Positions 1 through 64,000 of a stretch of DNA of 64,000 nt are shown piece by piece. How positions within the stretch are numbered: the stretch's first letter is position 1; every line of letters begins with the position of its first letter. Under the pieces are notes generated by a model. It was not told the origin of the DNA. It saw nothing but the letters and a program-made list of their open reading frames with translations, and made no database searches. The stretch covers positions 62,001 to 126,000 of IMG/VR virus record IMGVR_UViG_3300025770_001492; one strand, given 5' to 3'. The position numbers were made by a program, and so were the translations under genes.

Positions 1-121
1 CTTTTTTTGGCGTTGTTTTGTTGATTCCGACATCAGAAAATGCCAAAAGCATGTTTTCGCCTTTTCTGGATCGCCTAACTGCTGCCTCGTTCAAAGCTTT
101 AATAGTTTCCAAGCACCACAT
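1..121 (-). CDS. hypothetical protein, partial (runs off left edge)
   Basis: ATG at 121, open frame MWCLETIKALNEAAVRRSRKGENML... to the window edge; below the ORF-track cutoff. Confidence 0.4.
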   Translation of the reverse strand, partial: MWCLETIKALNEAAVRRSRKGENMLLAFSDVGINKTTPKK

Positions 122-134
122 AGTTAACTTTCTG

Positions 135-206
135 TAAATGATGAAGGATTCGAACTTGCGGCCTCAAGGTTATGAGCCTTGCGAGATACCCCTTCTCCAT
201 CCTGCG
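135..206 (-). pseudogene. tRNA-fMet(CAT) pseudogene with non-cognate 3' end
   Basis: Minus strand CGCAGGA-TG-GAGA/TCTC D arm, CAAGG-CTCATAA-CCTTG anticodon arm and TTCGAAT T loop are intact, with C1 as in initiator tRNAs. The 3' T-stem strand (CCTTC) and acceptor strand (ATCATTT) do not pair with GCAAG and CGCAGGA. Confidence 0.8.
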
Positions 207-241
207 TCATTGTAATTTTATTGTAGTCAGAACAATTCAAA

Positions 242-340
242 AAAATGAAAAAACGGGAAACCACACCTGAACTTGCGGGGGATCAAGTTTGGATTAAACA
301 TTAGAATGCGGGGTCTAATGCCTAACCCGTTTTTTCATTT
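242..340. other. multibranch inverted-repeat element (putative structured RNA or terminator-ended ncRNA)
   Basis: Perfect 16-bp outer stem aaaatgaaaaaacggg (242-257) / cccgttttttcatttt (325-340) enclosing hairpins aacttg/caagtt and cattaga/tctaatg. Confidence 0.55.
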
Positions 341-497
341 TGAGTGTAACAGTGGCCGACTATTACACTAAGTGTTTCAAAAAGAATGCAGGAGCCTAAT
401 CACTCCCAAGGAATTGAAGCCCTCTCAGAAAACAATTATTCTGGTACTTGCCACCTAAGTGCTATGCATCGCACAATTACATTCTATGTTTCAAATG

Positions 498-860
498 TTA
501 CTTGGTTTCTTTTTCGTTGACAAGCTCAATTTTCTTTTCAACTTTCGAAGCCATAATTTGAACCTCAGTACCTCTGTCATATCCATCATGCCAAATTTGC
601 TCATAATGTTCTGGGCGGCTCAATGTCTCGACCACCCCAGAAACATAGTTTCTGGTGCCAACCATTTCACTTTCGGACTTAGCGATTTTCAACTCATACA
701 TAAGGTCACGAATTTGATCGTCAGCTATCTCTCTAGCTCTATCTGAATACTCGACAATACTTTCGAGTCTTTCGACCTTATTTTCAGAATAAATGTAATA
801 ATGAATCGCCACAGATGCTAAACAAATTCCAAGCAGCGAATAAACAGGTTTCTTGTCCAT
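498..860 (-). CDS. membrane-anchored coiled-coil hypothetical protein
   Basis: AAGGAG Shine-Dalgarno before ATG at 860 (MDKKP) rather than the track start at 914; N-terminal hydrophobic helix. Confidence 0.65.
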   Translation of the reverse strand: MDKKPVYSLLGICLASVAIHYYIYSENKVERLESIVEYSDRAREIADDQIRDLMYELKIAKSESEMVGTRNYVSGVVETLSRPEHYEQIWHDGYDRGTEVQIMASKVEKKIELVNEKETK

Positions 861-909
861 TTGTATCTCCTTAAGATAGGACGCCAGAAATAAAACACTT
901 GAGTGCTTT

Positions 910-937
910 ATCATACAGAAATTATTATTTCTGTAAA
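910..937 (-). promoter_or_regulatory. sigma70-like promoter with palindrome in the spacer
   Basis: TTTACA-N16-TATGAT; perfect inverted repeat tacagaaat-tatt-atttctgta at 914-935. Confidence 0.45.
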
Positions 938-939
938 GT

Positions 940-1575
940 CTAATCCTCTATCTCGGCTCGAATTTTTTCTATTGCGTTAAACGCACAGTGTCTTGCCCCC
1001 GCCCGTGTCATGTCGAAGCAATCACCTATTTCTTGCCAAGATTTATTCTCTAGAAATCTCATTTTCAGCATTTGTTTGTCTCTTTGATGTTTCTCTCCTT
1101 CAGAATCATCACAACTGAAAATTTTATCAAAATCCAAATCTGGGAGTTTTTCCTCTGCTTGTTCTTCAGGAAAATCAAGATTGTCTAACTCTGAAATTCT
1201 AACCAAAGGAATGTTTCTCTTTTTCCTCTGATTGAACTTAAACGAATCTAAGATTCTATTTCTCATGCATTTCCATGCGTAAGTCGAGAAGGCATCATTT
1301 ATGTGTGGATCATACGTTGACGCCGCATCCCATAAGCCAATCAAGGCAATTGAATATTCTTCTGAATCTCGAACCTCAATCGAATTTTTGACATAACGAG
1401 ACGCACATTTGAGAGCCAACCCAATGTGGTCTTCAACCGAAATAGGAACAATCTTTTCTTCTAGAAAAATTGTTTCTACAGGAATTTCAGATTTTAAAGG
1501 AGCAGAAATCAGATCTAACATAAACCAGTCTTTGGCGTTTAAAAGTAAATCATCCCTGATTCTGTTGTTGTTCAA
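940..1575 (-). CDS. sigma-70 family RNA polymerase sigma factor
   Basis: Region 2 (GLWDAASTYDP...FSTYAWKCMRNRILD) and region 4 HTH (SWQEIGDCFDMTRAGARH); AGGAGG before a TTG start. Confidence 0.85.
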   Translation of the reverse strand: MNNNRIRDDLLLNAKDWFMLDLISAPLKSEIPVETIFLEEKIVPISVEDHIGLALKCASRYVKNSIEVRDSEEYSIALIGLWDAASTYDPHINDAFSTYAWKCMRNRILDSFKFNQRKKRNIPLVRISELDNLDFPEEQAEEKLPDLDFDKIFSCDDSEGEKHQRDKQMLKMRFLENKSWQEIGDCFDMTRAGARHCAFNAIEKIRAEIED

Positions 1576-1622
1576 CCCCTCCTACTTGGTGGCATGCGGA
1601 AGGCCCGCATCGAGTAAAAATT

Positions 1623-1651
1623 ATAGTAGCCAACAAAATTGGTGTTGTAAA
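1623..1651 (-). promoter_or_regulatory. sigma70-like promoter of the sigma factor gene
   Basis: TTTACA-N17-TACTAT, followed by leader hairpin ATGCGG/CCGCAT (1594-1610) and AGGAGG. Confidence 0.5.
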
Positions 1652-1661
1652 GTCTTAAAAA

Positions 1662-2069
1662 TCAATTTTTTCTCTTGTTCGCAATCGACATATGAAAAGT
1701 TTTTTGAAATCCTTCGGGAAGAATCGAGAAATTTTCTTCGCAAGAAAGCCCCAACTCTGTTCGGATTTCTTCAAATCTTTTAGAAAAAGCATTGATCCAA
1801 AAATAAACTTCACCTTCCCTTATAATCCCATCGTAAAAGAATTCAACCGCTTCTCCCTCGTATTGTCCCCAATTAGACATATCCGTGGGCTTATCGTATT
1901 CTAACCCGTTCTTTTCACGCACAATTGTAATGTGTGCAGGATATCGTAAACCATTTACATTCTTGTACTTAGGAACCAATTTTCGATAATAATCGGCTAT
2001 TTGCTGATCTACTTCGAGTCGCAATGACCAATTTCCTCGATAACTGAGGGTTCCTTTTGAAGAAAACAT
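1662..2069 (-). CDS. 2H-phosphoesterase family protein (Acb1/gp57B-like fold)
   Basis: Two Hx[T/S] motifs, PAHITIV and TFHMSIA, in a ~135-aa protein; likely start MFSSKG at 2069. Confidence 0.65.
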   Translation of the reverse strand: MFSSKGTLSYRGNWSLRLEVDQQIADYYRKLVPKYKNVNGLRYPAHITIVREKNGLEYDKPTDMSNWGQYEGEAVEFFYDGIIREGEVYFWINAFSKRFEEIRTELGLSCEENFSILPEGFQKTFHMSIANKRKN

Positions 2070-2171
2070 ATTTTTGGATTTCCAGATAAACCAGTAGCTA
2101 CACCTGCATACGGAAATCACCTCATTGCTTCCCATACGGGAATTCGGTTCAAAGACCAAAGGCGAATTACG

Positions 2172-2372
2172 CTACTTTCGCAACTTTACTGAACTCTGTG
2201 CCGTGGCACAACGGAGCCAAAAGAACAATATGGCTGATGCAAGCCAAGTCCAAAAACTGTATTCGACTCCTGTTGAAAGGAGCGTATTCAAAGACCAAAT
2301 AAGCCCAAACGGGAAAAATATGATTGCCAGAATCCCAAGAATTCCTAAGGCTATATCGTTGTTATCACTCAT
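2172..2372 (-). CDS. small two-TM membrane protein
   Basis: Two hydrophobic segments; GTTTACA-N16-TAAGAT-N6-ATG upstream (2379-2406) suggests a leaderless transcript. Confidence 0.6.
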   Translation of the reverse strand: MSDNNDIALGILGILAIIFFPFGLIWSLNTLLSTGVEYSFWTWLASAILFFWLRCATAQSSVKLRK

Positions 2373-2414
2373 ACTTCAATCTTACCTAAAAAAATAAACT
2401 TGTAAACCAAAAAA

Positions 2415-3479
2415 CTAAATCCAATGAGGATTCTCTAAAGTCCAATCGACAATTGAATCGATGCTCGAATCAAAAGAGTATGGAGGATTCCATCCTTTTT
2501 CCTTCATCTTTGAGCCATCGAGAGCGTATCTACGGTCGTATCCTTTGCGAGCAGACTCAGATTTAATTAGCTTATACTTCAAATCTTTACCCATACATTT
2601 GGCAATAGTTTGAGCCATCTCTAAATTGTTAAGCTCTATATCTCCACAAATATTATATCTATCGGGTCTTTCGCCGCCTTCCTCATAAGAAGATGGTGGA
2701 AACTGAGACAAAAACACAAATGCATCTGCGTGATTTTTTGCATGCATGTAGTATCTGGTCCCTATATTATCTGGATTGTCTGCATAGATTGGAACCTCTT
2801 CTCCCTTGTAAACCTTTTGGATGATTTTAGGAAGAAACTTCTCCGCATCTTGCCATTCTCCAATATTGTTCATTGTATTGGTTAAAACAACAGGAACCCC
2901 GTATGTTCTCCAATACGCTATCGCCATTGCTTCCTGTGCTGCTTTGCTTGCAGCGTATGGGTTGCTTGGCATGATAACATCCCATTCATCATGCGCCTGA
3001 TTCTGCTTTGCCTCTCCGTAGACTTCGTCTGTAGAAACTTGAAAAAATATTTCTGGCTTAATTTTTCTAGCAAACTCTAACATGTTGAAAACGAGTTCGT
3101 AGTTGTTAAAAAGACAATGCCTTGGGTCTTTAGTTGATCGTTCAACAGCACTGTCGCTTGCCATATTTATTATGTAATCAATCTTATCTTCAACTATGTT
3201 TCCGTCTTCTAGCCTTCTGTTGAGCACCAGCTTCTCTAATTGATCATCTATAGGAGCAGATAAATCATGATAATATACCTTGAACCTATCTCTATTGTGG
3301 ATGCTGCTGATGAAGTCCACATGCCTTTTTGAGGCTTCTTCCACCCTGCGGTATGTTCCCTTGTGTCGAAAGGAATCAATTCCAATGATTTCCCAATCAG
3401 TGTGATTTAGAAAATATTCAAGACAATGCGCACCAATAAAGCCGCCCACGCCTGTAAGTAAAACTCTCTTAGACATCAT
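2415..3479 (-). CDS. dTDP-glucose 4,6-dehydratase-like NAD-dependent epimerase/dehydratase
   Basis: TGVGGFIG Rossmann motif, STDEVYG, catalytic YAASK. Confidence 0.9.
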   Translation of the reverse strand: MMSKRVLLTGVGGFIGAHCLEYFLNHTDWEIIGIDSFRHKGTYRRVEEASKRHVDFISSIHNRDRFKVYYHDLSAPIDDQLEKLVLNRRLEDGNIVEDKIDYIINMASDSAVERSTKDPRHCLFNNYELVFNMLEFARKIKPEIFFQVSTDEVYGEAKQNQAHDEWDVIMPSNPYAASKAAQEAMAIAYWRTYGVPVVLTNTMNNIGEWQDAEKFLPKIIQKVYKGEEVPIYADNPDNIGTRYYMHAKNHADAFVFLSQFPPSSYEEGGERPDRYNICGDIELNNLEMAQTIAKCMGKDLKYKLIKSESARKGYDRRYALDGSKMKEKGWNPPYSFDSSIDSIVDWTLENPHWI

Positions 3480-3925
3480 TGCTCCAATTCTTTAAAGGTG
3501 TCTTCAATTTGATTTTTTTGTTGTAAACCTAAAATCTTTTTCACAACTTTTCCATCTTTAAAAAAGACCAACGCCGGTATTGAAGAAATACTGTACTCAG
3601 ATGCCAAATCTGATTCTTCTTCCACGTTGACTTTGTATACCCCATATCCTTCCTCGTTCAATTGATCAATAGTTGGGGTCAAAGCGTTACACGGTCCACA
3701 CCAAGGTGCCCAAAAGTCAACCAACAAAACTTTTCCCTGATTATCCGCAGAATTAATCGTTGCTTCAAAATTAGAACTATTCAAACCTATAGCCATTTTA
3801 ACTTCTCTTTCTCTTTTAATGAAATCTAGTGTGCCAAAAATTGCGATTACCAAACAAAAGACAAGCACCCACCTGTCGCTTCTATAATAGCGCAAATCAT
3901 TCGTTTCTGAATTATTCAAGTCCAC
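3476..3925 (-). CDS. trxA: thioredoxin (classical domain starts MAIGL at 3796; possible N-terminal TM extension)
   Basis: DFWAPWCGPC active site and cis-Pro loop SIPALVFFKDG. Confidence 0.92.
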   Translation of the reverse strand: MDLNNSETNDLRYYRSDRWVLVFCLVIAIFGTLDFIKREREVKMAIGLNSSNFEATINSADNQGKVLLVDFWAPWCGPCNALTPTIDQLNEEGYGVYKVNVEEESDLASEYSISSIPALVFFKDGKVVKKILGLQQKNQIEDTFKELEQ

Positions 3926-4638
3926 AATGCATCCTTTGCCAAAACGAAAAATTCTTTTTCATCGGACTGTAAATACTTTTTAACTTCTTTGTCAGACTTG
4001 TTCTCAAAAAAAGTCAACCACCCATATCTTCCTGTTACTGCCGTGGATTTATCTTTTTTAAAATTTGTAAAACCAAAAAGAAATCTCATCATGGCATTTT
4101 TAGTCCTTTTTGAATACCCATACGAGAAAAGAGCATCTTCATAGTTGTCCATAAAAGGATTGTAGGACATGCTAGACCGCATCATTATCGAAAGCAAAGA
4201 TCTTTTCATTGAGCAAGACTTCCAAAAAGGAGAAGGGTTTATCCAGATCACAGATTTTAAATTAGTTTTAGAAAACTCGCTGTAACACATTTCCTCTGAA
4301 ATTCCTGAAAATTCAGATATTATTGATTCGGTTTTTCTCATAAACTCACAAACATTAACAGGATAGTCTTTAGGGATTCCCCCATCCCCTGTAGGCCATC
4401 TTCTTTTTTCAACATTGCAAGAAAAGTAAAAACCTTCTGTGGAATTATTGAACTTGTTTGCAAATGCTTCTCTGCACGTAATCCACTTAACCTCATCTAA
4501 AGGATTTTTAGATCGTGCTTCAATAATTCCAAAAGACCCGTCTTTAGGCATCCTGAAAGAGTTTTGTGAAACATACTTCCTCTTGGTTTCAGGAAGACTC
4601 ACGGATGATTTAAACTCATATCTGTTTTGCATCTTCAA
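3916..4638 (-). CDS. hypothetical protein, paralog of 43927..44523
   Basis: Shares CRE.F, W....PFW, M.RS, E.AL, RFL.G and GW..F motifs with the 43927 ORF. Confidence 0.7.
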   Translation of the reverse strand: MKMQNRYEFKSSVSLPETKRKYVSQNSFRMPKDGSFGIIEARSKNPLDEVKWITCREAFANKFNNSTEGFYFSCNVEKRRWPTGDGGIPKDYPVNVCEFMRKTESIISEFSGISEEMCYSEFSKTNLKSVIWINPSPFWKSCSMKRSLLSIMMRSSMSYNPFMDNYEDALFSYGYSKRTKNAMMRFLFGFTNFKKDKSTAVTGRYGWLTFFENKSDKEVKKYLQSDEKEFFVLAKDALWT

Positions 4639-5353
4639 TCCTCTCGTAAGTAGACTGAATGTAATCAGGATTTATTTCGCTTCCAATAAAACGTCTGCTA
4701 AGGGTGCTAGAGCAAACAGCAGTCGTTCCCGTGCCAGAGAAGGGATCATAAATAATATCACCCTCATTAGTAAAGTTGTTTAAGATTTTAAAAACCAACT
4801 CTTGCGGCATGACCGCAGCATTTGACTTGTTAGATGTTCTTTCTCTTTTGATCGTCCAAAGATCTGACAGAGTTCCTCTATCAAATCTGCCACGGTTTCT
4901 AAATTGTCTAGAAATAGGATAGTCTTTCTCGAAAACCAAAAGCAATTCAGTTTGTCGATTCAAAACTCCTTTTTGCATTGCCGGTTGCGCATGGCCTTTA
5001 TCCCACACAATTATATCTTTCAGAGACTCGTTAAAATCTCCGATCATTTTAAATACTGATCTCTTGCTGCCTGTTACTATTTGTATGTTGTAAAATACTA
5101 GATCTGATACCCTGAGTAGCTCTCTCAAAACCTCAGAGTGAAATTTGTTGTATTCGTCTATTGGGAGATTGTCGTCAAAATTAGAATACTTGGTGCTAAA
5201 TTCTTTAACGATTTGCCTAGAACAATACTTCCCATTCCTTATTCTAAGATTCATGTTGTAAGGAGGTGAAGTAATAACCACATCTACAGAATCGTCTTCC
5301 ATCTTTGACAAAGTATCAATGCATGATTCGTTGTATATCCTGTCCAGTTCCAT
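4616..5353 (-). CDS. beta-class N4-C/N6-A DNA methyltransferase
   Basis: TSPPY motif IV near the N-terminus and DPFSGTGTT motif I near the C-terminus; AAGGAG SD. Confidence 0.92.
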   Translation of the reverse strand: MELDRIYNESCIDTLSKMEDDSVDVVITSPPYNMNLRIRNGKYCSRQIVKEFSTKYSNFDDNLPIDEYNKFHSEVLRELLRVSDLVFYNIQIVTGSKRSVFKMIGDFNESLKDIIVWDKGHAQPAMQKGVLNRQTELLLVFEKDYPISRQFRNRGRFDRGTLSDLWTIKRERTSNKSNAAVMPQELVFKILNNFTNEGDIIYDPFSGTGTTAVCSSTLSRRFIGSEINPDYIQSTYERIEDAKQI

Positions 5354-5423
5354 CTGTAGATTTGCTCCTTTGAGAAAACATTTGAATTAAACATTTTTCC
5401 CAAAGTGCAAAAAAAAGTCAATG

Positions 5424-6092
5424 TCAAAAAGACTTCAAGAAATCAGCAAAAGGATAGTTGTACCTTTCAACAAATTCTCTTTTGAATTCAATCCATCTTT
5501 TTCTCATCGACGATCCCAAAATGTCTCCATTACTAAATGTTGAATACATTTGCAATTTAGACTTATTTGACACCTCTTCTTGAAACACCAAAGAAATGCT
5601 TTTTATCCTATCTCTCAAAAAACTGCTCTCGTAAAAGGCATTTTGATTCGAAATTATGAAAAATTGCATTGCAGATATTTTCACCAAACTTGGGTCAGAA
5701 ACTACAACATCAGGGTTTATCTTTTTTGCCAAATCAAACATGTATTGTTCGTAATTTTCAAGTTCAATATAGTTCCTTTTTTCCACGCAAAAGTAGAGCG
5801 AACAAAAATGAGACTTATATTGCATGCATCCGTGATTAGACAAATTGAATGAAATAAATTTTTCACGCCTTGATTTTGAAAACGCCTTAGGGGAGTACTT
5901 TTCAAACAAGTAACAAGGAGGCATAAAAGATCTGGTTGCCTTCTCGACTCTCATAAAGGACCAAAGAACACAATCTCCCTGCTTTGCAGCAGGGAGATTG
6001 TTCTTTAAGATTAAAAATCCATATTTTGAAAAGTCAACCAAAGGAAATTTTATATTATTTCTTTGGCAGTATTCTTTTGCAAGATTCATCAA
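5424..6092 (-). CDS. hypothetical protein
   Basis: 222-aa ORF tiling with its neighbours; no motif recognised. Confidence 0.6.
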   Translation of the reverse strand: MMNLAKEYCQRNNIKFPLVDFSKYGFLILKNNLPAAKQGDCVLWSFMRVEKATRSFMPPCYLFEKYSPKAFSKSRREKFISFNLSNHGCMQYKSHFCSLYFCVEKRNYIELENYEQYMFDLAKKINPDVVVSDPSLVKISAMQFFIISNQNAFYESSFLRDRIKSISLVFQEEVSNKSKLQMYSTFSNGDILGSSMRKRWIEFKREFVERYNYPFADFLKSF

Positions 6093-6325
6093 TCGTCCTG
6101 TTTTTTAAACAATTCAAATCTTGATACTTGCGATATATCGGTAGTCCAAGACCAGCAACGTTTCTCTTCATCCCATATCAATGGAAATTTATCCGGTATT
6201 GTTTCCAACACGTCGAACAAATGACCAGGCGAATCTGCACGTTCCACCGATCTGTGGAAAATTAATGTATCTATATGTTTGTATCTTTCTTTAAAAGATT
6301 TCAAAACATCATCATCAATTCTCAT
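6089..6325 (-). CDS. hypothetical protein
   Basis: 78 aa, overlapping start/stop with its neighbours. Confidence 0.6.
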   Translation of the reverse strand: MRIDDDVLKSFKERYKHIDTLIFHRSVERADSPGHLFDVLETIPDKFPLIWDEEKRCWSWTTDISQVSRFELFKKQDD

Positions 6326-6599
6326 TATCTTTCTTTTCCAATGCGATTATCTGATTTAATTTAAATCTACGGTAGATGTAACAAAATATTACACCTCCTG
6401 CAATGCCCATCAAAATTCCCGATGTAGAAAAAACTTCACCTTTGCCTAGCATCCAGTTTATAAATCCTCCAACATAGCTACCGGCTATGCCTATTCCGAC
6501 TGTTGGGAGAAACCCAACAGGATCATCACCGGGATGTAACGCTTTTGCGCAAAGCCCAACAATTAAACCATAAACAATCCAAATAAGTATACTTAACAT
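6315..6599 (-). CDS. GlsB/YeaQ/YmgE family stress-response membrane protein
   Basis: WIVYGLIVGLCAKALHPG...GIAGSYVGG pattern; AGGAGG before ATG at 6599. Confidence 0.85.
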   Translation of the reverse strand: MLSILIWIVYGLIVGLCAKALHPGDDPVGFLPTVGIGIAGSYVGGFINWMLGKGEVFSTSGILMGIAGGVIFCYIYRRFKLNQIIALEKKDNEN

Positions 6600-6628
6600 G
6601 TTACCTCCTACAAAACAATGTTTACACA

Positions 6629-7537
6629 TTATTTATACTTAATAGGCATTATCTGCAAGTAGCTATTCGGAGTAACACCATTTGAAATGTCAGTTATTAA
6701 GTTTTTAGAATACCTTTTAAAAGTTTGGTTTAGATGGTCAAAATTCTGAAATCCATAAACCATCTTAAAATTCTCTTCGGTATTTGGATTTCTAAAAAAA
6801 TCCAAAAGATTCTTTTGACCAAATTCTTTCCTCAACAGCAAACAGGCCATAGCTGATGCTCCGTCAAAATCTTTCCTTTTTTCTGGCGACATCTTTTTGT
6901 AATCTTCTCTCGTAACAGAAAACATGTTTCCATTTTGAAGATCAGGATTCACTTTTTTCAAACTAGTCTTAATGTTTGGGATGGTACTATTTAAAACACT
7001 CATCCCACGCACTGCCCAAAAACCAAAGTTGTAATTATAATCAGACTCAACTTGACTTAAACAAACCATAGTAAGTGCTGGTGGGATTGTTTCTGCGGGT
7101 GTGCCGTCAAGAACAAGCCACAAAAACCTTTTTTCTATTTTCCCATCTTTTGAAACAACTTCTCCATAAGACTCCTCTAAATTAAAAAGTTTTTTCATCA
7201 AAGTCTTATTGGGCACACATAAAACCATACAACCTGGCTCTGATTTTTCTCCAAGTTTAGAACTAGGAAAACCTTCAGACGGAAGCCCCCATCTTGAGGC
7301 AACCCAATCTTTCATGTTCTCTATGTTGGTTTGAAGATACCTTCCTTGATCATCGTTTAAGCTTAAAATCACAAAGTTCTCTGTGGATCTGCGATTCCAT
7401 ACAAGATTTTTTATATCGGGGTCTTGCTCTACCTGAATTCCTGTTGGCGTTGGAATCTGAAAATGACTTACATTTTGCTGTGCAATAACAATTTGCTGGG
7501 AGAGCAAGATGATCACTAAAAAAATAAAATTTTTCAT
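6629..7537 (-). CDS. secreted protein, degenerate gluzincin (Peptidase_MA-like) fold
   Basis: Signal-peptide-like N-terminus; W..RG and LRKEFGQKNLLDF resemble MA-clan elements, but there is no HExxH. Confidence 0.4.
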   Translation of the reverse strand: MKNFIFLVIILLSQQIVIAQQNVSHFQIPTPTGIQVEQDPDIKNLVWNRRSTENFVILSLNDDQGRYLQTNIENMKDWVASRWGLPSEGFPSSKLGEKSEPGCMVLCVPNKTLMKKLFNLEESYGEVVSKDGKIEKRFLWLVLDGTPAETIPPALTMVCLSQVESDYNYNFGFWAVRGMSVLNSTIPNIKTSLKKVNPDLQNGNMFSVTREDYKKMSPEKRKDFDGASAMACLLLRKEFGQKNLLDFFRNPNTEENFKMVYGFQNFDHLNQTFKRYSKNLITDISNGVTPNSYLQIMPIKYK

Positions 7538-7546
7538 TCTAAACCT

Positions 7547-8062
7547 TTATGCTGCCATTTCTTTTGCATCTCTGCTAAGTTCAATCTTGGCAGATTTCTT
7601 TGCTTGACTGAGCATTTGAGAAATCCTACTTTCACTCACGCCCAACTGATTTCCTATATCTTTTAAAGAGTATCCATCAATATAATATTTTCTCAAAACA
7701 AGATAAAGGCTACTTTTTATTTTATGAGATATTTCTTCTAGAAAATCACATTTACAATCCGACACAAAGCAATCAAAAACGCAGTCGTTGTCCAGAGACA
7801 ATGGAATAAATGGGCTTTTTCTAGTTCCCCAGGAAATACCTCTCATGAAATCAAAAATTTCTCCCATTATTCTAATTCGGGCATATGTGCAGAAGTTCAC
7901 AGAATAATCATATTTATTTGCTGCATCAACTAAGCCAAAGTATGCAGCAGATTTTAAGTCGTCTATAGAAATGTTGGGAGGAGTAGACCGACATTTTTCC
8001 CATGCCATCTTTTCAGCTAGAGGCATATAATCTAAAATAAGCTTGTTTGTTTTTTCGTTCAT
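7547..8062 (-). CDS. compact FliA/WhiG-like sigma-70 family sigma factor
   Basis: DDLKSAAYFGLVDAANKYD...FCTYARIRIMGEIFDFMR region 2; SLKDIGNQLGVSESRISQM region 4. Confidence 0.9.
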   Translation of the reverse strand: MNEKTNKLILDYMPLAEKMAWEKCRSTPPNISIDDLKSAAYFGLVDAANKYDYSVNFCTYARIRIMGEIFDFMRGISWGTRKSPFIPLSLDNDCVFDCFVSDCKCDFLEEISHKIKSSLYLVLRKYYIDGYSLKDIGNQLGVSESRISQMLSQAKKSAKIELSRDAKEMAA

Positions 8063-8122
8063 TTTGTACCTTTTTTAGTTAAAACTTAGTATTTTGTAGT
8101 TACAGTATTTATTAATTTCAAG

Positions 8123-9091
8123 TCAATTATTTTGAATATTTATATTTTTCCAAACGTCCCAAGAATCCTTCCAAAGGTGGGTGTTTTTTGCAAATCTTTG
8201 AATTCTTGACAATACCCACGATCTTGTTTGGCTCAAGTCCTGTCCGTATATGCGGAAACCATTTCCATGCCCCATTCCTATCACTTCTAGAAATTCGTCT
8301 ACATCTTTAACTGCATCCAAGTCAGAAGGAAACCCAGAATTATACTCTAAAAAATTGATAAACATGATCGTCCAATTCACTATCGACCAACCATCGAGGG
8401 TGCCTTCTGGAAGTCTGAGTTCTAAAGTTTCTCTAGACTTTAAATTTCTAATATAATTGACCAAATTCAAAGAAAACTTCTTTTGCTCATTGTTGTGAAT
8501 CCTCTTGTCAGTTGGCTTCATGATGTCCCAAAAAATATCAGGACTAGTTCGAATCTCTCGAACTAGTGAATTCGCTTTTTTGAAACTAAGGCTATCTCTC
8601 CATCTTTTGCAGTAATTGGAGTCAGATCTTCTTTCGGGAACCATGTTGAAAAAAATGTCTTCTACTTTAATCCAATTTGCCAATATGCTAGAAACTCGAT
8701 CTTCAGAAAAATCTGAAACATCAACATGAATATGAAATCCGCAGTTACAATTAACCAAAGCTCCTTGAGATTTCAAGAACTCTGCCACTTCTGCTATGTG
8801 AAGGATATCTTTTTTACCAGCAGCCTTATACGACGCCACTTCCCATCCAAACGGCTTCGACCATTGCGGAAATGAAGGAACTTCATCGCCACAAGTAGAA
8901 TCATGTTTGACATGCCAGTATGAATTATTTTTAGATTCAGCCCACCCTCTGGCAACTTTCACTCTTTTATGGGTCTTTTTAGAAATTATATCTGAAATTT
9001 GATTTCTGGAAAAATCAGAATCGCCAAACTCAATTTCTACACCAAAAAAACGATTACTATCAAATTCTTTATACTCGACTGAATTCAACAT
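8123..9091 (-). CDS. putative amidoligase (COOH-NH2 ligase type 2)
   Basis: FGVEIEF, HDSTC, WEVAS, CGFHIHV and TLELRLPEGT motifs. Confidence 0.85.
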   Translation of the reverse strand: MLNSVEYKEFDSNRFFGVEIEFGDSDFSRNQISDIISKKTHKRVKVARGWAESKNNSYWHVKHDSTCGDEVPSFPQWSKPFGWEVASYKAAGKKDILHIAEVAEFLKSQGALVNCNCGFHIHVDVSDFSEDRVSSILANWIKVEDIFFNMVPERRSDSNYCKRWRDSLSFKKANSLVREIRTSPDIFWDIMKPTDKRIHNNEQKKFSLNLVNYIRNLKSRETLELRLPEGTLDGWSIVNWTIMFINFLEYNSGFPSDLDAVKDVDEFLEVIGMGHGNGFRIYGQDLSQTRSWVLSRIQRFAKNTHLWKDSWDVWKNINIQNN

Positions 9092-9112
9092 GTCATAAAC
9101 TCTAATATGAAA

Positions 9113-9469
9113 TTACAAAGGTTCAGCTTCCTGTTCGACAACATTTCCGTTGTCATCAAGCCTCTCTGTGAGAACGGTTCTTCTTACATTCCTGTTAACG
9201 GGACCGATGTCCTTCAATCCTGTCTGCCTCGGAGAGGTATTACCAGATGCTTTCGTAAGATCATAGTCAAGACGAGTTGTAAAATTATCTTTTAGAATTT
9301 TTATTTGATCGGCTATTCTTAAAATAAAAGTAACAACAGAGAGAGTGAGGAGTAAATTTAAGACCGTAGCTACCAAAATTACAGAAATCACGACCCAAAG
9401 AGTAGCAGGGCTTATCCCCAATTGTTCCAACATTTCAATCTCCAAAATATTTCGCTTTGCAAGAGTCAA
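9113..9469 (-). CDS. single-TM hypothetical protein
   Basis: Long hydrophobic N-terminal stretch followed by a soluble tail; start uncertain. Confidence 0.6.
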   Translation of the reverse strand: MTLAKRNILEIEMLEQLGISPATLWVVISVILVATVLNLLLTLSVVTFILRIADQIKILKDNFTTRLDYDLTKASGNTSPRQTGLKDIGPVNRNVRRTVLTERLDDNGNVVEQEAEPL

Positions 9470-9481
9470 ATTATTGTTTAA

Positions 9482-12400
9482 CTATACAGGAAACAACGAT
9501 ATTATGTCAACCTTTCTTACGCCAGAAGATAAAACTGATTCTGAAATTTGAATTTTCAATTCAGGATCAGTTTGCCACCCGCCAACAAAGAATCCCATTG
9601 AATCATGAAAAACTTCATAATCTACAACATAAGGCGAGTTTCCTGAGACATAAGAGACTTTTGAGTCTACATCGATATTGAACTCAAAGTTTAACTTGTC
9701 GCTTACGCAAACAGTATCCCGACTAAATGTATACAACAACCTAGCATCATAATCTTCTAAGCTAACTAGATTCTTTCTCTTTATGTAAAGGGAAAGCTTC
9801 CAATTCGGGGTTTGTGTCTGTTCCGAGATAAAATTATTGTTATTACAAGTGAACTCAAACAAAAACGTCCACCTCTCTTGAGAAGAACCATCAATACCAA
9901 TGCCAGTATATTGAATGTTTTCTCTCCAAGAAACATTCAAAGAGTCGTACCTTAACGTTAAAATGTCTGGAAAAGTTATATCATTTAATGTTGAAAAACT
10001 CCTCAACAAAGTGCTTTTGTTTAAATTTTGTTTTAAACTTAAGGTCAAGGGAAGAGGATCGCATCCACAGATAGTGGTAACCGTACCGTCATCTATAGTT
10101 AAAGTATCGCCTGTAATAATGCCTGGGAATGAAGCCGCTTCTTCAGTCAACTCCGCTTCTGCTCCGATGTAAGCTGTTAAAGTTCCCAAGAAGGAGCTAA
10201 ACACTCCAGCACTGCCGCCCATACTCATACTTCCAGAGCCAGACGCACTCCAGCTAGAACTAATAACAACAGGATTACCGCTTAAACCAATTCCTCCTAA
10301 TGATTCATAACTATAATGAATTATAAAACCTGAAGATCCAGAAACCGATATGTCTCCTGTTGATTCAATAGATCTAGAAATCAAGACTTCTCCAGAAGCA
10401 GAAAGGCCACCACTGCCTGCATAAGTAACATAAGAAGAAACATCCTCAGAGTCACCTGAAATTATCAATCCTCCATCTCCTTCGTAAGAATGATTATTCT
10501 TTAAATTATTAGCCTCTCCAGATAATGTAATTCCTCCAGATGAAATATAGTTGAAACCACCAGTACTGACAGATGCTTCTCCTGAAGTAGAAATTAAAGG
10601 AAAGAGAGGAATAAATTCAAGAGCAACTTCCTGAACTGAACTTCCTTCTAAAAAGATTCCAGAACTAGCAACGAACGTATAGCTACTAGACTCATTAGCA
10701 ATCGTCCCCGATACCCCTATAGATCCAGATCCAATATAGGCATAAAACTCAGAAGAAATATCTGAATTTCCTAGCAGCACCACCTCGCCATTAGACTCGT
10801 AAATCCAAGAACTACTTTCTGTCGTTATGCTTCCAGAAGCAACTATTCCTCCTGTAGACTCATAAGAGTAAAATCCAACTTCTCCTGATGTTGCACTAGC
10901 GAATAGACCTCCGACAGATTCGTAGACAAAGAATGTATCTTGAATCGTTACATTCATACCCATGAAGACTTGAGGCTGCTCCGAAAGGCAAAACTCTGCA
11001 CACTCTGGTATTTGACAAAACTCTTCTTCAACCAACTCTAAGCAATCATGATTTATTCCTTGAGCTTCCTGACTCCGAATCACATTTAAATTGGCAGGTC
11101 TACTAAATCTTTTTATACTCTTAACAGGCCATATCATCGGATAAGAGAAATATGCTTGTTTTAATTTTTCGCAGACATCTGACACCGATCTTGCAACAAC
11201 AGTCTGGAAAAACCTTTTTCCTTGGGTGCATGTTTCACCGTCATCAAAAGTAGCGTTTTCGCAATCTGGCTGCTGGCAGTCACCTTCAACTCTATAAAAC
11301 ATTAATGGCGACTCGCCCACATCCCACTGGAAGTTCTGGAAGGAATAAACCTCTCCCTGTACAGCCCATTGGAAATCTTGAGTAAATATATAATCTACAA
11401 CAACTACTGTTTTGTTAAAGATATTTTCTGTAATTAAAAGACCGCCAGAAGATTCGAATGCTATCAGCCACTTGCTTTCTGCAAAACCTGACAGGCTGAG
11501 ACCGCCAGAAGATTCATATTTATAATCTTTTACCCCTTCATTTGAATCACCCGATATTATCACGCCGCCAGATGAAACATAGTTGAACCCACTTATCAAA
11601 TAGTCGGATTCCCCTGAAACAGATAATCCTCCAGATGATGTGAATCTTTTGGTTAACAATACATTTGCAGAACCTGAAAGTTGGACTCCACCTCTTGCTA
11701 CCCAGTCTCCCCTAACAGAAGAACTTCCCGATACAACTAATCCACCAGAAGATTCAAAAGCAAATGAATTCGATGTTACACCAGACTGGCCAGATAATAA
11801 TATTCCACCGGATGGAACAACAGGGATAATCAGTGAAGTTTCAGACTCTCCGCTTAATATAATTCCACCAGAAGCTTCGGCAGAATACTCCCTTTGATCT
11901 ATAGAATCCCCGGCTAGTACCAGACCGCCAGAACCTTCTACTGAAATGTTTGTCATTCCAGCATCAGACTCACCAGCAACTGACACTCCAACACCAGTCG
12001 TGCGAAGCAAATCAGAACTGCCACTTAATGTAATTCCTCCGTCAGATTCGGCAGGAATAGACATAGAATAAAAATAAAACCCAGAGTTATAATGAGCAGA
12101 GACATCTTCTGTGCTTAAAACTGAATTCCAATAAGCGGTGTAGCCTAATTGCCCATCAAAGAATTTGGGAGATGCCGTCCCAGATTGAGTCACATATCCA
12201 AGATGCCCACCAACCAAATTTCTGTCTCCAGAAGGGTTGCATCCGGTACATGCTCCTCTGTCGTCGTACAATCTCGCCAACTTAGTTGTGGTTTGTGTTC
12301 CTATCAACTCTCCGTTCAAATAAGCTTTTAATGTCGCTCCAGTTGATGGCCAATTACTTTCAAAAGTAATCACCACCTGGTGGGGTTTGTCCCAATTTGC

Positions 12401-15400
12401 AACAAAGTCAAGAGCAGAACCGCCTGCATTCGGGGTAAACCCCCCTCCAAGACGGATGCTCCAAGGTTCTGCAACTCCTACATCTGTTGTAGAATCGTAA
12501 ATCCATATGTCTAAGTAATTACCCCTAGAGGGGTTAACTACGCTGTTACTACCATAATCAATCCAAATACCATGACCAAAATCATTTATTGCTGGAGATG
12601 GCCCTCCTACTCCCTGATGCCAAAGAGGCATGTTTTGATTAAAAGATGAGTATATTGATTTCGTTGGCAAGAACCAAATTTCTACACTCTTAGATGTATA
12701 GGGACCACCAGTGTTTATAAAATCGCTGTCTGGTATTAGAACTCTATCGGCGTCGATTGCACTAAGGTCAATTGTTGTATCTGTAGTGGCTTGAATTATA
12801 GGAGGAGACCCAAGATCGATAGGTCCTACATACTCTCCATCTAAAGAATCACCCTCTGTTCCAAGATTGTCCGATACTGTTCCAGAAGATTCATTGAATT
12901 TCCAGAATCCAACTGCGTCGGATGATGTTATCAAGTCGGACAATGTCAAAGGAAGAACTCTAATCCCCCCGCTGGCTATAAATTTCCTTTCAAGAGATGC
13001 CTCTCCAGAAAGTGTAATACCACCAGAAGATGTGTGTGATATTATTGGCAAAGCATCTGCAACCCCTGTGAGGGATATTCCACCAGAAGAAGTGTAGTCA
13101 AACGAAGAAGCAACTAAGTCGGCTTGGCCAGACATCGAAACTCCGCCCTCTCCATCCATTTGCCTTGTGACGTAAACATTAGATTCTCCACTTAAGGAGA
13201 CCCCACCTCTTGCTAACCAATCCCCCCTAATAGAAGAGTTTCCTGATATAGCCAAGCCGCCAGAAGGCTCAAAACTAAATGATGAAGAAGTTACGCCAGA
13301 CTGACCAGATAATGATACTCCACCTCCTGCAATGTAGAGACTGACATAAGCATCAGAGCCTCCGCCTATCGTGATCCCTCCAGAACCTGTAACAGACTGT
13401 TGCCATTTCGATTCCGTCGTAGATCTTAGTATCAGACCGCCAGAACCTTCTACTGAGGTATTTGTCATTCCAGCATCAGACTCGCCAGAAGTTATTACGC
13501 CACCACCTGATGTGAAACTTATTTCATATGGTTCATAACTTCCGCTAAGTGTAACTCCACCAGAACCTTCAACAAAATATTGTTCTTGCTCTTCGGAATC
13601 CCCGCTTAGTATCAGACCGCCAGAACCTTCAAAAATACGTGCTCCTGATATCGTGACAGATTCACCAGAAACTGTTGCCCTAACGCCAGTTGTGCGAAGC
13701 AAATCAGAACTGCCGCTTAGTGCAATGCCGCCAGAACCTTCAACAAAATATTGTTCTTGCTCTTCGGAATCCCCGCTTAGTATCAGACCACCAGAACCTT
13801 CTACTAAGTAGTAGCTTGACATCAAGTAGTCAGATTCACCAGAAACTGCTACCCCAACACCCGTTGTACGAAGCAAATCAGAACTGCCGCTTAGTGTAAT
13901 GCCTCCGTCAGATTCAGCAGGAATGGATAGGCCATATGGAAAATAAGTATACGACTGTCTAGTTTCTATGTCAGACTGAGATAAGACTATATTGTAAGAT
14001 GCGATGTATCCAATTCGGCCTTCAAAGAAGTTGCCAATACCAGAAACATCACCATCATGATATTTAGTTTGGCCTCTTACTCCGAAGTATCCAGTTGCCA
14101 CTGGAATGATAGACATGCTACCCACAGAAAGATCACTGCCAACTTCTGTACCATTTAAATAAAGTCTAAAAGATGTGCTGTCCAAGAAAGTTAAAACAAC
14201 ATGATATATCTCGCCCAACTCCAGATCATCAACATTAATGAAAGCCTGCCAAGAGTTAGATGTGTCCCACGCTCCAGCATACAAACTAGATCCATCTAAA
14301 TAGATATTGAACCCGTTTGCAGCATTACCTGCGGTGTATATGGCCCGTCTGCCACTTAAGGAATTTGGACTAACCCACAATTCAATGGACTTATCTCCAC
14401 TCGCTCTTAACTCGGTTCCGTCAGACCTCTCTACTCTGTCATCACCAGGAATTTTCTGAAAATCTCGCACAAGTGGAGACTCTGTAGGAATGAGTCCCTC
14501 TGACCAACGTATATTACCTTCGTGAATCCCATTCTCGGCACTACCAGAACTGCTTCGGTTTTTAGCCACGGTTCCAGAACCCTCGTCCAACGGCCAGAAT
14601 CCTGCGGATTCGGAAGCCATTAGTGTAAACAGACGAGGACTCCTTAGTGTCAAGCCGCCTGAAGCAATAATTTTCGGCGTAATGTCTACTTCGCCTGAAA
14701 TCGACACTCCTCCAGATCCTGTGACAAAAAGCTGCACTTCCTCTACGGCATCCCCACTTAGCACCAATCCACCAGAAGATACAAAACTTATCTTGTATGG
14801 TTCGTAGCTGCCACCTAGTGTGATTCCGCCTTCTGAAACGTGTCTGTAACCCGTTATTAAATGATCAGACTCTCCAGACAAGATAAATGGATTAGAAGAT
14901 CTGTAAGTTATTGAGGGCCAGAATCGGTTTGCTAGTGTCACAGCGGGTTCTCCGCCATCGGCCACCAGTCCTCCTGAAGGATTCCCATCCAGAATCATGT
15001 TGAAGTTATAAACTCCAGCAGAATAATGTCTTCTAACTTCCGTTGCCGATAAAGTTGCATTTTGCAGAGAAAGATGGTTTATTTTTCCATTAAAATAATT
15101 TCCAACCAAAAACCCATCATGGTATTCTACACCGGCTGTGGTGCCGCCAATGAAAGGGGCTTGAGTGTGTGACCGAAGCTGACCGCAACTTTCAGATCCA
15201 ATTTCTTCTCCATTCAAGTACCCTTTGAGTTGACCCCCTGTATTTGACAAGGTTGGATTATCGAATGTAAGCACAACATGATAGATCCCTCCTGCATCAA
15301 CAGGAGCGGATACAAATTTTTCCCATTGGCTCGCACCGGCACCACCATTGTTATATCCATAAACATAAAGAATTCCGTCAAGGATGTATATATTTAACCC

Positions 15401-16774
15401 TCTTGTCCCTCCACCCTGACAATATATTGTGCGTCTTCCATAAGTAGAATATGCTTGAAACCAAATTTCAACGCTTTTGTTCGGATAGCCACCGCTCGAC
15501 GTGCCCCCAGCAGCGAGTGGATTGTTGCCTATTAAATCATTGGCCGGAATTGACACATAGTCGTTTACTCCATCAAACTCAGCAGCGAAACCCCCTACTT
15601 CCTGAAGTATGCCACCCTCTCCAGTAGTCACAAAGTTTTTATATGTTCCATCAACTGCTGTGCCAATCGTTCCATAATTTTCAGCAACAGAAGCACCTGA
15701 CGATTCATCCAACTTCCAATATGCTATTGGTTGAGAACCAGATACAATGTCAACATAAGAGTCTTTTGATATAATCAAAGAACCTTGAGACATTGCTCTA
15801 AGTTCAGTGATTGAAGCAGCACTTGTTCCAGAAACTGACACCCCGCCCGATGCTGTGACGTACCTTTCGTCTGATTTGTCCAGAGCGGTTGATTCACCTG
15901 CGACAGAGATGCCACCAGAAGATACGCCGCCCCAAGCACTACTTTTAACTGACGACTGGCCCGATATTACAACGCCACCACTTGAGGTGTCAGATAAACT
16001 AAAGGATATTTCAGCCTGTCCTCCTATCGAAATCCCACCATTTACAGAATGACTTAATCTAAGATCGACATCTGCCGTGCCGCTAATCGTTTTTGGCCTC
16101 TCTTCTGCTAGTGTATCCGCCCAATAACTTAAATCAGATTGTAGAAGCAATCCTGATCCTGCAATTGTCACGACACCAGCATAATAGGCGTCGTTTTCTT
16201 TAACAATTCCGTCATTAAAACCATTATATTTTCCATCGCTGGAATCCGCCCACGGATGGTTTGATGCAGGTTGCCCAGCAGTCTCCATCGGAGACCCATC
16301 ATCTGATTGGTCTTCTGCAACTAAGACATTATCTACCCATACCCGAACCCTCGCTACTGGTTCGACTTGAAATTCCCACATTAAATCAAAATCTACATTC
16401 TGTGGCAGGGATGCAGTGGATATTTCAACTCTAGCGTAATTGTTTACATCGACCTCAGGGGTTCCTGGCCCGCCCGGGGGATATTTTCCATCTCCCATTC
16501 TGACAATCAATGTGCTTGATGAATTAAAGCCGCAATATCCACCTTTGGTATTCGACCCCATTTCAAAAATGCAACCGTATGGATTTTTTCCCGTTGGTAT
16601 TTTTATAGTTGCTTTGAATACAGAGTTTTGATTTGACCCCATGCTGGGAACAGCACCACCGGAATTGTAGTTATAGTCTCTGGTTATATTGGTGCCACTA
16701 GTGATCGATTCATCAGCAGATACAATAGGAGTCGGATCAAAATCAATGTCTGTTGCAAAACTGAAATCCGCCAT
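9482..16774 (-). CDS. giant (~2,430 aa) LamG/concanavalin-A-domain repeat protein, probably virion-associated
   Basis: Three YWKLDE/FWPLDE/FWKFNE LamG modules plus an N-terminal beta-sandwich, separated by dozens of SGG-x-x-SG repeats; Cys-rich C-terminal region; AGGAAGGAAG before ATG at 16774 (MADFSF). Confidence 0.75.
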   Translation of the reverse strand: MADFSFATDIDFDPTPIVSADESITSGTNITRDYNYNSGGAVPSMGSNQNSVFKATIKIPTGKNPYGCIFEMGSNTKGGYCGFNSSSTLIVRMGDGKYPPGGPGTPEVDVNNYARVEISTASLPQNVDFDLMWEFQVEPVARVRVWVDNVLVAEDQSDDGSPMETAGQPASNHPWADSSDGKYNGFNDGIVKENDAYYAGVVTIAGSGLLLQSDLSYWADTLAEERPKTISGTADVDLRLSHSVNGGISIGGQAEISFSLSDTSSGGVVISGQSSVKSSAWGGVSSGGISVAGESTALDKSDERYVTASGGVSVSGTSAASITELRAMSQGSLIISKDSYVDIVSGSQPIAYWKLDESSGASVAENYGTIGTAVDGTYKNFVTTGEGGILQEVGGFAAEFDGVNDYVSIPANDLIGNNPLAAGGTSSGGYPNKSVEIWFQAYSTYGRRTIYCQGGGTRGLNIYILDGILYVYGYNNGGAGASQWEKFVSAPVDAGGIYHVVLTFDNPTLSNTGGQLKGYLNGEEIGSESCGQLRSHTQAPFIGGTTAGVEYHDGFLVGNYFNGKINHLSLQNATLSATEVRRHYSAGVYNFNMILDGNPSGGLVADGGEPAVTLANRFWPSITYRSSNPFILSGESDHLITGYRHVSEGGITLGGSYEPYKISFVSSGGLVLSGDAVEEVQLFVTGSGGVSISGEVDITPKIIASGGLTLRSPRLFTLMASESAGFWPLDEGSGTVAKNRSSSGSAENGIHEGNIRWSEGLIPTESPLVRDFQKIPGDDRVERSDGTELRASGDKSIELWVSPNSLSGRRAIYTAGNAANGFNIYLDGSSLYAGAWDTSNSWQAFINVDDLELGEIYHVVLTFLDSTSFRLYLNGTEVGSDLSVGSMSIIPVATGYFGVRGQTKYHDGDVSGIGNFFEGRIGYIASYNIVLSQSDIETRQSYTYFPYGLSIPAESDGGITLSGSSDLLRTTGVGVAVSGESDYLMSSYYLVEGSGGLILSGDSEEQEQYFVEGSGGIALSGSSDLLRTTGVRATVSGESVTISGARIFEGSGGLILSGDSEEQEQYFVEGSGGVTLSGSYEPYEISFTSGGGVITSGESDAGMTNTSVEGSGGLILRSTTESKWQQSVTGSGGITIGGGSDAYVSLYIAGGGVSLSGQSGVTSSSFSFEPSGGLAISGNSSIRGDWLARGGVSLSGESNVYVTRQMDGEGGVSMSGQADLVASSFDYTSSGGISLTGVADALPIISHTSSGGITLSGEASLERKFIASGGIRVLPLTLSDLITSSDAVGFWKFNESSGTVSDNLGTEGDSLDGEYVGPIDLGSPPIIQATTDTTIDLSAIDADRVLIPDSDFINTGGPYTSKSVEIWFLPTKSIYSSFNQNMPLWHQGVGGPSPAINDFGHGIWIDYGSNSVVNPSRGNYLDIWIYDSTTDVGVAEPWSIRLGGGFTPNAGGSALDFVANWDKPHQVVITFESNWPSTGATLKAYLNGELIGTQTTTKLARLYDDRGACTGCNPSGDRNLVGGHLGYVTQSGTASPKFFDGQLGYTAYWNSVLSTEDVSAHYNSGFYFYSMSIPAESDGGITLSGSSDLLRTTGVGVSVAGESDAGMTNISVEGSGGLVLAGDSIDQREYSAEASGGIILSGESETSLIIPVVPSGGILLSGQSGVTSNSFAFESSGGLVVSGSSSVRGDWVARGGVQLSGSANVLLTKRFTSSGGLSVSGESDYLISGFNYVSSGGVIISGDSNEGVKDYKYESSGGLSLSGFAESKWLIAFESSGGLLITENIFNKTVVVVDYIFTQDFQWAVQGEVYSFQNFQWDVGESPLMFYRVEGDCQQPDCENATFDDGETCTQGKRFFQTVVARSVSDVCEKLKQAYFSYPMIWPVKSIKRFSRPANLNVIRSQEAQGINHDCLELVEEEFCQIPECAEFCLSEQPQVFMGMNVTIQDTFFVYESVGGLFASATSGEVGFYSYESTGGIVASGSITTESSSWIYESNGEVVLLGNSDISSEFYAYIGSGSIGVSGTIANESSSYTFVASSGIFLEGSSVQEVALEFIPLFPLISTSGEASVSTGGFNYISSGGITLSGEANNLKNNHSYEGDGGLIISGDSEDVSSYVTYAGSGGLSASGEVLISRSIESTGDISVSGSSGFIIHYSYESLGGIGLSGNPVVISSSWSASGSGSMSMGGSAGVFSSFLGTLTAYIGAEAELTEEAASFPGIITGDTLTIDDGTVTTICGCDPLPLTLSLKQNLNKSTLLRSFSTLNDITFPDILTLRYDSLNVSWRENIQYTGIGIDGSSQERWTFLFEFTCNNNNFISEQTQTPNWKLSLYIKRKNLVSLEDYDARLLYTFSRDTVCVSDKLNFEFNIDVDSKVSYVSGNSPYVVDYEVFHDSMGFFVGGWQTDPELKIQISESVLSSGVRKVDIISLFPV
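13560..13789. repeat. 59-bp identical direct repeat in the giant gene
   Basis: ccagaaccttcaacaaaatattgttcttgctcttcggaatccccgcttagtatcagacc at 13560-13618 and 13731-13789; further near-identical repeats at ~12003/13695/13869 and 11921/13433. Confidence 0.9.
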
Positions 16775-16776
16775 GG

Positions 16777-16911
16777 TCAGTCTTCCTTCCTGTGTGAAGC
16801 GTCCTTGAACAAGTCGCCAATTGAAGACCAAGATTGCGCAGGCGATACCACATCAGACTTGCCACTTGTCTGATAACTCCCGCTATCTGCTGTGTAAACG
16901 AAATCAGCCAT
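16777..16911 (-). CDS. 44-aa ORF resembling the start and linker repeats of the downstream giant protein
   Basis: MADFVYTADSGSYQTSGKSDVVSPAQSWSSIGDLFKDASHRKED; not in the ORF track; same MADF start as the giant gene. Confidence 0.55.
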   Translation of the reverse strand: MADFVYTADSGSYQTSGKSDVVSPAQSWSSIGDLFKDASHRKED

Positions 16912-16915
16912 ATTT

Positions 16916-17575
16916 TTATTCACTAAGTTTATCTAAAATTTGACCAACCAAAGGATGACGAACTATGTTGTCATTCTTAAACCTGATTATTCCTATTCCT
17001 TTTAAAGTTTCCAAACGAGTCATCACATCGACCAATCCAGTTCTATTCCCAATGTCGCTTTGCATTGGGTCGCCTGTTATTATCAGCTTGCTATTTTCTC
17101 CAAATCTACTCATAAACAAGGTCAGTTGACCCTTGGTAGCATTTTGAGATTCATCAAAAATGCAAATCGAATCATCAAAAGTTCTTCCTCTCATGTACGC
17201 AATTGGAGCAACTTCTATGCATTTTTCTACTTCTTCTCTCTGCGGTCCTTGATAACCAACGAGCTTTCCTAGAACATCATAAAGAGGAGACATGTATGGA
17301 TCGACTTTCTCTTGAAAATCTCCAGGCAAAAATCCTAAATTTTCACCCGACTCAACAATCGGTCTTGTTAAAATTATTCTTTTACAATTTTTTTGAAGCA
17401 ATTCGCTAATTGCAAAAGCCATCGCTAGATGAGTCTTGCCCACTCCTGCGGGTCCTGTAAGAAACAACACGTCATGTTGCTGGAATGCTGCCCATGCTAA
17501 CTTTTGTGCCGTATTTTTAAATTCCATGTGGAATTTATTACTCGAAGAGGACTTTTGACGTTTCCTTGGTGCCAT
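16916..17575 (-). CDS. phoH: PhoH family ATPase
   Basis: GPAGVGKT Walker A, RGRTF and DESQN motifs; GGAG SD before ATG at 17575. Confidence 0.95.
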   Translation of the reverse strand: MAPRKRQKSSSSNKFHMEFKNTAQKLAWAAFQQHDVLFLTGPAGVGKTHLAMAFAISELLQKNCKRIILTRPIVESGENLGFLPGDFQEKVDPYMSPLYDVLGKLVGYQGPQREEVEKCIEVAPIAYMRGRTFDDSICIFDESQNATKGQLTLFMSRFGENSKLIITGDPMQSDIGNRTGLVDVMTRLETLKGIGIIRFKNDNIVRHPLVGQILDKLSE

Positions 17576-17624
17576 ATATGATACTCCAATACTAAAAAGG
17601 CTTGTACTGTATATATCAATCAAC

Positions 17625-17659
17625 AAAAAAGAAAAGCTCGCTTAAAAGCGAGCTTTTCT
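17625..17659 (-). terminator. intrinsic terminator
   Basis: 12-bp stem agaaaagctcgc/gcgagcttttct followed by a U-tract on the minus strand. Confidence 0.8.
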
Positions 17660-18065
17660 AGCCATGCACCTATTGCCACAAAAATTTGCTAAATTATTTG
17701 GTTTAATTTGTTATTTTGGCGGGTTGCACCAAAACTAAACTCAACTAACAAAACATCCGCATGGAACAATTAAAAATAAAAAAGAAACGTAATACGATTA
17801 AACAAAGTTTCTTTAGCGGAATAAAGAAAACAATTCTTTTTTATTCTAAAAATTTATCCATTTATCAAGTCTGTGTTAATGGCAATCAATGTAAATAGCA
17901 GCATGAAATCACGTTAACTGAATCGTGGCTCAGTTGGGCATTGCTTTAAGTTTCAAGTCTTCAAACAAGACTCCTTTTTACATAAGGACATGACGGAAAT
18001 TAAAATCTATCGTCTGATTCCCTTTTACAATTAGAAATTATTAAAAGGGCATAATTTCTAACTTT
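17660..18065 (-). other. ORF-free, hairpin-rich intergenic region (candidate ncRNA or replication origin)
   Basis: At least six stem-loops visible by eye, bounded by a TTGAAA-N17-TATTAA promoter-like site (~18066-18094) and the 17625 terminator. Confidence 0.35.
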
Positions 18066-18122
18066 ATTAATAGTTACATTAATGTGCATTTTCAAGTCAG
18101 AAACTGTATATAAAATAGAAAA

Positions 18123-18551
18123 ATGAATTTTAGACAATTTTTAATAGAATCAGATTACAACGTAAAAAAGACCCTTGGAAAAGTACCAAAGAGTCATCGA
18201 TCCCTTATTGAAAAATATAAAGTAGAATTTGAAAAGGGAAACACTCTGGATGGGGACCACATTGGTGAAATAGATGAAAAAAAGAAGAAAATAAAACTTG
18301 CTGGCCCATGGAACTACGGAAGAGAATTCACCTTCCTGCACGAATTGGGCCATGCAGTATGGAATTACTTACTTGATGAAGAAAGTAAAAAAGAATGGAC
18401 GAAAGTTGTCAAAAAAACAAATAAACCAAGACAGCATCAAGGAATGGAAGAATTATTCTGCATGGCATATGCCAATTTTTACGCAAAAAACAAAATCGTA
18501 ATTCACGATCATCCAGAATGGGAAGAATTTATCAAAAAGTTGCCCAAATAA
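18123..18551 (+). CDS. HExxH zinc metallopeptidase-like protein with N-terminal capsid-targeting-like motif
   Basis: FLHELGHAVW plus downstream EELF third-ligand helix; starts MNFRQFLIESD; TATATA at 18107-18112. Confidence 0.7.
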   Translation: MNFRQFLIESDYNVKKTLGKVPKSHRSLIEKYKVEFEKGNTLDGDHIGEIDEKKKKIKLAGPWNYGREFTFLHELGHAVWNYLLDEESKKEWTKVVKKTNKPRQHQGMEELFCMAYANFYAKNKIVIHDHPEWEEFIKKLPK

Positions 18552-18579
18552 GTATACAACTCTCATCCAGAAAAGTACA

Positions 18580-18669
18580 ATGTACCGGATCTCATTCAAA
18601 AGCTTCATACAAGAAAAGCGATTCTTGAAATGGAAACAACTTCTTCAGAAAAAGACCAGCTACGTCTGA
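18580..18669 (+). CDS. 29-aa ORF with capsid-targeting-like motif, -1 out of frame with the RNA ligase
   Basis: MYRISFKSFIQEKRFLKWKQLLQKKTSYV; a -1 shift at GAA-AAG (18613-18618) gives MYRISFKSFIQEKAILEMETT, continuous with the ligase. Confidence 0.5.
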   Translation: MYRISFKSFIQEKRFLKWKQLLQKKTSYV

Positions 18670-19868
18670 TTATAACGAAATTGGCACTGGGCGACTTCAA
18701 CTGGCTCAAGGAGAAAGACATTCTAGTCGGTGATAAAGGTTCATCATGGATCTTAAATTATGGAATGAAAGATAAAAACGAGTTCAATAGACTTGTTCGT
18801 GGAATGGTAGTAGAAAAACCACATGCAAATAATTTCTTTCATGGCGACGATCCGCTAAAAGAAATCAAAAGCTTTCCTTTCATCAGATTTTTCAATCAAG
18901 GAGAAAAAGAATCTGACGAAATCGACATGAACGATTCGGAAATGCTTGAAAAGCTAGATGGAACCATGGTTGGAGTGTTTTTCTCAACCTATGATCCATC
19001 TAGCCCACAATGGCACACGAGAAGAATGTTAAGTTCATACGAATCCGATATGAAAAATACAGTCAAAGGATTTCATGGAGGGAATTACAACCTTATGTAT
19101 GAGATTGGCAAGTATGTAAAGAAACTTAATTTCAACCGAGAAGACACAAGCCACACATACGTTTTTGAATTCATTCATGACGCATCAACCGTGTTGACAA
19201 AATACAAAGAGAGCCAATGGGGATTATATCTTTTAGCTGGAAGAAACGTTGAAACGCACAAAGAAGAAACAGAAAGCGAATTGGACAAAATCTCAAAAAG
19301 AATTGGTGCCAACCGCCCTCAGAGATGGGATGCCACAAGCGAAGAGGAAATTAAAAACATGATGCAAAAAGCTGCATCTGAGATCGAAGACTTTGAGGGC
19401 ATGGTTTTTCGTGATAAAAAAACAGGCAAAAGAGTGAAATTAAAAGATCCCAAGTATGTAGAAAAACATCACATGCTGGGAGACACATCTCTCAAAAGAC
19501 TGATCCCAAAAACAATAGAGGGAGAAGAAGATGAAGTAACTGCATACTTTCCTCACGTAAAAGAATTGGTAGACGATATAAAGGAAAGACATGCAAACAT
19601 CAAAAACAAAACTGTGGAAACTGTAAATCAGTTTCAGAAATACAAAAATCTTCCAAGAAAAGAACTATGGGAGAAGGTTTCAAATATAGACAATGCTTTC
19701 ATCAGAAGCATGGTAATGAAGCACGTTGAATGCGAAGATTTGGAATACGAGATAGAAAAAGAACTCAAAAGAATTGCTGTAGCAACTGTTGAAAAAGACA
19801 CTTATTTAGGAAAGCAGACATTCAGTTATGCTTCTCGAAAGTATTTAGACTTACTAGGACTCAAATAG
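18630..19868 (+). CDS. T4 Rnl1-like ATP-dependent RNA ligase
   Basis: Motif I EKLDGT, motif IIIa FEFI, motif IV EGMVF, motif V VKLK. Confidence 0.85.
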   Translation: METTSSEKDQLRLIITKLALGDFNWLKEKDILVGDKGSSWILNYGMKDKNEFNRLVRGMVVEKPHANNFFHGDDPLKEIKSFPFIRFFNQGEKESDEIDMNDSEMLEKLDGTMVGVFFSTYDPSSPQWHTRRMLSSYESDMKNTVKGFHGGNYNLMYEIGKYVKKLNFNREDTSHTYVFEFIHDASTVLTKYKESQWGLYLLAGRNVETHKEETESELDKISKRIGANRPQRWDATSEEEIKNMMQKAASEIEDFEGMVFRDKKTGKRVKLKDPKYVEKHHMLGDTSLKRLIPKTIEGEEDEVTAYFPHVKELVDDIKERHANIKNKTVETVNQFQKYKNLPRKELWEKVSNIDNAFIRSMVMKHVECEDLEYEIEKELKRIAVATVEKDTYLGKQTFSYASRKYLDLLGLK

Positions 19869-20626
19869 TGAACGAAATCATAATCAAGAATAAGCAGCAA
19901 ATAGATGGAATACGAATAAGCTGCAAACTTGCTGCTGAGACACTAGATTACATTGAGGAATTTGTAGTAGAAGGAATCACTACAGAAGAAATCAATAATA
20001 TTGCAGCTAAATTCATAAAAGATAATGGAGCTACCTCTGCTCCACTGAACTACAAAGGATTTCCAAAAGAAACATGTATTTCCATCAACGAAGTAATATG
20101 CCACGGCATTCCAGATCAAACCGTCCTCAAGAACGGAGACATTCTGAATATCGACATAACCACAATCCTAGACGGATTCTATGGGGACACGAGCAGAATG
20201 TTTGCAGTCGGAGAAATAAACGAAACTGCGAAGGAACTGGTTCAGACGACCAAAGAATGCCTCATGATGAGCATAGAGACAGTGAAGCCTCAAAGTATGC
20301 TGTCGGGTATCGCCAAAGTAATTACCCAACATGCTGAATCTAACGGATTTAGCGTTGTCAACGCATTTTGTGGTCATGGGGTAGGACTTGAATTTCACGA
20401 GCCTCCATTCGTGCAGCACGACTATAAATCTGTAAAAGACGGATTTCTAATCAGTCTGGAAGAAGGCATGATTTTCACAATTGAACCAATGCTGTGCGAA
20501 GGGGAACGCCAAGCAATGCTTTTAGAAGACAATTGGACGGCGATTACCACAGACAAAAAACTGTCTGCTCAATTTGAGCATACAGTTTTAGTGACTAAAG
20601 GTGGATACGAAATATTGACTAAGTGA
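19868..20626 (+). CDS. map: type I methionine aminopeptidase
   Basis: DIT, GDTSR, GHGVG..FHE, TIEP and QFEHT metal-ligand motifs. Confidence 0.96.
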   Translation: MNEIIIKNKQQIDGIRISCKLAAETLDYIEEFVVEGITTEEINNIAAKFIKDNGATSAPLNYKGFPKETCISINEVICHGIPDQTVLKNGDILNIDITTILDGFYGDTSRMFAVGEINETAKELVQTTKECLMMSIETVKPQSMLSGIAKVITQHAESNGFSVVNAFCGHGVGLEFHEPPFVQHDYKSVKDGFLISLEEGMIFTIEPMLCEGERQAMLLEDNWTAITTDKKLSAQFEHTVLVTKGGYEILTK

Positions 20627-20677
20627 AACAGATCAAAGGTGCCACCTGCACACCATAGGTTTTATGAATTTTTAATA

Positions 20678-21424
20678 TTAAACAATTGGTTTAACAGAAT
20701 CGCTTTGAGCATCTTTAAGCAATTGAGGTATAGTAACCATTGCTGACTCTGTTAGTCTTTCGTACTCGTTGATATCTAGACTAAATATTCTATAGTGATG
20801 TGCAATCGGATTCCTCATAATCTGAGGCTTATATCCCTTGTGTTGCGCTTTCACCGTCACAATAAATGCAGGACCAACTTGTGGCAAGTGTTCTGGCCAT
20901 GGACCAACGGCTTCCCAGCACTCTCTTGTGGCCATCATCAGCCACTCCTGTACAAAGTCAACCTTCTGTTGTTGCATGTAGTACGACTGAAGTTCGACTC
21001 CAACAATCCCAGCATTTTGAGACTCGCAAACGTTAACCAAAAGATCCAACCACGCAGGATTTGTAACGACCACATCGCAATGCATGAAAACTATGTATTT
21101 TGAATCTTTACTTGCATTTTGATATCCTATATTACAAGCTTCGGACCAGTAAAGATTTTTATCGTTTTTAACAACCTTAACCTCACCATCAATGTCATCT
21201 AGAAAATCCTGACTATCATTATCCGATCCATTATCAACAACAATAATTTCGTAATTGTTGTTGAAACTAGTTACGGCAATAGATTGCAAACAAATATTTA
21301 GGTATTCTGGTCGGTCACGATGAACGACAACTATTGATATCTGTTCTTCACTTCCGTCATGAAGGTTGATCGTCATTTCTGGACGTTCTCCCTCCAGAGG
21401 ATTGTGTGGGTTTTGATCTGGCAT
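20678..21424 (-). CDS. family 2 glycosyltransferase
   Basis: ISIVVVHRDR...IIVVDNGS...FMHCD GT-A pattern. Confidence 0.85.
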   Translation of the reverse strand: MPDQNPHNPLEGERPEMTINLHDGSEEQISIVVVHRDRPEYLNICLQSIAVTSFNNNYEIIVVDNGSDNDSQDFLDDIDGEVKVVKNDKNLYWSEACNIGYQNASKDSKYIVFMHCDVVVTNPAWLDLLVNVCESQNAGIVGVELQSYYMQQQKVDFVQEWLMMATRECWEAVGPWPEHLPQVGPAFIVTVKAQHKGYKPQIMRNPIAHHYRIFSLDINEYERLTESAMVTIPQLLKDAQSDSVKPIV

Positions 21425-21425
21425 T

Positions 21426-21662
21426 TTAATCCTCTAATTCTATTTCGAAAGCACCAACCTCACAGAAGCATTCAGCATCTCCTTGCGGTGTGGCTATGTT
21501 TACTATATTGACTTTTCCGTCAGTCGAGTATTGGCTTTTAAGACTTTGCAAAAGACTATCTGCCTTTTTTGCACTACTAAATGCTTTTTCTGTTTTGATG
21601 AATACGTATTCACCTTCAACCTGTCTAGCAACTGTAATTACTGCAAATACATTTTTACTCAT
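21426..21662 (-). CDS. hypothetical protein
   Basis: 78 aa with GGAG SD. Confidence 0.65.
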   Translation of the reverse strand: MSKNVFAVITVARQVEGEYVFIKTEKAFSSAKKADSLLQSLKSQYSTDGKVNIVNIATPQGDAECFCEVGAFEIELED

Positions 21663-21671
21663 ATTGACTCC

Positions 21672-22151
21672 TTAAACCCATTCAAACGAATAGACAGGTT
21701 CGACCCACATTGTCGCAATAGGATCTTTATTTTTTATCATCATAAATTCTTTTCCCAAATTCATCAAGGTCAAAACAACTCTTCCCTCTGTCATCTGGTT
21801 TGGAGAAACTAAAAATAACCCCTTGCCAGACAGTTCTTCATTGACAGAAAATCGAACCTTGTACCCATTAGAAACATCTAAAGAAAATCCACAATCTATC
21901 TGAACAAATCCTCTATTGGGAATTCTAGTATATTTCTCGCCAGTGTAATCTTCTTCTTTTTCAGACAAGTTGGCAAACAGTCCCGCCATGTGGCTGCCAT
22001 TCGAACTTTTGTAATGAGAAGGCATAAAGCAATCGTCATCAGCATCTATCTTTGTACAGATACTTTTCACATCTGGACAGTCCCAATTTTTAACTTCTGA
22101 AGTGACCGGACTTGCTTCCGCTTTCACTCTAGGTTTATTTTTATTTTCCAT
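21672..22151 (-). CDS. trimeric dUTPase-fold protein lacking catalytic motifs
   Basis: AGLFA, QIDCGFSLDVSNGY and LMNLGKEFMMIKNKDPIA align with dUTPase; the motif III G.ID.DY.G is replaced by SPNQMTEGR and motif V is absent. Confidence 0.6.
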   Translation of the reverse strand: MENKNKPRVKAEASPVTSEVKNWDCPDVKSICTKIDADDDCFMPSHYKSSNGSHMAGLFANLSEKEEDYTGEKYTRIPNRGFVQIDCGFSLDVSNGYKVRFSVNEELSGKGLFLVSPNQMTEGRVVLTLMNLGKEFMMIKNKDPIATMWVEPVYSFEWV

Positions 22152-22166
22152 GTATTAAATAAGTAA

Positions 22167-22412
22167 CTAGGAATCAGAATTTTTCTTTTTTTGAATAGCT
22201 ATAACGTAATTATTGAAATTTTTACGAAATTGTTCGTAGGCTCCTGGCGGATATTTTTTGGCCTTTTTAATAAGCTCATTTGTTAAATATGGATCTAAAT
22301 TCTTGTCATTTATCCAATTTATAACATTCTCTAAACCAGGCTGTGAGTGCCACATTTTACTATCCTTCTTCCCCGGAATTTGAATCTTTATCGGCAGATT
22401 GTACTCGCTCAT
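22167..22412 (-). CDS. hypothetical protein
   Basis: Likely start MSEYN at 22412. Confidence 0.55.
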   Translation of the reverse strand: MSEYNLPIKIQIPGKKDSKMWHSQPGLENVINWINDKNLDPYLTNELIKKAKKYPPGAYEQFRKNFNNYVIAIQKKKNSDS

Positions 22413-22737
22413 CGTCTTTCTCCATATCGTCTTCTTTATCAATCTCAAAGTTATTTAGAACATCGGCCTGTTTCTGGGCATTCGCCCTCTGAATCATAGC
22501 AGATGAAATGTCCATAGGAATTGTAGGAGCATCTAATATTTGCTCCTGCATGATCGCCTCTCCTAATACTTTAACAATGTCTGCTGATACTTCTTTAAAC
22601 TCCGAAGATTCATATGTTTTTGAATTTGAAAAATCATAAAACAAGACTTTGGACACTTTTTCACCATCAACAAGTAGCTCAACATGCATTGGAACCAAAC
22701 CCGTCATAGATACTAGTGACATATTATTTTTTGACAT
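22360..22737 (-). CDS. hypothetical protein with acidic tail
   Basis: 125-aa ORF, AAGGG SD-like. Confidence 0.6.
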   Translation of the reverse strand: MSKNNMSLVSMTGLVPMHVELLVDGEKVSKVLFYDFSNSKTYESSEFKEVSADIVKVLGEAIMQEQILDAPTIPMDISSAMIQRANAQKQADVLNNFEIDKEDDMEKDDERVQSADKDSNSGEEG

Positions 22738-22788
22738 TTAATCCCTTTAAACATAAATAAATTAGCTTATGAAAATATAAGAGTAACA

Positions 22789-23223
22789 ATGATTAAATTT
22801 AAAGAATACATTGAAAAAAAAATGCAAGAGCAAAATACTGTTGGCAAGCACAACGATGGTGCCACCACAAATAATGCTGGAGCATATCTTGGGAGCGATT
22901 GGACTGGGAGCGAGCAAAGTCCAACAATGGGATATCTGGGACACCCTGTTCATTTACCAAGTCTAGACCTTGTGGTAAACATGCCAAGCCTCGGATTGCC
23001 AACAGTGAAAAGAAGTTCAAAAATCATACTAATTCAAAAGAACAAAAATCCAATATCGGTATTTCTATCCGATGGAACAAAAATATTTTTAACGCTTGAC
23101 GAATTCAATCGCATAAACGGGAAAAAACCCGAAGTAGGCAAGAACATTACCGTCACGTTCCAGCGTCATAATAAAAACAATTCAGAAGAAAACTCTAAAA
23201 TTCAAAACATCATGTGTCACTGA
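22789..23223 (+). CDS. hypothetical protein with capsid-targeting-like N-terminus
   Basis: Starts MIKFKEYIEKKMQE; TAAATA upstream; isolated plus-strand gene. Confidence 0.6.
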   Translation: MIKFKEYIEKKMQEQNTVGKHNDGATTNNAGAYLGSDWTGSEQSPTMGYLGHPVHLPSLDLVVNMPSLGLPTVKRSSKIILIQKNKNPISVFLSDGTKIFLTLDEFNRINGKKPEVGKNITVTFQRHNKNNSEENSKIQNIMCH

Positions 23224-23498
23224 CGTTGCTCTTCCCACTGGCTTTCCCAATTGTTCTCTGGTTCAAATCGAATGGCCTTATTAGCTGTTTTGTCTCTCCA
23301 AATGTTTGGATTAACTTTGTCGGGATCAATTCCAGGAAAATAAGGACCTGGTGAATAATCCTTCATCAATCTTTCTACAACTTTGTCTGTTATGCGATCA
23401 ACTATTACTGGTCCTGCTAAGGACACAAATAGCAAAGCAACTGCTATTGCTCCAGCTACCCACATCAACTTGTTTTCTAAAATTTGCTTAAGATCCAT
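23217..23498 (-). CDS. single-TM hypothetical protein
   Basis: Hydrophobic helix at residues 11-32; GAGG SD. Confidence 0.65.
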   Translation of the reverse strand: MDLKQILENKLMWVAGAIAVALLFVSLAGPVIVDRITDKVVERLMKDYSPGPYFPGIDPDKVNPNIWRDKTANKAIRFEPENNWESQWEEQRQ

Positions 23499-23524
23499 TG
23501 TTTTTACCTCTTTCTATAATCTAG

Positions 23525-24514
23525 TTATACATCACTCTTTTTTTCTATCTTCAATAACTCAGAAAGAATCTCTTTATGTTTTTCAGATACTTTTTCAGGA
23601 ACATCTAAAACTATCTTAATCAAAAGATTGCCTCTAACTTTTTGATTTTCCACAGAAGGCATCCCTTGACCCTCCACTTTAAAAATCTGTCCAACTTTTG
23701 TGCCAGCAGGAATTTTTAACAACATGACAGAACCCAGTGTTCTTACCTCTACATGGCTTCCAAGAACAAGCTCTGCATACGAAGCTGATACCTCTGCCTC
23801 TAAATCTAAACCATTTGGGGCATAGGAAAAATAGTCATCTTCTCTTACCTTTATGGCAATCAGCAAATCTCCAAAGCGACCATCAGGAGTTTCTTCTCCC
23901 TCGCCTTTCATCACAAGCTGACTCCCAGTCTGAACGCCAATTGGAATGTTAACTTTAAAGGTAAAATTCTCAACCCCATCATTGCCGCTCCCTCTACATT
24001 TGTCACATTTTTTAGAAGGCGTTTGACCTCTACCCTTGCAAACATTGCACTTGGCCTGTAAATTAAAAAATCCTTGCTGTATGTTTAAAACTCCCTTGCC
24101 GAGGCAGGTGCTACACGTTTTAAATTCTGTATAGCCCTCTGAGGAGCAGGATTTGCAAGGCTTGTTCTTCTCTACTTTTACATCTTTTTTACATCCTTGA
24201 AACGCATCTATCAGATCAATTTCTAATTCAACCAATATATGTTTAAGCGGTCTGACTTCCCAAGCTCTACGTCTAAAAGAAAACATGTCTCCGAACGAGC
24301 CAGAGACATGTCTATCGTATGAACGCCTTTTGATTGGATCTTTTAGAACATCGTATGCCCCACATATTGACTTGAACTTATTAGCAGCATCTGGGTCGTC
24401 AGGATTGGCATCAGGATGTGTCTGTCTGGCAAGGTTGCGATAAGCCTTATTGATTTCATCATCGCCAGCATCTCTTGAGACGCCTAATATTTCGTAGTAA
24501 TCAGGAGATGCCAT
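23525..24514 (-). CDS. dnaJ: DnaJ chaperone (J domain, four CxxCxGxG-type repeats, C-terminal domain)
   Basis: DYYEILGV...THPD; CKSC, CSTCLGKG, CNVCKGRG, CDKCRGSG; G/F linker is short. Confidence 0.95.
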   Translation of the reverse strand: MASPDYYEILGVSRDAGDDEINKAYRNLARQTHPDANPDDPDAANKFKSICGAYDVLKDPIKRRSYDRHVSGSFGDMFSFRRRAWEVRPLKHILVELEIDLIDAFQGCKKDVKVEKNKPCKSCSSEGYTEFKTCSTCLGKGVLNIQQGFFNLQAKCNVCKGRGQTPSKKCDKCRGSGNDGVENFTFKVNIPIGVQTGSQLVMKGEGEETPDGRFGDLLIAIKVREDDYFSYAPNGLDLEAEVSASYAELVLGSHVEVRTLGSVMLLKIPAGTKVGQIFKVEGQGMPSVENQKVRGNLLIKIVLDVPEKVSEKHKEILSELLKIEKKSDV

Positions 24515-24529
24515 AATTTTACAAAAAGA

Positions 24530-24874
24530 TTATTCTTCTTCGACAATCCCGTGAATGTTATGAATTTCCAAAAGAGCAATGACTCTTCCTTTTTCAGCCC
24601 CACGAGGGTCTGCGACTGCCAATCCTTTTCCATCCCAGAAGACCCTTTGGCCTACTTTGATACCACAATTGTCATCAAACGCTGGTCCCAACTCCATGAT
24701 ATAAGCCTGTGGGGGGCCTTCGTTCTCCAGCCCATCTGGTAGAACTAAGGATGTATCAATCATCTCTTCACCATTGATAATCTCTACAAGAATCTTCGAT
24801 CTAAAAGGATGTACTGCTTTTATCTTTGGAACTTTGGCTGCTTTAGTTCCGTCTACGCCTACAATGCTGCTCAT
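24530..24874 (-). CDS. groES: GroES/Cpn10-like co-chaperonin
   Basis: IKAVHPFRSKILVE...LVLPD...ELGP...IKVGQRV...IHGIVE matches the Cpn10 pattern. Confidence 0.75.
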   Translation of the reverse strand: MSSIVGVDGTKAAKVPKIKAVHPFRSKILVEIINGEEMIDTSLVLPDGLENEGPPQAYIMELGPAFDDNCGIKVGQRVFWDGKGLAVADPRGAEKGRVIALLEIHNIHGIVEEE

Positions 24875-24945
24875 TTTGAAACCTCTTATCTGGTTAAAGT
24901 TGTATTTATTAAAATAGTATCTTGAACAAAATTCTAAAAATATTT

Positions 24946-25341
24946 TTATAAAGTGTAACTGAGGACGTTCGGTACTGTGTGTTGTATCGAAACATTCTCT
25001 GGAATTGAATTTATTTGAACATTTGAAAAATCATCTCCGTTCCTGTTAGTACCAGCAGAATGAGTTTCTCCGATTTGGATGTAATGATCTGTCTCTGAGT
25101 TTACAAAAGAAACATAGGGGTTGTCGATACTGTGTCTGTACCAATCCCGACTAGTGGCTTGTACACTTAGATTCGCACTATTGAGTTCCGCATTTTGCGA
25201 CTGAGCCAGATGTTTATTCTCATCTTTGTATTTTTGCACTATTGCATAGCAATTTGCAGTCATTTGCTCAAAGTAGCCTTCATATCCAGATTGATAAGCC
25301 TCTTCAAGCATAGATAGCAACTCTTGTTCTGAAATATTCAT
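24946..25341 (-). CDS. hypothetical protein
   Basis: 131-aa ORF overlapping the upstream stop. Confidence 0.6.
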   Translation of the reverse strand: MNISEQELLSMLEEAYQSGYEGYFEQMTANCYAIVQKYKDENKHLAQSQNAELNSANLSVQATSRDWYRHSIDNPYVSFVNSETDHYIQIGETHSAGTNRNGDDFSNVQINSIPENVSIQHTVPNVLSYTL

Positions 25342-26264
25342 TCGCTAACGGCTCTTCCTTTTAGTGTTTCCCAATCTTTTTCTGGTCTGACTCTTAGATT
25401 GGTTTCCCATGCAGCAGACATTGTTGAACAATCCACATCATTAGACTTACAAAGTTGCAAAATAGCGTTCAAATCCTTCGGGAAGCAACTTCCGCCAAAT
25501 CCATTTTTTCCATCCGGTCCCGGCACGCTCCAGTGAGAATTGCCAAGTCTTTCATCTTTCGTTGCATGTTTTGCCACTTCGTCATAATCGACATTGATAG
25601 CTTTACACAATTCAAAAAGTTCATTGGCAAATGAAACCTTAACAGCCAAGAAGCAATTAGTTGTATACTTCACAAGCTCTGCAACTGATGAAGATGTTTT
25701 AAATAGAGGGACTTCGGGAAATGAAGACTCAAAAACTTGACTAAGGATTTCCAAACTTTCTTCTGGTCCTCCTATGATGATCCTATTTTGATTTTTGAAA
25801 TCTTCTACTGCATTTCTCTCCGTGAGAAACTCTGGATTGAAGCAAATATTGTTTTTGAATTCTGAATTGAAACCATCAACTGTGCCAGGAGGCACAGTTG
25901 ATTTTATTACCACAGTTCTAACTTCTTCAGAAAGATCATCCAACATCTTTAAGGCACTTCTTAAAATGCTCAAATCGCATTCGCCACTTTTATTCATAGG
26001 CGTCGGCAAACACACAAATATAGGACCATCTGTTTGAGACAAAACAGATTTATAGCCTTCTTCACACGATAGAGTTTTATCCACTTGCTCTACAAACTGT
26101 ATGACTACATCTTCATGCTCTTCTGATCTTGGAACCCAATCAGGGATAAAAGACCTTTTAAAGCCTTTGGATATGTCATATGTGTTCACAGCAAAAGCGT
26201 GTTTGAAGCCCTCATACAAAGCACTTCCAACAAAGCCTTGTCCTATTATTCCTATGCTTTTCAT
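25338..26264 (-). CDS. UDP-glucose/GDP-mannose 6-dehydrogenase family (C-terminal domain absent)
   Basis: GIIGQGFVG, KSTVPPG, PEFL, KYTTNCFLAVKVSFANE and GFGGSCFPKD. Confidence 0.9.
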   Translation of the reverse strand: MKSIGIIGQGFVGSALYEGFKHAFAVNTYDISKGFKRSFIPDWVPRSEEHEDVVIQFVEQVDKTLSCEEGYKSVLSQTDGPIFVCLPTPMNKSGECDLSILRSALKMLDDLSEEVRTVVIKSTVPPGTVDGFNSEFKNNICFNPEFLTERNAVEDFKNQNRIIIGGPEESLEILSQVFESSFPEVPLFKTSSSVAELVKYTTNCFLAVKVSFANELFELCKAINVDYDEVAKHATKDERLGNSHWSVPGPDGKNGFGGSCFPKDLNAILQLCKSNDVDCSTMSAAWETNLRVRPEKDWETLKGRAVSE

Positions 26265-26271
26265 CAAAATA

Positions 26272-26475
26272 TTACCTTGGTTTATCCAAACAAACTGCAT
26301 CTACTTCATTTCTACCATACCACTTTTCTCTTCTCATTGTGGCAAGGTCAAAACTTGCAAGACAGTCAGACAAATATTCTGCCAGTATCCAATCAGGAGT
26401 ATTGGAGCCATTTTCCTTGCTGCAACAGTTTATTAAAGTTTCTAATTCTTCTCGAAAATTTTCTGGTGAACTCAT
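26272..26475 (-). CDS. hypothetical protein
   Basis: 67 aa, ENGSNTPDWILAEYL. Confidence 0.6.
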   Translation of the reverse strand: MSSPENFREELETLINCCSKENGSNTPDWILAEYLSDCLASFDLATMRREKWYGRNEVDAVCLDKPR

Positions 26476-26476
26476 T

Positions 26477-27964
26477 TTAATTACCTGTTTTCATACCTTG
26501 TGCCCAACTTATACCGTGTTCATAATTTGCAGTAACTGCCATTGTATGAGTTACCGCTTTATATGTGGCAGAAGCAGATGCTCCATATCCGCTCTTCTTC
26601 CAGCTTGAAAATGGAAGGTGGGATTCGGCAGCAATCGATCCGCCGTTTAAGTAGAGCATTCCAGTTGTACATTCTTGCTCAATTATTTTATGCTTTCTGT
26701 AGTCGTCTGTCACGATTCCCAAAGCAAGTCCGTAATCAGTGTCATTATAAATTCTGATTGCGTCATCTAAATCATCAAATGGGATCAATACAACATGTGG
26801 ACCAAAGACTTCGTTCTTTAAAAACTCTTTCTCGCCCCATTCACACTGATAAACAAAAGGTGTTAAAAAATATCCTTTTGGATGTGTGTTCTTAGTTGTG
26901 GAATCAGGAGATCCAGAAACTAGAACCTTGGCATCTTTGTCATCTCTCACCATTTGATTGAAAGACATAACTTTATCCATTTGTTCTTTGCTGATGATAG
27001 GTCCGTAAAAAGGAGCATCAGTTTCAAAGGGACAACCTGTACCAAGGGATGCAGCATGACTAGAGAAATCTCTGGAAAACTTATCAAAGATCGATCTTTG
27101 AACCAAAATCCTGCTCGAACTTACACATCGTTGTCCACTTAGCTTGAAAGCGGAGGCGATTGTTGCCTCTAATGCCAAATCATAATTTCCATCCTCAAAT
27201 ACAATTGTGGCGGACTTTGATCCACACTCCATGCTGCAAGTTTTTGTGAATGATTCTGCGCAGTGCTTTCTTATTTCCTGTCCTACTTCCGCAGAGCCAG
27301 TAAACAAGATGTGATCGACTTCCGATCTGACAAGGGCTTTTCCTGTTTCTCCAGCACCGTGTACCATGTTGTACACGCCTGGTGGGAAGCCTGCTTCGTC
27401 GTACAGCTTGGCGACCTTTTGTGCGATCATAGGTGTTAATTCTGATGGCTTATGCACCACCGTGTTGCCTTCCACAATTGCTGGAGCAGATGACCAAAAT
27501 GAACCAATCGCAAGAGGGAAATTCCAAGGACTGATGACTGCTATTACGCCTTTGGGTTTTCTTATTACTTTTGCATCTTTAGTTGACAGTTCAGATGCAA
27601 TCACTTCTCCATAAGGCTGACGACCAGCAGACGCTGCCACTTGACACATATGCAGGGCTTCAATTACTTCTGCATGTGACTCGTTTGTATTCTTTCCTGT
27701 TTCAAGAGAAATGGTTTTAACCAAGTCGTCATGATCTCTCTTTAGCAACTGAGCGAGCGTGTCGAAAAAGTCTGCTCGTTGGACTCTGCTTACTTTCTTC
27801 CAGCCATGTTGAACCGCACGAGCGACAGATACAGCTTCCTCAACCTCTTGTTTTGTGCTCTCTGGAAAACTTCCCAAACTATCTTCTGTAGCTGGGTTTA
27901 TGTTTTCAAAATCAGGGCGAGTTGGACAAAAATCGCCATTTACATAATTCATTCCTATAATCAT
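26477..27964 (-). CDS. NAD(P)-dependent aldehyde dehydrogenase
   Basis: PWNFP, KPSE, FTGS, ECGSKS, catalytic GQRC and EVFGP. Confidence 0.95.
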   Translation of the reverse strand: MIIGMNYVNGDFCPTRPDFENINPATEDSLGSFPESTKQEVEEAVSVARAVQHGWKKVSRVQRADFFDTLAQLLKRDHDDLVKTISLETGKNTNESHAEVIEALHMCQVAASAGRQPYGEVIASELSTKDAKVIRKPKGVIAVISPWNFPLAIGSFWSSAPAIVEGNTVVHKPSELTPMIAQKVAKLYDEAGFPPGVYNMVHGAGETGKALVRSEVDHILFTGSAEVGQEIRKHCAESFTKTCSMECGSKSATIVFEDGNYDLALEATIASAFKLSGQRCVSSSRILVQRSIFDKFSRDFSSHAASLGTGCPFETDAPFYGPIISKEQMDKVMSFNQMVRDDKDAKVLVSGSPDSTTKNTHPKGYFLTPFVYQCEWGEKEFLKNEVFGPHVVLIPFDDLDDAIRIYNDTDYGLALGIVTDDYRKHKIIEQECTTGMLYLNGGSIAAESHLPFSSWKKSGYGASASATYKAVTHTMAVTANYEHGISWAQGMKTGN

Positions 27965-27973
27965 CTATATTCC

Positions 27974-28324
27974 TCAACAACTAAAGCTAGACCCGCATCC
28001 ACAATTGGACTTTGCGTTTGGATTTGTAAACGCAAATCCACGCTTATTTATATCTTCATGAAAGTCTATCACTGTGCCATCCATATGAATGAGAGACTTT
28101 TTATCAATAACAACTTTCAAATCTTCTTCTTCCTTTAAAATGTAGTCATCTTCTGTGACCTCAGAATCATCTATGAACCCCAATTGATACTGGAATCCGC
28201 TGCACCCTCCTCCAACGACTCCTACTCGTAACACATTGACTTCAATTTCTTGATCTTTAATAGTTGATCTGACCTCTTTTAAAGCCTTTTCTGTGATTTC
28301 TACATTTATTTCTACATTTGCCAT
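27974..28324 (-). CDS. iscA: IscA/ErpA (HesB) A-type Fe-S carrier
   Basis: GGGCSGFQY and CGCGSSF; GGAG SD before ATG at 28324. Confidence 0.93.
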   Translation of the reverse strand: MANVEINVEITEKALKEVRSTIKDQEIEVNVLRVGVVGGGCSGFQYQLGFIDDSEVTEDDYILKEEEDLKVVIDKKSLIHMDGTVIDFHEDINKRGFAFTNPNAKSNCGCGSSFSC

Positions 28325-28326
28325 GA

Positions 28327-29409
28327 TTAGCTCCAATATGATACAAAATAACACTTACCAGATCTCTCTCCCAATATGACCGGAGAAATAATTTCATTCC
28401 TAATTAAGTAAGAACATGCTTCTTTTTCGCAAAGCGTCTTAAATTTATCGACACAAAGTTGTTTTTCAAAGTCTCCAAAAGTATACAAAACGAATAGATG
28501 GTCAAACAACGCTCTATTTCCCACCTTATCAAATTTTTCTATTTTATTTAGAATTTTTCCAACTTTAGAAGAAGCCTTCAATGCAGAAGGAATATTGAAA
28601 ACAGGGGAAGAAAAAACTTTTAGACTGTCATAATCCGAAAAATTATATCCATGCTGTTTTGCAAGAATTATTGAAGCATCGCCCATGTTCAAACGATTAA
28701 ATCCATAATATGATTCTTCTTTTGTGGCAACACTATCCATGATCATCTTTGAAAACTCATTGAGGCCATAAGCCTTTAGAGCGTTAGACTTTTCAGTAGC
28801 CAATTTAACTTCATCGTCAAATGAATCAACTCCATAACAATACTTAGAAAAATCGTCTGCCGTGCTCATCCATCTGTCTAAGTCGATGCATACACGACTA
28901 GACTCTTTTTTGTTTCTAAGCTTCTGTACTTCACTTTTGTCTTTTAACAACCGAATATACAGGGAAGGGTTAATCGAAGATTTTTTTAAATAAGAATTTA
29001 AATATTGCCTAGCAGACTTGTTAACATTATTTTGAATACCTGGGGTTTCTTTACTTGCGTAGTCTGATAAATCTATAAAGTCTAATAGGGATTTGAAGTT
29101 TGATGGGTTAAAAATGCCATTAAGCACATCAAAAATATCAGGATGCTCTACATTGCAGATGCTTAAAAAATCATACAAGCAAGATCCTTTCTTGCCAAAT
29201 ATATTAACAATCTTTTTTTTAGGATTGTTTAAAAATAAAGTTTTATATGACTTCAAATCCTTGAAAACACATTTTGAAAACTTGCTTCTTTTGTTTATGT
29301 TTTTATAAACAATGTTTATAACTTTATTTTTATCTTCAATCAAAGCGTCCATGTTGAAAGCAACTCTTGAATCGAATTCGCCTAAACCGACCTTAATGCT
29401 GGATTTCAT
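28327..29409 (-). CDS. hypothetical protein
   Basis: Long ORF between infC and iscA; start uncertain. Confidence 0.6.
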   Translation of the reverse strand: MKSSIKVGLGEFDSRVAFNMDALIEDKNKVINIVYKNINKRSKFSKCVFKDLKSYKTLFLNNPKKKIVNIFGKKGSCLYDFLSICNVEHPDIFDVLNGIFNPSNFKSLLDFIDLSDYASKETPGIQNNVNKSARQYLNSYLKKSSINPSLYIRLLKDKSEVQKLRNKKESSRVCIDLDRWMSTADDFSKYCYGVDSFDDEVKLATEKSNALKAYGLNEFSKMIMDSVATKEESYYGFNRLNMGDASIILAKQHGYNFSDYDSLKVFSSPVFNIPSALKASSKVGKILNKIEKFDKVGNRALFDHLFVLYTFGDFEKQLCVDKFKTLCEKEACSYLIRNEIISPVILGERSGKCYFVSYWS

Positions 29410-29424
29410 CGACTTATTCCCGAT

Positions 29425-29973
29425 TTATTGTTTCAATGGCTCTATTAAACAATTCAAATTATTTCCATTAAGTTTCGGCTTTGAGACCGCCAATCCAATA
29501 TCTTTTAAATCTTCTATAATTCCGTCTAAGACTTCGAATCCCTGTTCTTTATGTGCGTTCTCTCGTCGTCTGTATTGCAACCTAAATTGCACCTTGTTGC
29601 CTTGAGCCAAAAATTTTCTAGCTGCTTTGACCTTTGTGTCTATGTCGTGTTTGCCAATAGATGGCCTTAAGCGAATTTCTTTAGTTTGTGCAGTTTGAGA
29701 ATTTCTTTTTTGATTCTTCTCTTTAATAGACTTTTCATATTTATGTTTGCTGTAGTCCATTATTCGACAGACAGGAGGTCTAGAATTAGGAGAGATCTCC
29801 ACCAAATCTAGACCATCTTTTCTTGCCATGTACTGGGCGTCCTTTATGGGCTTGGTTCCCAAGTTTTTCCCATCTTTGTCTATAACTACAATTGGGGATA
29901 TTCTAATCCTTTCGTTTATTCTAACCTCGTAGTTTCCCGTGTCTCTGGAATTGTTATTTTTGTTGTTTTTCAT
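29425..29973 (-). CDS. infC: translation initiation factor IF-3
   Basis: RINERIR, LDLVEISP...PPVCRIMDYSKHKYE, KEIRLRPSIGKHD and KARKFL..G.KV; ATG start. Confidence 0.95.
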   Translation of the reverse strand: MKNNKNNNSRDTGNYEVRINERIRISPIVVIDKDGKNLGTKPIKDAQYMARKDGLDLVEISPNSRPPVCRIMDYSKHKYEKSIKEKNQKRNSQTAQTKEIRLRPSIGKHDIDTKVKAARKFLAQGNKVQFRLQYRRRENAHKEQGFEVLDGIIEDLKDIGLAVSKPKLNGNNLNCLIEPLKQ

Positions 29974-29981
29974 ATTTTTAT

Positions 29982-31613
29982 TTAGACTTTTTTCGCAAGC
30001 CCGCTTGTCATCCTCTCCAAAGCATTTGAAACATCATATGAGTCTAAGGAAACATTAATCAAAAACATTTCCTTAGCATTAAGGGCCTCGTCAACAACTG
30101 ACTCTAATTCAGATTCAGTCTCTACCATCGCCCCTTTACCTCCGCCAATTATATCAACAAACTTATGATAGTTCCAGTCAGGAATATCATTAAAATCCCC
30201 ATCCAATAAAAATCTTTCTGTGGTATAACCATGATTATTCAATATGAATATAATTGGATTTAATTTATTCGCAACAATAGTGCTTAACTCCGTGCAAGAC
30301 ATTTGAAAAGCACCATCGCCAACTATCACAATAGTCCTGCTATCGGGTCTGGCAAATCCTGCCCCCAACGCTCCCGGAATTGATGTGCCCATACTTGTGT
30401 AAAATGCAGAACCTAAAAAAGCATTTTTGTGATGCATTGTTAAATCTGCTGCCCCAAACAAACTGTCGCCTATGTCTGCAACGACCGACATATCTTTTGT
30501 CAGCAAAGAATCAATTTTATCAAACAACCTTTTGCTCGTAATCGGAGTACCCGCAAGCGGAGAGAAACTCTTATTAGATCGAGTATTCACCACAGAAGGC
30601 TTGTTTGAATGGGTAGGAATCGAAGCCTCATCAAAAAGTTTATTGCAAAAGTCTTCAAAATTTACAGAAGCATACATATGATTTTTAACTTTCAATCCTT
30701 GTATGCTGCAAGATACGGTATTCCTTTTTACAAATTTTGAAGGCATAAAGCTTAATGTCATATCAGTGAGCATCGCCCCAAACATAAGAAGACAATCAGA
30801 TCCCTCGACTGCTGCCTGCACTCCCTCTTGACTCGTGCTTCCAGCATATACGCCTAAATAAAGCGGATGAGTCTCGCCAATTACTGATTTGCTAAGAAGA
30901 GTTGTTGCAATTGGAATGTTCGCTTTTTCAGCAAACTTGACCAGTTTAGATCCAAGTCCAAATCTTGAAACCTCAATCCCTGCTAATATAACTGGATTTT
31001 TTGAATTATTTATCCAAGTTTCAACTTCTTCAAAAGACTCTTCTAAGTTTTGCAAATCTGTACTTGGAGAATCTGGAGTTCCCTGCTTGTAAACATCGTA
31101 ACCAATCGGCTTGTCCGCAACGTCTCTTGGAAGCTCAATATAGATGGGCTGCTTATAGTAGTGAAGGGCTTCAAAAGCTTTATCGATTTTGTATCCCGCT
31201 GTATTCGGGTCGTCTAGAACAACAGACTCACATGTGAAATTTTCAAAAACTTCTTTTTGACACTCGAATGAACGAACCATATGATGGAGCAAAACACCTT
31301 CGTCTCGCTCTTTCATTCCAGGCGAACCTGAAATGACAACTAAAGGAGACCTCTCAGCATAAGCACATTGAACTGCATTTATAAGTTTTGCTGCTCCAAC
31401 ATTATATGTGACACAAACGCAACCAATACCCTTTATTCTAGAATACGCATCTGCTGCAAATCCTGCGTGATTTTCGTCTGTAGTGTTGATCAAACTTATG
31501 TCTGAATTATTTAATTTTTTATAGAAATTAAGAACATAATCTCCAGGAACTCCAAAGACGTGTTCAATTCCAGAATTTTTCATTCTGTCGATTAAGAAAT
31601 CTGACACTAACAT
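29982..31613 (-). CDS. ThDP-dependent 2-keto-acid decarboxylase (pyruvate/indolepyruvate/phenylpyruvate decarboxylase family)
   Basis: FGVPGDY, DENHAGFAADAY, LLHH and the ThDP-binding GDGAFQM...NNHGY. Confidence 0.93.
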   Translation of the reverse strand: MLVSDFLIDRMKNSGIEHVFGVPGDYVLNFYKKLNNSDISLINTTDENHAGFAADAYSRIKGIGCVCVTYNVGAAKLINAVQCAYAERSPLVVISGSPGMKERDEGVLLHHMVRSFECQKEVFENFTCESVVLDDPNTAGYKIDKAFEALHYYKQPIYIELPRDVADKPIGYDVYKQGTPDSPSTDLQNLEESFEEVETWINNSKNPVILAGIEVSRFGLGSKLVKFAEKANIPIATTLLSKSVIGETHPLYLGVYAGSTSQEGVQAAVEGSDCLLMFGAMLTDMTLSFMPSKFVKRNTVSCSIQGLKVKNHMYASVNFEDFCNKLFDEASIPTHSNKPSVVNTRSNKSFSPLAGTPITSKRLFDKIDSLLTKDMSVVADIGDSLFGAADLTMHHKNAFLGSAFYTSMGTSIPGALGAGFARPDSRTIVIVGDGAFQMSCTELSTIVANKLNPIIFILNNHGYTTERFLLDGDFNDIPDWNYHKFVDIIGGGKGAMVETESELESVVDEALNAKEMFLINVSLDSYDVSNALERMTSGLAKKV

Positions 31614-31643
31614 AACCGCTCCTTGGGGAATGCGAGGTTTAAT

Positions 31644-31687
31644 TATTTATAAATTACAGAATAGCTCTCTGCCTGTCTTGGCGTCAA
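31644..31687 (-). promoter_or_regulatory. tandem sigma70-like and T4-late-like promoters of the decarboxylase gene
   Basis: TTGACG-N18-TATTCT (31658-31687), then a perfect TATAAATA (31644-31651), then AAGGAG. Confidence 0.5.
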
Positions 31688-31697
31688 TACCATTAAC

Positions 31698-32519
31698 CTA
31701 TTCCGTTGTAGGAGAAAAAGGAATGTGAATTAAAAACCCTTCGCCTGTCGTTGGAAATCTCCTAACCCATTCGACACCTGATCCTATGGTGCAGCCAAAA
31801 TCAGTAGGCGTAAGACTGCTAGGTGTGAAACTGGGGGTGACAGATGGGGCACTAGATGAAAGAAAGCTCACGCTCTCTTCCATTTTCAAAAGTTTAAATT
31901 CAAACCAATAACAACCAGGAAGACATGTGTTATTGGCGTTCCAATTATATACCAAAAGAGTTTCTAATAACTGGTCTTTTAAAGTTGTTCCGTCTTCCTG
32001 AGTTATGTCTCCCAAAACCAACTCTATAACAGCAGACGCATCCAAAACCCTAAATATCCTCATCGAAGATCCTTTCTTCCATGAAGACTCATTGGTTCCA
32101 TTATATCCTCTCTGAACTTGAATTAACTTATTTGTTTCATCAAATCCAGTCACAAGCATATGCTCAGGAAGTCTAACTCTATCCATGATGATGATGTCGC
32201 CAACCATCACCTGTTCAAACCCAATGTCGTCTGCCAACCTAAAGTAGGTATCAGATGTGTCAATGCTCGTCTTTAACTTAGCAATAGCCCACATGTTTGC
32301 CTCTAACACCAAAGACGTGTCTAGTTCCCCAGTGTCTGGGTCTGTCAAGTCTAAAGGACCATCACAATCATCAGCAGCCAGTCTAAATGGCGGCTTAACA
32401 TCGTGCCTTCTAATGGTAAAATCAGGACAAACATTGGACGGACATCCAAATTTATCTAAACAGTTGGAGTTTGTCGTGAGATCACACGAAACTCCTATTC
32501 TCGCTCCTTGAATACTCAT
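31698..32519 (-). CDS. probable virion structural protein (BppU-like baseplate-type N-terminus)
   Basis: FTIRRHD..P...D..GPLDLT and Y.W....T..PG.YWFEF pattern; TATATA-N5-ATG at 32519. Confidence 0.45.
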   Translation of the reverse strand: MSIQGARIGVSCDLTTNSNCLDKFGCPSNVCPDFTIRRHDVKPPFRLAADDCDGPLDLTDPDTGELDTSLVLEANMWAIAKLKTSIDTSDTYFRLADDIGFEQVMVGDIIIMDRVRLPEHMLVTGFDETNKLIQVQRGYNGTNESSWKKGSSMRIFRVLDASAVIELVLGDITQEDGTTLKDQLLETLLVYNWNANNTCLPGCYWFEFKLLKMEESVSFLSSSAPSVTPSFTPSSLTPTDFGCTIGSGVEWVRRFPTTGEGFLIHIPFSPTTE

Positions 32520-32538
32520 ACAACTATATATGGAATAT

Positions 32539-33069
32539 TTATTCAAAAACTCCCAACAACTCCATCTGGGAAACTCTATCTCTGATCCAATTTAAATTTC
32601 CTTCAAATTCTTGAAGGGTTACATTGCCTTTTTTTGCAATCTCTTGTACTTTTTGGATAGAATCAGCACTGTTTAAAGAAGATTTTGAATCTTTAGATTT
32701 ATATGGAAAAAAAATAACTTTATCAATTTTATTTTTAACAATTTTGAGCATGCATTTTTTACACGGCCTAGCAGTAACATAAAGAGTAGAACCATCTAAA
32801 GTTTGAAAGCCCAGTCTGCTAAAATCTATTGCATTTTCTTCAGCATGTTCCACGTAGTCATATTTGTGAGGTCGTTCCCAATTTATATCTTCGTCCTTTA
32901 TCGAAGATGGTGGGCCGTTGTATCCCCAACCCAGTGGACGATTCGAAGAATCTATAATAAAAGCCCCAACCTGTGTATCAGGGTCTTTCGAAAAAGACGC
33001 TGCCCACAGTGCCATGGCCATATATCTTTCATCACGACTAGGTACTGCTCTAGGCTTTTTCATTGTCAT
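32539..33069 (-). CDS. dCMP deaminase
   Basis: SKDPDTQVGA, GYNG, HAEENAI and PCKKC. Confidence 0.93.
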   Translation of the reverse strand: MTMKKPRAVPSRDERYMAMALWAASFSKDPDTQVGAFIIDSSNRPLGWGYNGPPSSIKDEDINWERPHKYDYVEHAEENAIDFSRLGFQTLDGSTLYVTARPCKKCMLKIVKNKIDKVIFFPYKSKDSKSSLNSADSIQKVQEIAKKGNVTLQEFEGNLNWIRDRVSQMELLGVFE

Positions 33070-33838
33070 CCCTTTCTATAATTCTTTGTTCGAAATCATT
33101 TGGATAAAGAGTAAGAACAAATTGATAATCTAAAGAACTATGATCGATTACAACATTTTCTGTTATGTGTGTTAAACAATGATTTAAAACTTTAGACGGC
33201 TCATAATAAAACAAATCATTAAATCTGAATTGTTTGTGGCCATCACTTCGTTGGTTTGCTCTATCTGACAAGATCGTGACAATGACTCCTTCGTCGCACA
33301 GGTTGAACATTTTTTCAAGAACAGAAAAAAGATATGCGTATTGATTGGGCGAATCAAGCAATCTGAGATTAAAAGTCCCCGCAGCAATTACCCATTCAAA
33401 AGATTTCTCAAATTCTAAATCTAAAAAATCTCCACAGCCAAAGCTAATTCTTGAAGTCGGGATTAGTTCGAGACCTTCCCGATGAGGCAGGGTTTCCCAC
33501 ACGCTTTCTGCCTGCCTCTTCGCTTCTTGTATCACATCCTCAGATATGTCTATTCCTGTATATGTCCAACCGCTTCTTTTATAATGGTTTTTGAACAAAT
33601 AAGGCAAGAAGTCTCCAACCCCGCACCCAACATCCAACACACTGTCATAATTCGTTTGAGACCCTTTAACATTCTTCATAATTACGTCAAAAATTCGACG
33701 CTGGTATCCTGAAGAAGACCAACTTGCAGCTTTCCATCCTGTTGCAGTTTCGTTCTCATTTCCGTTTCTAGAATGAGCAAGTCTGAGATTGTAAAAATTG
33801 TTTATAATCTCGCTTGTACCATTAAACTCAATACTCAT
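33050..33838 (-). CDS. class I SAM-dependent methyltransferase
   Basis: VLDVGCGVGDF and YTGIDIS. Confidence 0.88.
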   Translation of the reverse strand: MSIEFNGTSEIINNFYNLRLAHSRNGNENETATGWKAASWSSSGYQRRIFDVIMKNVKGSQTNYDSVLDVGCGVGDFLPYLFKNHYKRSGWTYTGIDISEDVIQEAKRQAESVWETLPHREGLELIPTSRISFGCGDFLDLEFEKSFEWVIAAGTFNLRLLDSPNQYAYLFSVLEKMFNLCDEGVIVTILSDRANQRSDGHKQFRFNDLFYYEPSKVLNHCLTHITENVVIDHSSLDYQFVLTLYPNDFEQRIIERDDNEKA

Positions 33839-34377
33839 TTAATCATTATCTCCGAGAGCTTACACTTATCTTCGGTTTCTCTGGCTATGACAATATAGCG
33901 ATTTTCATTCAGCCAGGATAGTGCTGATTTATTATTGCCCTCAATTAAATGCGGCAAATGAAAAGAAACATTAGAATCAATAAATTTTGTATCTTTCAAA
34001 TCAAAGATATCGCTGCCTTGAAACCAGACTCCCATCCTTATTAAACACCTGCGAATTGCAATATCAGAATAATGATCAGAATAGCCAGTCTGATGTTTAT
34101 AATTAAAAAGAGAATCTATGTCGTGTCTATCATGTACAAAAACGTTGTGTTTAGAAATCAATTCTTTAATCGAAGATATATCATTTCGAAAAAAATTCCA
34201 ATAGGCGTCCTCATACATCTGCATTCCGAATTCCCACGAATACAGTTTAGCTTTGCACCTAAAGGCCCAAAACCAGTTTCCCTTACCGGCTTGCTTGCTA
34301 ACGTTGCCTAAAAATTTATCTCTATTTTTCCCTAAATTTCCCACTTGCAAATAATGAATCAAATCAAAACATTCCAT
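33835..34377 (-). CDS. hypothetical protein
   Basis: 180-aa ORF tiling in the operon. Confidence 0.6.
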   Translation of the reverse strand: MECFDLIHYLQVGNLGKNRDKFLGNVSKQAGKGNWFWAFRCKAKLYSWEFGMQMYEDAYWNFFRNDISSIKELISKHNVFVHDRHDIDSLFNYKHQTGYSDHYSDIAIRRCLIRMGVWFQGSDIFDLKDTKFIDSNVSFHLPHLIEGNNKSALSWLNENRYIVIARETEDKCKLSEIMIK

Positions 34378-34687
34378 ATGTTAAATAAAAAAATAATGCT
34401 ATTTGAAAAGAAGCTATGAAAGAAGCAACAGTCAACCCCCACTTCTTTTTAAAGAAATAAATCAAAGGAATCATTAGAATTACGATCATAGTTCCTATCA
34501 TTTTCAATGTCATAAATAAAGCGACATCTCCACCATCCGCTTCTATAAGCATTACTCCTATTGGATTTTTTTCATGTTCTAAAATTACATCTGCTGTCTT
34601 AAACGTCCAATAAGAATCGTATATTGAAACAAAAACAATTATCAACATTAAAAGCGACAAGAAAAAAATTTGCATCTTTGCAAACAT
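34364..34687 (-). CDS. three-TM membrane protein (E.NP motif, DUF5658-like)
   Basis: Hydrophobic helices with HEKNPIG. Confidence 0.55.
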   Translation of the reverse strand: MFAKMQIFFLSLLMLIIVFVSIYDSYWTFKTADVILEHEKNPIGVMLIEADGGDVALFMTLKMIGTMIVILMIPLIYFFKKKWGLTVASFIASFQIALFFYLTYGMF

Positions 34688-34689
34688 AA

Positions 34690-34884
34690 CTAACCTTTTT
34701 TCTTTTTCTTTTTCTTTTTCTTCTTCTTTTTAGTTAAACTCTCCAACTCAAAAGGCGAAGCAGTTGACCTGCCGTGGACAGAGCCTACAACGGCCAGCGG
34801 CATCAAGCCAAGAGCGGCGGCATGTCTGGCCCTTGTGGATGCACTAGATTCTTTGGTAATTAGCCAATCTTTGAAAGTAATCAT
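34690..34884 (-). CDS. small basic protein with 12-Lys tail and capsid-targeting-like N-terminus
   Basis: MITFKDWLITKE...TKKKKKKKKKKKKG; TACATA-N5-ATG. Confidence 0.65.
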   Translation of the reverse strand: MITFKDWLITKESSASTRARHAAALGLMPLAVVGSVHGRSTASPFELESLTKKKKKKKKKKKKG

Positions 34885-34965
34885 AAATGTATGTATTACT
34901 TCAAGATCCCATTATTTATAAAATTGATAAATGCAATTCCGACATTTTTCAATTAGAAATTTATA

Positions 34966-35003
34966 AAAAAACAACCCTTCTAGCTAAAGTAGGGTTGTTT
35001 TTT
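34966..35003. terminator. bidirectional intrinsic terminator-like hairpin
   Basis: aaaaaacaaccct / agggttgtttttt inverted repeat. Confidence 0.65.
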
Positions 35004-35169
35004 CCAGTTTTTGAAGTTCTTCTAAGTGAGAATCTAATTCTTTCTCGGCAATCTCTATTCTTTTTATGTCAAAATTTAAAGGATTTTTTTTAAATCTTTC
35101 GCTAAAAATACTTAATTTTAAAAAAGTTTCATCTAGCTTTCCTTGTAAAATTGCGATTTCATTTAACAT
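34984..35169 (-). CDS. small coiled-coil hypothetical protein
   Basis: 61 aa, GAGG upstream. Confidence 0.5.
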   Translation of the reverse strand: MLNEIAILQGKLDETFLKLSIFSERFKKNPLNFDIKRIEIAEKELDSHLEELQKLEKTTLL

Positions 35170-35510
35170 TTACCCTCGTTTCTTAGTATTGCTTTATATT
35201 TTAATTTTCCAGATTTTATAAGAGATAGTTTTTCAAAATCCAAATCTCTCTTGGCGTTATTATGAACTCTTTCTAAGGTTATTATTTTATTCCTTAAAGT
35301 AGAAAGCCATCTTTCTGAACAAACGTACCCTGTATGTCTAGAAAAATATTTTATATTTATATTGCCATCAAATGTAAAATAGTATTTTAAGAATTGTCTT
35401 TGAGACTCGTTCCTAAAATATTTGAATAAGTATTTTTTTTCTTTAGGCAAATCACAATGAAGAAACTCGCCTGATATAAATTTTAATTCTCTATCACTCA
35501 ATTCCTTCAC
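35163..35510 (-). CDS. hypothetical protein
   Basis: 115 aa, GGAG SD. Confidence 0.6.
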   Translation of the reverse strand: MKELSDRELKFISGEFLHCDLPKEKKYLFKYFRNESQRQFLKYYFTFDGNINIKYFSRHTGYVCSERWLSTLRNKIITLERVHNNAKRDLDFEKLSLIKSGKLKYKAILRNEGKC

Positions 35511-35961
35511 ACAACTCCAAATATATCAAAAGCAATCCTGCTGCGAACTGCTTTGGTATCTCCCTAATGCTGCACTCTTTGAAAACCGACATTACCAATC
35601 TAACATCATCGGACAACATCGCATCGTCCTCTTCTATAACCACGTCAGGGCATCGTTCAATTTTTTCATAAGCTTCCAGAACTCCCGTGCTTATATCTGT
35701 GTTCAGAACCGTGCTGATATTCCTCGGAGAAAAAAGTATATCTTCTCCAATCTCTCCGCCAAAATAATATGTCTTATCAGAAAAAAAAGTTTGCATGTGC
35801 TTCTTTGCAACTGATTTAGCATCTTTTAAAAATCCCAAGAAGAAATCTCCCATTTCTTCTTGTTTCTCTTCAATTGCAACCACATCCTGTTCTTGATAAC
35901 CCATGAAATACTCCGTCAAGCGAATAAGTGAATAGTCGATAAATCTTAAAATAAATAACAT
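35494..35961 (-). CDS. hypothetical protein
   Basis: 155-aa ORF. Confidence 0.55.
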   Translation of the reverse strand: MLFILRFIDYSLIRLTEYFMGYQEQDVVAIEEKQEEMGDFFLGFLKDAKSVAKKHMQTFFSDKTYYFGGEIGEDILFSPRNISTVLNTDISTGVLEAYEKIERCPDVVIEEDDAMLSDDVRLVMSVFKECSIREIPKQFAAGLLLIYLELCEGIE

Positions 35962-36010
35962 ACCATGTCAATAGATACATTAGATATTTAAAAGAAAGAA
36001 AGGACGCAAA

Positions 36011-36517
36011 ATGAAAAAAGGAATTTTACTGGCATCTATGTTGTTTTCTATGATAATCTGTTCAGGATGCTCTAACAATTTATCTCCATTTAGCCCAGAC
36101 ATGAAAAATGAGATAAACAACCAAAGTGGGAGAATAGAAGACATAAAGAGTAATCAAAACGGCCTAATGTTGGAGTTAATGAAACTTAGGAACGAACAAC
36201 AGATTAATGCAGACAAAATTGAAAATTTTCAACAAGGTCTATTAAATCTTTCTGGAAAAAATGAAAACTTTGGAGTTCAAATTTTACAGGGTGATGGGTC
36301 GCTGGTGATGGTTTTTGCGTTAGGAACGATTGCCATGATGTTGATTTACCACTACAGAACAAAGTCAATAAAGAAAGAAAAAGCGGCAGGCATATTAGCG
36401 CAGCAAATTGTAAACTACAACGATGATTCGTTAACAGATGGCGTATTCGTTAGCGCAATGTACACAGATGTAGAAAAAGATGTTTATGAGTTGATCTCAA
36501 AGAATCAAAATCTGTAA
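36011..36517 (+). CDS. lipoprotein with coiled coil and internal TM helix
   Basis: MKK...CSGC lipobox; AAGGA SD; TAGATA twice upstream. Confidence 0.65.
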   Translation: MKKGILLASMLFSMIICSGCSNNLSPFSPDMKNEINNQSGRIEDIKSNQNGLMLELMKLRNEQQINADKIENFQQGLLNLSGKNENFGVQILQGDGSLVMVFALGTIAMMLIYHYRTKSIKKEKAAGILAQQIVNYNDDSLTDGVFVSAMYTDVEKDVYELISKNQNL

Positions 36518-36569
36518 GAGGTAAATGAGAAGATTTAAAAAACCCATTTGCAAATTGAAATAATACAAT

Positions 36570-36845
36570 TCAGACATCGTATCCTTGCTTTATATTTTTC
36601 AACAAGGGGTATCCTTTACAATTATCACCCAGCGGCACACCAGACGCCGCTGGGTCTTTGCCTTTACTCTGACAAGATACAACCCACATTGAAATCTTGG
36701 CATCAATAAGAGACTTGTCGCTAATCTTATGTTTTAAACAATACCATTTATTCCAATTTTTCTCATCTTGCCTTAAATATCGACAGGTATTTGAATCCGA
36801 TCCACCAAGAAGGCACACGTTAACTAGTTGATTTTTAGAAAGCAT
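36570..36845 (-). CDS. Cys-containing hypothetical protein
   Basis: 91 aa, CRYL...CLKH...NCKGY. Confidence 0.6.
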   Translation of the reverse strand: MLSKNQLVNVCLLGGSDSNTCRYLRQDEKNWNKWYCLKHKISDKSLIDAKISMWVVSCQSKGKDPAASGVPLGDNCKGYPLLKNIKQGYDV

Positions 36846-36849
36846 ATTT

Positions 36850-37383
36850 TCACCAAATAGAAATTTCTTCCCCTATGTCAGATATCAAAGTACCATTTTG
36901 ATGATCTATCTCATGAGCATAAACTACAGCATGCAAATCAGTCAACGTATCTTGAAAGCCTTCAAGAAAAAGACCTCCTTGTTCGTTTATAGACAACCTA
37001 CTCCCTGTAACCAATATTTTATTAGACCTATCCACCCAATATCTTTTCAAAGTTCCGTCTGAATTTTTTAAAGAGAGGCAACCTTCTATGCCTCTCTTTG
37101 ACTCGGATGCATCTTTAACCTCTGCATAAGAACAATTTACAAGATGATCGAATTCACCGTCTGGACTCTTTACTACAAAAAGTTTTAGTGGAACGCCAAC
37201 CTGCACTGCTGACAGACCTATACCATCTGCTTTGATGCAAGCTCTTTCCATTTTGAGACACAAATCGTATGCCTCAACCAAAGATTTGCAATCATCCTGA
37301 ACGTCTTCTACAAATTCGCAATCAGGTATATCCTTTAAATCAACTATATCGGCCCCACGAAGAGGTTTTTTGTTTAATTTCAT
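36850..37383 (-). CDS. def: peptide deformylase
   Basis: GIGLSAVQVG, EGCLS and HEIDHQNG motifs. Confidence 0.95.
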   Translation of the reverse strand: MKLNKKPLRGADIVDLKDIPDCEFVEDVQDDCKSLVEAYDLCLKMERACIKADGIGLSAVQVGVPLKLFVVKSPDGEFDHLVNCSYAEVKDASESKRGIEGCLSLKNSDGTLKRYWVDRSNKILVTGSRLSINEQGGLFLEGFQDTLTDLHAVVYAHEIDHQNGTLISDIGEEISIW

Positions 37384-37643
37384 TTTGACAAAGCTTTTAC
37401 TATTCCAGAAACTCTAGAATCTAACCAAACCTTCAAGTCCTCTGGATTGCCTCGGAGGCTAGTGGGAATCTTTAGTATCACAGGAATTTCTTCACCATCA
37501 TTCACGATTAAATCTATATGTTTGTCTACTAGATCTCTAACAAGAGAAGATACCGAACATCCCATCTTTTTAGATGAGTTCTTTAACAGTTCCTGCATTT
37601 CAGGCTCTACTGACAAACTCATTATCTTTAATTTTTTACTCAT
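37380..37643 (-). CDS. ribbon-helix-helix (CopG-like) DNA-binding protein
   Basis: IMSLSVEPEMQELLKNSSKKMGCSVSSLVRDLV. Confidence 0.7.
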   Translation of the reverse strand: MSKKLKIMSLSVEPEMQELLKNSSKKMGCSVSSLVRDLVDKHIDLIVNDGEEIPVILKIPTSLRGNPEDLKVWLDSRVSGIVKALSK

Positions 37644-37652
37644 AATAAACCC

Positions 37653-37913
37653 TTAACCAAAATGTTGACGCAATTTTTGCTTTAATTCTTCTTTTTTAAC
37701 ATTTGCAGCCGTTTCCTTGGCTTTTCTTCTACGCTTTTCGCCTTTGCTCTCATAAAATTGCTTTTGTTTCCATTGAGCAAGAATGCCTGCTTCATTGCAC
37801 TGCTTTTTAAATGCAGAAAACATTCCCTTAAACGCCCTTTCCTTCTCTTCTCTAGAAGCATTGGGATTATATCTTTTTAACTCTACTCTAACTCTCGTGA
37901 CGTTAGCCATCAA
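37653..37913 (-). CDS. rpsU: ribosomal protein bS21 homolog
   Basis: FKKQCNEAGIL...QFYESKGEKRRRK, the bS21 signature, with an N-terminal insertion. Confidence 0.8.
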   Translation of the reverse strand: MMANVTRVRVELKRYNPNASREEKERAFKGMFSAFKKQCNEAGILAQWKQKQFYESKGEKRRRKAKETAANVKKEELKQKLRQHFG

Positions 37914-37921
37914 TAAGTTCC

Positions 37922-39064
37922 TTAAACTTTAGGTATTTTTATAAACCTTGAACCAAATCTTTTATTTTTTAGTTCTCTAACTTTTTTATAAGGGACAATT
38001 TCTTCTATTTCCGCTGTAGAAGGCCAGTTGTCCCTATTTAAATCGGGTAAAAATTTATCTAGTCTATTGGTTAATGCGTCAAAAACATTCACCTTCCAAG
38101 AAGTATTATCTCTATGACCTAATATAGTAGGAAATCCAAAAATATATTCTCTAGGGATGTCATCTGCCATCAGATCGTCTATTTCAAACTCTTTACAATT
38201 AGAATATCTGCTTCTCTCATCAAACGCCACAAAGGGGCATCTTGCTATAATTGATAATCTTGAAATGCCAGAGTAAAAATCTACAACAAGCCCAACATGC
38301 CTCATAGCTGCCAATATATGAGAGATGTCTCCGTCATTTATGTACAAACATTTATCTAAAAAATCTCCAGAAATATCATGAGTATATTTGTCAAGATACA
38401 CAACTGGCTGGTATCCTTTAACCAGAAGGCTTTCAACTAGACCTATCCAAAAATTCTTATCAACGTCCACATAGTTAATTCTTCCATTTTTCCAGTGCCT
38501 AGCAATAGAGTTTGGATATATAAACACTTTAAAACCTTGAGACTTACCCATATCTCTAATGAACTGGTTCCCTAAAATTGCAGCCGAGGATATCGCTGGG
38601 AAATACTTTTTAACATTCTTGAATGCGTCAAAAAATCCCTGCTTTATTCCTCTATTGTAGAATTTTTGCAAGTCTTTATAAGAAGAACAGTCTACAAAAA
38701 AATGATTTAAATTTCTTTCGTATCTAACACACAAATCTGAATTGTTTCTCATCCCGTCAGTTTGACGATACATTGATTTCATTACAGATTTTTCGCTTAT
38801 CGACCAATATTCATCTACATATGGAAATAGATTTTCATATCCAGTCCATGAGCAAAATATAAAATATTTAGATGATTTTAATTCTTCTCTAAACCTCTTC
38901 ACTATCAAAGAAGAGGCAATTGACATAGATCGCATATCGCCAAATAAAAACAAAACACAAACATTGTCAGGATCTATCGATGTAGGAACATTGTTTGAGT
39001 CATATCTAACACGCTCGAAGCCACATTTATCAGCAGCATTTTTTAAAAATAGAGAAGAATCCAT
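37922..39064 (-). CDS. GT9 (heptosyltransferase-like) GT-B glycosyltransferase homolog
   Basis: GDMRSM N-terminal loop; LVVDFYSGISRLSIIARCPFVAF resembles the GT9 DSG..HLA..G.P motif. Confidence 0.5.
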   Translation of the reverse strand: MDSSLFLKNAADKCGFERVRYDSNNVPTSIDPDNVCVLFLFGDMRSMSIASSLIVKRFREELKSSKYFIFCSWTGYENLFPYVDEYWSISEKSVMKSMYRQTDGMRNNSDLCVRYERNLNHFFVDCSSYKDLQKFYNRGIKQGFFDAFKNVKKYFPAISSAAILGNQFIRDMGKSQGFKVFIYPNSIARHWKNGRINYVDVDKNFWIGLVESLLVKGYQPVVYLDKYTHDISGDFLDKCLYINDGDISHILAAMRHVGLVVDFYSGISRLSIIARCPFVAFDERSRYSNCKEFEIDDLMADDIPREYIFGFPTILGHRDNTSWKVNVFDALTNRLDKFLPDLNRDNWPSTAEIEEIVPYKKVRELKNKRFGSRFIKIPKV

Positions 39065-39068
39065 ATAT

Positions 39069-40238
39069 TTACCTAATTAAAACCTCACGCTCTTTCTTCA
39101 TGTTTTGAGCCACTACATCAGATTCTAACAGACCAAATACATCTTCGTAATTTCCGACTTCCATCTCTGTTATACATTGATTGGTCAAAGACAATGCTGC
39201 TTCATTGTCGTCATACATATTTAAGTAATGACAAATGCAAAGTTTATTATCAGAAAAATCACACAATTCTCTCCGATAACCCTCTTGCCCTCGACCCCAA
39301 ATTTGATCTGGGCTTTCAAACAACAAGTACGGCGTGCCAACCATAGAAGCTAGTCGGGTAGAAGCTGTCCAGTACTGAATAGTGAAATTCAAAGAAGATA
39401 TCAAAGCCAGAGTTAACTCTAAATCTCTAGACTCAGGCATCCTAGAAAAATCTACAACATCCTCAACAGGACATGGCAGAGTACTTTGTTTCTCGCCAAG
39501 CCAAATAGGGCTATATCCCATATCCCTGAGCATTTTTATTAAATTAACATAAAACTCAGGCTGCATGTTTCTGCCATATGTTTTTCTTCCACGAGCAAAT
39601 ATTCCAACAGGGTTTTTCCCCAAATAATATTTTGCTTGATCTATTTTAAATTTTGATGGATTAGGAGTTAACTTTGCATATTTTTTAAAACTCTTGGGAT
39701 CTGAGAAAAGTGAAGGAATGACATCTTCACTTTCGCAGTACTTGCACTTCTTACATGGATCAGTTTGTCCCCATGAAGCCCCGCAACTCTTGCATTTACA
39801 TCCTACTGCAATTCTACCCATTTCCTGTGTTGTGATAACTCTTCCAAGTTTTTTCAAAGCCTTTTCTAAGTTGGATAGATTCTTGGAGTCATAATGAAAA
39901 GCCCTACAATAATCTCTCAAATGTTGAAACTCTTCTTTTATTTCCCAAAATTCATCTGCCAGATGCCGATATAAATATTCCCTACCAAACCAACCTACAA
40001 TAATTACATATTTTCCAGGATTCTCACGAAGGATTCTGGGAATGCAGTACATGCATCCAACAATCTCGCAACCAAATTCTGACAAGCTTGAAATAATTAG
40101 TATATCATCTGGATTCTTGGGCTTTGTTCTTGGATTGTTTTTAAATAAATTAAAACTTATATCTACAACAGGCTCTTCTGCCTCAATCGACTTCTTGTCG
40201 CCAGCATTCTGTGGTTTGGGTTTTATGATTCTACTCAT
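39069..40238 (-). CDS. GT9-like glycosyltransferase homolog with zinc-ribbon insert
   Basis: EFGCE...; YWTASTRLASMVGTPYLLF; CKCKSC...CKKCKYC insert. Confidence 0.5.
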   Translation of the reverse strand: MSRIIKPKPQNAGDKKSIEAEEPVVDISFNLFKNNPRTKPKNPDDILIISSLSEFGCEIVGCMYCIPRILRENPGKYVIIVGWFGREYLYRHLADEFWEIKEEFQHLRDYCRAFHYDSKNLSNLEKALKKLGRVITTQEMGRIAVGCKCKSCGASWGQTDPCKKCKYCESEDVIPSLFSDPKSFKKYAKLTPNPSKFKIDQAKYYLGKNPVGIFARGRKTYGRNMQPEFYVNLIKMLRDMGYSPIWLGEKQSTLPCPVEDVVDFSRMPESRDLELTLALISSLNFTIQYWTASTRLASMVGTPYLLFESPDQIWGRGQEGYRRELCDFSDNKLCICHYLNMYDDNEAALSLTNQCITEMEVGNYEDVFGLLESDVVAQNMKKEREVLIR

Positions 40239-40420
40239 TTAGTGTTACCCTTAGTTCTGTACATCTTCGACGCATGTCCGCACTCAGGGCACCTGAACTG
40301 TCTACCCCCGCAATTCTTGCATTTTTTGATTTCTTTAAGATGATCTAGATCTGAAGAAAGTCCGGTAGACTTTTCTGCCCAATTGCAGGCTTTACATTTT
40401 ATAAGAAACCTTTTATCCAT
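40235..40420 (-). CDS. double zinc-ribbon small protein
   Basis: CKAC, CKNC and CPEC. Confidence 0.7.
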   Translation of the reverse strand: MDKRFLIKCKACNWAEKSTGLSSDLDHLKEIKKCKNCGGRQFRCPECGHASKMYRTKGNTK

Positions 40421-40441
40421 GAAATAATATAGTTAATAACT

Positions 40442-41611
40442 TTATTTTTTCATCTGCCTTAGAATTCTATTTCTTTCTTTTTCATTATACAAATCCCAAG
40501 TCTTAACCTTGGTGGCTTCATCATCGTCTTCATCTATCCCGCCACCGCCCATGCCGTAGAGGTATGCTCCCTTACCAAGTTTCCCTCCACCATTCCCTTT
40601 TTTCGCCTCTCCCAAGTCTTTACAAAGTTTAGGAACAGACACGGTAGAAGAAGAACTGCGAACTGAGCCTTCAATCCTGTCCCCATCAACCATTGCAAAG
40701 CTTATAGCGGTGGTCACCCCTTCCCATGTAACCATGTCATCAGACATGTCTGCGATCATATCTCTATGCCTAGAAGGAATTATCCCCATGCCCACAACGG
40801 CCACTCCCTCATTGATATACGCTTTCTTAGTAGCCTCTGCTTTTGAATCAACCCAAAACTTTGGACGTTCAAAATTAACTATAGACTTCAAAGCAGACGG
40901 ATGCCTGTATTCAAACAACCCTGACCACGCTTTGAATTCATACTCGGTTGCGTCATCAGCCATCAAGTTTTCAGTATCTGTGCTTATCCCAACCATCAAG
41001 GCAGTAGCCAACTTAGAGTCAATGTCATTATCTGGATCAAATTTTAGACCCGTTTTTTCTATCAAATCATAGACGGTAGCCGAACAACTTCCTGCTTTCA
41101 AATTAATCCATAGACCTTGAAAACTAGCAGAAGGATTTTCCCTATGGTGATCAACTACAATGTCAAATGTGACTTCATCACACAATCCCGCATTAACTGG
41201 GACTGTATCGCACAAAATATGGATACTATAGGGAGACTCTTTATGTATTTGGGCGTATTCGTCAACCCTTCTTAGATTGGGATCAAGAAGGTTGACCATC
41301 GCAACATTTTGCGGATGAGAAACTTCTCCAGAATAGAACAAATCACTTTCAATTCCATAAGACTTTTCTAACAACCACTGCATCCCCATCATGGAGCCGA
41401 TAGCATCTGGATCTGGACACCTATGAGTGAATATCGCAGCCTTGTTGCAAGACTCTGAATTGTTGCGATTTTCAAAGCCTGTAGCCTCGCTGAAAAAGGA
41501 TTTAAACTTTGTGAAGTACGTTGCCCTTTTACCAGAAGCAGGCTTTTTTTTAGAAGTTTTTTCTTGAGAAGATTCTTCAACATCCTTAGCCTTGGAAGAA
41601 GCGGTGTTCAT
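40442..41611 (-). CDS. DHH/DHHA1 phosphoesterase (NrnA/GdpP-like)
   Basis: HRCPDPDAIGS, LCD, VVDHH, GISTDT and GGG motifs; ATG at 41611 directly after the upstream stop. Confidence 0.9.
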   Translation of the reverse strand: MNTASSKAKDVEESSQEKTSKKKPASGKRATYFTKFKSFFSEATGFENRNNSESCNKAAIFTHRCPDPDAIGSMMGMQWLLEKSYGIESDLFYSGEVSHPQNVAMVNLLDPNLRRVDEYAQIHKESPYSIHILCDTVPVNAGLCDEVTFDIVVDHHRENPSASFQGLWINLKAGSCSATVYDLIEKTGLKFDPDNDIDSKLATALMVGISTDTENLMADDATEYEFKAWSGLFEYRHPSALKSIVNFERPKFWVDSKAEATKKAYINEGVAVVGMGIIPSRHRDMIADMSDDMVTWEGVTTAISFAMVDGDRIEGSVRSSSSTVSVPKLCKDLGEAKKGNGGGKLGKGAYLYGMGGGGIDEDDDEATKVKTWDLYNEKERNRILRQMKK

Positions 41612-41612
41612 C

Positions 41613-42026
41613 TTATACCTTAAAAACGAGTCCTTTGTTCCTGAGAAAAGTAACGATACTAATATCTTTTCCCATGTCATCTGTGACACGAATGTCAACG
41701 ATCCAAAACGAGTCTTTTTTTTCCTTCAAAACACAACGAGGATTTGTGCTAGAATTGAACAACTTGATCAATTCATCCTTTGCCTTGTAAGAAGATGTAA
41801 CTTCTAGAAAGGCCCAAACTTTCCTTCCGTCTTCAAGAACCAATTCAAACTCGTGACCAGAATTAACCCTTACTTGATTTATTCCAAAAACTCCAAAAGA
41901 ATCAACAATTCCAGATGTGGAATTGTTTGAAAATGGAGACTTTATACTACACATGACAACAAAGTTTGACAAAAGCAAAACAATCAAAATAAGCTTTAGC
42001 AAAGTATTTTTATTCATTTTAACCAC
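41613..42026 (-). CDS. membrane-anchored protein, weak thermonuclease (SNase)-like pattern
   Basis: N-terminal TM; OB-like strands and a C-terminal FLRNKGL helix; catalytic residues not evident. Confidence 0.35.
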   Translation of the reverse strand: MVKMNKNTLLKLILIVLLLSNFVVMCSIKSPFSNNSTSGIVDSFGVFGINQVRVNSGHEFELVLEDGRKVWAFLEVTSSYKAKDELIKLFNSSTNPRCVLKEKKDSFWIVDIRVTDDMGKDISIVTFLRNKGLVFKV

Positions 42027-42075
42027 TCAATATGATATGACACAATCCGCAAATACAAATAGAAAAAGATGTTTT

Positions 42076-42627
42076 CTAAGCTTGTTCCTCACCATTGGAC
42101 TTATCATTATCTATTATCGCATCATTCAATTCTAAAAGTTCTTCGCACCACAAACCATATCTCGAAACATTCTGCGTGAAAACCAACAAGTCCAAAGGAG
42201 AAACCTTCCATTTCGGATTTCCGTCATCATCAATTTTCAACTCATTAGAATATTGAACTCTTCCAAATTCGTCTTTTACGACTTTTTTCTTCCCATTTTC
42301 AACCACTACCTCTGGTAAGAATTCAGCTTCCATTCGGGTCATGTGCAAATCTATGAATGCATGCTTTTGGTCGGGGCCAAGTATTTGGTGCCATATATCT
42401 GAACAAATTACAATGCAAAAATCATATTTTGTGGCTTGCCATACTTTTGAAAACTCTGAAAATTTCTTAGTCGAACCCCAATTAAAACGATTATTTGTAA
42501 ATGGCTTCGAATCTACAAAAGCAGCAGTGACTCGTGCTTCGTCTAAACGAGGAGAATGATGAAAAGATTTCACATCGTTAATTGTTGTTTGAACAGTGTC
42601 AGGTACTTTCCAAGTAACAGGCATCAT
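42076..42627 (-). CDS. phage metallopeptidase-like domain lacking HExxH
   Basis: YDFCIVI...W...QKHAFIDLHM...D...F..NVSRYGLW pattern; DLHM where DHELxH is expected. Confidence 0.5.
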   Translation of the reverse strand: MMPVTWKVPDTVQTTINDVKSFHHSPRLDEARVTAAFVDSKPFTNNRFNWGSTKKFSEFSKVWQATKYDFCIVICSDIWHQILGPDQKHAFIDLHMTRMEAEFLPEVVVENGKKKVVKDEFGRVQYSNELKIDDDGNPKWKVSPLDLLVFTQNVSRYGLWCEELLELNDAIIDNDKSNGEEQA

Positions 42628-42836
42628 TTTTCCTTTTCTGTTTTTGTAATTTTAGATTTAACTTTTTCGTTTCGATTAAAAATATGAAAAAGTGTAGACA
42701 AGAATAACATTCCAAGCACGAAAAAACAAATGTTATTGAATATGCTAAGAACGCCATCCTTTTCATAAGAGTAATATCCAACCAATACCGCTAGGGAAAG
42801 ATAGGACAACGCAGACAAAGCATATAATATTTTCAT
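42624..42836 (-). CDS. small two-TM membrane protein
   Basis: Two hydrophobic helices. Confidence 0.6.
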   Translation of the reverse strand: MKILYALSALSYLSLAVLVGYYSYEKDGVLSIFNNICFFVLGMLFLSTLFHIFNRNEKVKSKITKTEKEK

Positions 42837-42840
42837 AAAA

Positions 42841-42870
42841 AAACCTTCCTAAAACTATTTAGGAAGGTTT
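42841..42870 (-). terminator. intrinsic terminator containing a TAAATA box
   Basis: AAACCTTCCTA-AATAGTTT-TAGGAAGGTTT followed by a U-tract, then the next ATG. Confidence 0.7.
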
Positions 42871-42901
42871 ATTCTTAATTATATCTGAATGAAAGTCAAC
42901 G

Positions 42902-43678
42902 TCAATATGCTTGGCCAGAGGATATAGATTCTGGAGCCGAATGAGATAATTCGTCGCTCAACTTGTCAAGCTTTTCTTTAAGAGACTCCATCTTTTTTTC
43001 CATTGCTTCTGAGCGTTTTCCCAAACCTAACAAAGAATTGATTTTGTCACCCATCTCGTGCAGTTTAGCCTTAGCTTCTTCGATTTTCTCAAGATCTTCT
43101 TCACTATATGTTACTCCCAATTGCTCTGGTTCCAACTCTTGGTCAGGACCAATCGTATTTGGACGGATAGGATTGGGGGATTGCCTTATTGCATCAGCAA
43201 CTTTTTTGATTCCCTCTTTATCAATAACTGACTCTGTGAACACCTCTTTAGGAGCAAGCTCGCCATTCGCAGACATATTGTGAACAGTGTTCCAGTAGTC
43301 AGCATCTCGCTCAGACACGCCATCTGAAGGGTCTGAGTTCGTGGCTCCAAAAAAACTGACGTTTGCAGTTTTTTGGGACGGGACGAAGTGGTTAGGAGCA
43401 TTTTCGAAAACTCCATCGCTTTTTGCCTTTTCCCACTTTTCACACCAATCATCAAAGTCTCCTCTTTGCTCCTGCTCTCTGTCTTGGCCAAAAGAAGGAT
43501 CGAATCCAGCAGAAGAAGAAACAAATGACTCGCTATCTGTCACTTTAGGCTGTGGATTTAAGTTTCCATTTCCATCAGTAATAGCACCTTTGGAAAAGTC
43601 TTCTTCATTCTTCGCTTTGTCCCATTTTTGACACCAATCGGCAAAGTCTTCTCTTTGTTGTTGTTCATAATCTTTCAT
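42902..43678 (-). CDS. hypothetical protein with duplicated DF.DWC.KW motif and C-terminal coiled coil
   Basis: QREDFADWCQKWDKAK and QRGDFDDWCEKWEKAK; TATATA-N6-ATG. Confidence 0.7.
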   Translation of the reverse strand: MKDYEQQQREDFADWCQKWDKAKNEEDFSKGAITDGNGNLNPQPKVTDSESFVSSSAGFDPSFGQDREQEQRGDFDDWCEKWEKAKSDGVFENAPNHFVPSQKTANVSFFGATNSDPSDGVSERDADYWNTVHNMSANGELAPKEVFTESVIDKEGIKKVADAIRQSPNPIRPNTIGPDQELEPEQLGVTYSEEDLEKIEEAKAKLHEMGDKINSLLGLGKRSEAMEKKMESLKEKLDKLSDELSHSAPESISSGQAY

Positions 43679-43702
43679 AATAATTATATATGGTTTTCGA
43701 GC

Positions 43703-43915
43703 TTATTTTTTTAATTCTGGGTCGAAATAAATGGCCAAACTAGCAGTTGTGCTCTTCATCTCTCCAGAAAAATAAGCATCTCTAAGACGAGATATGGCTA
43801 AATTTGTTATGTTATACTTATATTCTAAATGTTCCCAGCTTTCATCGAAGCCTCTCATCATACACAGTAGCTCGTCAATAATCTTCAAATCATCTAAACG
43901 ATATTCTTTATTCAT
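43703..43915 (-). CDS. hypothetical protein
   Basis: 70 aa. Confidence 0.55.
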   Translation of the reverse strand: MNKEYRLDDLKIIDELLCMMRGFDESWEHLEYKYNITNLAISRLRDAYFSGEMKSTTASLAIYFDPELKK

Positions 43916-43926
43916 AACGATATTCT

Positions 43927-44523
43927 TTATTTATCAGGCTCAACAAGCAGTCTATCGATTTTCTCTTTTGATCTAAACTTAAACTCATCATGCCACCCAG
44001 TAGTTTTCCCCGTGTACCTCACGTTGCCCTTCAAAAACCTTCTCACAGCATACTCAGTATCTGAAGTATATCTAATACTTAAGAGAGCTTCTTCAAAATT
44101 GTTCTCTACCCAATCATAGTTTTGGGAACAACGAAGCATCATGGTAAAAAACGACCTTCTCATGCCAGTCTTGGTCCAAAATGGAACAACTTTTATCCAA
44201 GAAATTGTTGATCTTTGAGTTGGGCCAATTCGAGACTTGTCTTTAAGTTTCAACTTGTTTTCGACTTTTCTAATAAACCTAGCAACATCTTCTGTTTGAT
44301 GTTTCGAGTGAGAATATAAAATCCTTGTCACTCCCTGAGATTCTTGTTGAAACCATTCTCTGCAAAAGTACCACTTATTCGCCAGCCAAATTTCTTCGTT
44401 AGAAGGATGTGTTCGGGAGGAATGTCTAACTTTAGAAAAGGAACCTTGAGTGACTCGCATTGCAGAAGATCGTTTCTCACCAGTATCATTAGCAACTTTC
44501 TTTTTCTCGCCAATAATTGACAT
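43927..44523 (-). CDS. hypothetical protein, paralog of 3916..4638
   Basis: Shared motif series (see 3916..4638); GGAG SD. Confidence 0.7.
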   Translation of the reverse strand: MSIIGEKKKVANDTGEKRSSAMRVTQGSFSKVRHSSRTHPSNEEIWLANKWYFCREWFQQESQGVTRILYSHSKHQTEDVARFIRKVENKLKLKDKSRIGPTQRSTISWIKVVPFWTKTGMRRSFFTMMLRCSQNYDWVENNFEEALLSIRYTSDTEYAVRRFLKGNVRYTGKTTGWHDEFKFRSKEKIDRLLVEPDK

Positions 44524-44542
44524 CTATTTTCTCCAAGGGTTC

Positions 44543-45028
44543 TTAAGAGCTTTCTTCTGTCAGAATGTTTGCTCTAATCGTAAGGCCATCCTCAGTGTTT
44601 TCGATGGCGTCATCTAAATTTATCAAAGAGACACAACTCCAGTGAGGATCATCACGAGGAATATATTCCTGTTGGGTATAAAAGTAAACCTCAACTGTAT
44701 AGCTGTATTTCTTTTTTGCTAAATCATCGTGAGACATCCCAGCCAACAAATCCTCCGACATCTCTCTTGGAATCCGAATAGAATCTTTTTCATTTGCGTG
44801 AAGCAGTTTTCGCATGATTTGCATAACTGCTTCAATTTTTCCATCCCCTTGAAGCATCGACATAATGTTTCTTTTTTCCATTCCATCAAGAAACTCAGCT
44901 TTGGCTGTGTAACAAGCCATAACCTGACCTCTCTGAGGCTCATGCCTTCTGACATCAAAAAAATATTGATCAAAATTTTCTTCCGTGATGACCAGCAACT
45001 CTTCTTTTTCTTTTTCTTCTTCACTCAT
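44543..45028 (-). CDS. hypothetical acidic protein
   Basis: 161 aa directly after the C-terminal dnaE gene; GGGAA upstream. Confidence 0.65.
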   Translation of the reverse strand: MSEEEKEKEELLVITEENFDQYFFDVRRHEPQRGQVMACYTAKAEFLDGMEKRNIMSMLQGDGKIEAVMQIMRKLLHANEKDSIRIPREMSEDLLAGMSHDDLAKKKYSYTVEVYFYTQQEYIPRDDPHWSCVSLINLDDAIENTEDGLTIRANILTEESS

Positions 45029-45029
45029 T

Positions 45030-47762
45030 TTATATTCCCACTATTGTAAAGCCTTCATCGTTTATATCTTTCAAAAGCTTTTCCTCTGCCTTGGAAGGCT
45101 CATGCTTTATTTCAACTTGTTCCGGTTTAGCCATGACGACGAGTCTGCCATCTGCTGCTTTTTCAGGTAGCTCCGAACGATTTCGTTTGGTCGGACTCTG
45201 AAAAACGTGACTGCTAAATCCGGGATCAGGTCGATTGATCCTCATTCTAAGAAAGTTACCTTGGCGGAATTCTCCGTCCCAATGCTCTATTTCTTCCTTA
45301 AATCTAACAAAATCATCTTCCCACATCGTCACCAGTCTTGTGTTAAAATTTTCATCTTGAACAGTAAAAACATAATAAGGATTTCCCTTTTTAGAAAGCC
45401 TCTCCTGTAATGATGACTCCTTTTTAGGAAGCCCTTTTTTATCCAAGCTTACTATCTGACATTCAATTGGTGCCCAAAGCAAGGTTGATTCCTCATCAAA
45501 ACGGTCAAAAGTCATTCCGCCTTTATAGTCAGGGCTGAACTCTATAGGATGCTGCCATGCGAATCCATAATACATCGATTCTGCAATGCCTAGCAACTCG
45601 TTGTAAACATTTTCAAATCCCGTGTCGATTTCTCCAGAAGGCATAAAATCAGCAAGAGTGATTGGCAGATCAGAATCTTTCTTCTTCTTCAAAGATTCGA
45701 CGTTTCTCTTGTACTTCTTTCCAATCTTTAAAATGTCTTCCAAATCATCTTTTAAGTGTTGGAAATTAAAATTCTCAAATTCAAATTCAGAAATGAAGAA
45801 ATCTTTCTTAGGCAAATCTAATAAACCGCTTTTCAGAATCTCTTTTAAAAAGTTTTCAGAGGAACCATCGCCCCCATTCTTGTAAAGAACGTAGTCCATC
45901 TCTTCTACAATTTTTAATTTAGATTTATCCGCACGCTTATCTCTGTCCTGACGCTTTTTTGTTTCATGTTTAAAGTACTCCCAAAATTCATGGAGCACCT
46001 TTCTGTCTTCCTCTTCTCCGAAGCAATTTAAGGCAATCAAAGGCTTTAGAACTTTTGAATCTGTGCCAAATCTTTGCAAGAAGTCATCAAATCCACTGTA
46101 TGGCTGTCCTTCCTCGATCTTATGAGAGACATCTTCCCCTATTCCCTTAATGTCAGAGAAGCCCATATAGACCAAATCATCAACAATTTCCCAGTTCCAA
46201 CCTGATTTGTTGATGTCTACCCTTTTTAGCTCTACACCATCTTTCTCTGCCTCAAGTTTGTAATCTTTAATTTTACCTGACTGGGTTTCGCATTGCAAAG
46301 TTCCACAATAAAACTCAATTGGAAAATGTGCCTTCAAGTAAAGAAGCCTAGACGAAATATAAGAATATGCGTAAGCGTGGCTTGCGTTAAATCCGTACTC
46401 TGAAAAAGCTTCCACTTGATCCCACAGTTCTTCAACTTCTTTCTTTTCCCAGCCGAGATTTGATTGCCCACGACCAACGAACTGCTCTTTATATCGAGCA
46501 AACTCCTTAACCTTTTTCTTACTCATTGCTTTTCTGACTTTTTCGCAATGAATAAGCGGAATGTCTCCCACGACATTCAAAATTTTCATAACCTGTTCTT
46601 GGTAAACCATAACTCCATATGTTCTGCCAAGAATTGGCCTGAGAATCGGATGCAAATCTCCATCCATGTCTGGAACTGGATTACTAACAGGCTCTTGTCC
46701 TCTTTTTCGCCTGATGTACGTTTTATCCATGTCCATATTAAGAGGGCCGGGTCTGTACAGAGCAGAATAAGCAGGTAAATCATCAAACCCTGTTACACCG
46801 CCTTTTTTAACCATCTCACGCATTCCATTAGAATCAAACTGGAAAATGCACTTTAGCTTTCCTTCATCCGCTAAAGCAATTGCTTTAGGGTCATTCAGAT
46901 AGGCAGTATCAGACCAATCGTCATCCGTGCCATCCAAAGCAGATATTGTCTTTATGTGAGGATGATTCCTTTTGACTAACTCGCTGATGGTTACAATTCT
47001 TTTCAAATCCGTAACAACCAAGAGGTCAAATTTAATCAAACCCAAAGGGCCTAAGTCGGTTCCAGACAGCCCTTCCACAAATGCAGAAACATAAGCGTCG
47101 TCTTTGCCCTTAACCAGTGGAACCAGTTTATTGATTCTTTGATCAGAAATGATTAGCCCACCAGCATGCATTCCCATTCCACGATTGCGATTTAAAAGCC
47201 TACGGGCAGCGTCTGCAACATCTGGATTGTCTTCGCAATATTTGCCCAATTTCTCAAATTGCTCTAAAGCTTTATCGAAAGTAAGAGTCTTGCCATCATT
47301 ATCTTTCAAGCCAAGCTGAGTGGTTAGTCCTATAATTTCATTTCGATCCTTATCATGGACCTTGGCCATATCAATTAAAGAACTTTTTATTCCGTAAGTT
47401 GTGTAGTTGCCAATTGCGCAAACATTTTCTTTTCCAAACTCTTTCGGTGCCCACTCAACCTTTAGATAATCACGAACTTGAGGTAAGTAATCTATATCAA
47501 TATCTGGAAACTCGCCCTGTACAGAAACTGGTGGCAAATTTATGTCGAAATCATCGACCAAGTCTAAAAGATAAGCAATTAAAAGATTGTTTTCATTGTT
47601 TTCAAATTTAGCTTTTTTAGAATGAAGATCTACAAAATACTCATGTTCCGCCTGAGCATCAAGCTCTTTAAGCTCCTCTCTTAATCGCTCTTTATATTCA
47701 GAAGAATCTAAGCCCTTTTTGGACATTCCTTCCACGCAAAGTTTTAGTAGTTGATCTCTCAT
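45030..47762 (-). CDS. dnaE: DNA polymerase III alpha, C-terminal polypeptide (catalytic palm, fingers, HhH, OB)
   Basis: FPDIDIDY, HAGG, KFDLL, FQFDS, ALYRPGP, YQEQVM, YGFNASHA and KAHFP; no PHP, no GPGRGS, no intein. Confidence 0.95.
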   Translation of the reverse strand: MRDQLLKLCVEGMSKKGLDSSEYKERLREELKELDAQAEHEYFVDLHSKKAKFENNENNLLIAYLLDLVDDFDINLPPVSVQGEFPDIDIDYLPQVRDYLKVEWAPKEFGKENVCAIGNYTTYGIKSSLIDMAKVHDKDRNEIIGLTTQLGLKDNDGKTLTFDKALEQFEKLGKYCEDNPDVADAARRLLNRNRGMGMHAGGLIISDQRINKLVPLVKGKDDAYVSAFVEGLSGTDLGPLGLIKFDLLVVTDLKRIVTISELVKRNHPHIKTISALDGTDDDWSDTAYLNDPKAIALADEGKLKCIFQFDSNGMREMVKKGGVTGFDDLPAYSALYRPGPLNMDMDKTYIRRKRGQEPVSNPVPDMDGDLHPILRPILGRTYGVMVYQEQVMKILNVVGDIPLIHCEKVRKAMSKKKVKEFARYKEQFVGRGQSNLGWEKKEVEELWDQVEAFSEYGFNASHAYAYSYISSRLLYLKAHFPIEFYCGTLQCETQSGKIKDYKLEAEKDGVELKRVDINKSGWNWEIVDDLVYMGFSDIKGIGEDVSHKIEEGQPYSGFDDFLQRFGTDSKVLKPLIALNCFGEEEDRKVLHEFWEYFKHETKKRQDRDKRADKSKLKIVEEMDYVLYKNGGDGSSENFLKEILKSGLLDLPKKDFFISEFEFENFNFQHLKDDLEDILKIGKKYKRNVESLKKKKDSDLPITLADFMPSGEIDTGFENVYNELLGIAESMYYGFAWQHPIEFSPDYKGGMTFDRFDEESTLLWAPIECQIVSLDKKGLPKKESSLQERLSKKGNPYYVFTVQDENFNTRLVTMWEDDFVRFKEEIEHWDGEFRQGNFLRMRINRPDPGFSSHVFQSPTKRNRSELPEKAADGRLVVMAKPEQVEIKHEPSKAEEKLLKDINDEGFTIVGI

Positions 47763-47768
47763 ATGAAA

Positions 47769-47797
47769 TTTATAACCTAAATCAATTACATTTGCAA
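47769..47797 (-). promoter_or_regulatory. putative promoter of the C-terminal dnaE gene
   Basis: TTGCAA-N17-TATAAA, 6 nt before the ATG. Confidence 0.35.
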
Positions 47798-47798
47798 C

Positions 47799-48200
47799 TT
47801 ATCTTTTTCTTTTGACAACATTTGAATCTTTTCTCTTTCTTCTTCTTTTTGGCTTTTCTTCCTCTTTTTCTTCCTCAACCGGAATAGGTTCTGGATCGAG
47901 TTGAAGAACAGACGAATCGGTCCACTTATGTCGATCCCACACCTGAACTGAACGGTTAAATTTTTGAAAAACCTTTTCTGCCTCGGTTTTTAAATCTTTT
48001 AAAGTGTTGCTTTCCTTGTAGTGAACGTAACAATTAGGATTATCTTCTTTAGACAAACCTAGAACATATCTGAACTCGTATTTGACCATTCCATATTCAT
48101 CAAATTCTAATTCAATTTTAGGTTTTTCTTCTTCGCCTTCTATTATTTCCTCTTCTATTATTTCCTCTTCTTTAATCTTCCTCTTTCTTCCCATTTTCAT
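47799..48200 (-). CDS. hypothetical protein with charged termini
   Basis: Likely start MKMGRKRK. Confidence 0.6.
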   Translation of the reverse strand: MKMGRKRKIKEEEIIEEEIIEGEEEKPKIELEFDEYGMVKYEFRYVLGLSKEDNPNCYVHYKESNTLKDLKTEAEKVFQKFNRSVQVWDRHKWTDSSVLQLDPEPIPVEEEKEEEKPKRRRKRKDSNVVKRKR

Positions 48201-48504
48201 TCCAGTATATTTGAGTGTGTTTATTGTTTTTGGAAAGCCATTCATGAACGTGATGGAGTGTATCAATACAATCTTGCTCAGTGAAATCCTTTAGCCTCTT
48301 TTTCTTTGGGAAATATGAATACTCTGAACTATCCGACCAGCCCTCGCCAGCAAGCTCCATCCCAAAGAGACCTTCTGCGTGCCCTAGAAACGAAGCCAGG
48401 AGAGACGTTACGTCTTGCAATTGTTTTAATTCATCAGAACTCATTTTTAATCCCAAATTAAAGTGCTTCTGTACCAATCCTTGACCCAAAAATGATCTCT
48501 CCAC
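48172..48504 (-). CDS. hypothetical protein
   Basis: ORF tiling in the operon; true start probably MSSDE. Confidence 0.5.
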   Translation of the reverse strand: MERSFLGQGLVQKHFNLGLKMSSDELKQLQDVTSLLASFLGHAEGLFGMELAGEGWSDSSEYSYFPKKKRLKDFTEQDCIDTLHHVHEWLSKNNKHTQIYWNENGKKEED

Positions 48505-48704
48505 ATGGGGTCAAGTTTATATGGATGCTCTTTGTAATAATCCATTAATTTTATATTCAGCATCCCTTTCATTTTGGCATACTCTACAGGATCTATTTCT
48601 TGGCCGCAATCCTGGCATGTATAGCTCCCAATTAAACTATACATGCCATTAAATGTTGCATTGTCGTGTTCGCAGATTAAGTCATCATAACTCTGATGCA
48701 TCAT
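48447..48704 (-). CDS. zinc-finger-like hypothetical protein
   Basis: CEH...CQDC; AAGGAAG upstream. Confidence 0.55.
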   Translation of the reverse strand: MMHQSYDDLICEHDNATFNGMYSLIGSYTCQDCGQEIDPVEYAKMKGMLNIKLMDYYKEHPYKLDPMWRDHFWVKDWYRSTLIWD

Positions 48705-48813
48705 CTGGGGCTTCCTTGAAAAAGTCTAAGGGGTATTCAACAACCGCACCTGTCTCCAACGGCTGAATTTCAAAAATCAAACTCAAGTCAACATATTGCC
48801 CGTGAAATATCAT

Positions 48814-49212
48814 TTAATGATCTCCCTCAAATATGTTTCCAATTACTTCTATTTCACCCAGAAAATCACAATGTAACCAACCGCCGTTGGGAACCCAGAT
48901 TCCCCAACATAGATTATCTAAAGTTTGATCACTGTTCCACTCAACAAACCCAACATATCTTTCGCCGCCAATATCTGAGTTGTCAAAAACAACTTTATCT
49001 CCCTCGTAAATGTCAACTCCATTTTTATCTACAAGACCAATCCACTGCTGAGTAATGATGCCTTCTATTGGATGTGACAACCGATGACAATTATGGCAGT
49101 CACTAGGGTTGGGACGAAAGCTGCTGCTGCATATGCCACGATTGCCAATATGCAGATTTTCCCTGAACATGCCAGAGCTTTGATCCCAGAATCTAAACCT
49201 AAACCTACTCAA
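48814..49212 (-). CDS. YopX family protein
   Basis: FRFRFWD...QWIGLVDKNGVDIYEGD...EVIGNIFE. Confidence 0.9.
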   Translation of the reverse strand: MSRFRFRFWDQSSGMFRENLHIGNRGICSSSFRPNPSDCHNCHRLSHPIEGIITQQWIGLVDKNGVDIYEGDKVVFDNSDIGGERYVGFVEWNSDQTLDNLCWGIWVPNGGWLHCDFLGEIEVIGNIFEGDH

Positions 49213-49231
49213 GTCATCTCCAATTTAAACC

Positions 49232-49450
49232 TCAATTATTTTCCGCAAATATCTCGTTAAAATAAGCCCTCGACGCTTCAGCGGTATCGTATCCGCTTGG
49301 ATTAGTCTCCATGAAATCAGCAACATCTGCCGATGGACCAATTTGAACTAATTCTTCAAAGCATTCACGACATATGTAACCGTATGTATGAGAGTACCTT
49401 TCACACATGACGTTAGGACAATTTCCTCTGGCACAGGGAAGAACACTCAT
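49232..49450 (-). CDS. Cys-rich hypothetical protein
   Basis: CARGNCPNVMC...ICRECF; AAGGA SD. Confidence 0.6.
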   Translation of the reverse strand: MSVLPCARGNCPNVMCERYSHTYGYICRECFEELVQIGPSADVADFMETNPSGYDTAEASRAYFNEIFAENN

Positions 49451-49480
49451 TTCTTTTCCTTTGATATTAGAGTTTCAAAC

Positions 49481-49509
49481 ATCTTAAAAAAATGTCACGC
49501 ATGAGTCAA
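49481..49509 (-). promoter_or_regulatory. sigma70-like promoter
   Basis: TTGACT-N17-TAAGAT. Confidence 0.6.
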
Positions 49510-49544
49510 TAAAAAAAAGCTCAGTCATGCTTCATAACTCATAA

Positions 49545-49577
49545 TAAAAAAGCTCCCCTCGCAATGCGAGGGGAGCT
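49545..49577 (-). terminator. intrinsic terminator of tmRNA
   Basis: 12-bp GC-rich stem agctcccctcgc/gcgaggggagct plus U-tract. Confidence 0.88.
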
Positions 49578-49581
49578 TCAG

Positions 49582-49937
49582 TGGACCGGACGGGAGTCGA
49601 ACCCGTGTGTTGCGCTACCTATTCAAAAGCGTCTACCTGTATAGTTTGATGTTTGAGTTTCGCATCATTAAACCACAACAAACAAAGGTTTAAATCAACT
49701 ATCAAACAACGAGTCTTAGTTCAAAAGTAGTTTGATTTGCTTTGAACGCATCCAGTATTGCGGCAAGTTGTCAAACGTCACTGGCAGACCTTTGAAACTT
49801 GGGCTACTTATAATTAAGCAGCCATAGCGAAATTAGTTTTGTCAACTAAATTTTTAATCGGATTTTTAAGGAGCCTTCCGATCAACTCCTACAGGCAACT
49901 CAAGAACTCAACAGCCAATCGATACCATTTCCAGCCC
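49582..49937 (-). ncRNA. ssrA: tmRNA, tag (A)DKTNFAMAA
   Basis: Acceptor stem GGGCTGG/CCGGTCC-A with G3.U70; T arm ACGGG-TTCGACT-CCCGT; tag frame 49843-49814 GAC AAA ACT AAT TTC GCT ATG GCT GCT TAA after TTTAGTT; CCA not encoded. Confidence 0.95.
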
Positions 49938-49947
49938 GTGTGTTTTA

Positions 49948-49976
49948 GTTATACGCAAAAAAGATATTTTTGTAAA
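49948..49976 (-). promoter_or_regulatory. sigma70-like promoter of tmRNA
   Basis: GTTTACA-N17-TATAAC. Confidence 0.6.
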
Positions 49977-49984
49977 CTTAATTT

Positions 49985-50305
49985 CTAATTTTTATGAGCA
50001 TCTGCCCATTTTGAATCTTCTGGAATGTCGTGTGTTTTGACGTAATCTCGCCACTTTTCATATCCATAAAGATCGATATATTCGCCTCTTCTTAGAGATC
50101 TTTTTTCTTCTGCCTGCTTGAGAATCTTTTTCCTATCTTGATCAAGCTTTGGATAATCGGCACGACCAGATTGCTGCGATGCTGCTGTATTCGCCCTCTT
50201 TAGCTTCTTTTCAAAAGATTTACTAGTTTTTCTCAACTCTTCCCGTCCTTCTAAGAACTTAGAAAAATTCATAAAATATTCAGTCTGTTTGTTGTGTGAT
50301 TTCAT
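49985..50305 (-). CDS. basic hypothetical protein with capsid-targeting-like motif
   Basis: TATATA-N5-ATG at 50305; MNFSKFLEGREE motif from the internal ATG at 50272. Confidence 0.6.
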   Translation of the reverse strand: MKSHNKQTEYFMNFSKFLEGREELRKTSKSFEKKLKRANTAASQQSGRADYPKLDQDRKKILKQAEEKRSLRRGEYIDLYGYEKWRDYVKTHDIPEDSKWADAHKN

Positions 50306-50321
50306 ACTATTATATACCAGC

Positions 50322-50963
50322 ATGGTAAAAATATATTCCAACATATTTCCAGGAAAAATCACTGGCAGCGAATTCTGGAACAGGAATGGCCACTTAAATG
50401 ACACCATCTGCTTTCTAAATGATTATTACAAATTTAATTTTTTATGTATACCCAAAAATGCCTCGAACACCATACGTAAAGAGCTTAATTCCAAAAGAGA
50501 AAAACTATTTTCCAAACTGAACAAGGATGAACAACTTTATCCAATTATCTGCTTTGTAAGACCTGTGGATGATAGATTTTGGTCTGCTGTCAATACTATT
50601 TTGAGAAGAAAAAACGGCAGCACTAGAATGTTTTTAAGAAACTGCGATAGTATCGAGAAATTAGCAGATTACATTGCCTCCGGTAACGACCCGCACCTTG
50701 CATCCGTTTCCGTCTTAACATCAAACATAAAACACACGGACATACGTTGGTATGATTTGAAGGTTTTAGACCAACTTAACATTTGCCACCCAAGCATAAA
50801 TCGCAATTTTGACACTTTAGACACATTGAAGCAGCTTGACATATTTGGATCAAAAAAAATCCAATCTTATTATGAAAAAGATTTTGAAATTTATGAAAAC
50901 TCAAAAAAAGAGATTGAAAACATTAAGTTGAAGAAGTTATGTCATAAAAAAAGCCTGTTTTAA
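50322..50963 (+). CDS. sulfotransferase family 2-like protein
   Basis: FLCIPKNASNTIR (5'-PSB) and FVRP..RFWSA (3'-PB) motifs. Confidence 0.7.
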   Translation: MVKIYSNIFPGKITGSEFWNRNGHLNDTICFLNDYYKFNFLCIPKNASNTIRKELNSKREKLFSKLNKDEQLYPIICFVRPVDDRFWSAVNTILRRKNGSTRMFLRNCDSIEKLADYIASGNDPHLASVSVLTSNIKHTDIRWYDLKVLDQLNICHPSINRNFDTLDTLKQLDIFGSKKIQSYYEKDFEIYENSKKEIENIKLKKLCHKKSLF

Positions 50964-50977
50964 AAACAGGCTTTTTT
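50946..50977. terminator. bidirectional terminator between convergent genes
   Basis: aaaaaagcctgttt/aaacaggcttttt inverted repeat. Confidence 0.75.
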
Positions 50978-51002
50978 ATTTCGGCTTATGGAAATTCTTG
51001 TT

Positions 51003-51680
51003 TCATCTCATGTTCATATAGCTTTTCATGGCGTCAGGCATTCCATCTGGAAGTCTTCTTTCACTGTGTTTCGATCTTAATCTTTCGAGTGGACCCATTT
51101 CGTCATCCATGCCCTCTTCGTCGTCTTCCATGTCTTCGTCGTCAGCATCCATGTCCATTTCGTCGGCATCCATGTCTTCGTCGTCGGCATCCATGTCTTC
51201 GTCGTCAGCATCCATGTCTTCGTCGTCAGCATCCATGTCTTCGTCGTCAGCATCCATGTCTTCGTCGTCATCCATGTCATCTTCAGTGCCCATGGGAGGA
51301 CCAACCGCTTCGTTTTTATTTTGCATAAATGCATCAAAGCTTTCTGGCCATGTTTTTGCCTCTTTGCCGCTGGCATCTGTGTCTGGACTGTAGATTAAGT
51401 TTTTGTCGCCATCGTCTCCAAGTCCTTTTTCTTTGCCACCATCTGCAACTTGCATCCCAGGGTCTTTACCAGCAGCTTTGTATGGTGCAGGCTTAGAAGT
51501 TTTACTTCCAGCTACGTCTTCCATACCTTTTCCATCATCCTTTAACTTACGACCAGCCTGAGACTTCTCTGGAGAAGCTGGGGTTGGACCGTCATAGTCA
51601 GCAACTTTTTTAGTGCTTGCCTTTTCTCTCGTCTTGCTTCTAGAGTCTATATACTCGTTCCAAGTTTTCCAATTGTTCAT
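51003..51680 (-). CDS. low-complexity acidic protein with MDADDED repeats (candidate head scaffold or internal protein)
   Basis: N-terminal WKTWNEYI, Lys/Gly/Pro-rich middle and D/E/M tandem repeat; GGAG SD. Confidence 0.7.
   Translation of the reverse strand: MNNWKTWNEYIDSRSKTREKASTKKVADYDGPTPASPEKSQAGRKLKDDGKGMEDVAGSKTSKPAPYKAAGKDPGMQVADGGKEKGLGDDGDKNLIYSPDTDASGKEAKTWPESFDAFMQNKNEAVGPPMGTEDDMDDDEDMDADDEDMDADDEDMDADDEDMDADDEDMDADEMDMDADDEDMEDDEEGMDDEMGPLERLRSKHSERRLPDGMPDAMKSYMNMR
51128..51277. repeat. coding 21-nt tandem repeat (MDADDED)
   Basis: About 6-7 copies of catccatgtcttcgtcgtc(a/g)g with no spacers. Confidence 0.92.
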
Positions 51681-51688
51681 CTTTTCTC

Positions 51689-51871
51689 CTAATGTGCATT
51701 TTCTGCTATTAGCATTATAATTAATAAAATGAGATAAAGCCCTAGGCCAGTGCCGAAAAATACAATGCCTAAAACAAATCCTAGTCTAACTGTTGTAGGG
51801 TTGATGTTTAAGTCTCTTCCCAATCCTGAACAGACACCAAACAAAACCTTATTGCCAAGATCTCTCTTCAT
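51689..51871 (-). CDS. PspC domain protein
   Basis: KRDLGNKVLFGVCSGLGRDLNINPTTVRL; AGGAG SD before ATG at 51871. Confidence 0.88.
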   Translation of the reverse strand: MKRDLGNKVLFGVCSGLGRDLNINPTTVRLGFVLGIVFFGTGLGLYLILLIIMLIAENAH

Positions 51872-51937
51872 AATATACTCCTGTTTTATATTTAGTGTAT
51901 TATGTGCTTTTTTTTTAAAGCATAAAGTATATATTGT

Positions 51938-52258
51938 ATGCAATTCAGAAAATGGCTAATAAAAGAAATGGCTCACATATCAATTGATGAACCAATCGAC
52001 ATTGGAGATCAAAAAAATGTATCTATGATTGATATGCAGTTTGAACTATATCCCGACATGACCCAGACAACTCTAGCTCACTGGATAGTCAACGGATTTG
52101 CCGCCAAAGTCCCAAATAGCAATTATTATATAGTTTTTGACGGAAAAACAGGAAAAGCAAAGGTGTCCGATTCGACAGAGAACAAAATGCAAGTTCCTGG
52201 CGAATGGCACAAAATGGCTTATATGTCGAGCGATATGCCAGCTTGGAAATCTGCGTGA
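51938..52258 (+). CDS. hypothetical protein with capsid-targeting-like N-terminus
   Basis: MQFRKWLIKEMAH; TATATA-N4-ATG. Confidence 0.65.
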   Translation: MQFRKWLIKEMAHISIDEPIDIGDQKNVSMIDMQFELYPDMTQTTLAHWIVNGFAAKVPNSNYYIVFDGKTGKAKVSDSTENKMQVPGEWHKMAYMSSDMPAWKSA

Positions 52259-52259
52259 G

Positions 52260-53640
52260 TTATTGATCTGACCAAACACGATCAGTTCTTCCTAGAAAAG
52301 GCGCAGACTCAATTGCTTCGTCCATGGGAATGGGATCAATATTCGAAAAAGATGGTTCTCCCGAAAATCTAAACTTAATTTGTTTTCCGCCACGAGCAGG
52401 ACTCAAAAATCTAGAAAACAATAGACCATGCTTGATTGGATCGACATCCGTTATCCCAAGACAGTAGCAACTAAGAGCACCAACTGCCGAGCCTCTTCCG
52501 GGACCGACTGCCGAAGAACCGCTGGAGCCATATGTCTCAAAGTACCATCTTCTGGCTTCATCGGTCATCATTTTTTGGATCAAAAAGTAAGAGGAAAAGC
52601 CTTTTTGGCAAATTAAAGAATATTCTTCTTCTATCCTATCCAAATATTCTTTATTCCTAGGAATTTTCCTCTTAACAACCCCTTCTATGATTGATTCCTT
52701 AAACTTAATGTCAGATTCGCTAAATGCAGGAAGTTTGATAGTTCTATCAAGCTTTACGCCTTTTGCTTTTTCGCAAAGGGCAACGGTATTTAACTTGGCC
52801 TGCTTAAGTATTTCGTAATCTATTACATCCTTGTAATCACTTTCCCACTTCGCATTTATCTCTTCTTCTGACTTCATCCATAAGTTTGAATCTTGCAATT
52901 CGAACATATCAGCCATGTCATTCTGTGCCAACGCTTGTTCGATTTGCTTCATGGTTCTTCCTGTTTGAACCATAATCATCTTTCTCTGCATTTCGCTGTC
53001 TTCTTTGAGACAGTAGTGGCAATCATTTGTAACAATAATTGGTAAATTATATTTTTGGCTGGCTTTTATTATAAACTCATCATAAGGCTTTTGTTTCGAG
53101 AAGTCTAAAAGCATTATTTCTAGATAGAAGTTTTCTCCGAACATGGCCATATATTTTTCGACCATCTCCATAGCTGGACCTTCGCCACCCACATCAAAAG
53201 CTTGTCCAATTTCACTGTTATAACAGCAAGAAGTGAATATAATTCCTTCTTTATATTGCATGAGGACTTCGTGATTGACTCTGGGTTTCCTGTAGAAACC
53301 CCTCGTCCAACCCCAAGATGAAAGAGTAACCAGATTGCTGTAGCCTGTTTCATTATAGGCTATGGCAAGCAGATGATTCGATTTTCTTAACTTGGCTTGC
53401 TCTTCTTGCGTACCCAGACCTCTATTGAATTCCGTCATAGAAGGAATAGTGGTCGTGTCAGGCTGCAACTGATTTACATAAAGCTCACAAGCAAATATAG
53501 GCTCTAGGTTGTTTTCATCGCATGCTCTAATCTGGCGTGGGACAGAACCCATCGCACCATGATCTGATATGCATAAAAACTTTTGATTTACCTGTTTAGA
53601 ATATTTTCCATATTCTTCAACAGTGGCGTATCCATCTAAG
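52260..53640 (-). CDS. dnaE: DNA polymerase III alpha, N-terminal polypeptide, exon 2 (PHP domain and first palm segment)
   Basis: LDGY, SDHG, ACELY, NHL, NDCHY, GPGRGS and FSRFLSPAR, then a short unrelated tail and stop. Confidence 0.93.
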
Positions 53641-53863
53641 CACAAACTCCACAGTTTCTTGTGGTGTAGACTATATCATCACCCCGAAGGGTGTCGGACG
53701 CTCTGGCCTGTAATTAAGAGGACTGAACCTCTCAGGTAGTCGTTGCACGTTCCAAAAGTGTACTTCTGGCTTCGCTCAGGATTGCCCTCGACTTTACGTT
53801 AGGGTTTCCCTGAATTCATCCGATTTGCATGCAAGATTTCTCTCACATGGCCCCAGTTAGTTA
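53641..53863 (-). ncRNA. group I self-splicing intron, 223 nt, no endonuclease ORF
   Basis: P1 GCCU|UA..UGGGGC with U.G at the 5' splice site; P2 with GAAA loop; P3 UCGGAUG/CGUCCGA; P4 UUCAGG/CCUGAG; P7 GACUA/UAGUC; P8 with UUCG loop; P9; terminal omega-G. Removal restores HTDFSLLDGY. Confidence 0.93.
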
Positions 53864-53919
53864 AGGCTGAAATCAGTATGTCTGTGTAGATGTTCAAAAC
53901 CTACAATCAGGTCTTTCAT
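53864..53919 (-). CDS. dnaE: DNA polymerase III alpha, N-terminal polypeptide, exon 1
   Basis: AAGGAG-N6-ATG; MKDLIVGFEHLHRHTDFS+CT carrying the PHP HxH motif. Confidence 0.9.
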
Positions 53920-53979
53920 ATTTTACTCCTTTAGATTCAAGATACTTTTCAAATTCGCCAGCGTCATATTTGCCATTAT

Positions 53980-54504
53980 TTAATCTTTCCATTGTTTCCA
54001 TTTGCCCGTCTTTTCATTTTTAAAGTAAAAAGCAGCTTTTGGATCTTGTGTGTCTACCTTGAAGAAAGGCTCAGATCCTTTTCTGTTTCTGCACCACTTG
54101 TTTTCAACAGGCGACTCCAGCATGGCTTCACGATTTACAATGAACAGCCTTTTGTAATCGCCCCCGATTATCATCATATGAGTGGCATGCTCTTCTGCTT
54201 TGTCCCTTTTGCGGTAAGGGAAGTCCATTGTATGAAATTTGAAAGGAACGTCAAACCATTTTGTTCCCCAATCTTGCTTTATCTCGGCCTCAATTCTCCA
54301 TTCACCGATACTCTTTTTTGAATGCGTTCCAGCAACATCCCATATCTTTTTAAATTTTCCTCTGCTCTCGTCTAAGTTCTCTGATATTTTTTTGAATCCA
54401 CGTTGTTGTAAAAATTCCGTTGCCACTAGCTTTGCAGGTCCATCATACTTTTCGTACCTATCTTTGCAAAACCTTATATCATTAGGTTTTGGCATCAAAT
54501 ACAT
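53980..54504 (-). CDS. PD-(D/E)XK nuclease-like protein
   Basis: WDVAG...IEAEIKQDW pattern. Confidence 0.55.
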   Translation of the reverse strand: MYLMPKPNDIRFCKDRYEKYDGPAKLVATEFLQQRGFKKISENLDESRGKFKKIWDVAGTHSKKSIGEWRIEAEIKQDWGTKWFDVPFKFHTMDFPYRKRDKAEEHATHMMIIGGDYKRLFIVNREAMLESPVENKWCRNRKGSEPFFKVDTQDPKAAFYFKNEKTGKWKQWKD

Positions 54505-55208
54505 TCCTTAAACTTAGAGCATCTCCTTATCTTTGCTATAGTTTCGAAACCTTTGGTTCCCAAAATCCCATCAGCAAAGCCGTAGTACACTGCCTCTTCC
54601 GCAGACATGTACCAATCACTCTTATCCTTGAGCTTTTTATCTATCCAAGATATAATTCGTGATTCTGTGTATTCTTTCTCTAAAAAGAACTCTCCAATCT
54701 TACAGCGTCTAGCAAATATTTGCAACATACGTTTCATATATTTATTATTCATTTCCACAGCGGAGTTTACAGCTATGGAGTTATCATGCAAAGCTATAGA
54801 ACCATGGTGAATCATGAATTCACAATTAGGCGTTAAAACTCTTTTATCAGCCGCTTGCAACAAAATTCCACTCATAGAAGAAGCTTGTGCATAAGTAACA
54901 AACGTGACTGATGAGTTTGCAAATCTAATTGCATCAAACATCGCTAACCCATCGCACCAACTTCCGCCAGTAGAATGCATGTGTACCAGTACGTTTTCAG
55001 AATTCTGATTCTCTAAAACAGATAAATTTTTATTAAATCTAACTGCCATTCTGTAATCTACACCTGGTTCGGAATCGTCAGACAAAGGGCTTAAAGAACT
55101 GTGCAGAAAGAGTTCTCTTGTATAGTGATTGATATTGTGAGAGTGAACATCGCTGAGAAGCTGTTCAATTTCCGACTTTTTACGCAAACTATTTTTCGTT
55201 GTAGCCAT
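54495..55208 (-). CDS. clpP: ClpP-like ATP-dependent protease proteolytic subunit
   Basis: STGG, ASSM (Ser), MIHHG (His) and DWYMSAEEAVYYGFADGI (Asp); GGAGG before ATG at 55208. Confidence 0.88.
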   Translation of the reverse strand: MATTKNSLRKKSEIEQLLSDVHSHNINHYTRELFLHSSLSPLSDDSEPGVDYRMAVRFNKNLSVLENQNSENVLVHMHSTGGSWCDGLAMFDAIRFANSSVTFVTYAQASSMSGILLQAADKRVLTPNCEFMIHHGSIALHDNSIAVNSAVEMNNKYMKRMLQIFARRCKIGEFFLEKEYTESRIISWIDKKLKDKSDWYMSAEEAVYYGFADGILGTKGFETIAKIRRCSKFKECI

Positions 55209-55319
55209 CGCAACCTCCAAAAAAGTCTTTATTTAATTCACTATTATATATCTGATTTATATTCTATTTATCTTTTTTAACTTCCTTCCTAGGAAAATAT
55301 TAAAACTATTAACTTCAAA

Positions 55320-55360
55320 AATGTTCATAAGTCCTTTTATTTAAAGAACTTATGAACATT
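55320..55360. other. 13-bp inverted repeat between spoVR and clpP
   Basis: aatgttcataagt (55320-55332) / acttatgaacatt (55348-55360). Confidence 0.5.
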
Positions 55361-55458
55361 ATGATCTTTAGAGATCCCATTCTCAGCCTCAGATTGTTTA
55401 TCACTCATTGCTTACATCCCTTTTGACTTTCTTTAATGCTTTTAGCAGGTCGAACACC

Positions 55459-57051
55459 CTATAGCGATTCGTATTCTTCTCTGGTCATGACGGCCACATC
55501 GCCATCCTGTGTTCCTACGCACCAATAAACTATTTCTTCGTCATCGGAACCAGTAGTAGACAACACCACATCATTCCCCCAAATGAATCTTAAAGACTTT
55601 AAAGTGGGGATTAAATCCGGCTCATACAAGCCTCTGCCATCGGAGTTGTGCTCTAGCAACATGACTCCCTTGCCTTGGTGGTTTGGATCTACTAGATATA
55701 TCTCTGGCAAGCCTCCATTCAAATGTCTTTTGATCAACTTACTTTTGATTGACTTGTGGTCACGATTTTCAATCTTGTACTCGCCATTTGGATATCTTTT
55801 CCATTCAAAAAACTCATATTTATTACAAAAATCTTCTGTGAAAAACTCCATCAAAGCTGTTAGGTCATTATATTGCTTTCGAACATCAAATATTTTATCT
55901 CTGCCTAGACCTAGATTCTTATCCCAATTTTCTTTTTCTACTATATTGCTACATTCTTCGTACTCTTGGCCAAACTTGCCTTTATTCCACCTCTCTTCGA
56001 TATCCAACAAAAGACAGAATCCTAGCTTATAAGGATTCATCGAATACTTGCCTCCGAGAACGCCCATCTTGTGAGCGGAGTATTCAACGATGCCGCAGTC
56101 TTCGCCTGTCTGCCCTAAGCCACAAAGTCCCATTTCACACATTACTGTATAATCTGTAAAGCTTGCCCATCCTTCGTTGAGCATTTTTGTAACTCTTTGA
56201 GGCGAAAAATATAAACTTTCCTCATACATCATGGAAAGAATGTCTGACTGCCAAGGTTTCAAAGGAGCACTATCTCTTAAAAATCCCATAATGTCTTTAG
56301 TTGGATTTTTAAATATTCCAATTTGCTGTGCGGCCTCATCTCGACTAATCTTTTCTTTTTGGCCATCAATCCATCTTTTAGGATTGATATAAGGCTCCAT
56401 GTAATCACGGTCAGAATTTACACCTAACCTTTTAGGCTGCTTGTAGGTTCTCTCATCTTGTATGACACGATCTTTTACAACCTTTTCTTCCCAAGCCTTC
56501 GCTGAGTCTATCAAAGTTTCAATCGAGCAGCAGTGGTCGATAAATTCTGTAACTTTCTCCACGCCCCAACGCTGCATGTATTTTCGGATGCGGGTTCCAT
56601 GATTAGCAAGTTGGTTCATCATATTTTGCGAGGTGGGCGCAAAATATATGTTGTTCTTAAAAAAGTCATTGTGGCCTAAAGCGTGAGCAATAACCGTAAC
56701 ATTATCCACCAGCGTATTTGAATCCAAACAGTAGATGTAACAAGGATTGGTATTAATAACCATTTCATAAATTCGGTGCATCCCATGCTCGTAACCTTTT
56801 TGAAGGCTTTCGTATTCCATTCCCCATTTCCAGTGTGGGTAACGAACTGGAAATCCTCCGTAAGATGCAACTTCACTTATTTCATCGTAAGTCAGCATCT
56901 GAACAACGGTGGGATAAAAATCGCAGCCGAAGTCTTTAACTGCCTTGAATATGTCAGGCATAATCTTCTTAAGCTCACTAGGAAGCTGAACGCCTGGCAC
57001 AGTGCTGTCACCGAGAAGCAGAGAAGAGCCTCTGAAAAATTTACTAGACAT
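55459..57051 (-). CDS. spoVR: SpoVR/YcgB family protein
   Basis: GFPVRYPHWKWG, IYEMVIN..PC, VIAHALGHNDFFKN, TKMLNEGWASF and NPYKLGF. Confidence 0.95.
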   Translation of the reverse strand: MSSKFFRGSSLLLGDSTVPGVQLPSELKKIMPDIFKAVKDFGCDFYPTVVQMLTYDEISEVASYGGFPVRYPHWKWGMEYESLQKGYEHGMHRIYEMVINTNPCYIYCLDSNTLVDNVTVIAHALGHNDFFKNNIYFAPTSQNMMNQLANHGTRIRKYMQRWGVEKVTEFIDHCCSIETLIDSAKAWEEKVVKDRVIQDERTYKQPKRLGVNSDRDYMEPYINPKRWIDGQKEKISRDEAAQQIGIFKNPTKDIMGFLRDSAPLKPWQSDILSMMYEESLYFSPQRVTKMLNEGWASFTDYTVMCEMGLCGLGQTGEDCGIVEYSAHKMGVLGGKYSMNPYKLGFCLLLDIEERWNKGKFGQEYEECSNIVEKENWDKNLGLGRDKIFDVRKQYNDLTALMEFFTEDFCNKYEFFEWKRYPNGEYKIENRDHKSIKSKLIKRHLNGGLPEIYLVDPNHQGKGVMLLEHNSDGRGLYEPDLIPTLKSLRFIWGNDVVLSTTGSDDEEIVYWCVGTQDGDVAVMTREEYESL

Positions 57052-57056
57052 ATTTT

Positions 57057-58289
57057 TTATCCTTGAATCTTCTTTTCTATTAAACCCGGTTTTCCTAATA
57101 AATCAATAATTGCTTCTCTGATTTTTACGTCTCTTTCTTCCTCTGAAATTTCAGAAGCAGGCCCCCAACTAGATACATTGTCTTCTGAGTCAGACATTAT
57201 ATCTGTGGTCACAACGTTAGAAGGAGGGCTTTCCGACATTAAAACATTCTCATCTACATATTCTTTCAAGCTTCCCTTGTATCTCCAAGGCAAAATTTGA
57301 GCTATTCCTATAAAGTTGACAATATCTTCTGTGAATTGATCTTTTATTATTTTTGAAAAGACTTCGTTGTCATTGTCCCAGTTTTCCCCGTCAGTAAAAT
57401 AAATTACGTACACATTCCACTTTTCAGGAGGAAACCTATTTTCCATCTGCTTTGAAATTAATTTCAAAGCAGATGAACATGTTGTTCCACCACCATATCG
57501 GTATTTATAGAATCTTTTCTCATCAACTTCCGAAGCTTCTGTGTCGTGCCAAATATAACATCTTTCGACACGTTTATAAAACTGCCTTATCCATAAATCT
57601 ATCCACCAAGACATATCGCTAACAATATCACACTTTGTCTGGTCCATTGAAGCAGATCCATCACGAGCGAAAAATATAACAGCATTGCTCGATGGAACTT
57701 TTATTTCTTTATATCGCCTATACCTGCGATCACTGTTTATCGGCATGATCATTTTTACAGGCTCCTTCATGCCGGGAATGGCATGGAGTTTTTCCAATTC
57801 TCCAGAAGCAGCCATTCTCTTCATGGCTTGCTGCATAGTTCTTCGATTGTGCCTTAAGGATTCTGGACCTTGTAATGAAATATCATTGTATTTAATTTTA
57901 ATTTCATCATAAGTTTGATTTGGCTTTGGCTTTAAATCAGGAAGTTCTAATTCATCCTGAAGAAATTTTAAAACATCTTCCAAGTCTATGGATATAGTAA
58001 CGCCATCAGATTGTCCTTGTCCTGCCTTGCCCTTGCCTTTTCCATCGCCTGGATCATCTCTCCCAACTACGTCTCCAGGTTTTCCACCGCCACGTCCGAC
58101 TCCCTCGCCACTATTCCCATAAACAATATGTGGTATGTCTATTTTTGGGATTGTGATGTTTATCTTTTTCCCATCTCCACGAGTTCTAAATATAGATCCG
58201 TTTTTAATCCTCTTTTGAAGATCTTTTCTTATTCGGCCAGAATAAACATCTCTAAATCTTTTGTGGTCTTCTTCAATACGTCTTGGCAT
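57057..58289 (-). CDS. yeaH: YeaH/YhbH (DUF444) vWA-like protein
   Basis: Gly-rich GRGGGKPGD segment, MIDAS-like DGSASM, GGGT..SSA and FTDGENW. Confidence 0.93.
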   Translation of the reverse strand: MPRRIEEDHKRFRDVYSGRIRKDLQKRIKNGSIFRTRGDGKKINITIPKIDIPHIVYGNSGEGVGRGGGKPGDVVGRDDPGDGKGKGKAGQGQSDGVTISIDLEDVLKFLQDELELPDLKPKPNQTYDEIKIKYNDISLQGPESLRHNRRTMQQAMKRMAASGELEKLHAIPGMKEPVKMIMPINSDRRYRRYKEIKVPSSNAVIFFARDGSASMDQTKCDIVSDMSWWIDLWIRQFYKRVERCYIWHDTEASEVDEKRFYKYRYGGGTTCSSALKLISKQMENRFPPEKWNVYVIYFTDGENWDNDNEVFSKIIKDQFTEDIVNFIGIAQILPWRYKGSLKEYVDENVLMSESPPSNVVTTDIMSDSEDNVSSWGPASEISEEERDVKIREAIIDLLGKPGLIEKKIQG

Positions 58290-58310
58290 TACTGAACCCT
58301 TTAGTAGTCT

Positions 58311-58351
58311 AAAATAAAGAGCCACCCCCACAAAGAAGTGAAGAGTGGCTC
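58311..58351 (-). terminator. terminator-like hairpin between prkA and yeaH
   Basis: GAGCCACTCTTCAC-TTCTTT-GTGGGGGTGGCTC followed by TTTATTTT. Confidence 0.55.
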
Positions 58352-58364
58352 ATCCTCTTTATAT

Positions 58365-60479
58365 CTAGGAGTCGTTAGCTACATCGCCTCTTGCAAATAT
58401 AGAACCAACATAATCAAGAACATCCGTTGCGGATTTTTCGTTATATCCATGATGCTTAATCAAGCGGGACTTAATTGCATCAATTTTTTCTTGAACGTCT
58501 GGATCAACTACAGAGGCACCAAGAGAATTTAAAGCAGAAAGCTTTATGTGATCTCTAGTGTCTTCGAATAGTTTGGTTTGCAAAGCCTTTTGCAACTGTG
58601 GGTTACTATCCCACTTAAAGGTTTTGCTTTCATGGGCAAGATTTCCAATGAAAGCTGCCAAACTTCTGCGGAAGTCGTCAGAGCCAACTTCTGGAACATC
58701 AATTTTTTCTTCAATCGATCTCATCAACTGCTCATCTGGCAACTGTTCCTGTCCTGTGTACGGATTGGTCACTTTTGCCTTTTTAATGTATGCCATCACG
58801 TTATCGACATAATTAGTACAAAGTCTAATAATGGCATTCTCATCACCAACAAGTGCTTTTTGAACTTCTGTTTTCAAAATCTCATCTAGCTCTTTCATAG
58901 CAAAATCAACACAAGTGTTAAACCTACTTGCGTCCTCTTGATTAGAGATCAAAGAAGATCCGTCAAGTCCTTCACGAATTTCATTCAGCACCATGAATGG
59001 ATTGATGTAATCATGGTGAGAACTCAAACAGTTAGAAATCTTGTCCTGAACATATCGAGCAGAGACTCCGCCAGACATCCCTTCATTTGGATATTTATCT
59101 CGCATTTCTTTTACTGAATCTTCAGTCCAGCCAGGCATTGATTTTCCATCATAAAGCTTTGACTTCTCTACCAAAGAAATTTTGCCATCTTTATCATCTT
59201 GCAATCTTGTCAAAACCGCCCAAAGAGCGGCAATCTCTAAAGTATGAGGAGCAACATGCTGAGGAACTTTACTTTTGCCGTAATCGTTCTGATAAACTTT
59301 AAGTTCATCAGAAAGACTTAAAAGATATGGAACATCGATCTTCACAGTTCTATCACGCAAGGCTTCCATGCTTTGATTGTTCTTGAGTTTTTCATACTCA
59401 GGATTATTTGTATGCCCAATTAAGACTTCATCGACCCCAATCTGAGCGAACTTTTTCGGCTTTATGCTTCGCTCTTGAGACGCTCCCAAAAGATCGTACA
59501 AAAACTCTTGAGCAAGCTTCAGCATCTCAATAAATTCAACAACACCACGATTCCCCACACAAAACTCACCATCAAAGTTGAAAGCTCTAGGATCACTATC
59601 AGATCCAAAGTGAGGAAGCTTCGCATAATTGATGTCACCAGTTAGCTCAGTAGCATCTTGATTCTTTTCGTCTTTAGGTTGAAAAGTTGCAATCCCGCAT
59701 CTGTCTGCTTCAGAATAAACTTTTCTCACAACAACAATGTGCTCGTCAACAACCTTTCTCCAATCACCCTTGTGTATTTTCAAAAGTTCATCCATAAACT
59801 TTTTACATCTCGGATTAAGCTCCCCGTCGCAACGGAGTTCGTATGTTTGCTCTCCTTGAGGGTGATTCCCAAACTCTGCCTTTACTTCATTCAAATCTTT
59901 GAGAAGTTCTGCTCGTACTTTCATGGGCACTAACTTAATGGGATCGTCATGCATCGGACAATCATCAGAATCATTTGTATAAATTCCATCGGACCCTGTT
60001 GGAAGGTTTTTCCAACGGTATGTATACCAAGCACCTTGGTCTGTTTGAGAGTATTCTTCCATGCCTCTTTTGATAAGTCGGCAAATTGTAGACTTAGACG
60101 AACCTACTGGCCCGTGGAGAAGAAGAATTCTTTTTTCGGTTCCGTACCAACCGGCAGCACCCCGAATAAATTTAACCAATTCATGTAGAGTATTGTCCAA
60201 ACCATAAATTGGAATTTCATCATTATCAAAGAAGTTATAATGGATATAGGTTTTTCGATACTTTTTAAACTCAGAAGTTCCAGCATTCATGATCATATCA
60301 TAAACTCGCTGGTAAGCTGATCGGACTAAGCCTGGACTTTTATAACAACTATCAATGTACTCAGAAAAAGTCATTTCCTGATTAAGTGTTTGAAATTTAC
60401 CAGTATCAAAAAATCCAGCAAGCTTGTCTAGCTTAGAAGTGCCTTCATGCTCTTCCTTGTTGAAATTTTCATTTTCCAT
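58365..60479 (-). CDS. prkA: PrkA/YeaG family AAA+ serine kinase/ATPase
   Basis: LLHGPVGSSKST Walker A, DEKNQDATELTG, NRGVVEFIEM, HTNNPEY and ALRDRT. Confidence 0.96.
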   Translation of the reverse strand: MENENFNKEEHEGTSKLDKLAGFFDTGKFQTLNQEMTFSEYIDSCYKSPGLVRSAYQRVYDMIMNAGTSEFKKYRKTYIHYNFFDNDEIPIYGLDNTLHELVKFIRGAAGWYGTEKRILLLHGPVGSSKSTICRLIKRGMEEYSQTDQGAWYTYRWKNLPTGSDGIYTNDSDDCPMHDDPIKLVPMKVRAELLKDLNEVKAEFGNHPQGEQTYELRCDGELNPRCKKFMDELLKIHKGDWRKVVDEHIVVVRKVYSEADRCGIATFQPKDEKNQDATELTGDINYAKLPHFGSDSDPRAFNFDGEFCVGNRGVVEFIEMLKLAQEFLYDLLGASQERSIKPKKFAQIGVDEVLIGHTNNPEYEKLKNNQSMEALRDRTVKIDVPYLLSLSDELKVYQNDYGKSKVPQHVAPHTLEIAALWAVLTRLQDDKDGKISLVEKSKLYDGKSMPGWTEDSVKEMRDKYPNEGMSGGVSARYVQDKISNCLSSHHDYINPFMVLNEIREGLDGSSLISNQEDASRFNTCVDFAMKELDEILKTEVQKALVGDENAIIRLCTNYVDNVMAYIKKAKVTNPYTGQEQLPDEQLMRSIEEKIDVPEVGSDDFRRSLAAFIGNLAHESKTFKWDSNPQLQKALQTKLFEDTRDHIKLSALNSLGASVVDPDVQEKIDAIKSRLIKHHGYNEKSATDVLDYVGSIFARGDVANDS

Positions 60480-60600
60480 GAGAAGTTCCTATTCTATAAT
60501 TTCGAAAGTTTGGAGAGTTTGGAGATTCTTGTTCCCGAATATAAAAGAGTATAAGACCTTCTAGAATTATGATCAATGCTAATTTGTTTGATAAATTATT

Positions 60601-60969
60601 TTACTTAACCTCGCCAAAATTTTCGCCACTAGTGATGTCATCGATCTGTTGACCAAACTTTTTAACATCAGCATCTCCATACGGATCAGTTCCCATTTTG
60701 CTAACAGCTTCTGCAATTTTTCTGGTCGCTTTCACACCGCCTGGTTTTTCCATTTTATGTTTAAACCTATAATCGTGCGAATTGTTAAACTTATCTGTTC
60801 CCTCTGGATTTGAAAAAGAAAAATTTGTAGAAGAAACCAAAGAAACTTTTGATTTTGATCCACATTCAGGACACTTGGCTTTTTTTATATTTTCTTCCCT
60901 GTTGGACATTGTAGACATGATGTCATAATCATGTCTACATTTTTTACATTCTAATTCATAAAAAGGCAT
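60601..60969 (-). CDS. FmdB-family zinc-ribbon protein
   Basis: MPFYELECKKC...CPECGS. Confidence 0.8.
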   Translation of the reverse strand: MPFYELECKKCRHDYDIMSTMSNREENIKKAKCPECGSKSKVSLVSSTNFSFSNPEGTDKFNNSHDYRFKHKMEKPGGVKATRKIAEAVSKMGTDPYGDADVKKFGQQIDDITSGENFGEVK

Positions 60970-60971
60970 TT

Positions 60972-61298
60972 TTACTCCGAGTCTTCTTCGTTTTCGTTTT
61001 TATCTTGTGTTTTTTTATACATCAATATATACAGTAATGTATAAAGTTCGGCTATTTTTTTTGACTTGTATTCTGGTGATCTGAATCTCCAAAACCAACT
61101 TTTTTCTAATGTTTTACGTACTGTTTCCAAAACCTTGGGTCTAGGATCTTTTGTCTTAACTTCAACGTGCGGCACCTCAAGGTATTCTCGCATTATATCT
61201 TCTTCATCAAAATAACGTTCTTCATTGAAAAAATTATCTATATCGTCCCTGAAATCTTCGTTGCCATCATAATCGAAATATCTCATCCTTTCCTCCAT
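60972..61298 (-). CDS. hypothetical protein with acidic N-terminus
   Basis: 108 aa, tiles with its neighbours. Confidence 0.6.
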   Translation of the reverse strand: MEERMRYFDYDGNEDFRDDIDNFFNEERYFDEEDIMREYLEVPHVEVKTKDPRPKVLETVRKTLEKSWFWRFRSPEYKSKKIAELYTLLYILMYKKTQDKNENEEDSE

Positions 61299-61299
61299 C

Positions 61300-61830
61300 C
61301 TAAAAGGTAGCCTTGTATAATTTTTCTGCCTTTTCCCACAGCTTAATTATCCTAGATTCATTAACGCTCATTTCGGAACTTATAAATCTTCGAGATATAG
61401 CACCAAAGGGTAGTACATTTTTATTTATGCACTCAGCTAAAACAAAGTTACCAACTCCATCTAAATAACTTACGAATGTAGATTGTTCATTAGATTTAGA
61501 AGAAGTAATTTTATCCCCTAAATAAGTGTCAACGGCCATAACGTCAGAATTAATAAATAAAGTTTTTTCAAAATGTCTACTAAATTTCGTTTTAGCAACA
61601 TTTAAATAATTTTGATCATTATATTGAGAAAAATTAATTTTACATCTTTTTGCCCAATTTGAAACAATATCGCTTTTAATAAAGTCTCCTCTTGCAAGTA
61701 TGAAAACCTTTGCGTCTGGTAAATTCTTAACAATTGAATACCATGAGCAAAACGCCATCCATGGCTCAAATGGGTCTTTATCAATATTAATAACAACAGC
61801 TAAGTTGTCGCCAGTTTTAGAGATAGTCAT
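61300..61830 (-). CDS. hypothetical protein, weak GT-A-like pattern
   Basis: SWYSIVKNLPD...LFINSDVM. Confidence 0.5.
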   Translation of the reverse strand: MTISKTGDNLAVVINIDKDPFEPWMAFCSWYSIVKNLPDAKVFILARGDFIKSDIVSNWAKRCKINFSQYNDQNYLNVAKTKFSRHFEKTLFINSDVMAVDTYLGDKITSSKSNEQSTFVSYLDGVGNFVLAECINKNVLPFGAISRRFISSEMSVNESRIIKLWEKAEKLYKATF

Positions 61831-61912
61831 GTTTTAATTTAGTTACCAGTGTAAATTTTCAATAACTAAATAAACTACTTAGACTTACAATCGCAGTGAC
61901 TGCTTTATTGCT

Positions 61913-62119
61913 TTATTCCTTTGATTCATCTTCTATCAATTCTCCAGATTCAGCATCAACGATAGCAAAATCAGAAACATCCATTTTCAATGTTTCTACA
62001 TACTCTGCACATGCAGCGAGCATTTCTTTCGCTTCTTCAACATCAGAAGTAAACCACAATCCAACTTGAGGATGCTTTAAGGTTCTGCCTGTCTTTTTAT
62101 TCAATAAAGTATACATCAA
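61913..62119 (-). CDS. hypothetical protein
   Basis: 68 aa. Confidence 0.6.
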   Translation of the reverse strand: MMYTLLNKKTGRTLKHPQVGLWFTSDVEEAKEMLAACAEYVETLKMDVSDFAIVDAESGELIEDESKE

Positions 62120-62508
62120 CCTATATTAGTATCAGGCGATGGAACTTGAACCGTTGAGTTAGCATTATTTTGAGCTTGTCCAAATTGTTGAGGCTGACCT
62201 ATGCCGCCGCCACGAACCGAACCAGATTTTGGCGTCGAGGGTGGGGACATATTAGAAGCAGGGGGAACAGGATTCGGCTGAGTGCCGGGACTCATGTTTG
62301 AAGCTGGTCTTTTGTTGTTTGTTTGCAATTTGTCAGACACATTAAATGCCGATCTGGGCTTTTTAGAACTATTTAAATTATCTTGAGGATTGATGCCTGC
62401 CATTTGTGGATTAGCAGGTGCTACAGGGCTTTCTCCTGCCCTTCCTGCTGCGTTCATTCCTGTGGCACTTGCTCCCGTGCCTTGCTCAAGCCATTTTCTG
62501 AATTCCAT
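62116..62508 (-). CDS. Pro/Gln/Gly-rich disordered protein with capsid-targeting-like N-terminus
   Basis: MEFRKWLEQG; PASNMSP twice; TACATA-N5-ATG. Confidence 0.65.
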   Translation of the reverse strand: MEFRKWLEQGTGASATGMNAAGRAGESPVAPANPQMAGINPQDNLNSSKKPRSAFNVSDKLQTNNKRPASNMSPGTQPNPVPPASNMSPPSTPKSGSVRGGGIGQPQQFGQAQNNANSTVQVPSPDTNIG

Positions 62509-62522
62509 ACTATTATGTAGAT

Positions 62523-62801
62523 ATGGGACGTAAAAAAACGCTAATCAACAAGAAAAACAAGAAAAGATTAGAAAGCTGTGCTTTTTGCGAATGTGCAGAC
62601 TATGAAATTTTAGATGTCCACAGAATAAACGAAGGAGCAGACGGAGGAAGATATACCAGTCACAACTCCTTGACTGTCTGTGCAAACTGCCATCGGAAAA
62701 TTCATTCTGGAAAAATAAAAACATTCAGAAAGCATCTAAGCACTGGCGGATATGTCCTTCATTGTGAAATCGAAGGACAAGAACAGTTTTTGAAACTATG
62801 A
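62523..62801 (+). CDS. HNH endonuclease family protein
   Basis: CAFC...DVHRI...N.LTVCANCHRKIH. Confidence 0.85.
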   Translation: MGRKKTLINKKNKKRLESCAFCECADYEILDVHRINEGADGGRYTSHNSLTVCANCHRKIHSGKIKTFRKHLSTGGYVLHCEIEGQEQFLKL

Positions 62802-63062
62802 TTACTTCTTTGCGTTATTGTCAGGCAAAAATTTTGCTGCATCGGCTGGCTTTAGCTGGCCGCTATCGATTGCTTTTATAACATTATTTTTTACAGCATC
62901 TTTTACGGCTTTAGAATCTCCACCACTTTTGATTGTTTTTGTGGTGTCTGCTTTAATTTGCTGGCTCAACTGAGAATTCTCTGCGTCCTTTTCCGCATTG
63001 CCCTGTTGTCCCACTTCCATCTCTTTAAGAGATACCCATTTTTCAAAAGAATAATTATTCAT
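62802..63062 (-). CDS. hypothetical protein with capsid-targeting-like N-terminus
   Basis: MNNYSFEKWVSLKEM; TAGATA-N7-ATG. Confidence 0.65.
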   Translation of the reverse strand: MNNYSFEKWVSLKEMEVGQQGNAEKDAENSQLSQQIKADTTKTIKSGGDSKAVKDAVKNNVIKAIDSGQLKPADAAKFLPDNNAKK

Positions 63063-63119
63063 AGTAATTTATCTATGTTTGAAGCGTAAATATTTAAAAC
63101 TTTATTTAAGGATGGATAA

Positions 63120-63305
63120 ATGAAAAAAATACTAACTTTACTAATTTTGGGAATGTGTTTTTCCCTAACTGGATGCTCTTCCGACGACTCTTCCTGCTGC
63201 TGTGAGGGGGATAAATGCCATTGTGTGGATATCGGTGCCTGCTGCTGTGAAGAAGGCAAATGCAAAATAGAATGTGATTGCGAAGGATGCGATTGCAGCA
63301 AATAA
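63120..63305 (+). CDS. Cys-rich (metallothionein-like) lipoprotein
   Basis: MKK-hydrophobic-LTGC lipobox, then 13 further Cys in 42 residues; AAGGA SD. Confidence 0.7.
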   Translation: MKKILTLLILGMCFSLTGCSSDDSSCCCEGDKCHCVDIGACCCEEGKCKIECDCEGCDCSK

Positions 63306-63327
63306 ACGTTGCGCAGACCACATAGCA

Positions 63328-63852
63328 TCAAATAGGTTTCAACCTCGCCATAAACTCTATCTCTTCTATCATGGCGACAACGCCTTCTTTAATCAAGTCA
63401 TCTACGGCTGTCTCTACTCCGAACCTTTTTCCGGGTCGCTGTAGATGATCCTTGTAGTCGTGACACAATATATCCTTAGCTCCACATCTAATTGATCCTA
63501 ATATATCCCTCTTCACAACCTCTGCATCGTGGTTGCCATCAATAAAAGCAAAATCTATTGATTCAGTAGTGGATTCAAAAAAATTATCACTAGACATGTG
63601 ATGAACAATACAATTGGTTAATTTCCTTGCTTTTATTCCAGCTACGAAAGCTGCCTTCCATTCTTCAATAGGCCATATATCGACACAATGAATTTTGCCG
63701 TTGCATATTTCAGCCATTGGAAAAATTGATGCACCTTGATATACGCCTATGTTGACTATATTCTGATAATTGTTTTCTTTGACAATCTCAGCCATTATTT
63801 GATATTGCTTATTTGAGCATTTTCCTCTCATGCCAGTATATAGTAATATCAA
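63328..63852 (-). CDS. class I SAM-dependent methyltransferase (Methyltransf_24-like)
   Basis: NIGVYQGAS, FIDGNH and CHDY. Confidence 0.82.
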   Translation of the reverse strand: MILLYTGMRGKCSNKQYQIMAEIVKENNYQNIVNIGVYQGASIFPMAEICNGKIHCVDIWPIEEWKAAFVAGIKARKLTNCIVHHMSSDNFFESTTESIDFAFIDGNHDAEVVKRDILGSIRCGAKDILCHDYKDHLQRPGKRFGVETAVDDLIKEGVVAMIEEIEFMARLKPI

Positions 63853-63897
63853 ATAAATTGTATTTTTAAAAAGTTTGAGGTGTGGGTAAATAAATAT

Positions 63898-64000
63898 ATG
63901 ATTAATGTCTTAATGTGTACTTATAAATCTGGCGATGTATTGCCTTTATCTTTAAAGCCTCTTGTGGACTTTCCGGGAATCACCAAGATACTCATAGCAG
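63898..64000 (+). CDS. family 2 glycosyltransferase, partial (runs off right edge)
   Basis: MINVLMCTYKSGDVLPLSLKPLVDFPGITKILIA, a GT2 N-terminal pattern; TAAATA-N5-ATG. Confidence 0.55.
   Translation, partial: MINVLMCTYKSGDVLPLSLKPLVDFPGITKILIA

What the first reader, a model, noticed from the sequence alone, without database searches (positions are those of the whole stretch)
29974..63897. TA(N)ATA-N5-ATG: late-type promoters that would produce leaderless mRNAs
Seen: the box ends exactly 5 nt before the ATG at 62508 (TACATA-ATAGT), 50305 (TATATA-ATAGT), 34884 (TACATA-CATTT), 32519 (TATATA-GTTGT), 29973 (TAAATA-AAAAT) and 63898 (TAAATA-AATAT). It ends 4-7 nt before the ATG at 51938, 43678 and 63062. 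None of these has an SD between box and ATG. Where an SD exists (51871, 42836, 55208, 31613) the box lies further upstream. Established: T4 late promoters TATAAATA end at -6, so N5 puts the A of ATG at +1. Inference: a degenerate late promoter driving a largely leaderless regulon. Caveat: TANATA is common in AT-rich DNA, so the fixed spacing is the real evidence.
Basis: partly seen in the sequence, partly recalled or inferred. Interest (0 to 1): 0.66.

Follow-up and report, generated by a model that had tools for sequence, protein, structure and literature searches.

The report
Promoter box abutting start codons
In this huge marine T4-related phage and its relatives, a short TA(N)ATA promoter-like box sits 4-5 bases before the ATG of about 6-8% of genes, which probably gives late messenger RNAs with no leader, many of them for proteins that carry a T4-like capsid-targeting peptide.

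Summary
In the window, TANATA-N5-ATG occurs 14 times against 3.07 +/- 1.65 in shuffles.

With motif-blind gene calls, the box peaks at N4/N5 before start codons:
- this 245-kb contig: 20 observed against 2.7 expected
- LR756511.1 (595 kb): 55 against 6
- an IMG/VR 320-kb relative: 25 against 6
- the cultured phage XacN1: N5+N6 = 20 against about 4
- T4: none

Box genes never have a Shine-Dalgarno sequence and carry no -35 element. The base before the ATG is a pyrimidine in 81-93% of them, against about 50% elsewhere. Some boxes follow a terminator directly, and three palindromic TATATA boxes serve divergent ATGs.

The phage encodes a gp55-like sigma factor that has region 2 only. Two relatives carry T4-type gp23 and gp21, and their capsid and portal genes have the same box further upstream plus an SD.

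Unexpectedly, box genes are strongly enriched for N-termini that resemble T4's capsid targeting sequence.

My reading is a T4-type late promoter used in a leaderless configuration. This applies to a minority of genes, not to a "largely leaderless regulon". No transcription start sites (TSS) are mapped, and sites 29973 and 63062 are weak.

The parts
62506..62519 (-). TACATA-ATAGT-ATG unit. It starts gene 62116-62508 (130 aa), whose N-terminus MEFRKWLEQG resembles the T4 capsid targeting sequence (CTS).
   Evidence: T precedes the ATG and there is no SD. The neighbouring gene 62523-62801 is divergent, only 14 nt away.
50311..50316 (.). Palindromic TATATA shared by two divergent ATGs, each 5 nt away: 50305 (-) for ORF 49985-50305 (106 aa), and 50322 (+) for gene 50322-50963 (213 aa).
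   Evidence: The same two-way layout occurs at contig positions equal to window 148234/148251 and 75279/75325, and in relative G003 at 205491-205512. The 50305 ORF fell below my coding score, and its CTS-like MNFSKFLE begins at residue 12.
34882..34895 (-). TACATA-CATTT-ATG unit. It starts gene 34690-34884 (64 aa), with the CTS-like N-terminus MITFKDWLITKE.
   Evidence: An exact TATAAATA lies a further 28 nt upstream.
32517..32530 (-). TATATA-GTTGT-ATG unit. It starts gene 31698-32519 (273 aa, weak tail-protein similarity).
   Evidence: The orthologue in LR756511.1 also has TATATA-N5-ATG. The gap to the upstream gene is 19 nt.
29971..29984 (-). TAAATA-AAAAT-ATG before the IF3 homologue 29425-29973. 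This is a weak instance.
   Evidence: IF3_N and IF3_C domains. The TAA of the box is the stop codon of 29982-31613, with a gap of 8 nt. Orthologues in both relatives lack the box. Translational coupling is as likely as a promoter here.
63887..63900 (+). TAAATA-AATAT-ATG unit. It starts a 253-aa gene that runs past the end of the window (63898-64659).
   Evidence: The gene is divergent from 63831.
63829..63842 (-). TATATA-CTGGC-ATG unit. It starts the methyltransferase gene 63328-63831 (167 aa).
51928..51940 (+). TATATA-TTGT-ATG unit (N4). It starts gene 51938-52258 (106 aa), with the CTS-like N-terminus MQFRKWLIKE.
   Evidence: A hairpin with a T-run lies directly upstream.
43676..43690 (-). 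TATATA-ATTATT-ATG unit (N6). It starts gene 42902-43678 (258 aa).
   Evidence: The gap is 24 nt. Orthologues lack the box.
63060..63075 (-). TAGATA-AATTACT-ATG unit (N7). It starts gene 62802-63062 (86 aa, MNNYSFEKWV, CTS-like after 4 residues). This is a weak instance.
   Evidence: An alternative ORF, 63059-63331, would overlap the ATG as ATGA.
55245..55250 (-). TATATA box 36 nt upstream of the SD-led gene 54495-55208. This is a candidate promoter that would give a leader.
   Evidence: The box is followed by ATAGT, as at 62508 and 50305.
51889..51894 (-). TAAATA box 17 nt upstream of the SD-led gene 51689-51871.
31644..31651 (-). Exact TATAAATA, 30 nt upstream of the SD-led TPP-enzyme gene 29982-31613.
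940..1575 (-). Phage sigma factor with regions 2 and 4 (211 aa). It is an alternative reader of the box.
7547..8062 (-). Second phage sigma factor with regions 2 and 4 (171 aa).
29425..29973 (-). Phage IF3 homologue. IF3 is a factor known to modulate translation of leaderless mRNA.
   Evidence: PMC9031893.

Best explanation
TA(N)ATA, with consensus (A/C)-T-A-n-A-T-A-(A), is the only strongly conserved element of a -10-type promoter in this lineage of T4-related huge phages; there is no -35 hexamer.

It is most likely read by host RNA polymerase carrying the phage's gp55-like sigma factor, which has region 2 only. That would make it a late promoter. No phage RNA polymerase was found.

Where the box ends 4-5 nt before an ATG that is preceded by a pyrimidine, transcription starts on the A of the ATG. 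The mRNA then has no leader and no Shine-Dalgarno sequence, and ribosomes would start at the 5'-terminal AUG. Where the same box lies 17-50 nt upstream, an ordinary SD-led late mRNA results.

The leaderless layout is used by a minority of genes. These are chiefly small, mutually unrelated genes whose products begin with a peptide like T4's capsid targeting sequence, so they are probably proteins packed into the prohead.

Shown here: the motif, its spacing, its context, its replication in other genomes, and the gene content.

Inferred, not shown: that the box is a promoter, where the start site lies, which sigma factor reads it, the late timing, and capsid targeting.
For: 1. Positional peak of the box at N4/N5 before motif-blind start calls:
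- this contig: 20 against 2.7 expected (P = 1e-11)
- LR756511.1: 55 against 6 (P = 2e-33)
- the IMG/VR relative G003: 25 against 5.9 (P = 4e-9)
- cultured XacN1 (50% GC): N5 = 12 and N6 = 8 against 1.9 per spacing. GenBank's own start codons agree with mine at all three box genes (ORF233, ORF234, ORF267) that fall in the stretch I checked.
- negative control T4: 0 at N4/5, with boxes 12-30 nt upstream as known for its SD-led late genes.

2. Start-site signature. A pyrimidine precedes the ATG in 25/27, 57/70 and 31/37 box genes, against 46-53% of other SD-less genes (P = 4e-6, 7e-6 and 5e-4).

3. No -35 element: relative entropy upstream of the box is about 0. Sigma-70-type sites are not enriched (60 against 55.6 +/- 7.7). 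TATAAT shows no peak. The last base of the box is A, as in T4's TATAAATA, where a sigma-70 -10 element has T.

4. Architecture. Strong terminator hairpins end 2-14 nt before the box at contig sites equal to window 100163, 141723 and -54691. One palindromic TATATA serves two divergent ATGs three times here and once in G003.

5. Machinery.
- A 181-aa sigma factor matches PHROG 234 "late sigma transcription factor" (E = 6.5e-8), with region 2 only.
- It shares the N-terminal Y[VL]NNK motif with T4 gp55, and pairwise BLAST against gp55 gives E = 0.003.
- It is conserved in both relatives at 66% and 45% identity.
- No RNA polymerase beta subunit was found.

6. Late link.
- The relatives carry T4 gp23 and the gp21 protease. 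Their capsid and portal genes have the box 18-51 nt upstream plus an SD.
- Box genes here include a head-tail adaptor-like gene (N8) and a tail-fibre-like gene.
- Box genes are enriched for CTS-like N-termini, with odds ratios 13, 48 and 9.6. The conserved peptide starts at the Met itself, which fixes those start codons.

7. Precedent. The middle and late mRNAs of Thermus phage phiYS40 are mostly leaderless (PMC3594737).
Against: - No transcript 5' end is mapped. The only RNA run is held as contigs at depth of about 3, and its ends fall inside genes.
- The box is short and AT-rich, and about 6 of the 14 window matches lie inside genes, which is background.
- Conservation at orthologues is modest: 3 of 9 against LR756511.1 and 2 of 7 against G003, with some near misses.
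- In tight arrays with gaps of 7-12 nt, the box overlaps or directly follows the upstream stop codon; in about half of them its TAA is that stop. Reinitiation by the terminating ribosome would explain the missing SD there.
- N4 is as common as N5 in two relatives, so a rigid T4 ruler does not hold.
- The sigma factor lacks T4 gp55's clamp-binding tail, and no gp45 was found.
- Two other phage sigma factors exist, and a weak T-rich patch 14-17 nt upstream of the box is unexplained.
- A few box genes start with GTG or TTG, which are poor leaderless start codons.
Confidence: 0.6

Rival explanations
1. The box is a promoter and the mRNAs are leaderless, but it is not a gp55-type late promoter. It would be read by the host's primary sigma factor as a -10-only promoter, or by one of the two phage sigma factors that have regions 2 and 4. 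Timing could then be early or middle.
For: - Two further phage sigma factors lie in the window.
- There is a weak T-rich patch 14-17 nt upstream of the box.
- The gp55-like protein lacks the clamp-binding tail and no gp45 was found.
- Several box genes are not obviously late: IF3, a methyltransferase and sulfotransferases.
Against: - The last base of the box is A, where a sigma-70 -10 element has its near-invariant T, and TATAAT shows no positional peak.
- There is no -35 hexamer for a sigma factor that carries region 4.
- The same box lies upstream of the capsid and portal genes in relatives.
- The box is linked to CTS-like, prohead-directed proteins.
Confidence: 0.15
2. The box acts in RNA or in translation, not as a promoter. 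It would be an SD-independent initiation or reinitiation signal on transcripts that begin further upstream: an AU-rich element a fixed distance from the AUG, often fused to the upstream TAA stop.
For: - Five of the box sites on this contig, and many in LR756511.1, have gaps of 7-12 nt; in about half the TAA of the box is the upstream stop, in the rest the box directly follows it.
- All box genes lack an SD.
- The phage encodes translation factors (IF3, tmRNA).
Against: - The peak persists when tightly packed genes and TAA-type boxes are removed.
- Terminators lie directly upstream of some boxes.
- A palindromic box serves both strands.
- The pyrimidine before the ATG fits transcription start-site choice.
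- The same box occurs at variable distances upstream of SD-led late genes.
Confidence: 0.12
3. The box and its spacing are inherited baggage. A 5' cassette (box, spacer, ATG, targeting peptide) has spread by duplication and recombination among internal-protein genes, as at T4's internal-protein loci, and the spacing has no mechanistic meaning.
For: - Box and CTS-like N-terminus are strongly associated.
- T4's ipII and ipIII share a near-identical 5' region.
- Box genes are mostly lineage-specific orphans.
Against: - Spacer and flanking sequences are not conserved between sites.
- The proteins are unrelated beyond the N-terminal peptide.
- Genes without the CTS-like peptide still show about 3-fold enrichment.
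- The layout holds in four genomes of 28-50% GC.
- Selection on the pyrimidine before the ATG is not explained by this reading.
Confidence: 0.08

Closest known systems
Bacteriophage T4 late promoters (TATAAATA, read by gp55 with gp33 and the gp45 clamp)
   Same: - Both have only a -10-type AT-rich box ending in ATA, and no -35.
- A small sigma factor with region 2 only, of the same size (181 against 185 aa), shares an N-terminal motif with gp55.
- The lineage has T4-type gp23 and gp21.
- The box lies upstream of the capsid and portal genes.
   Different: - The consensus here is the hexamer TAnATA with a free third base. The exact octamer is not specially enriched.
- In T4 the box never abuts the ATG: 0 of 262 genes at N4/5, with boxes 12-30 nt upstream plus an SD.
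- No gp45 was found, and the sigma factor has no clamp-binding tail.
Leaderless middle and late transcripts of Thermus phage phiYS40
   Same: Most of this phage's middle and late mRNAs lack a leader. A link with the IF2/IF3 balance has been proposed (PMC3594737).
   Different: - The Thermus hosts use leaderless mRNAs widely (PMC12340547, title and abstract). Here about 43-49% of the phage's own genes are SD-led, so its unidentified host probably uses SD initiation.
- In this lineage the layout covers a minority of genes and is tied to one N-terminal peptide class.
- Here the phage itself encodes an IF3.
-10 box adjacent to ORFs in bacteria (Deinococcus-Thermus, Actinobacteria); lambda cI from P_RM
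   Same: A -10-type box at a fixed short distance from the start codon is the accepted sequence signature of leaderless genes (PMC3160421 and PMC12340547).
   Different: Those boxes are of the TAnnnT kind read by the housekeeping sigma factor. Here the box ends in A and goes with a phage late-type sigma factor.
T4 internal proteins IPI-III and their capsid targeting sequence MKTYQEFIAE
   Same: Unrelated small proteins share an N-terminal M-K-T-[YF]-x-[EQ]-[FW]-[IL]-x-E peptide (PMC8442874). A gp21-type protease is present in the relatives. One bearer is an ArdC-like anti-restriction protein, which recalls the anti-restriction role of IPI.
   Different: - T4 ipII and ipIII are SD-led.
- T4 has a handful of such genes. 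Here there are 18-47 per genome.
- Neither cleavage nor packaging has been tested.

Membership tests
T4-type late promoter system (gp55 / gp33 / gp45) | The promoter is a single -10-region AT-rich box (TATAAATA) with no -35 element. | tested here: met
   Only the hexamer and the base on each side carry information, and there is no -35. The consensus is TAnATA, not the full octamer.
T4-type late promoter system (gp55 / gp33 / gp45) | The phage encodes a gp55-family sigma factor: about 185 aa, region 2 only, no region 4. | tested here: met
   - PHROG 234 match with E = 6.5e-8.
- Pfam finds Sigma70_r2 only.
- BLAST against T4 gp55 gives E = 0.003.
- It shares the N-terminal Y[VL]NNK motif with gp55.
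The similarity is weak but consistent. A PDB sequence search did not reach gp55.
T4-type late promoter system (gp55 / gp33 / gp45) | Activation by a sliding clamp: a gp45 clamp and a C-terminal clamp-binding tail on gp55. | tested here: not met
   PF02916 is absent from this contig and from both relatives. The tail SLDFLYEAND of T4 gp55 has no counterpart. This contig is only 49% complete, and a DnaN-type clamp was not searched for.
T4-type late promoter system (gp55 / gp33 / gp45) | The box drives late (structural) genes. | tested here: inconclusive
   The box lies upstream of the gp23-like and portal genes in the relatives, and before the adaptor-like and tail-fibre-like genes here. There are no timing data.
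Leaderless mRNA genes | The transcript 5' end lies at or within a few nt of the start codon. | not testable with these tools
   Only contigs of one metatranscriptome were available, and they carry no 5'-end information.
Leaderless mRNA genes | A -10-type box at a fixed short distance from the start codon, no SD, and a strongly preferred ATG start. | tested here: met
   Peak at N4/N5. None of the box genes has an SD. ATG is the start in 25/27, 68/70 and 37/37 box genes. A pyrimidine precedes the ATG.
T4-type capsid targeting sequence proteins | An N-terminal peptide of about 10 residues like MKTYQEFIAE on otherwise unrelated proteins. | tested here: met
   There are 18, 47 and 31 N-terminal matches, against 1.7, 8.4 and 3.2 expected from internal Met positions. 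The proteins share no homology with each other. The same pattern (with F or Y at the first aromatic position) picked up T4's own CTS-bearing proteins in my T4 control run.
T4-type capsid targeting sequence proteins | Cleavage after the peptide by a gp21-type prohead protease, and presence of the protein in virions. | not testable with these tools
   The protease (PF03420) is present in both relatives but was not found on this half-genome. There are no proteomic data.

The most novel reading that the evidence does not exclude
T4-related huge phages, including the cultured XacN1, may run a dedicated leaderless expression channel.

- gp55-type late promoters would fire exactly on the A of the ATG of dozens of hypervariable genes.
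- The products of those genes carry a capsid-targeting peptide, so they would be packed into the head and injected as anti-defence effectors.
- The phage's own translation parts (IF3, tmRNA) would tune the ribosome for or against 5'-terminal AUG initiation as a temporal switch.
Probability: 0.2. Interest if true: 0.8.

Novelty: new variant of a known kind. Interest (0 to 1): 0.62.

Why it matters
- **A rule for reading these genomes.** If confirmed, it gives a simple sequence rule for finding late, leaderless genes and true start codons in huge uncultured phages, where gene callers built around SD sequences go wrong. My own caller moved several of these starts.
- **Transcription and translation.** It would show that a T4-type late promoter can be placed so as to remove the 5' leader altogether. 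That ties a phage sigma factor to an SD-independent mode of translation, apparently in an SD-using host to judge from the phage's own genes (the host is not identified).
- **A catalogue of candidate injected proteins.** The link with T4-like capsid-targeting peptides picks out 18-47 candidate packaged or injected proteins per genome, including an ArdC-like anti-restriction protein. It is a ready list of possible counter-defence effectors.
- **It can be tested at the bench.** XacN1 is cultured and shows the same layout.

Tried and rejected
- **Metatranscriptome evidence.** One marine RNA run holds pieces of the region, but only as contigs at depth of about 3. Their ends fall inside genes and say nothing about starts.
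- **Raw spacing counts in G003 without gene calls.** Codon periodicity in that 28%-GC genome swamps the signal. The peak appears only with gene calls.
- **A sigma-70 reading.** A -35/-10 scan found no excess of sites, and TATAAT and TAnnnT show little or no peak.
- **The exact T4 octamer TATAAATA as the consensus.** It is only mildly enriched in intergenic DNA.
- **Paralogy among box genes as the source of the repeated layout.** No BLAST hits were found among them.
- **A PDB sequence search with the gp55-like protein.** It returned only generic sigma-factor hits with E > 0.1.
- **A phage multisubunit RNA polymerase and a gp45 clamp.** Neither was found.
- **Other genomes.** Microcystis phage Mel-JY01 and T4 show no excess of the pattern.
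- **Site 42836 as an SD-led gene with an upstream box.** Rejected: the box and the supposed SD lie in a terminator-like hairpin.
- **The 50305 box as the tmRNA promoter.** Rejected: the tmRNA has its own TTTACA-N17-TATAAC directly upstream.

Full report
**Context**

The window is bases 62001-126000 of a 245,522-bp IMG/VR viral contig. The contig has 37.7% GC and CheckV rates it 49% complete. Nineteen seawater DNA runs from many studies hold the region, so it is a widespread marine phage.

- The tool's own control gives 14 TANATA-N5-ATG in the window, against 3.07 +/- 1.65 in dinucleotide shuffles. No shuffle out of 100 reached 14.
- Without any gene calls, counting TANATA-Nk-ATG over the whole contig gives 30 at k=5, against about 12 at other spacings.
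- I then called 346 genes from codon statistics alone and chose starts by coding score, blind to the motif. The end of the box falls at N5 in 15 genes, N4 in 5 and N7 in 5, against 1.4 per spacing elsewhere. For N4+N5 together P = 1e-11.
- The peak survives dropping genes packed within 15 nt of a same-strand neighbour, and dropping TAA-type boxes that could simply be stop codons.
- After the Shine-Dalgarno hexamers, TATATA at N5 is the strongest position-specific hexamer upstream of starts, and TAAATA at N5 is also on the list. TATATA is also the hexamer most enriched in intergenic DNA, 50 of 124 copies in 7% of the genome.

**Replication and controls**

The peak recurs in other genomes.

| Genome | Size, GC | Box at N4/N5 | Background | P |
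|---|---|---|---|---|
| LR756511.1 (uncultured) | 595 kb, 42% | N4 = 23, N5 = 32 | 3.0 per spacing | 2e-33 |
| IMG/VR relative G003 | 320 kb, 28% | N4 = 16, N5 = 9 | 2.9 per spacing | 4e-9 |
| Xanthomonas phage XacN1 (cultured) | 385 kb, 50% | N5 = 12, N6 = 8 | 1.9 per spacing | not computed for N5+N6 |
| T4 | 169 kb, 35% | 0 | boxes lie 12-30 nt upstream | n/a |

- XacN1 is a distant cultured relative in which AT-rich hexamers are rare. The depositors' own start codons agree with mine at all three box genes (ORF233, ORF234, ORF267) that lie in the stretch I checked. Its genome paper does not mention promoters.
- T4 behaves as expected for its SD-led late genes. Microcystis phage Mel-JY01 shows no excess of the pattern.

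**What the sites look like**

- *No Shine-Dalgarno.* None of the 23 box genes in the first gene-call set has an SD, although 43-49% of all genes do, depending on how strictly an SD is scored (one search counts 170 of 345). This is partly forced by geometry.
- *Where the information lies.* It is confined to the hexamer, the base before it (A or C) and the base after it (A). There is no -35 element. Sigma-70-type -35/-10 sites are not enriched in the region.
- *An unexplained patch.* A weak T-rich patch lies 14-17 nt upstream of the box.
- *Pyrimidine before the ATG.* The base just before the ATG is a pyrimidine in 25/27, 57/70 and 31/37 box genes, against 46-53% in other SD-less genes. Pyrimidine at -1 and purine at +1 is the usual preference of bacterial RNA polymerase at start sites (established knowledge). 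This points to the A of the ATG as +1.
- *Terminators directly upstream.* At three contig sites (window coordinates -54691, 100163 and 141723) a strong terminator hairpin with a T-run ends 2-14 nt before the box. That leaves no room for a leader.
- *Two-way boxes.* Three times a single palindromic TATATA has an ATG 4-5 nt away on both strands: window 50305/50322, and contig positions equal to window 148234/148251 and 75279/75325. G003 has one more such case.

**Machinery**

- The contig encodes three sigma-70-family proteins. Two of them have regions 2 and 4.
- The third (contig 201460-202005, outside the window) has region 2 only. Its best match is the PHROG family "late sigma transcription factor". 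It is the size of T4 gp55, aligns weakly with it (E = 0.003) and shares its N-terminal Y[VL]NNK motif. It is 66% and 45% identical to genes in the two relatives.
- It lacks T4 gp55's clamp-binding tail. No gp45 clamp and no RNA polymerase beta subunit were found.
- The two relatives carry a T4 gp23-type capsid protein (E = 1e-87) next to a gp21-type prohead protease, so this is a deep T4-like lineage. The nearest cultured capsid proteins are about 30-33% identical.
- In both relatives the capsid and portal genes have a TAnATA box 18-51 nt upstream, followed by an SD.

**An unexpected link**

The proteins behind the boxes are unrelated to each other. Even so, many begin with M-x(0-3)-F-[KR..]-[EQ..]-[WFY]-[LI], usually followed within a few residues by E.

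- Window examples: MEFRKWLEQG (62508), MQFRKWLIKE (51938), MITFKDWLITKE (34884).
- Examples from LR756511.1: MKTFNQWLE, MKTFKEFAALKE.
- T4's capsid targeting sequence is MKTYQEFIAE (PMC8442874). The slightly looser pattern used for the T4 control run (F or Y at the first aromatic position) picked up T4's own CTS-bearing proteins.
- The pattern occurs at 18, 47 and 31 N-termini, against 1.7, 8.4 and 3.2 expected from internal methionines.
- It is strongly tied to the box, with odds ratios 13, 48 and 9.6 (P = 1e-5, 1e-28 and 1e-6).
- Because the conserved peptide starts at the Met itself, those start codons are secure.
- One bearer is a 659-aa protein with PAP2 and ArdC-like anti-restriction domains. 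This recalls the anti-restriction role of T4 IPI (PMC3012670).
- T4's own ipII and ipIII are SD-led, so the leaderless layout is what differs here.
- Genes without the CTS-like peptide still show roughly a threefold excess of boxes.

**Limits**

- No 5' end is mapped. The one RNA run is held only as low-depth contigs.
- Only about 6-8% of genes use the layout, so "largely leaderless regulon" overstates it.
- Conservation of the box at orthologues is modest.
- Site 29973 (the IF3 gene) is better explained by coupling, because its TAA is the upstream stop codon and the orthologues lack the box.
- Site 63062 is N7 with TAGATA.
- The box at 42836 sits in a terminator loop.
- The 50305 ORF scored poorly as coding.
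- N4 is as frequent as N5 in two relatives, and N6 is frequent in XacN1. The start site must therefore be set by the pyrimidine-A step, not by a rigid ruler.

**Verdict**

The best reading (confidence 0.6) is a T4-type late promoter, degenerate to TAnATA. It is placed against the ATG so as to give leaderless mRNAs for a minority of genes, chiefly putative prohead-targeted proteins, and it is placed further upstream for ordinary SD-led late genes.

- The closest precedents are T4 late promoters, which are never leaderless, and the leaderless middle and late mRNAs of Thermus phage phiYS40 (PMC3594737).
- IF3 is known to inhibit translation of leaderless mRNA (PMC9031893), and the phage carries its own IF3. 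This connection is only a lead.
- The rival readings are a different sigma factor, an RNA-level signal, or an inherited cassette. Each is given with its evidence in the Rival explanations section.

Noticed in passing
window 49579-49937 (-): A phage-encoded tmRNA (Rfam 112 bits; tag peptide DKTNFAMAA). It has its own sigma-70-like TTTACA-N17-TATAAC directly upstream and a strong terminator at 49549-49579.
   Followed up: partly
window 53648-53873 (-); 52260-53645; 45030-47762: A group I intron (Rfam 90.7 bits) sits directly upstream of the PHP / N-terminal part of a DnaE-type polymerase, so the TTG 'start' at 53645 is probably an exon junction. The rest of DnaE (910 aa) lies 4.5 kb away, beyond the tmRNA and several box genes. 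DNA contigs of run X1 break at about 51216-51258 and 53775-53828, which suggests differences between strains there.
   Followed up: partly
window 29425-29973 (-): A full-length IF3 homologue (both domains) encoded by the phage. IF3 is reported to inhibit translation of leaderless mRNA, so it may bear on the finding.
   Followed up: partly
window 55459-60479 (-): A PrkA kinase, DUF444 (YeaH/YhbH-like) and SpoVR three-gene set carried by a phage.
   Followed up: no
window 26477-31613 (-): Metabolic genes: an aldehyde dehydrogenase (495 aa) and a thiamine-pyrophosphate enzyme (543 aa).
   Followed up: no
window 9482-16831 (-): A giant ORF (about 2,430-2,449 aa) with Laminin_G_3 / concanavalin-like domains and no PHROG match.
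   Followed up: no
L064:5905-7884 (+) (contig 171905-173884): A 659-aa protein with a CTS-like N-terminus (MFRNWIENKE), a box at N7, and PAP2 plus ArdC-N anti-restriction domains. It is a candidate packaged anti-defence protein.
   Followed up: partly
L066:11106-11999 (+) and its orthologues in LR756511.1 (472308) and G003 (131127): A second recurrent N-terminus, M-[AS]-C-x-N, on box genes. It is seen in the head-tail adaptor Ad2-like protein and several others, and its meaning is unknown.
   Followed up: no
contig 244021-244067 (upstream of gene 243283-244020): A run of (TTAG)n in an intergenic spacer. TTAGTTAG-type octamers are among the most intergenic-enriched words on the contig, and they place a stop codon in every frame.
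   Followed up: no
window 139-201 (-): One tRNA just over Rfam's threshold (31.7 bits) that ARAGORN did not call. tRNA-like T-arm sequences flank the start of the window.
   Followed up: no
window 62523-62801 (+): A conserved 92-aa gene (59% identity in G003) that starts 14 nt from the divergent 62508 ATG. It has TATTAT at N6 and no SD, so it may be a further leaderless start of a different box type.
   Followed up: no
Xanthomonas phage XacN1 (AP018399.1), e.g. ORF233, ORF234, ORF267: This cultured jumbo phage shows the same TAAATA-N5/6-ATG layout. Its genome paper does not mention promoters.
   Followed up: partly

What the first reader, a model, noticed from the sequence alone, without database searches (positions are those of the whole stretch)
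45030..53919. Intein-free, two-gene DnaE polymerase with a duplicated palm segment
Seen: DnaE is cut between the GPGRGS/RFL.P.R segment (end of the 52260-53919 gene) and the catalytic PDIDIDY (start of the 45030-47762 gene). About ten other ORFs and a tmRNA lie between the two genes. Neither junction carries intein motifs: no Cys/Ser-initiated N-intein after RFLSPAR and no HN-C/S before PDIDID. The C-gene begins with a diverged second copy of the segment that ends the N-gene (EYKERLREELKELDAQAEHEYFVDL...LIAYLLDL versus EYLDRIEEEYSLICQKGFSSYFLI...LSCYCLGI), and this copy has lost GPGRGS. Established: the known cyanobacterial split DnaE is rejoined by a split intein; phage Aeh1 NrdA is a precedent for an enzyme working as two unspliced polypeptides. 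Inference: this is a heterodimeric family-C polymerase with a composite palm, in which the duplicated helices may form the dimer interface. The PHP keeps its metal ligands (HxH, D, DHG, E, H, DxH), so the proofreading exonuclease would be a separately expressed subunit.
Basis: partly seen in the sequence, partly recalled or inferred. Interest (0 to 1): 0.82.

Follow-up and report, generated by a model that had tools for sequence, protein, structure and literature searches.

The report
Two-gene phage DNA polymerase, conserved
A marine giant phage encodes its DnaE-type replicative DNA polymerase as two separate genes cut through the active-site domain (one of them also holds a self-splicing intron). 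Hundreds of related phages do the same, so the enzyme almost certainly works as two unjoined proteins.

Summary
DnaE is cut between RFLSPAR (N-gene, 52260-53919) and PDIDID (C-gene, 45030-47762). About eleven ORFs, a tmRNA and a strong terminator lie between the genes. Neither junction has intein or intron signatures. The C-gene does start with a diverged second copy of the palm segment that ends the N-gene.

1. The N-gene is not one ORF. A 223-nt ORF-less group I intron (53641-53863) splits PHP motif I.
2. The split is not peculiar to this genome. More than 2,000 N-only and several hundred C-only halves occur on contigs of up to 634 kb. They share a conserved tail and head, and the gap between the halves ranges from 3.8 to about 11 kb.
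3. The N-half also keeps a dead copy of the catalytic strand, with K/R in place of the two Asp. About 100 residues are therefore duplicated, and each copy has lost the complementary motif.

Best reading: this is a non-covalent two-subunit family-C polymerase that arose by overlapping duplication. The closest precedent is the split "minimal" Pol III alpha of group 2.2 jumbo phages (Iyer et al. 2021). That enzyme is cut at the same subdomain boundary but lacks PHP and the other Pol III domains. Intact relatives nest among the split N-halves, which points to re-fusion or repeated fission. Assembly and activity are untested.

The parts
53864..53919 (-). dnaE-N exon 1 (56 nt; MKDLIVGFEHLHRHTDFSL, with PHP ligands H12 and H14)
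   Evidence: The ATG is at 53919. The unspliced reading frame stops at a TAA 5 nt into the intron.
53641..53863 (-). Group I intron, 223 nt, without an ORF, inserted inside the FSL|LDG codons of PHP motif I
   Evidence: Rfam RF00028, 90.7 bits, E 7e-22, full model. P1 pairs GCCU|U with GGGGC, P10 pairs UUAG with CUAA, and the last intron base is G (read). Joining the exons gives one 478-aa ORF. The 94%-identical intron-less homologue P0001/L002 reads ...FSLLDGYATVEEY at the same place.
52260..53640 (-). dnaE-N exon 2: the rest of PHP, then the NTP-binding half of the Pol-beta-like palm, a tail and the stop
   Evidence: Pfam PHP 1.5e-28 and PF07733 positions 17-98. AlphaFold model of the 94% homologue: pLDDT 86. 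Foldseek against Taq, Mtb and E. coli alpha: E about 1e-25.
52488..52505 (-). GPGRGS (the GS nucleotide-binding motif of the palm), present only in the N-half
   Evidence: Invariant in alignment A2 and invariant or nearly so in A4. In some relatives it is the site of an intein insertion, GPGRG|C...HN|S. Coordinates checked.
52362..52679 (-). N-copy of the duplicated palm segment (N aa 340-445), ending in the pseudo-strand QIKFRFS
   Evidence: This is the most conserved stretch of the N-half (0.82 mean majority frequency). In the intact relatives the junction reads AR[DNK]D.PD.D.DF. The N-tail ARGGK-.MKLRF aligns with one gap, placing K/R (or V/E, V/D) at the two catalytic Asp positions.
52260..52391 (-). 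N-tail after RFLSPAR (GGKQIKFRFSGEP...APF...), which has no counterpart in intact DnaE
   Evidence: RGG is invariant (K/R usually follows) and the strand that follows is conserved. The rest varies and is often acidic, ending in ..ECPF. pLDDT is below 50 in the monomer model.
47763..52259 (.). Variable island between the halves: 11 small ORFs (YopX, PspC, an acidic-repeat protein and others), a tmRNA (49579-49937, minus strand) and an intrinsic terminator (49549-49579, minus strand)
   Evidence: The gap is 3.8 kb in L002, 9.9 kb in L008 and about 10-11 kb in L006 and L007/L014. Its content differs even among relatives 90-97% identical. No homing endonuclease was found.
47508..47762 (-). C-head (C aa 1-85): a diverged second copy of the palm helices, with invariant N56 and N59 where the N-copy has S and G of GPGRGS..G
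   Evidence: Alignment A1, hhalign, head-only HMM. The C profile aligns to E. coli alpha from residue 317. pLDDT is 79-95.
45030..47762 (-). dnaE-C: head, then the Mg-binding half of the palm (PDIDID at 47490-47507; K244 and D246), thumb, fingers (YRPGP, GFNASH), HhH and a C-terminal OB fold
   Evidence: Pfam PF07733 positions 100-259, PF17657 1.3e-39, PF14579 9e-13. AlphaFold pLDDT 87. Foldseek against Taq Pol III alpha 3e0d: E 4e-32, plus SSB/PriB-like hits to the C-terminal end.

Best explanation
This is the replicative family-C (DnaE-type) polymerase of a huge marine phage, made as two separately transcribed and translated subunits that are never joined covalently.

Subunit N is 478 aa after a group I intron is spliced out of its mRNA. 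It carries a complete PHP proofreading site and the nucleotide-binding half of the palm (GPGRGS). Subunit C is 910 aa. It carries the metal-binding half of the palm (PDxDxD plus the K..D strand), thumb, fingers, HhH and OB.

The two subunits most likely dock so that the GS element of N sits against the Asp strand of C, rebuilding the Pol-beta-like active site in trans.

The split arose by a duplication that left about 100 residues in both genes. Each copy then lost the complementary motif. The C-copy lost GS and now has an invariant N..N. The N-copy lost the two Asp and now has K/R. What is left, the C-head and the N-tail, is kept by selection and probably serves folding or docking.

Shown: the split, its conservation, the absence of joining elements, the duplication, and the complementary motif loss. 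Inferred: physical association, the trans active site, and the roles of the head and tail.
For: The cut is exact in the Pfam palm model, and no third dnaE copy lies in the window.

The family is large. 2,428 N-only homologues were found, and the top 120 are 422-697 aa (59-94% identity), all but a few 422-484 aa. 771 C-only homologues were found, mostly 840-950 aa. Many sit on contigs of 200-634 kb.

Gene order is collinear. Both flanks are syntenic (PrkA-DUF444-SpoVR-ClpP-..-N upstream; C followed by 162-aa and 198-aa genes and PhageMetallopep downstream). The interval between the halves varies from 3.8 to about 11.4 kb.

The same DNA is held in at least 16 marine and seawater runs from at least 13 studies, and independent contigs tile the stretch.

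A strong terminator and two opposite-strand ORFs lie between the halves.

Catalytic residues are invariant but distributed: GPGRGS in N; D87, D89, D91, K244, D246, R337, P338 and H462 in C.

The N-copy of the duplicated segment is the most conserved part of N (0.82). The C-head scores 0.57, above the linker and OB regions.

Inteins sit in GPGRG|S in some N-halves, which marks that site as constrained.

The N-tail is disordered alone (pLDDT below 50), and the C junction at aa 81-90 has pLDDT 50. Both fit elements that order on assembly.

Iyer et al. 2021 reached the same conclusion for a split minimal Pol III alpha.
Against: No direct evidence shows that N and C bind each other or that either is active.

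The C-head is confidently folded (pLDDT about 90) and has invariant Asn at the GS positions. It might occupy the native palm position and make C self-sufficient.

Only 64 kb of the genome is in hand, so another polymerase could be the main replicase.

The one metatranscriptome that holds this DNA has almost no coverage of it. Neither transcription of the two halves nor intron splicing is shown.
Confidence: 0.68

Rival explanations
1. The C-subunit is a self-contained polymerase. Its own head fills the palm, with N..N replacing GS. The N-subunit is a separate PHP exonuclease or pyrophosphatase, and its palm fragment serves only as a docking or structural module.
For: The C-head is homologous to the missing palm helices, is confidently modelled, and has invariant N56 and N59 at the GS positions. 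In all split lineages the N-half ends with its own pseudo-strand, as if each half were a closed folding unit.
Against: GPGRGS and the surrounding segment are the most conserved part of the N-half, and inteins target that site. That is hard to explain for a mere docking module. The C-head lacks the LLFSRFL helix and is less conserved than the catalytic palm. Alone, the C-head does not find any solved DnaE.
Confidence: 0.2
2. The halves are joined after all, either by an unrecognised split intein (protein trans-splicing) or by RNA trans-splicing or a very long intron.
For: Cyanobacterial DnaE is joined by a split intein. This same gene already holds a group I intron, and relatives hold inteins.
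Against: Neither half gives a Hint/intein Pfam hit, although canonical inteins are detected in relatives. The N-tail is 13-110 aa long, variable, and lacks an N-terminal Cys or Ser. The C-head ends in GEF and the next residue is Pro, which cannot serve as the nucleophile. An Rfam scan at E<=1 of 47000-54200 finds only the tmRNA and the one intron, and nothing at either junction. A terminator and opposite-strand genes lie between the halves. The head and tail are conserved as protein, with their own start and stop codons.
Confidence: 0.03
3. The two genes are decaying remnants of a disrupted dnaE, or an assembly artefact.
For: A mobile-looking island lies inside the gene.
Against: There are thousands of homologues with intact catalytic residues at 43-94% identity. 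The same arrangement appears in many independent assemblies and runs.
Confidence: 0.01

Closest known systems
Split 'minimal' DNA polymerase III alpha of group 2.2 jumbo phages (Iyer, Anantharaman, Krishnan, Burroughs, Aravind 2021, Viruses 13:63; PMC7824862)
   Same: A family-C catalytic module divided into two proteins encoded by distant genes. The cut lies between the N-terminal NTP-binding subdomain and the C-terminal Mg2+- and DNA-binding subdomain. The authors predict that the two reconstitute one enzyme.
   Different: The published version is described as minimal, with no PHP and no other Pol III domains, and it accompanies a family B polymerase. Here the N-half has a full PHP with all ligands, and the C-half has thumb, fingers, HhH and OB. 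I could not fetch their sequences, so direct homology of the two split events is untested.
Intact DnaE of huge phage LR756511.1 (595 kb) and M. tuberculosis-type DnaE1 with a PHP proofreader
   Same: Same domain order and catalytic residues. LR756511.1 is 56% identical to N and 39-45% to C. The PHP ligands are identical to those of Mtb DnaE1.
   Different: It is a single 1179-aa ORF with the junction RFLSKFRKDYPDVDVDF, and it has no head, tail or intron.
Cyanobacterial split DnaE joined by the DnaE split intein
   Same: dnaE lies in two distant genes (own knowledge; mentioned in PMC3919608).
   Different: That split lies in the fingers, at ..EY|CFNKSH, which is intact here (EYGFNASH in C). It carries intein halves; none are present here.
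Phage enzymes that work as unspliced fragments: Aeromonas phage Aeh1 NrdA split by mobE, and split gp43 polymerases of some T4-like phages (own knowledge)
   Same: An essential phage replication enzyme is cut inside a conserved domain and functions as two polypeptides.
   Different: Those splits are recent and are caused by a homing endonuclease gene. Here no HEG lies between the halves, the split is ancient and family-wide, and about 100 residues are duplicated.
'Fractured genes' (Dassa et al. 2009, PMC2677866)
   Same: Conserved enzyme genes from metagenomes are broken in two, with other DNA between the pieces (abstract).
   Different: Those are bridged by split inteins and have a free-standing endonuclease between the halves. 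Neither is found here.

Membership tests
Family-C DNA polymerase, DnaE type | PHP domain with the nine metal ligands | tested here: met
   Pfam PF02811 1.5e-28. All ligands align with Mtb DnaE1. The invariant columns are listed.
Family-C DNA polymerase, DnaE type | Pol-beta-like palm with a GS motif, a DxD strand and a third Asp | tested here: met
   All are present and invariant, but on two proteins. GPGRGS is in N. D89, D91, K244 and D246 are in C.
Family-C DNA polymerase, DnaE type | Thumb, fingers, HhH (beta-binding) and OB domains | tested here: met
   PF17657 and PF14579. Foldseek against 3e0d, 7pu7 and 2hnh, plus OB hits.
Family-C DNA polymerase, DnaE type | One polypeptide carrying the whole catalytic core | tested here: not met
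   Two genes 4.5 kb apart, and no intact copy in the window.
Family-C DNA polymerase, DnaE type | Template-directed DNA synthesis and 3'-5' exonuclease activity | not testable with these tools
   This needs biochemistry.
Split-intein-joined DnaE (cyanobacterial type) | N-intein after the N-extein, and a C-intein ending in HN followed by Cys, Ser or Thr | tested here: not met
   No Hint/intein Pfam hit. The tail starts GGK and the head ends GEF|P.
Split-intein-joined DnaE (cyanobacterial type) | Break in the fingers at ..EY|CFNKSH | tested here: not met
   EYGFNASH is continuous in C at aa 455-462.
Split minimal Pol III alpha of group 2.2 jumbo phages | Cut between the NTP-binding and Mg-binding subdomains, with the halves in distant genes | tested here: met
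   against the description in PMC7824862.
Split minimal Pol III alpha of group 2.2 jumbo phages | Minimal architecture: no PHP and no other Pol III domains | tested here: not met
   PHP, fingers, HhH and OB are all present.
Split minimal Pol III alpha of group 2.2 jumbo phages | Co-occurs with a family B polymerase | not tested
   Only 64 kb of the genome is in hand. None was seen among the ORFs scanned.
Group I intron (the interruption of the N-gene) | Conserved catalytic core scoring above Rfam's threshold | tested here: met
   RF00028, 90.7 bits against 50, full length.
Group I intron (the interruption of the N-gene) | A U.G pair at the 5' splice site, a terminal G, and removal that restores the frame | tested here: met
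   Read. The intron-less homologue has the same junction.
Group I intron (the interruption of the N-gene) | Splicing observed in RNA | tested here: inconclusive
   The only RNA run has almost no coverage of the gene.
Gene split by a homing endonuclease (Aeh1 NrdA type) | A homing endonuclease gene between the halves | tested here: not met
   Pfam on ten of the eleven intervening ORFs (eight of them also against PHROGs) gave only YopX, PspC and phrog_22735. The 42-aa ORF was not scanned.

The most novel reading that the evidence does not exclude
A replicative polymerase whose active site is built in trans from two polypeptides. It arose by an overlapping duplication of about 100 residues, after which each copy lost the complementary catalytic motif: GS was kept only in N and DxD only in C. 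The dead copies were retained as assembly elements. In one lineage (LR756511.1, P0247, P0250) the gene was later re-fused seamlessly. The alternative to re-fusion is that fission happened at least twice at the same position.
Probability: 0.35. Interest if true: 0.75.

Novelty: new variant of a known kind. Interest (0 to 1): 0.6.

Why it matters
Family-C polymerases are treated as single-chain catalytic cores. A natural, widespread version cut between the nucleotide-binding and metal-binding halves of the palm is a ready-made system for several questions. It could show how that active site assembles, which elements are needed for folding and which for catalysis, and how a PHP proofreader on a separate chain communicates with the polymerase site.

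It is also a clean example of gene fission by duplication and complementary degeneration in a virus. One clade of intact genes nests among the split forms.

On the practical side, gene callers and annotators split or mislabel these genes. Sources name the halves "PHP domain-containing protein" or "hypothetical protein". The intron hides the true start of the N-gene.

Tried and rejected
- Megablast of the whole locus against GenBank phages found only the 47-nt intron core. No close cultured relative exists.
- Cultured Bacillus and Geobacillus phages that matched the N-half turned out to have intact DnaE of about 1030 aa.
- The C-head profile alone against PDB sequences found nothing at E<=1. 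Homology had to be shown through the N-segment profile, the intact relative and a head-only HMM.
- Rfam at E<=1 across 47000-54200 gave no intron halves at the junctions.
- Literature searches for a split full-length DnaE in jumbo or huge phages returned only Iyer et al. 2021. The PaBG, BONAISHI and RsoM2USA papers were irrelevant. Supplementary files of Iyer et al. are not held, so their accessions could not be compared.
- I tried to pair the deeper split N-halves (P0261, P0265) with their C-halves. The contigs are only 2-4 kb.
- Covariation between N-tail type (K/R versus V/E) and the C-head could not be tested. All N-C pairs I could link by contig are of the K/R type.
- Read laying gave no RNA evidence for or against splicing.
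- Model coordinates and PAE are not returned, so where the C-head sits relative to the palm could not be examined.
- One call failed on wrong coordinates and was repeated correctly.

Full report
**What is in the sequence**

All genes of the region lie on the minus strand. The C-gene (45030-47762) encodes 910 aa, and the catalytic strand PDIDID is at aa 86-91.

The N-gene starts at the ATG at 53919, but it is not one ORF. After 56 nt the frame runs into a TAA. Rfam finds a full-length group I intron at about 53648-53873 (RF00028, 90.7 bits against a cut-off of 50). Three features place the intron at 53641-53863 (223 nt, no ORF): the P1 pairing (GCCU|U with GGGGC), a 4-bp P10 (UUAG with CUAA) and the terminal G. 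Joining 53919-53864 to 53640-52260 gives one 478-aa ORF.

The junction reads ...HTDFSL|LDGYATVEEY. The 94%-identical homologue P0001, which has no intron, reads the same at that place. Its DNA (L002) differs only by a synonymous Leu codon beside the insertion site. The intron cuts PHP motif I between the HxH and the Asp ligand, so a complete PHP needs splicing.

**The cut**

Pfam's palm model PF07733 (260 positions) is covered at positions 17-98 by N and 100-259 by C. N carries PHP (1.5e-28). C carries fingers (PF17657, 1.3e-39) and HhH (PF14579).

AlphaFold models of C (pLDDT 87) and of the 94% homologue of N (pLDDT 86) match the corresponding parts of Taq, M. tuberculosis and E. coli Pol III alpha. 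Foldseek E-values are 4e-32 for C and about 1e-25 for N. C ends in an OB fold.

The PHP ligands (H12, H14, D21, H46, E71, H108, Cys in TSCC, D225, H227) align residue for residue with Mtb DnaE1. In Mtb DnaE1 the PHP is the proofreader (PMC5636811 abstract).

A tblastn search with an intact relative finds no third dnaE copy in the window.

**Between the halves**

The interval 47763-52259 holds nine minus-strand and two plus-strand small ORFs. Only YopX, PspC and one PHROG of unknown function are recognisable, and there is no homing endonuclease. It also holds a tmRNA (49579-49937, 112 bits) followed by a 14-bp-stem terminator on the same strand.

An Rfam scan at E<=1 finds no intron-like RNA at either junction. 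Pfam finds no Hint/intein domain in N or C. It does find inteins in relatives at other sites, for example inside GPGRG|C...HN|S. The residue after the junction in C is Pro. Joining by protein splicing or by RNA splicing is therefore very unlikely.

**It is a family, not an accident**

A search with N exon 2 returns 2,428 homologues. The top 120 are N-only proteins of 422-697 aa (most 422-484; 59-94% identity), many on contigs of 200-634 kb. A search with the first 330 residues of C returns 771 homologues, typically 840-950 aa, and nearly all cover the head.

In the closest relative (L002, 107-kb contig) the order N - island with tmRNA gap - C is the same, with a gap of 3.8 kb. The gap is 9.9 kb in L008 and about 10-11.4 kb in L006 and L007/L014.

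Both flanks stay syntenic. Upstream lies PrkA-DUF444-SpoVR-ClpP-..-N. Downstream, C is followed by 162-aa and 198-aa genes and PhageMetallopep.

The window's own N-gene sequence is held at 0.9-1.0 word share in at least 16 marine or seawater runs from at least 13 studies. Independent contigs tile the stretch. A relative 90-97% identical lacks 48560-49546 of the island. Misassembly and decay are excluded.

**The duplication**

The intact 1179-aa DnaE of huge phage LR756511.1 matches the window twice. Its aa 21-433 match N and its aa 336-1179 match C, so about 98 residues are present in both genes.

Three results support homology of the C-head with the N-segment:
- Profile-profile comparison of 31 C-heads with 29 N-ends gives 90.8% probability, E 1.2e-6.
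- A head-only HMM, with the PDxDxD strand removed, hits 113 DnaE sequences, always just upstream of GPGRGS.
- The full C profile aligns to E. coli alpha from residue 317, and the N-segment aligns to residues 313-397.

In the C-copy the GPGRGS..G positions are occupied by an invariant N56..N59, and the LLFSRFL helix is missing.

Intact relatives read AR[DNK]D.PD.D.DF. N-halves read ARGG[KR].[MIL]K[LF]RF (or ..IVLEF..LVFDF). These align with one gap, so that K/R (or V/E, V/D) replace the two catalytic Asp.

Each gene thus holds the whole overlap but only one of the two catalytic motifs.

Conservation fits the N-copy being the working one. Mean majority-residue frequency is 0.82 for the N overlap (the highest in N) and 0.72 for RGG plus the strand. 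It is 0.57 for the C-head, against 0.72 for the catalytic palm of C and 0.40-0.50 for its linker and OB.

In the monomer models the N-tail is disordered (pLDDT below 50). The C junction at aa 81-90 is weak (pLDDT 50), while the C-head helices are confident.

**How it most likely works**

Two subunits are made from separate transcripts. N needs intron splicing. They associate non-covalently so that the GS element of N lies against the Asp strand of C. The PHP exonuclease travels on N. The head and tail, relics of the overlap, are kept for folding or docking.

The association and the trans active site are inferences. I could not co-fold the chains or inspect model coordinates.

The main rival is that C is self-sufficient, with its own head filling the palm, and that N is an accessory PHP subunit. 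The invariant GPGRGS, its top conservation and the inteins that target it argue against this rival but do not exclude it.

**Evolution**

The overlap points to duplication with complementary loss rather than a simple insertion.

In a careful tree of the N-part with the tails removed, the intact forms (LR756511.1, P0247, P0250; support 100/100) group with the close split N-halves. Deeper split lineages with the same RGG[KR] tail (P0261, P0265, P0269, P0270, P0274) branch outside. Forcing all split forms into one clade is rejected (AU p 0.0023, delta lnL 54). That group was named after the tree had been seen.

In the C-part tree the sampled split C-halves are one clade (97*), with the intact forms just outside. 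The C-halves of the deep lineages could not be recovered.

Either one lineage re-fused the gene, or fission happened more than once at this site. Still more distant N-only families (30-37% identity) also end right after a hydrophobic pseudo-strand. PHROGs holds N-only and C-only families with the same boundary.

**Comparison with what is known**

The cyanobacterial split DnaE is cut in the fingers and joined by a split intein. Neither applies here.

The closest precedent is the "minimal" Pol III alpha that Iyer et al. 2021 found in group 2.2 jumbo phages. It is split into an NTP-binding protein and a Mg2+- and DNA-binding protein encoded by distant genes, and the authors predict that the two reconstitute one enzyme (PMC7824862). 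That is the same subdomain boundary, but that version lacks PHP and all other Pol III domains.

Weinheimer and Aylward 2022 list PF07733 as the marker of their largest marine jumbo-phage cluster, without noting a split (PMC9123017).

I found no paper describing a full-architecture, PHP-bearing DnaE split in this way, nor the overlapping duplication. No member of this family is in the GenBank phage collection searched.

I rate it a new variant of a known kind, real and conserved, with the mechanism still to be tested.

Noticed in passing
window 53775-53828 (intron core): The conserved core of the group I intron is repeated elsewhere in the same metagenome: DNA contigs break there and run on into other sequences. 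A 47-nt stretch is 98% identical in oyster-associated phage contig PQ867849.1 and 92% identical in Vibrio phage phi 1. This looks like a mobile intron family shared among marine phages. The 94% relative lacks the intron.
   Followed up: partly
window 49748-49876 and 53744-53828: A 396-nt metatranscriptome contig (run X20) joins a tmRNA-like piece (87% identity) to the intron core (98% identity), with 179 nt between them. It is either a chimeric assembly of abundant RNAs or a relative's tmRNA gene carrying a related intron.
   Followed up: no
window 49549-49937 (-): A phage-encoded tmRNA (tag peptide DKTNFAMAA) is followed by a 14-bp-stem terminator. It sits in the island between the dnaE halves. 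In the close relative L002 an unannotated gap lies at the same place.
   Followed up: partly
window 54495-60479 (-): A PrkA (704 aa) - DUF444 (424 aa) - SpoVR (530 aa) - ClpP (241 aa) cluster lies directly upstream of dnaE-N. PrkA-DUF444-SpoVR is conserved in the same order in every relative examined (ClpP in all but L008), on contigs of up to 634 kb.
   Followed up: partly
relatives P0029, P0090, P0241-P0259; L007/L014: Many relatives carry inteins. They occur inside GPGRG|S and at other N-half sites, in C-halves (1250-1325 aa forms), and in a neighbouring 688-aa AAA ATPase.
   Followed up: partly
N-half C-termini (alignment A2; window 52260-52330): Many N-tails end in an acidic stretch with ..[DE][DE]CPF or ..PPEE.FAA; the window has ..ESAPF... 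From memory, this resembles the acidic, aromatic-tipped tails (SSB ..DDDIPF, T7 gp2.5) that dock replisome partners.
   Followed up: no
window 51003-51680 (-): A 225-aa protein with a long run of DEDMDADDEDMDAD-type acidic repeats. Contig breaks in several runs fall inside it.
   Followed up: no
window 50289-51002: About 0.6 kb more DNA than in relative L002, with a 224-aa plus-strand ORF without family hits. A hairpin at about 50920-50980 gives weak hits to terminator-containing sRNA and leader models on both strands.
   Followed up: no
window 9482-16831 (-): A 2449-aa ORF whose only hits are Laminin_G_3 (concanavalin-like) domains, probably a giant structural or adhesin protein.
   Followed up: no
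window 2415-3479, 8123-9091, 23525-31613, 40442-41698: A run of host-like metabolic and chaperone genes: GDP-mannose dehydratase/epimerase, amidoligase, full DnaJ, UDP-glucose dehydrogenase, aldehyde dehydrogenase, a TPP enzyme, and a DHH-family phosphoesterase.
   Followed up: no
window 139-201 (-): A tRNA-like element just above Rfam's threshold (31.7 bits against 29) with a truncated acceptor stem. ARAGORN did not call it.
   Followed up: no

Follow-up and report, generated by a model that had tools for sequence, protein, structure and literature searches.

A bacterial-type prkA-yeaH-spoVR trio and an adjoining ClpP-like peptidase gene in a clade of marine huge phages

The gene block and its setting

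The window analysed here, a stretch of 64,000 nucleotides (positions 62,001 to 126,000 of IMGVR_UViG_3300025770_001492), is part of a 245-kb fragment from a marine huge phage with a cosmopolitan distribution. Its minus strand carries a complete prkA-yeaH-spoVR trio followed by a gene for a ClpP-like peptidase (Table 1). A preliminary description of this DNA had recognized a phage genome and four same-strand genes with intact motifs; we confirmed both, the latter by Pfam matches and by motifs in the translations. The shared strand, which that description had used as an argument, carries little weight, since 43 of the 47 window ORFs of at least 150 aa lie on the minus strand. The clade to which the phage belongs is found in marine or aquatic habitats and has genomes of about 500–600 kb, with the gene order zinc ribbon, PrkA, YeaH, SpoVR, ClpP (where present) and DnaE. 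The 6-kb stretch recurs nearly unchanged in marine DNA sequencing runs of 2012 to 2025, at least 18 in number, and all four genes were covered by 100%-identical small contigs in two metatranscriptomes. The phage carrying the trio is real and widespread.

Table 1 Features of the gene block and its surroundings in the window
Feature	Coordinates	Strand	Evidence or remark
FmdB-like zinc-ribbon protein, 122 aa	60601..60969	-	PF09723 Zn_ribbon_8, TIGR02605
PrkA/YeaG-family AAA+ ATPase with PrkA C-terminal domain, 704 aa	58365..60479	-	PF08298, PF06798
GC-rich hairpin, then UUUAUUUU, between prkA and yeaH	58319..58351	-	RNA fold, terminator scan
YeaH/YhbH (DUF444), vWA-like, MIDAS DxSxS, 410 aa	57057..58289	-	PF04285
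SpoVR/YcgB-family protein, 530 aa	55459..57051	-	PF04293
Perfect 18-bp hairpin then U-run in 250-nt SpoVR-ClpP spacer	55320..55360	-	RNA fold
ClpP-family (S14) serine peptidase, phage-specific subfamily, 237 aa	54495..55208	-	PF00574
orf174	53980..54504	-	10-nt overlap with ClpP stop codon; lineage-specific
dnaE (Pol III alpha) N-terminal half, group I intron inside	52260..53919	-	PHP, DNA_pol3_alpha domains
Phage tmRNA gene, tag peptide DKTNFAMAA	49579..49937	-	Rfam RF00023 112 bits; ARAGORN

Profile scores of PrkA were 268 bits (PF08298) and 236 bits (PF06798), and its translation contains a Walker A motif, GPVGSSKST, at residues 123–131 and a Walker B motif, EFIE, at 315–318, each kept in 58 of 58 lineages. 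The AAA+ core of its AlphaFold model (pLDDT 80.5) is predicted to resemble those of Lon, ClpB, ClpA, NorQ and CbbQ (Z 10–11). No ClpP-docking loop of the form [ILV]G[FL] was found in the PrkA sequence, where the sole such tripeptide is YGL at 92–94; Gly93 is nearly invariant across PrkA alignments, Thermus-phage and RsoM2USA sequences included, so YGL is not special to ClpP-bearing lineages. YeaH matches PF04285 (DUF444) with 235 bits and scores 306 bits against NF003711, under the cut-off of 388; DGSAS is read at 224–228, and D.S.S, GGGT and [TS]DG are kept in 52 of 52 lineages. SpoVR (PF04293, 356 bits) reads HALGH at 123–127, and both H..GH and NEG.AS are present in 41 of 41 lineages. In many lineages the SpoVR of relatives contains inteins, right beside the H..GH and NEG.AS motifs; inteins settling near conserved motifs are typical of functionally constrained genes.

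The ORFs originally listed are real, but two of their starts had to be shifted: YeaH most likely begins at ATG 58289, behind an AAAGGG ribosome-binding site, and not at GTG 58331, to which the mechanical ORF list runs, and the ClpP-like protein most likely begins at ATG 55208, preceded by GGAGG, and not at the alternative TTG 55220. Only 5 nt separate the yeaH stop from the spoVR start, so these two genes are tightly coupled. The hairpin between prkA and yeaH (−22.7 kcal/mol, z = −3.0; a terminator-like scan match) may be an attenuator. The placement of the trio directly upstream of clpP holds as far as adjacency goes, but the gap of 250 nt contains a hairpin and U-run which looks like an intrinsic terminator (−24.8 kcal/mol, z = −5.9, matched by none of 200 shuffles).

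Distribution of the trio and of the ClpP-like gene

PrkA relatives were found on at least 141 IMG/VR contigs, the best 80 of which are 61–100% identical; the ClpP state was scored in these best 80 of at least 141 loci, which comprise 46 informative dereplicated lineages. YeaH and SpoVR come after PrkA in every locus long enough to show them, and with motifs kept in all lineages the trio is, as first described, complete and conserved. It is a core block of the huge-phage clade, just upstream of dnaE, and is under purifying selection. The ClpP-like gene follows SpoVR in 28 of the best 80 of at least 141 loci, corresponding to 23 of the 46 informative lineages, where the two genes are adjacent and co-oriented, separated by a median of about 143 nt; their stop and start codons overlap in a single lineage, L038. 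Conservation of the whole neighbourhood, proposed earlier as a check, holds for the trio but extends to ClpP in only half of the lineages, although its adjacency is no one-off. The PrkA tree requires 9–11 changes of ClpP state, at least seven of them forced by well-supported branches, while the ClpP tree recovers the groups of the PrkA tree, which means that the ClpP-like gene was inherited vertically and lost repeatedly. On these phylogenies, the gene is ancestral after SpoVR in the clade and was lost at least seven times. One 572-kb genome with direct terminal repeats (G001, 100% complete) has the trio and no PF00574 match anywhere.

The trio corresponds to bacterial yeaG-yeaH-ycgB of E. coli (where YeaG is also SpdA) and prkA-yhbH-spoVR of B. 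subtilis, with the same three Pfam families in the same order and with Walker A/B, MIDAS DxSxS and SpoVR HxxxH retained. Unlike the bacterial module, the phage trio is virus-encoded, scores far under the NCBIfam equivalog cut-offs, has a conserved zinc-ribbon gene upstream of prkA and, in relatives, inteins in SpoVR. Its PrkA is 25–34% identical to the gammaproteobacterial-type, RsoM2USA and Thermus-phage PrkA compared. At bacterial yeaG loci, YeaH was linked in 78 of 80 and SpoVR in 63 of 80, whereas ClpP was nearby in none of 80, in contrast to half of the phage lineages. Trios on phage genomes had been described before, in Thermus phages and the Ralstonia jumbo phage RsoM2USA (PMC8504454). 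Those of RsoM2USA and of the Thermus phages phiYS40, TMA, YS40_Isch and Lalka8 have a PrkA 26–31% identical to that of the window, and the order in the Thermus phages is YeaH-SpoVR-PrkA, flanked by portal or minor head genes on one side and TerL on the other. The Thermus phages, RsoM2USA and LR7565xx either have no ClpP or have it at a distance of more than 20 kb from the trio; two of 85 distant viral loci have one, and these two represent one sequence, in which ClpP lies on the opposite strand at a distance of 6 kb.

Contigs retrieved by ClpP alone repeat the SpoVR-ClpP order, and the zinc-ribbon neighbour turns up in them again. Within the ClpP subfamily, however, the trio is missing at 36 of 67 informative loci. 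About 30 of these 36 have the order ERCC4 nuclease, ClpP-like protein, T4-type TerL; these roughly 30 contigs come from ~150-kb phages, and their ClpP-like proteins directly upstream of TerL are 40–48% identical to that of the window. No PrkA, S77 protease or ClpX was found on these contigs (one of them 86% complete). The trio and the ClpP-like gene thus dissociate in both directions, and since each occurs without the other they probably do not form one machine.

The ClpP-like peptidase and its possible partners

The ClpP-like protein matches PF00574 with 81 bits, and among PHROGs it scores best with head-maturation proteases (phrog_94, E 4e-26). It falls below all NCBIfam ClpP and Clp_rel_HeadMat cut-offs (NF045542, 60.5 bits against 120; TIGR00493, 48 bits against 308.6). 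Ser115, His138 and Asp202 align with S97, H122 and D171 of E. coli ClpP; the first two are invariant, and 28 of 30 sequences have the third. The structural model predicts a complete ClpP fold, handle region included (TM about 0.8), with cellular ClpPs as top PDB matches. The N-terminus is unlike the axial loops by which ClpP contacts its ATPases, and the position of E. coli Y62 in the pocket is a nearly invariant His.

A function in head maturation, suggested by profile ranking and by the context of relatives, would agree with the fold and Ser-His-Asp triad shared with ClpP-related head-maturation proteases (PHROG 94; NF045542). In contrast to these, the gene in the window's genome lies between spoVR and dnaE, outside any structural module, and is dispensable. 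An S77 prohead protease is encoded by G001, G003 and LR756511, in G003 alongside the ClpP-like gene; the ClpP-like peptidase is not the main prohead protease of the clade. It is an accessory gene, separate from the trio.

Canonical ClpXP with its ssrA/tmRNA system offers a second comparison. The window has no AAA+ partner for ClpP other than PrkA, as had been stated, but the same contig encodes a ClpX (G000:C1:1659-2948) with zinc finger, GYVG pore loop, RKH loop and IGF loop. The phage tmRNA gene is located 4.6 kb downstream of clpP, and its tag is an ssrA-like degron with AA at its end. With the ClpP fold and triad, these are the elements that the genome shares with the canonical system, from which it differs in the N-terminus of its ClpP-like protein and in that clpP is unlinked to clpX, 114 kb away. 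ClpX and tmRNA were also found in relatives lacking the ClpP-like gene, so neither needs it.

Interpretation of the trio and its neighbour

We lean, by a modest degree, towards two independent neighbours, a bacterial-type trio acting on host physiology and a separate phage-lineage ClpP-like peptidase. The trio most likely manipulates starvation-type protein turnover of the host, a reading by analogy with recent work on YeaG: E. coli YeaG (SpdA) is described in the main-text passages of PMC13684143 as needed for bulk starvation-induced protein degradation, and those passages name no peptidase that executes it. B. subtilis PrkA hydrolyses casein in an ATP-dependent manner (PMC9512850); for B. 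anthracis PrkA, neither protease nor kinase activity was more than negligible in vitro (PMC13001217). The phage trio would work as in bacteria, with the AAA+ PrkA pairing with the vWA/MIDAS protein YeaH and with SpoVR, and would push the infected cell toward starvation-type protein turnover or stress physiology, which could make amino acids and energy available to a long and costly infection. An override of host stress or dormancy physiology, the second option of the preliminary description, would be compatible with this. The ClpP-like peptidase is dispensable, probably because phages of the clade also have a T4 gp21-type S77 prohead protease, and its adjacency to SpoVR would reflect synteny conserved across a co-linear core region and not operon-level functional coupling. 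Several points weigh against the two-neighbour reading. The function proposed for the phage trio is drawn from bacteria only; adjacency in 23 lineages and the codon overlap in L038 also look like operon partners; the setting of the Thermus-phage trio hints at a morphogenetic role; and, given what the passages of PMC13684143 say, the executor of YeaG-dependent proteolysis could be of the ClpP family, in which case ClpP-less phages could use that of the host.

It is possible, if clearly less probable, that the ClpP-like peptidase partners the phage ClpX, or ClpX or ClpA of the host, and degrades proteins that carry the tag of the phage tmRNA (FAMAA end), unrelated to the trio. The ClpX and tmRNA described above, the predicted ClpP fold and the conserved triad favour such a pairing, whereas the ClpP-less relatives that keep both ClpX and tmRNA, the ~150-kb phages with the ClpP subfamily and no ClpX on the contig, the deviant N-terminal region and Y62-equivalent His, and scores far under the NCBIfam ClpP cut-offs argue against it. 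We consider it doubtful that the trio is instead a MoxR-vWA-style chaperone which assembles phage structures or large complexes and does not manipulate host physiology. Its pairing of AAA+ and vWA/MIDAS proteins parallels NorQ-NorD and CbbQ-CbbO, NorQ and CbbQ rank among the top structural matches of the PrkA model, a role as virion-assembly chaperones has been proposed for MoxR-vWA pairs of jumbo phages (PMC7824862), and the Thermus-phage trio lies among head and terminase genes; the huge-phage trio, however, sits in a replication/auxiliary region by dnaE, not among structural genes, and the roles of the bacterial homologues lie in starvation, stress and sporulation. Very improbable is the original proposal that PrkA, with YeaH and SpoVR as adaptors, unfolds or selects substrates for the adjacent peptidase as a new phage ATP-dependent protease, for although an ancestral, vertically inherited and co-oriented adjacency that recurs in contigs fetched through ClpP, the tie of YeaG/PrkA to proteolysis by a peptidase not named in those passages, and the modelled likeness of the PrkA core to Lon, ClpA and ClpX cores would suit it, the two parts dissociate both ways, the genome has its own IGF-loop ClpX, PrkA lacks the docking loop, the N-terminus of the peptidase is unlike the usual axial loops, and a hairpin with U-run lies ahead of the peptidase gene, which has a ribosome-binding site of its own.

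Among the flanking genes, the zinc-ribbon gene immediately upstream of prkA is found there in almost every related locus (by tblastn it adjoins PrkA in most of the best 80 of at least 141), and its product may be a regulator or a fourth component of the trio. For orf174 no family was found in Pfam, PHROG, NCBIfam or PADLOC and no homologue in the loci of other lineages, and its Atlas matches are viral hypothetical proteins only. dnaE is split, and its N-terminal half is interrupted by a group I intron: exon 1 (53863–53919), which encodes MKDLIVGFEHLHRHTDFSL, the PHP motif, is separated from exon 2 (52260–53642) by the intron at about 53643–53862, matched by Rfam RF00028 with 90.7 bits over 53648–53873.

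Structure and conservation of the PrkA-YeaH-SpoVR locus

The window covers bases 62001–126000 of a viral record in IMG/VR that is 245.5 kb long and rated 49% complete; minus-strand coding dominates it (43 of its 47 ORFs of at least 150 aa) and GC skew is negative along its entire length. The four ORFs that the preliminary description had named as PrkA, YeaH, SpoVR and a ClpP-like peptidase exist, and the corresponding Pfam families and motifs were found in their translations. The two PrkA domains lie in the right order (PF08298 at 268 bits, residues 36–430; PF06798 at 236 bits, residues 437–690; cut-offs 25 bits each), while YeaH matches DUF444 at 235 bits and SpoVR its Pfam family at 356 bits (cut-offs 27 for both). 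In the 58 lineages obtained by dereplication at 97% PrkA identity, the Walker A and B motifs of PrkA (GPVGS[SA]KS[TS] and EFIE; GPVGSSKST for Walker A in the window) are kept without exception (58/58). The MIDAS DxSxS motif of YeaH (DGSAS in the window) together with GGGT and TDG is conserved in 52 of 52 lineages, and the SpoVR motif H..GH (HxxxH, here HALGH) is present in 41 of 41. Scores against NCBIfam equivalog models fall under the cut-offs for all three proteins: 201 versus 576 bits for PrkA (YeaG model NF011999), 306 versus 388 bits for YeaH, and 172 versus 679 bits for SpoVR (NF008737), which is not an equivalog. Judged by its sequence, the phage PrkA is a divergent member of the family, not the enterobacterial YeaG equivalog.

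Features of the trio locus and other elements of the window
Feature	Position	Strand	Family or feature	Gap (nt)
orf176	61300-61830			
Zinc-ribbon gene	60601-60969	-	FmdB-type	
PrkA	58365-60479	-	PF08298 + PF06798	
PrkA-YeaH junction	58319-58351		GC-rich hairpin + U-tract, z = -3.0	75
YeaH (DUF444)	57057-58331 as listed	-	PF04285	
YeaH-SpoVR junction			no feature in gap	5
SpoVR	55459-57051	-	PF04293	
SpoVR-ClpP junction	55320-55360		perfect 18-bp hairpin + U-run, z = -5.9	250
ClpP-family protein	54495-55220 as listed	-	PF00574, 81 bits	
dnaE exon 1	from ATG 53919	-	19 codons, PHP motif	
dnaE group I intron	53648-53873		Rfam RF00028, 90.7 bits	
Pol III alpha, N-terminal piece	52260-53645	-		
tmRNA gene	49579-49937	-	Rfam, 112 bits	
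Pol III alpha, C-terminal piece	45030-47762	-		
2449-aa ORF	9482-16831	-	no PHROG family at E <= 1e-5	
Marginal tRNA	139-201	-	Rfam, 31.7 bits (gathering score 29)	

Two of the listed starts were corrected, that of YeaH to ATG 58289, with a ribosome-binding site AAAGGG ahead of it, and that of the ClpP-like gene to ATG 55208, preceded by a GGAGG site. The spacing between the genes makes ClpP the most loosely joined of the four; the ClpP-like gene itself overlaps orf174 by 10 nt.

In GenBank the nearest record, LR756511, is that of an uncultured huge phage of 595 kb whose PrkA is 66% identical; a megablast search of the 6-kb stretch against GenBank phages gave no match. PrkA relatives are encoded on at least 141 IMG/VR contigs, of which the best 80 are 61–100% identical and many are 200–570 kb long. 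In these best 80 loci, tblastn and HMM searches recovered a co-linear block of orf176, orf108, a Zn-ribbon gene, PrkA, YeaH, SpoVR, optionally ClpP, and DnaE, and the trio was adjacent and co-oriented in every related locus with enough sequence. The linkage of PrkA, YeaH and SpoVR also occurs in bacteria and in distant viral loci. In seawater or other marine DNA, at least 18 runs, drawn from many studies between 2012 and 2025, contain the 6-kb stretch nearly unchanged. Two metatranscriptome runs yielded short contigs of 100% identity to parts of PrkA, YeaH, SpoVR and ClpP, one of which crosses the PrkA/YeaH junction. These contigs are weak evidence of expression because DNA carry-over is possible. 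Phage-borne trios are previously on record (PMC8504454), and PrkA and SpoVR are unmentioned in a jumbo-phage review and in surveys of marine or aquatic jumbo phages. Within the literature searched, we did not find descriptions of the size and conservation of this clade's trio block, of its half-conserved ClpP neighbour or of inteins in SpoVR.

Many of the related huge phages encode SpoVR as one ORF of 940–1370 aa with one or two LAGLIDADG inteins in it (Intein_splicing and LAGLIDADG_3), as at L016:13289-16123, L022:13796-16711, L074:14059-16962 and L028:13289-17395. The first insertion site lies just before HxxxH (about window residue 100–122) and the second just after NEGWAS (about residue 297–305); the window's own SpoVR has no intein. 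To our knowledge, SpoVR is not a known intein host.

Several further features surround the block. The FmdB-type zinc-ribbon gene is directly upstream of prkA throughout the clade, except in one deep branch where it has moved about 7 kb upstream to the other strand; its product could be a regulator of the trio module. The PrkA-YeaH spacer is an insertion hot spot in relatives, with 0.5–2.7 kb of added genes (L268:4128-4703, L269:2785-4383, L012, L035 and L056), including a Methyltransf_24 gene and a weakly Mom-like gene, and the slot between SpoVR and dnaE ranges from 45 nt to 5.3 kb. A PADLOC scan of eight proteins gave no defence-system match, and a reading of orf176 as Shiga toxin B was rejected, its NCBIfam scores of 17–19 bits against cut-offs of 165–203 being regarded as chance matches. 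The first dnaE exon encodes MKDLIVGFEHLHRHTDFSL, and the frame resumes beyond the intron at about 53642 with CLDGYATVEEY, so that the TTG start given to the N-terminal part of DnaE in the ORF list is false. The coding sequence of Pol III alpha is in two pieces separated by 4.5 kb, of which the N-terminal ends just past FLSPAR and the C-terminal starts before the catalytic PDIDIDY, with unrelated ORFs and the tmRNA gene between them; this may be a genuine gene split or may involve trans-splicing. Relatives found by the ClpP search have likewise short N-terminal DnaE parts (440–480 aa), and LR756511 is contiguous there. Elsewhere in the window, the 2449-aa ORF sits in a G+C-richer stretch (0.41–0.45 versus about 0.37), and the marginal Rfam tRNA was not called by ARAGORN.

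Distribution of the ClpP-like gene relative to the trio

The preliminary description had proposed that PrkA-YeaH-SpoVR may select or unfold substrates for the adjacent ClpP, and had named conservation of the clpP-spoVR-yeaH-prkA neighbourhood across phages as a check. Conservation of this neighbourhood was borne out for the trio, which was found wherever the locus was long enough, but not for ClpP: among the 46 informative lineages, the ClpP-like gene was present in 23 and absent in 23. In the best 80 loci it occurs 28 times, always co-oriented and always between SpoVR and dnaE. Mapped on a maximum-likelihood PrkA tree, the presence or absence of ClpP requires 9–11 changes, at least seven of them forced by well-supported branches; the deepest branch also has ClpP, and the groups of the ClpP tree are those of the PrkA tree. 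These patterns together indicate that the ClpP-like gene is ancestral at this site, vertically inherited and repeatedly lost. Two homologues found independently by the ClpP search, on 634- and 546-kb contigs, have an identical gene order.

The trio occurs without its neighbour in a complete genome: G001, a related huge phage of 572 kb with direct terminal repeats (rated 100% complete), contains the trio and no PF00574 match anywhere. A protein search of LR756511 gave no match to the window's ClpP, and a Pfam search found a different ClpP there, 235 kb from the trio. In phages with more distant PrkA (Thermus phages, the Ralstonia jumbo phage RsoM2USA, LR756502 and LR756504), ClpP is absent or far from PrkA. 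Across 85 distant viral PrkA loci with flanks of 8–10 kb, ClpP was found in one sequence only (L119 and L120), 6 kb upstream on the opposite strand. No ClpP was found near yeaG in 80 bacterial loci (1.47 Mb of flanking sequence), where YeaH was present in 78 and SpoVR in 63. The reciprocal viral scan with the ClpP alignment recovered 532 contigs; of the best 80, 67 loci were informative, with SpoVR directly upstream in 31 and no PrkA, YeaH or SpoVR within 8 kb in 36. The trio does not need ClpP and ClpP does not need the trio; since either part occurs without the other, the proposal that PrkA feeds ClpP is not supported. Knowing that this neighbour is separable guards experimenters against a false operon.

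Nature and candidate partners of the ClpP-like protein

The predicted catalytic triad of the ClpP-like protein, Ser115, His138 and Asp202, aligns with S97, H122 and D171 of E. coli ClpP; in an alignment of 30 sequences the first two of these residues never vary and the third is retained in 28. Its model is a confident ClpP fold with a handle region (pLDDT 89.7), close to cellular ClpPs in Foldseek (E about 1e-13, target TM about 0.8). Scores against the curated ClpP models are all well under the cut-offs (TIGR00493, 48 bits versus 308.6; NF009205, 64 versus 228), that against the ClpP-related head-maturation model NF045542 is also under its cut-off (60.5 versus 120), and the best PHROG is PHROG 94 (E 4e-26), a family of head-maturation proteases. 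Over its first 60 residues the protein has a conserved motif of its own (H26, R35, H40) where ClpP has its axial loops. In a hand alignment the positions of the IGF/LGF pocket are partly kept, with E. coli Y62 replaced by His.

A ClpP-related head-maturation protease would be expected to have its gene in the head and packaging module and to be required by the phage, but the ClpP-like gene sits between spoVR and dnaE and is absent from the complete relative G001. A location in that module was found only in relatives outside the clade, where the gene adjoins TerL. About 30 of the 36 ClpP-like loci without the trio share another conserved gene order, with genes in turn for a sigma-70-like protein, a sugar epimerase, an ERCC4 nuclease, ClpP-like, a T4-type large terminase, and 674-aa and 505-aa proteins; one of these contigs is 130 kb long and rated 86% complete, and no PrkA, S77 prohead protease or ClpX-type ATPase was found on those examined. 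Within the clade, a T4 gp21-type S77 protease is encoded by G001, LR756511 and the related huge phage G003, which has both S77 and the ClpP-like protein. With S77 present, the ClpP-like protein is not the clade's main prohead protease; it is probably a ClpP-family peptidase of phage lineage, of a maturation or processing type, and the repeated losses would be explained if it is redundant with S77. In the separate group of phages of roughly 150 kb that has this terminase-adjacent arrangement (loci L299–L348, for example L303:7709-8374), the ClpP-like protein is 40–48% identical to that of the window, its gene overlaps the ERCC4 nuclease gene directly upstream of the T4-type large terminase gene, and it is probably the head-maturation protease of these phages.

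The main rival is that the ClpP-like protein partners the phage's own ClpX. A 429-aa ClpX is encoded on the same contig outside the window (G000:C1:1659-2948, minus strand; equivalent to L105:1195-2484), with a C4 zinc finger, a GYVG pore loop, an RKH loop and a SIGFG IGF loop, and the window has a tmRNA with an ARAGORN tag of DKTNFAMAA. However, ClpX and tmRNA persist in relatives without the ClpP-like gene, and the same loops are kept in the ClpX homologues of LR756511 and of G001, which has no ClpP, so that in some lineages at least the probable docking partner of the phage ClpX is the ClpP of the host. The presence of ClpP is not mirrored by that of a tmRNA within 10 kb of PrkA, which 3 of the 23 lineages with ClpP have, against 5 of the 35 lacking it, and a complex prediction of ClpX residues 65–429 with two ClpP-like copies gave a very low score (0.02) that points neither way. 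A search of five clade genomes for a Lon protease domain (PF05362) found none. That ClpP and ClpX genes have a patchy occurrence in jumbo phages had been noted earlier (PMC7824862). The tmRNA tags of related phages end in AMAA, AVAA, ALAA, RLAA or SLAA, and their tmRNAs often lie within 10–15 kb of the trio and dnaE region.

A very improbable reading is that the ClpP-like protein, kept beside SpoVR in half of the lineages, carries out the proteolysis of a PrkA/YeaG-YeaH-SpoVR machine, in which case phages without ClpP could use that of the host. No [ILV]-G-[FL] ClpP-docking loop was found in PrkA; the sole such tripeptide is YGL at residues 92–94, of which Gly93 is nearly invariant in all PrkA sequences aligned. 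If such a machine existed, the phage genes would point to the protease still missing from the bulk degradation of protein that depends on YeaG (SpdA) in E. coli, and giant phages would impose an autophagy-like recycling of the host proteome.

Possible function of the trio

The YeaG/PrkA-YeaH-YcgB/SpoVR trio is among the most conserved bacterial stress modules lacking a known mechanism. Reports on the ATPase, proteolytic and kinase roles of bacterial PrkA conflict: the B. subtilis protein both binds ATP and hydrolyses it, and its degradation of casein depends on ATP (PMC9512850), whereas that of B. anthracis has negligible protease or kinase activity and is required for sporulation and for resistance to osmotic stress (PMC13001217). 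In E. coli, YeaG, renamed SpdA, was shown in October 2026 to be required for a global and largely nonspecific breakdown of protein under starvation, from which the cell gains amino acids and ATP (PMC13684143); the passages searched do not name the peptidase that executes it. From this literature on bacterial homologues and from structural comparison of PrkA, we infer that the phage trio most likely serves to bring the host into a starvation-type turnover of protein or a stress physiology during a long infection; the preliminary description had likewise suggested an override of host dormancy. A large, cosmopolitan marine huge-phage clade keeps the intact trio as a core block and tolerates inteins in it, which suggests viral exploitation of the pathway, plausibly with host protein recycled during long infections.

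The main alternative is that the trio acts as an assembly chaperone resembling MoxR-vWA systems. The Thermus-phage trio sits between portal and terminase genes, which hints at a role in assembly. The predicted PrkA structure (pLDDT 80.5) has a generic AAA+ core, for which structure searches rank HCLR-type and MoxR-type ATPases alike (Z 10–11), so that no single clade is assignable; in this model the core is no nearer to Lon, ClpB, ClpA and ClpX than to NorQ and CbbQ, which are of MoxR type and work with vWA partners. Searches with the PrkA model found no solved PrkA or YeaG structure in the PDB copy used and no clear structural match for the C-terminal domain. The phage trio proteins offer compact, divergent sequences for structural work and complementation tests. 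The most conserved stretch of PrkA, residues 261–309, is modelled at low confidence as a loop before Walker B.
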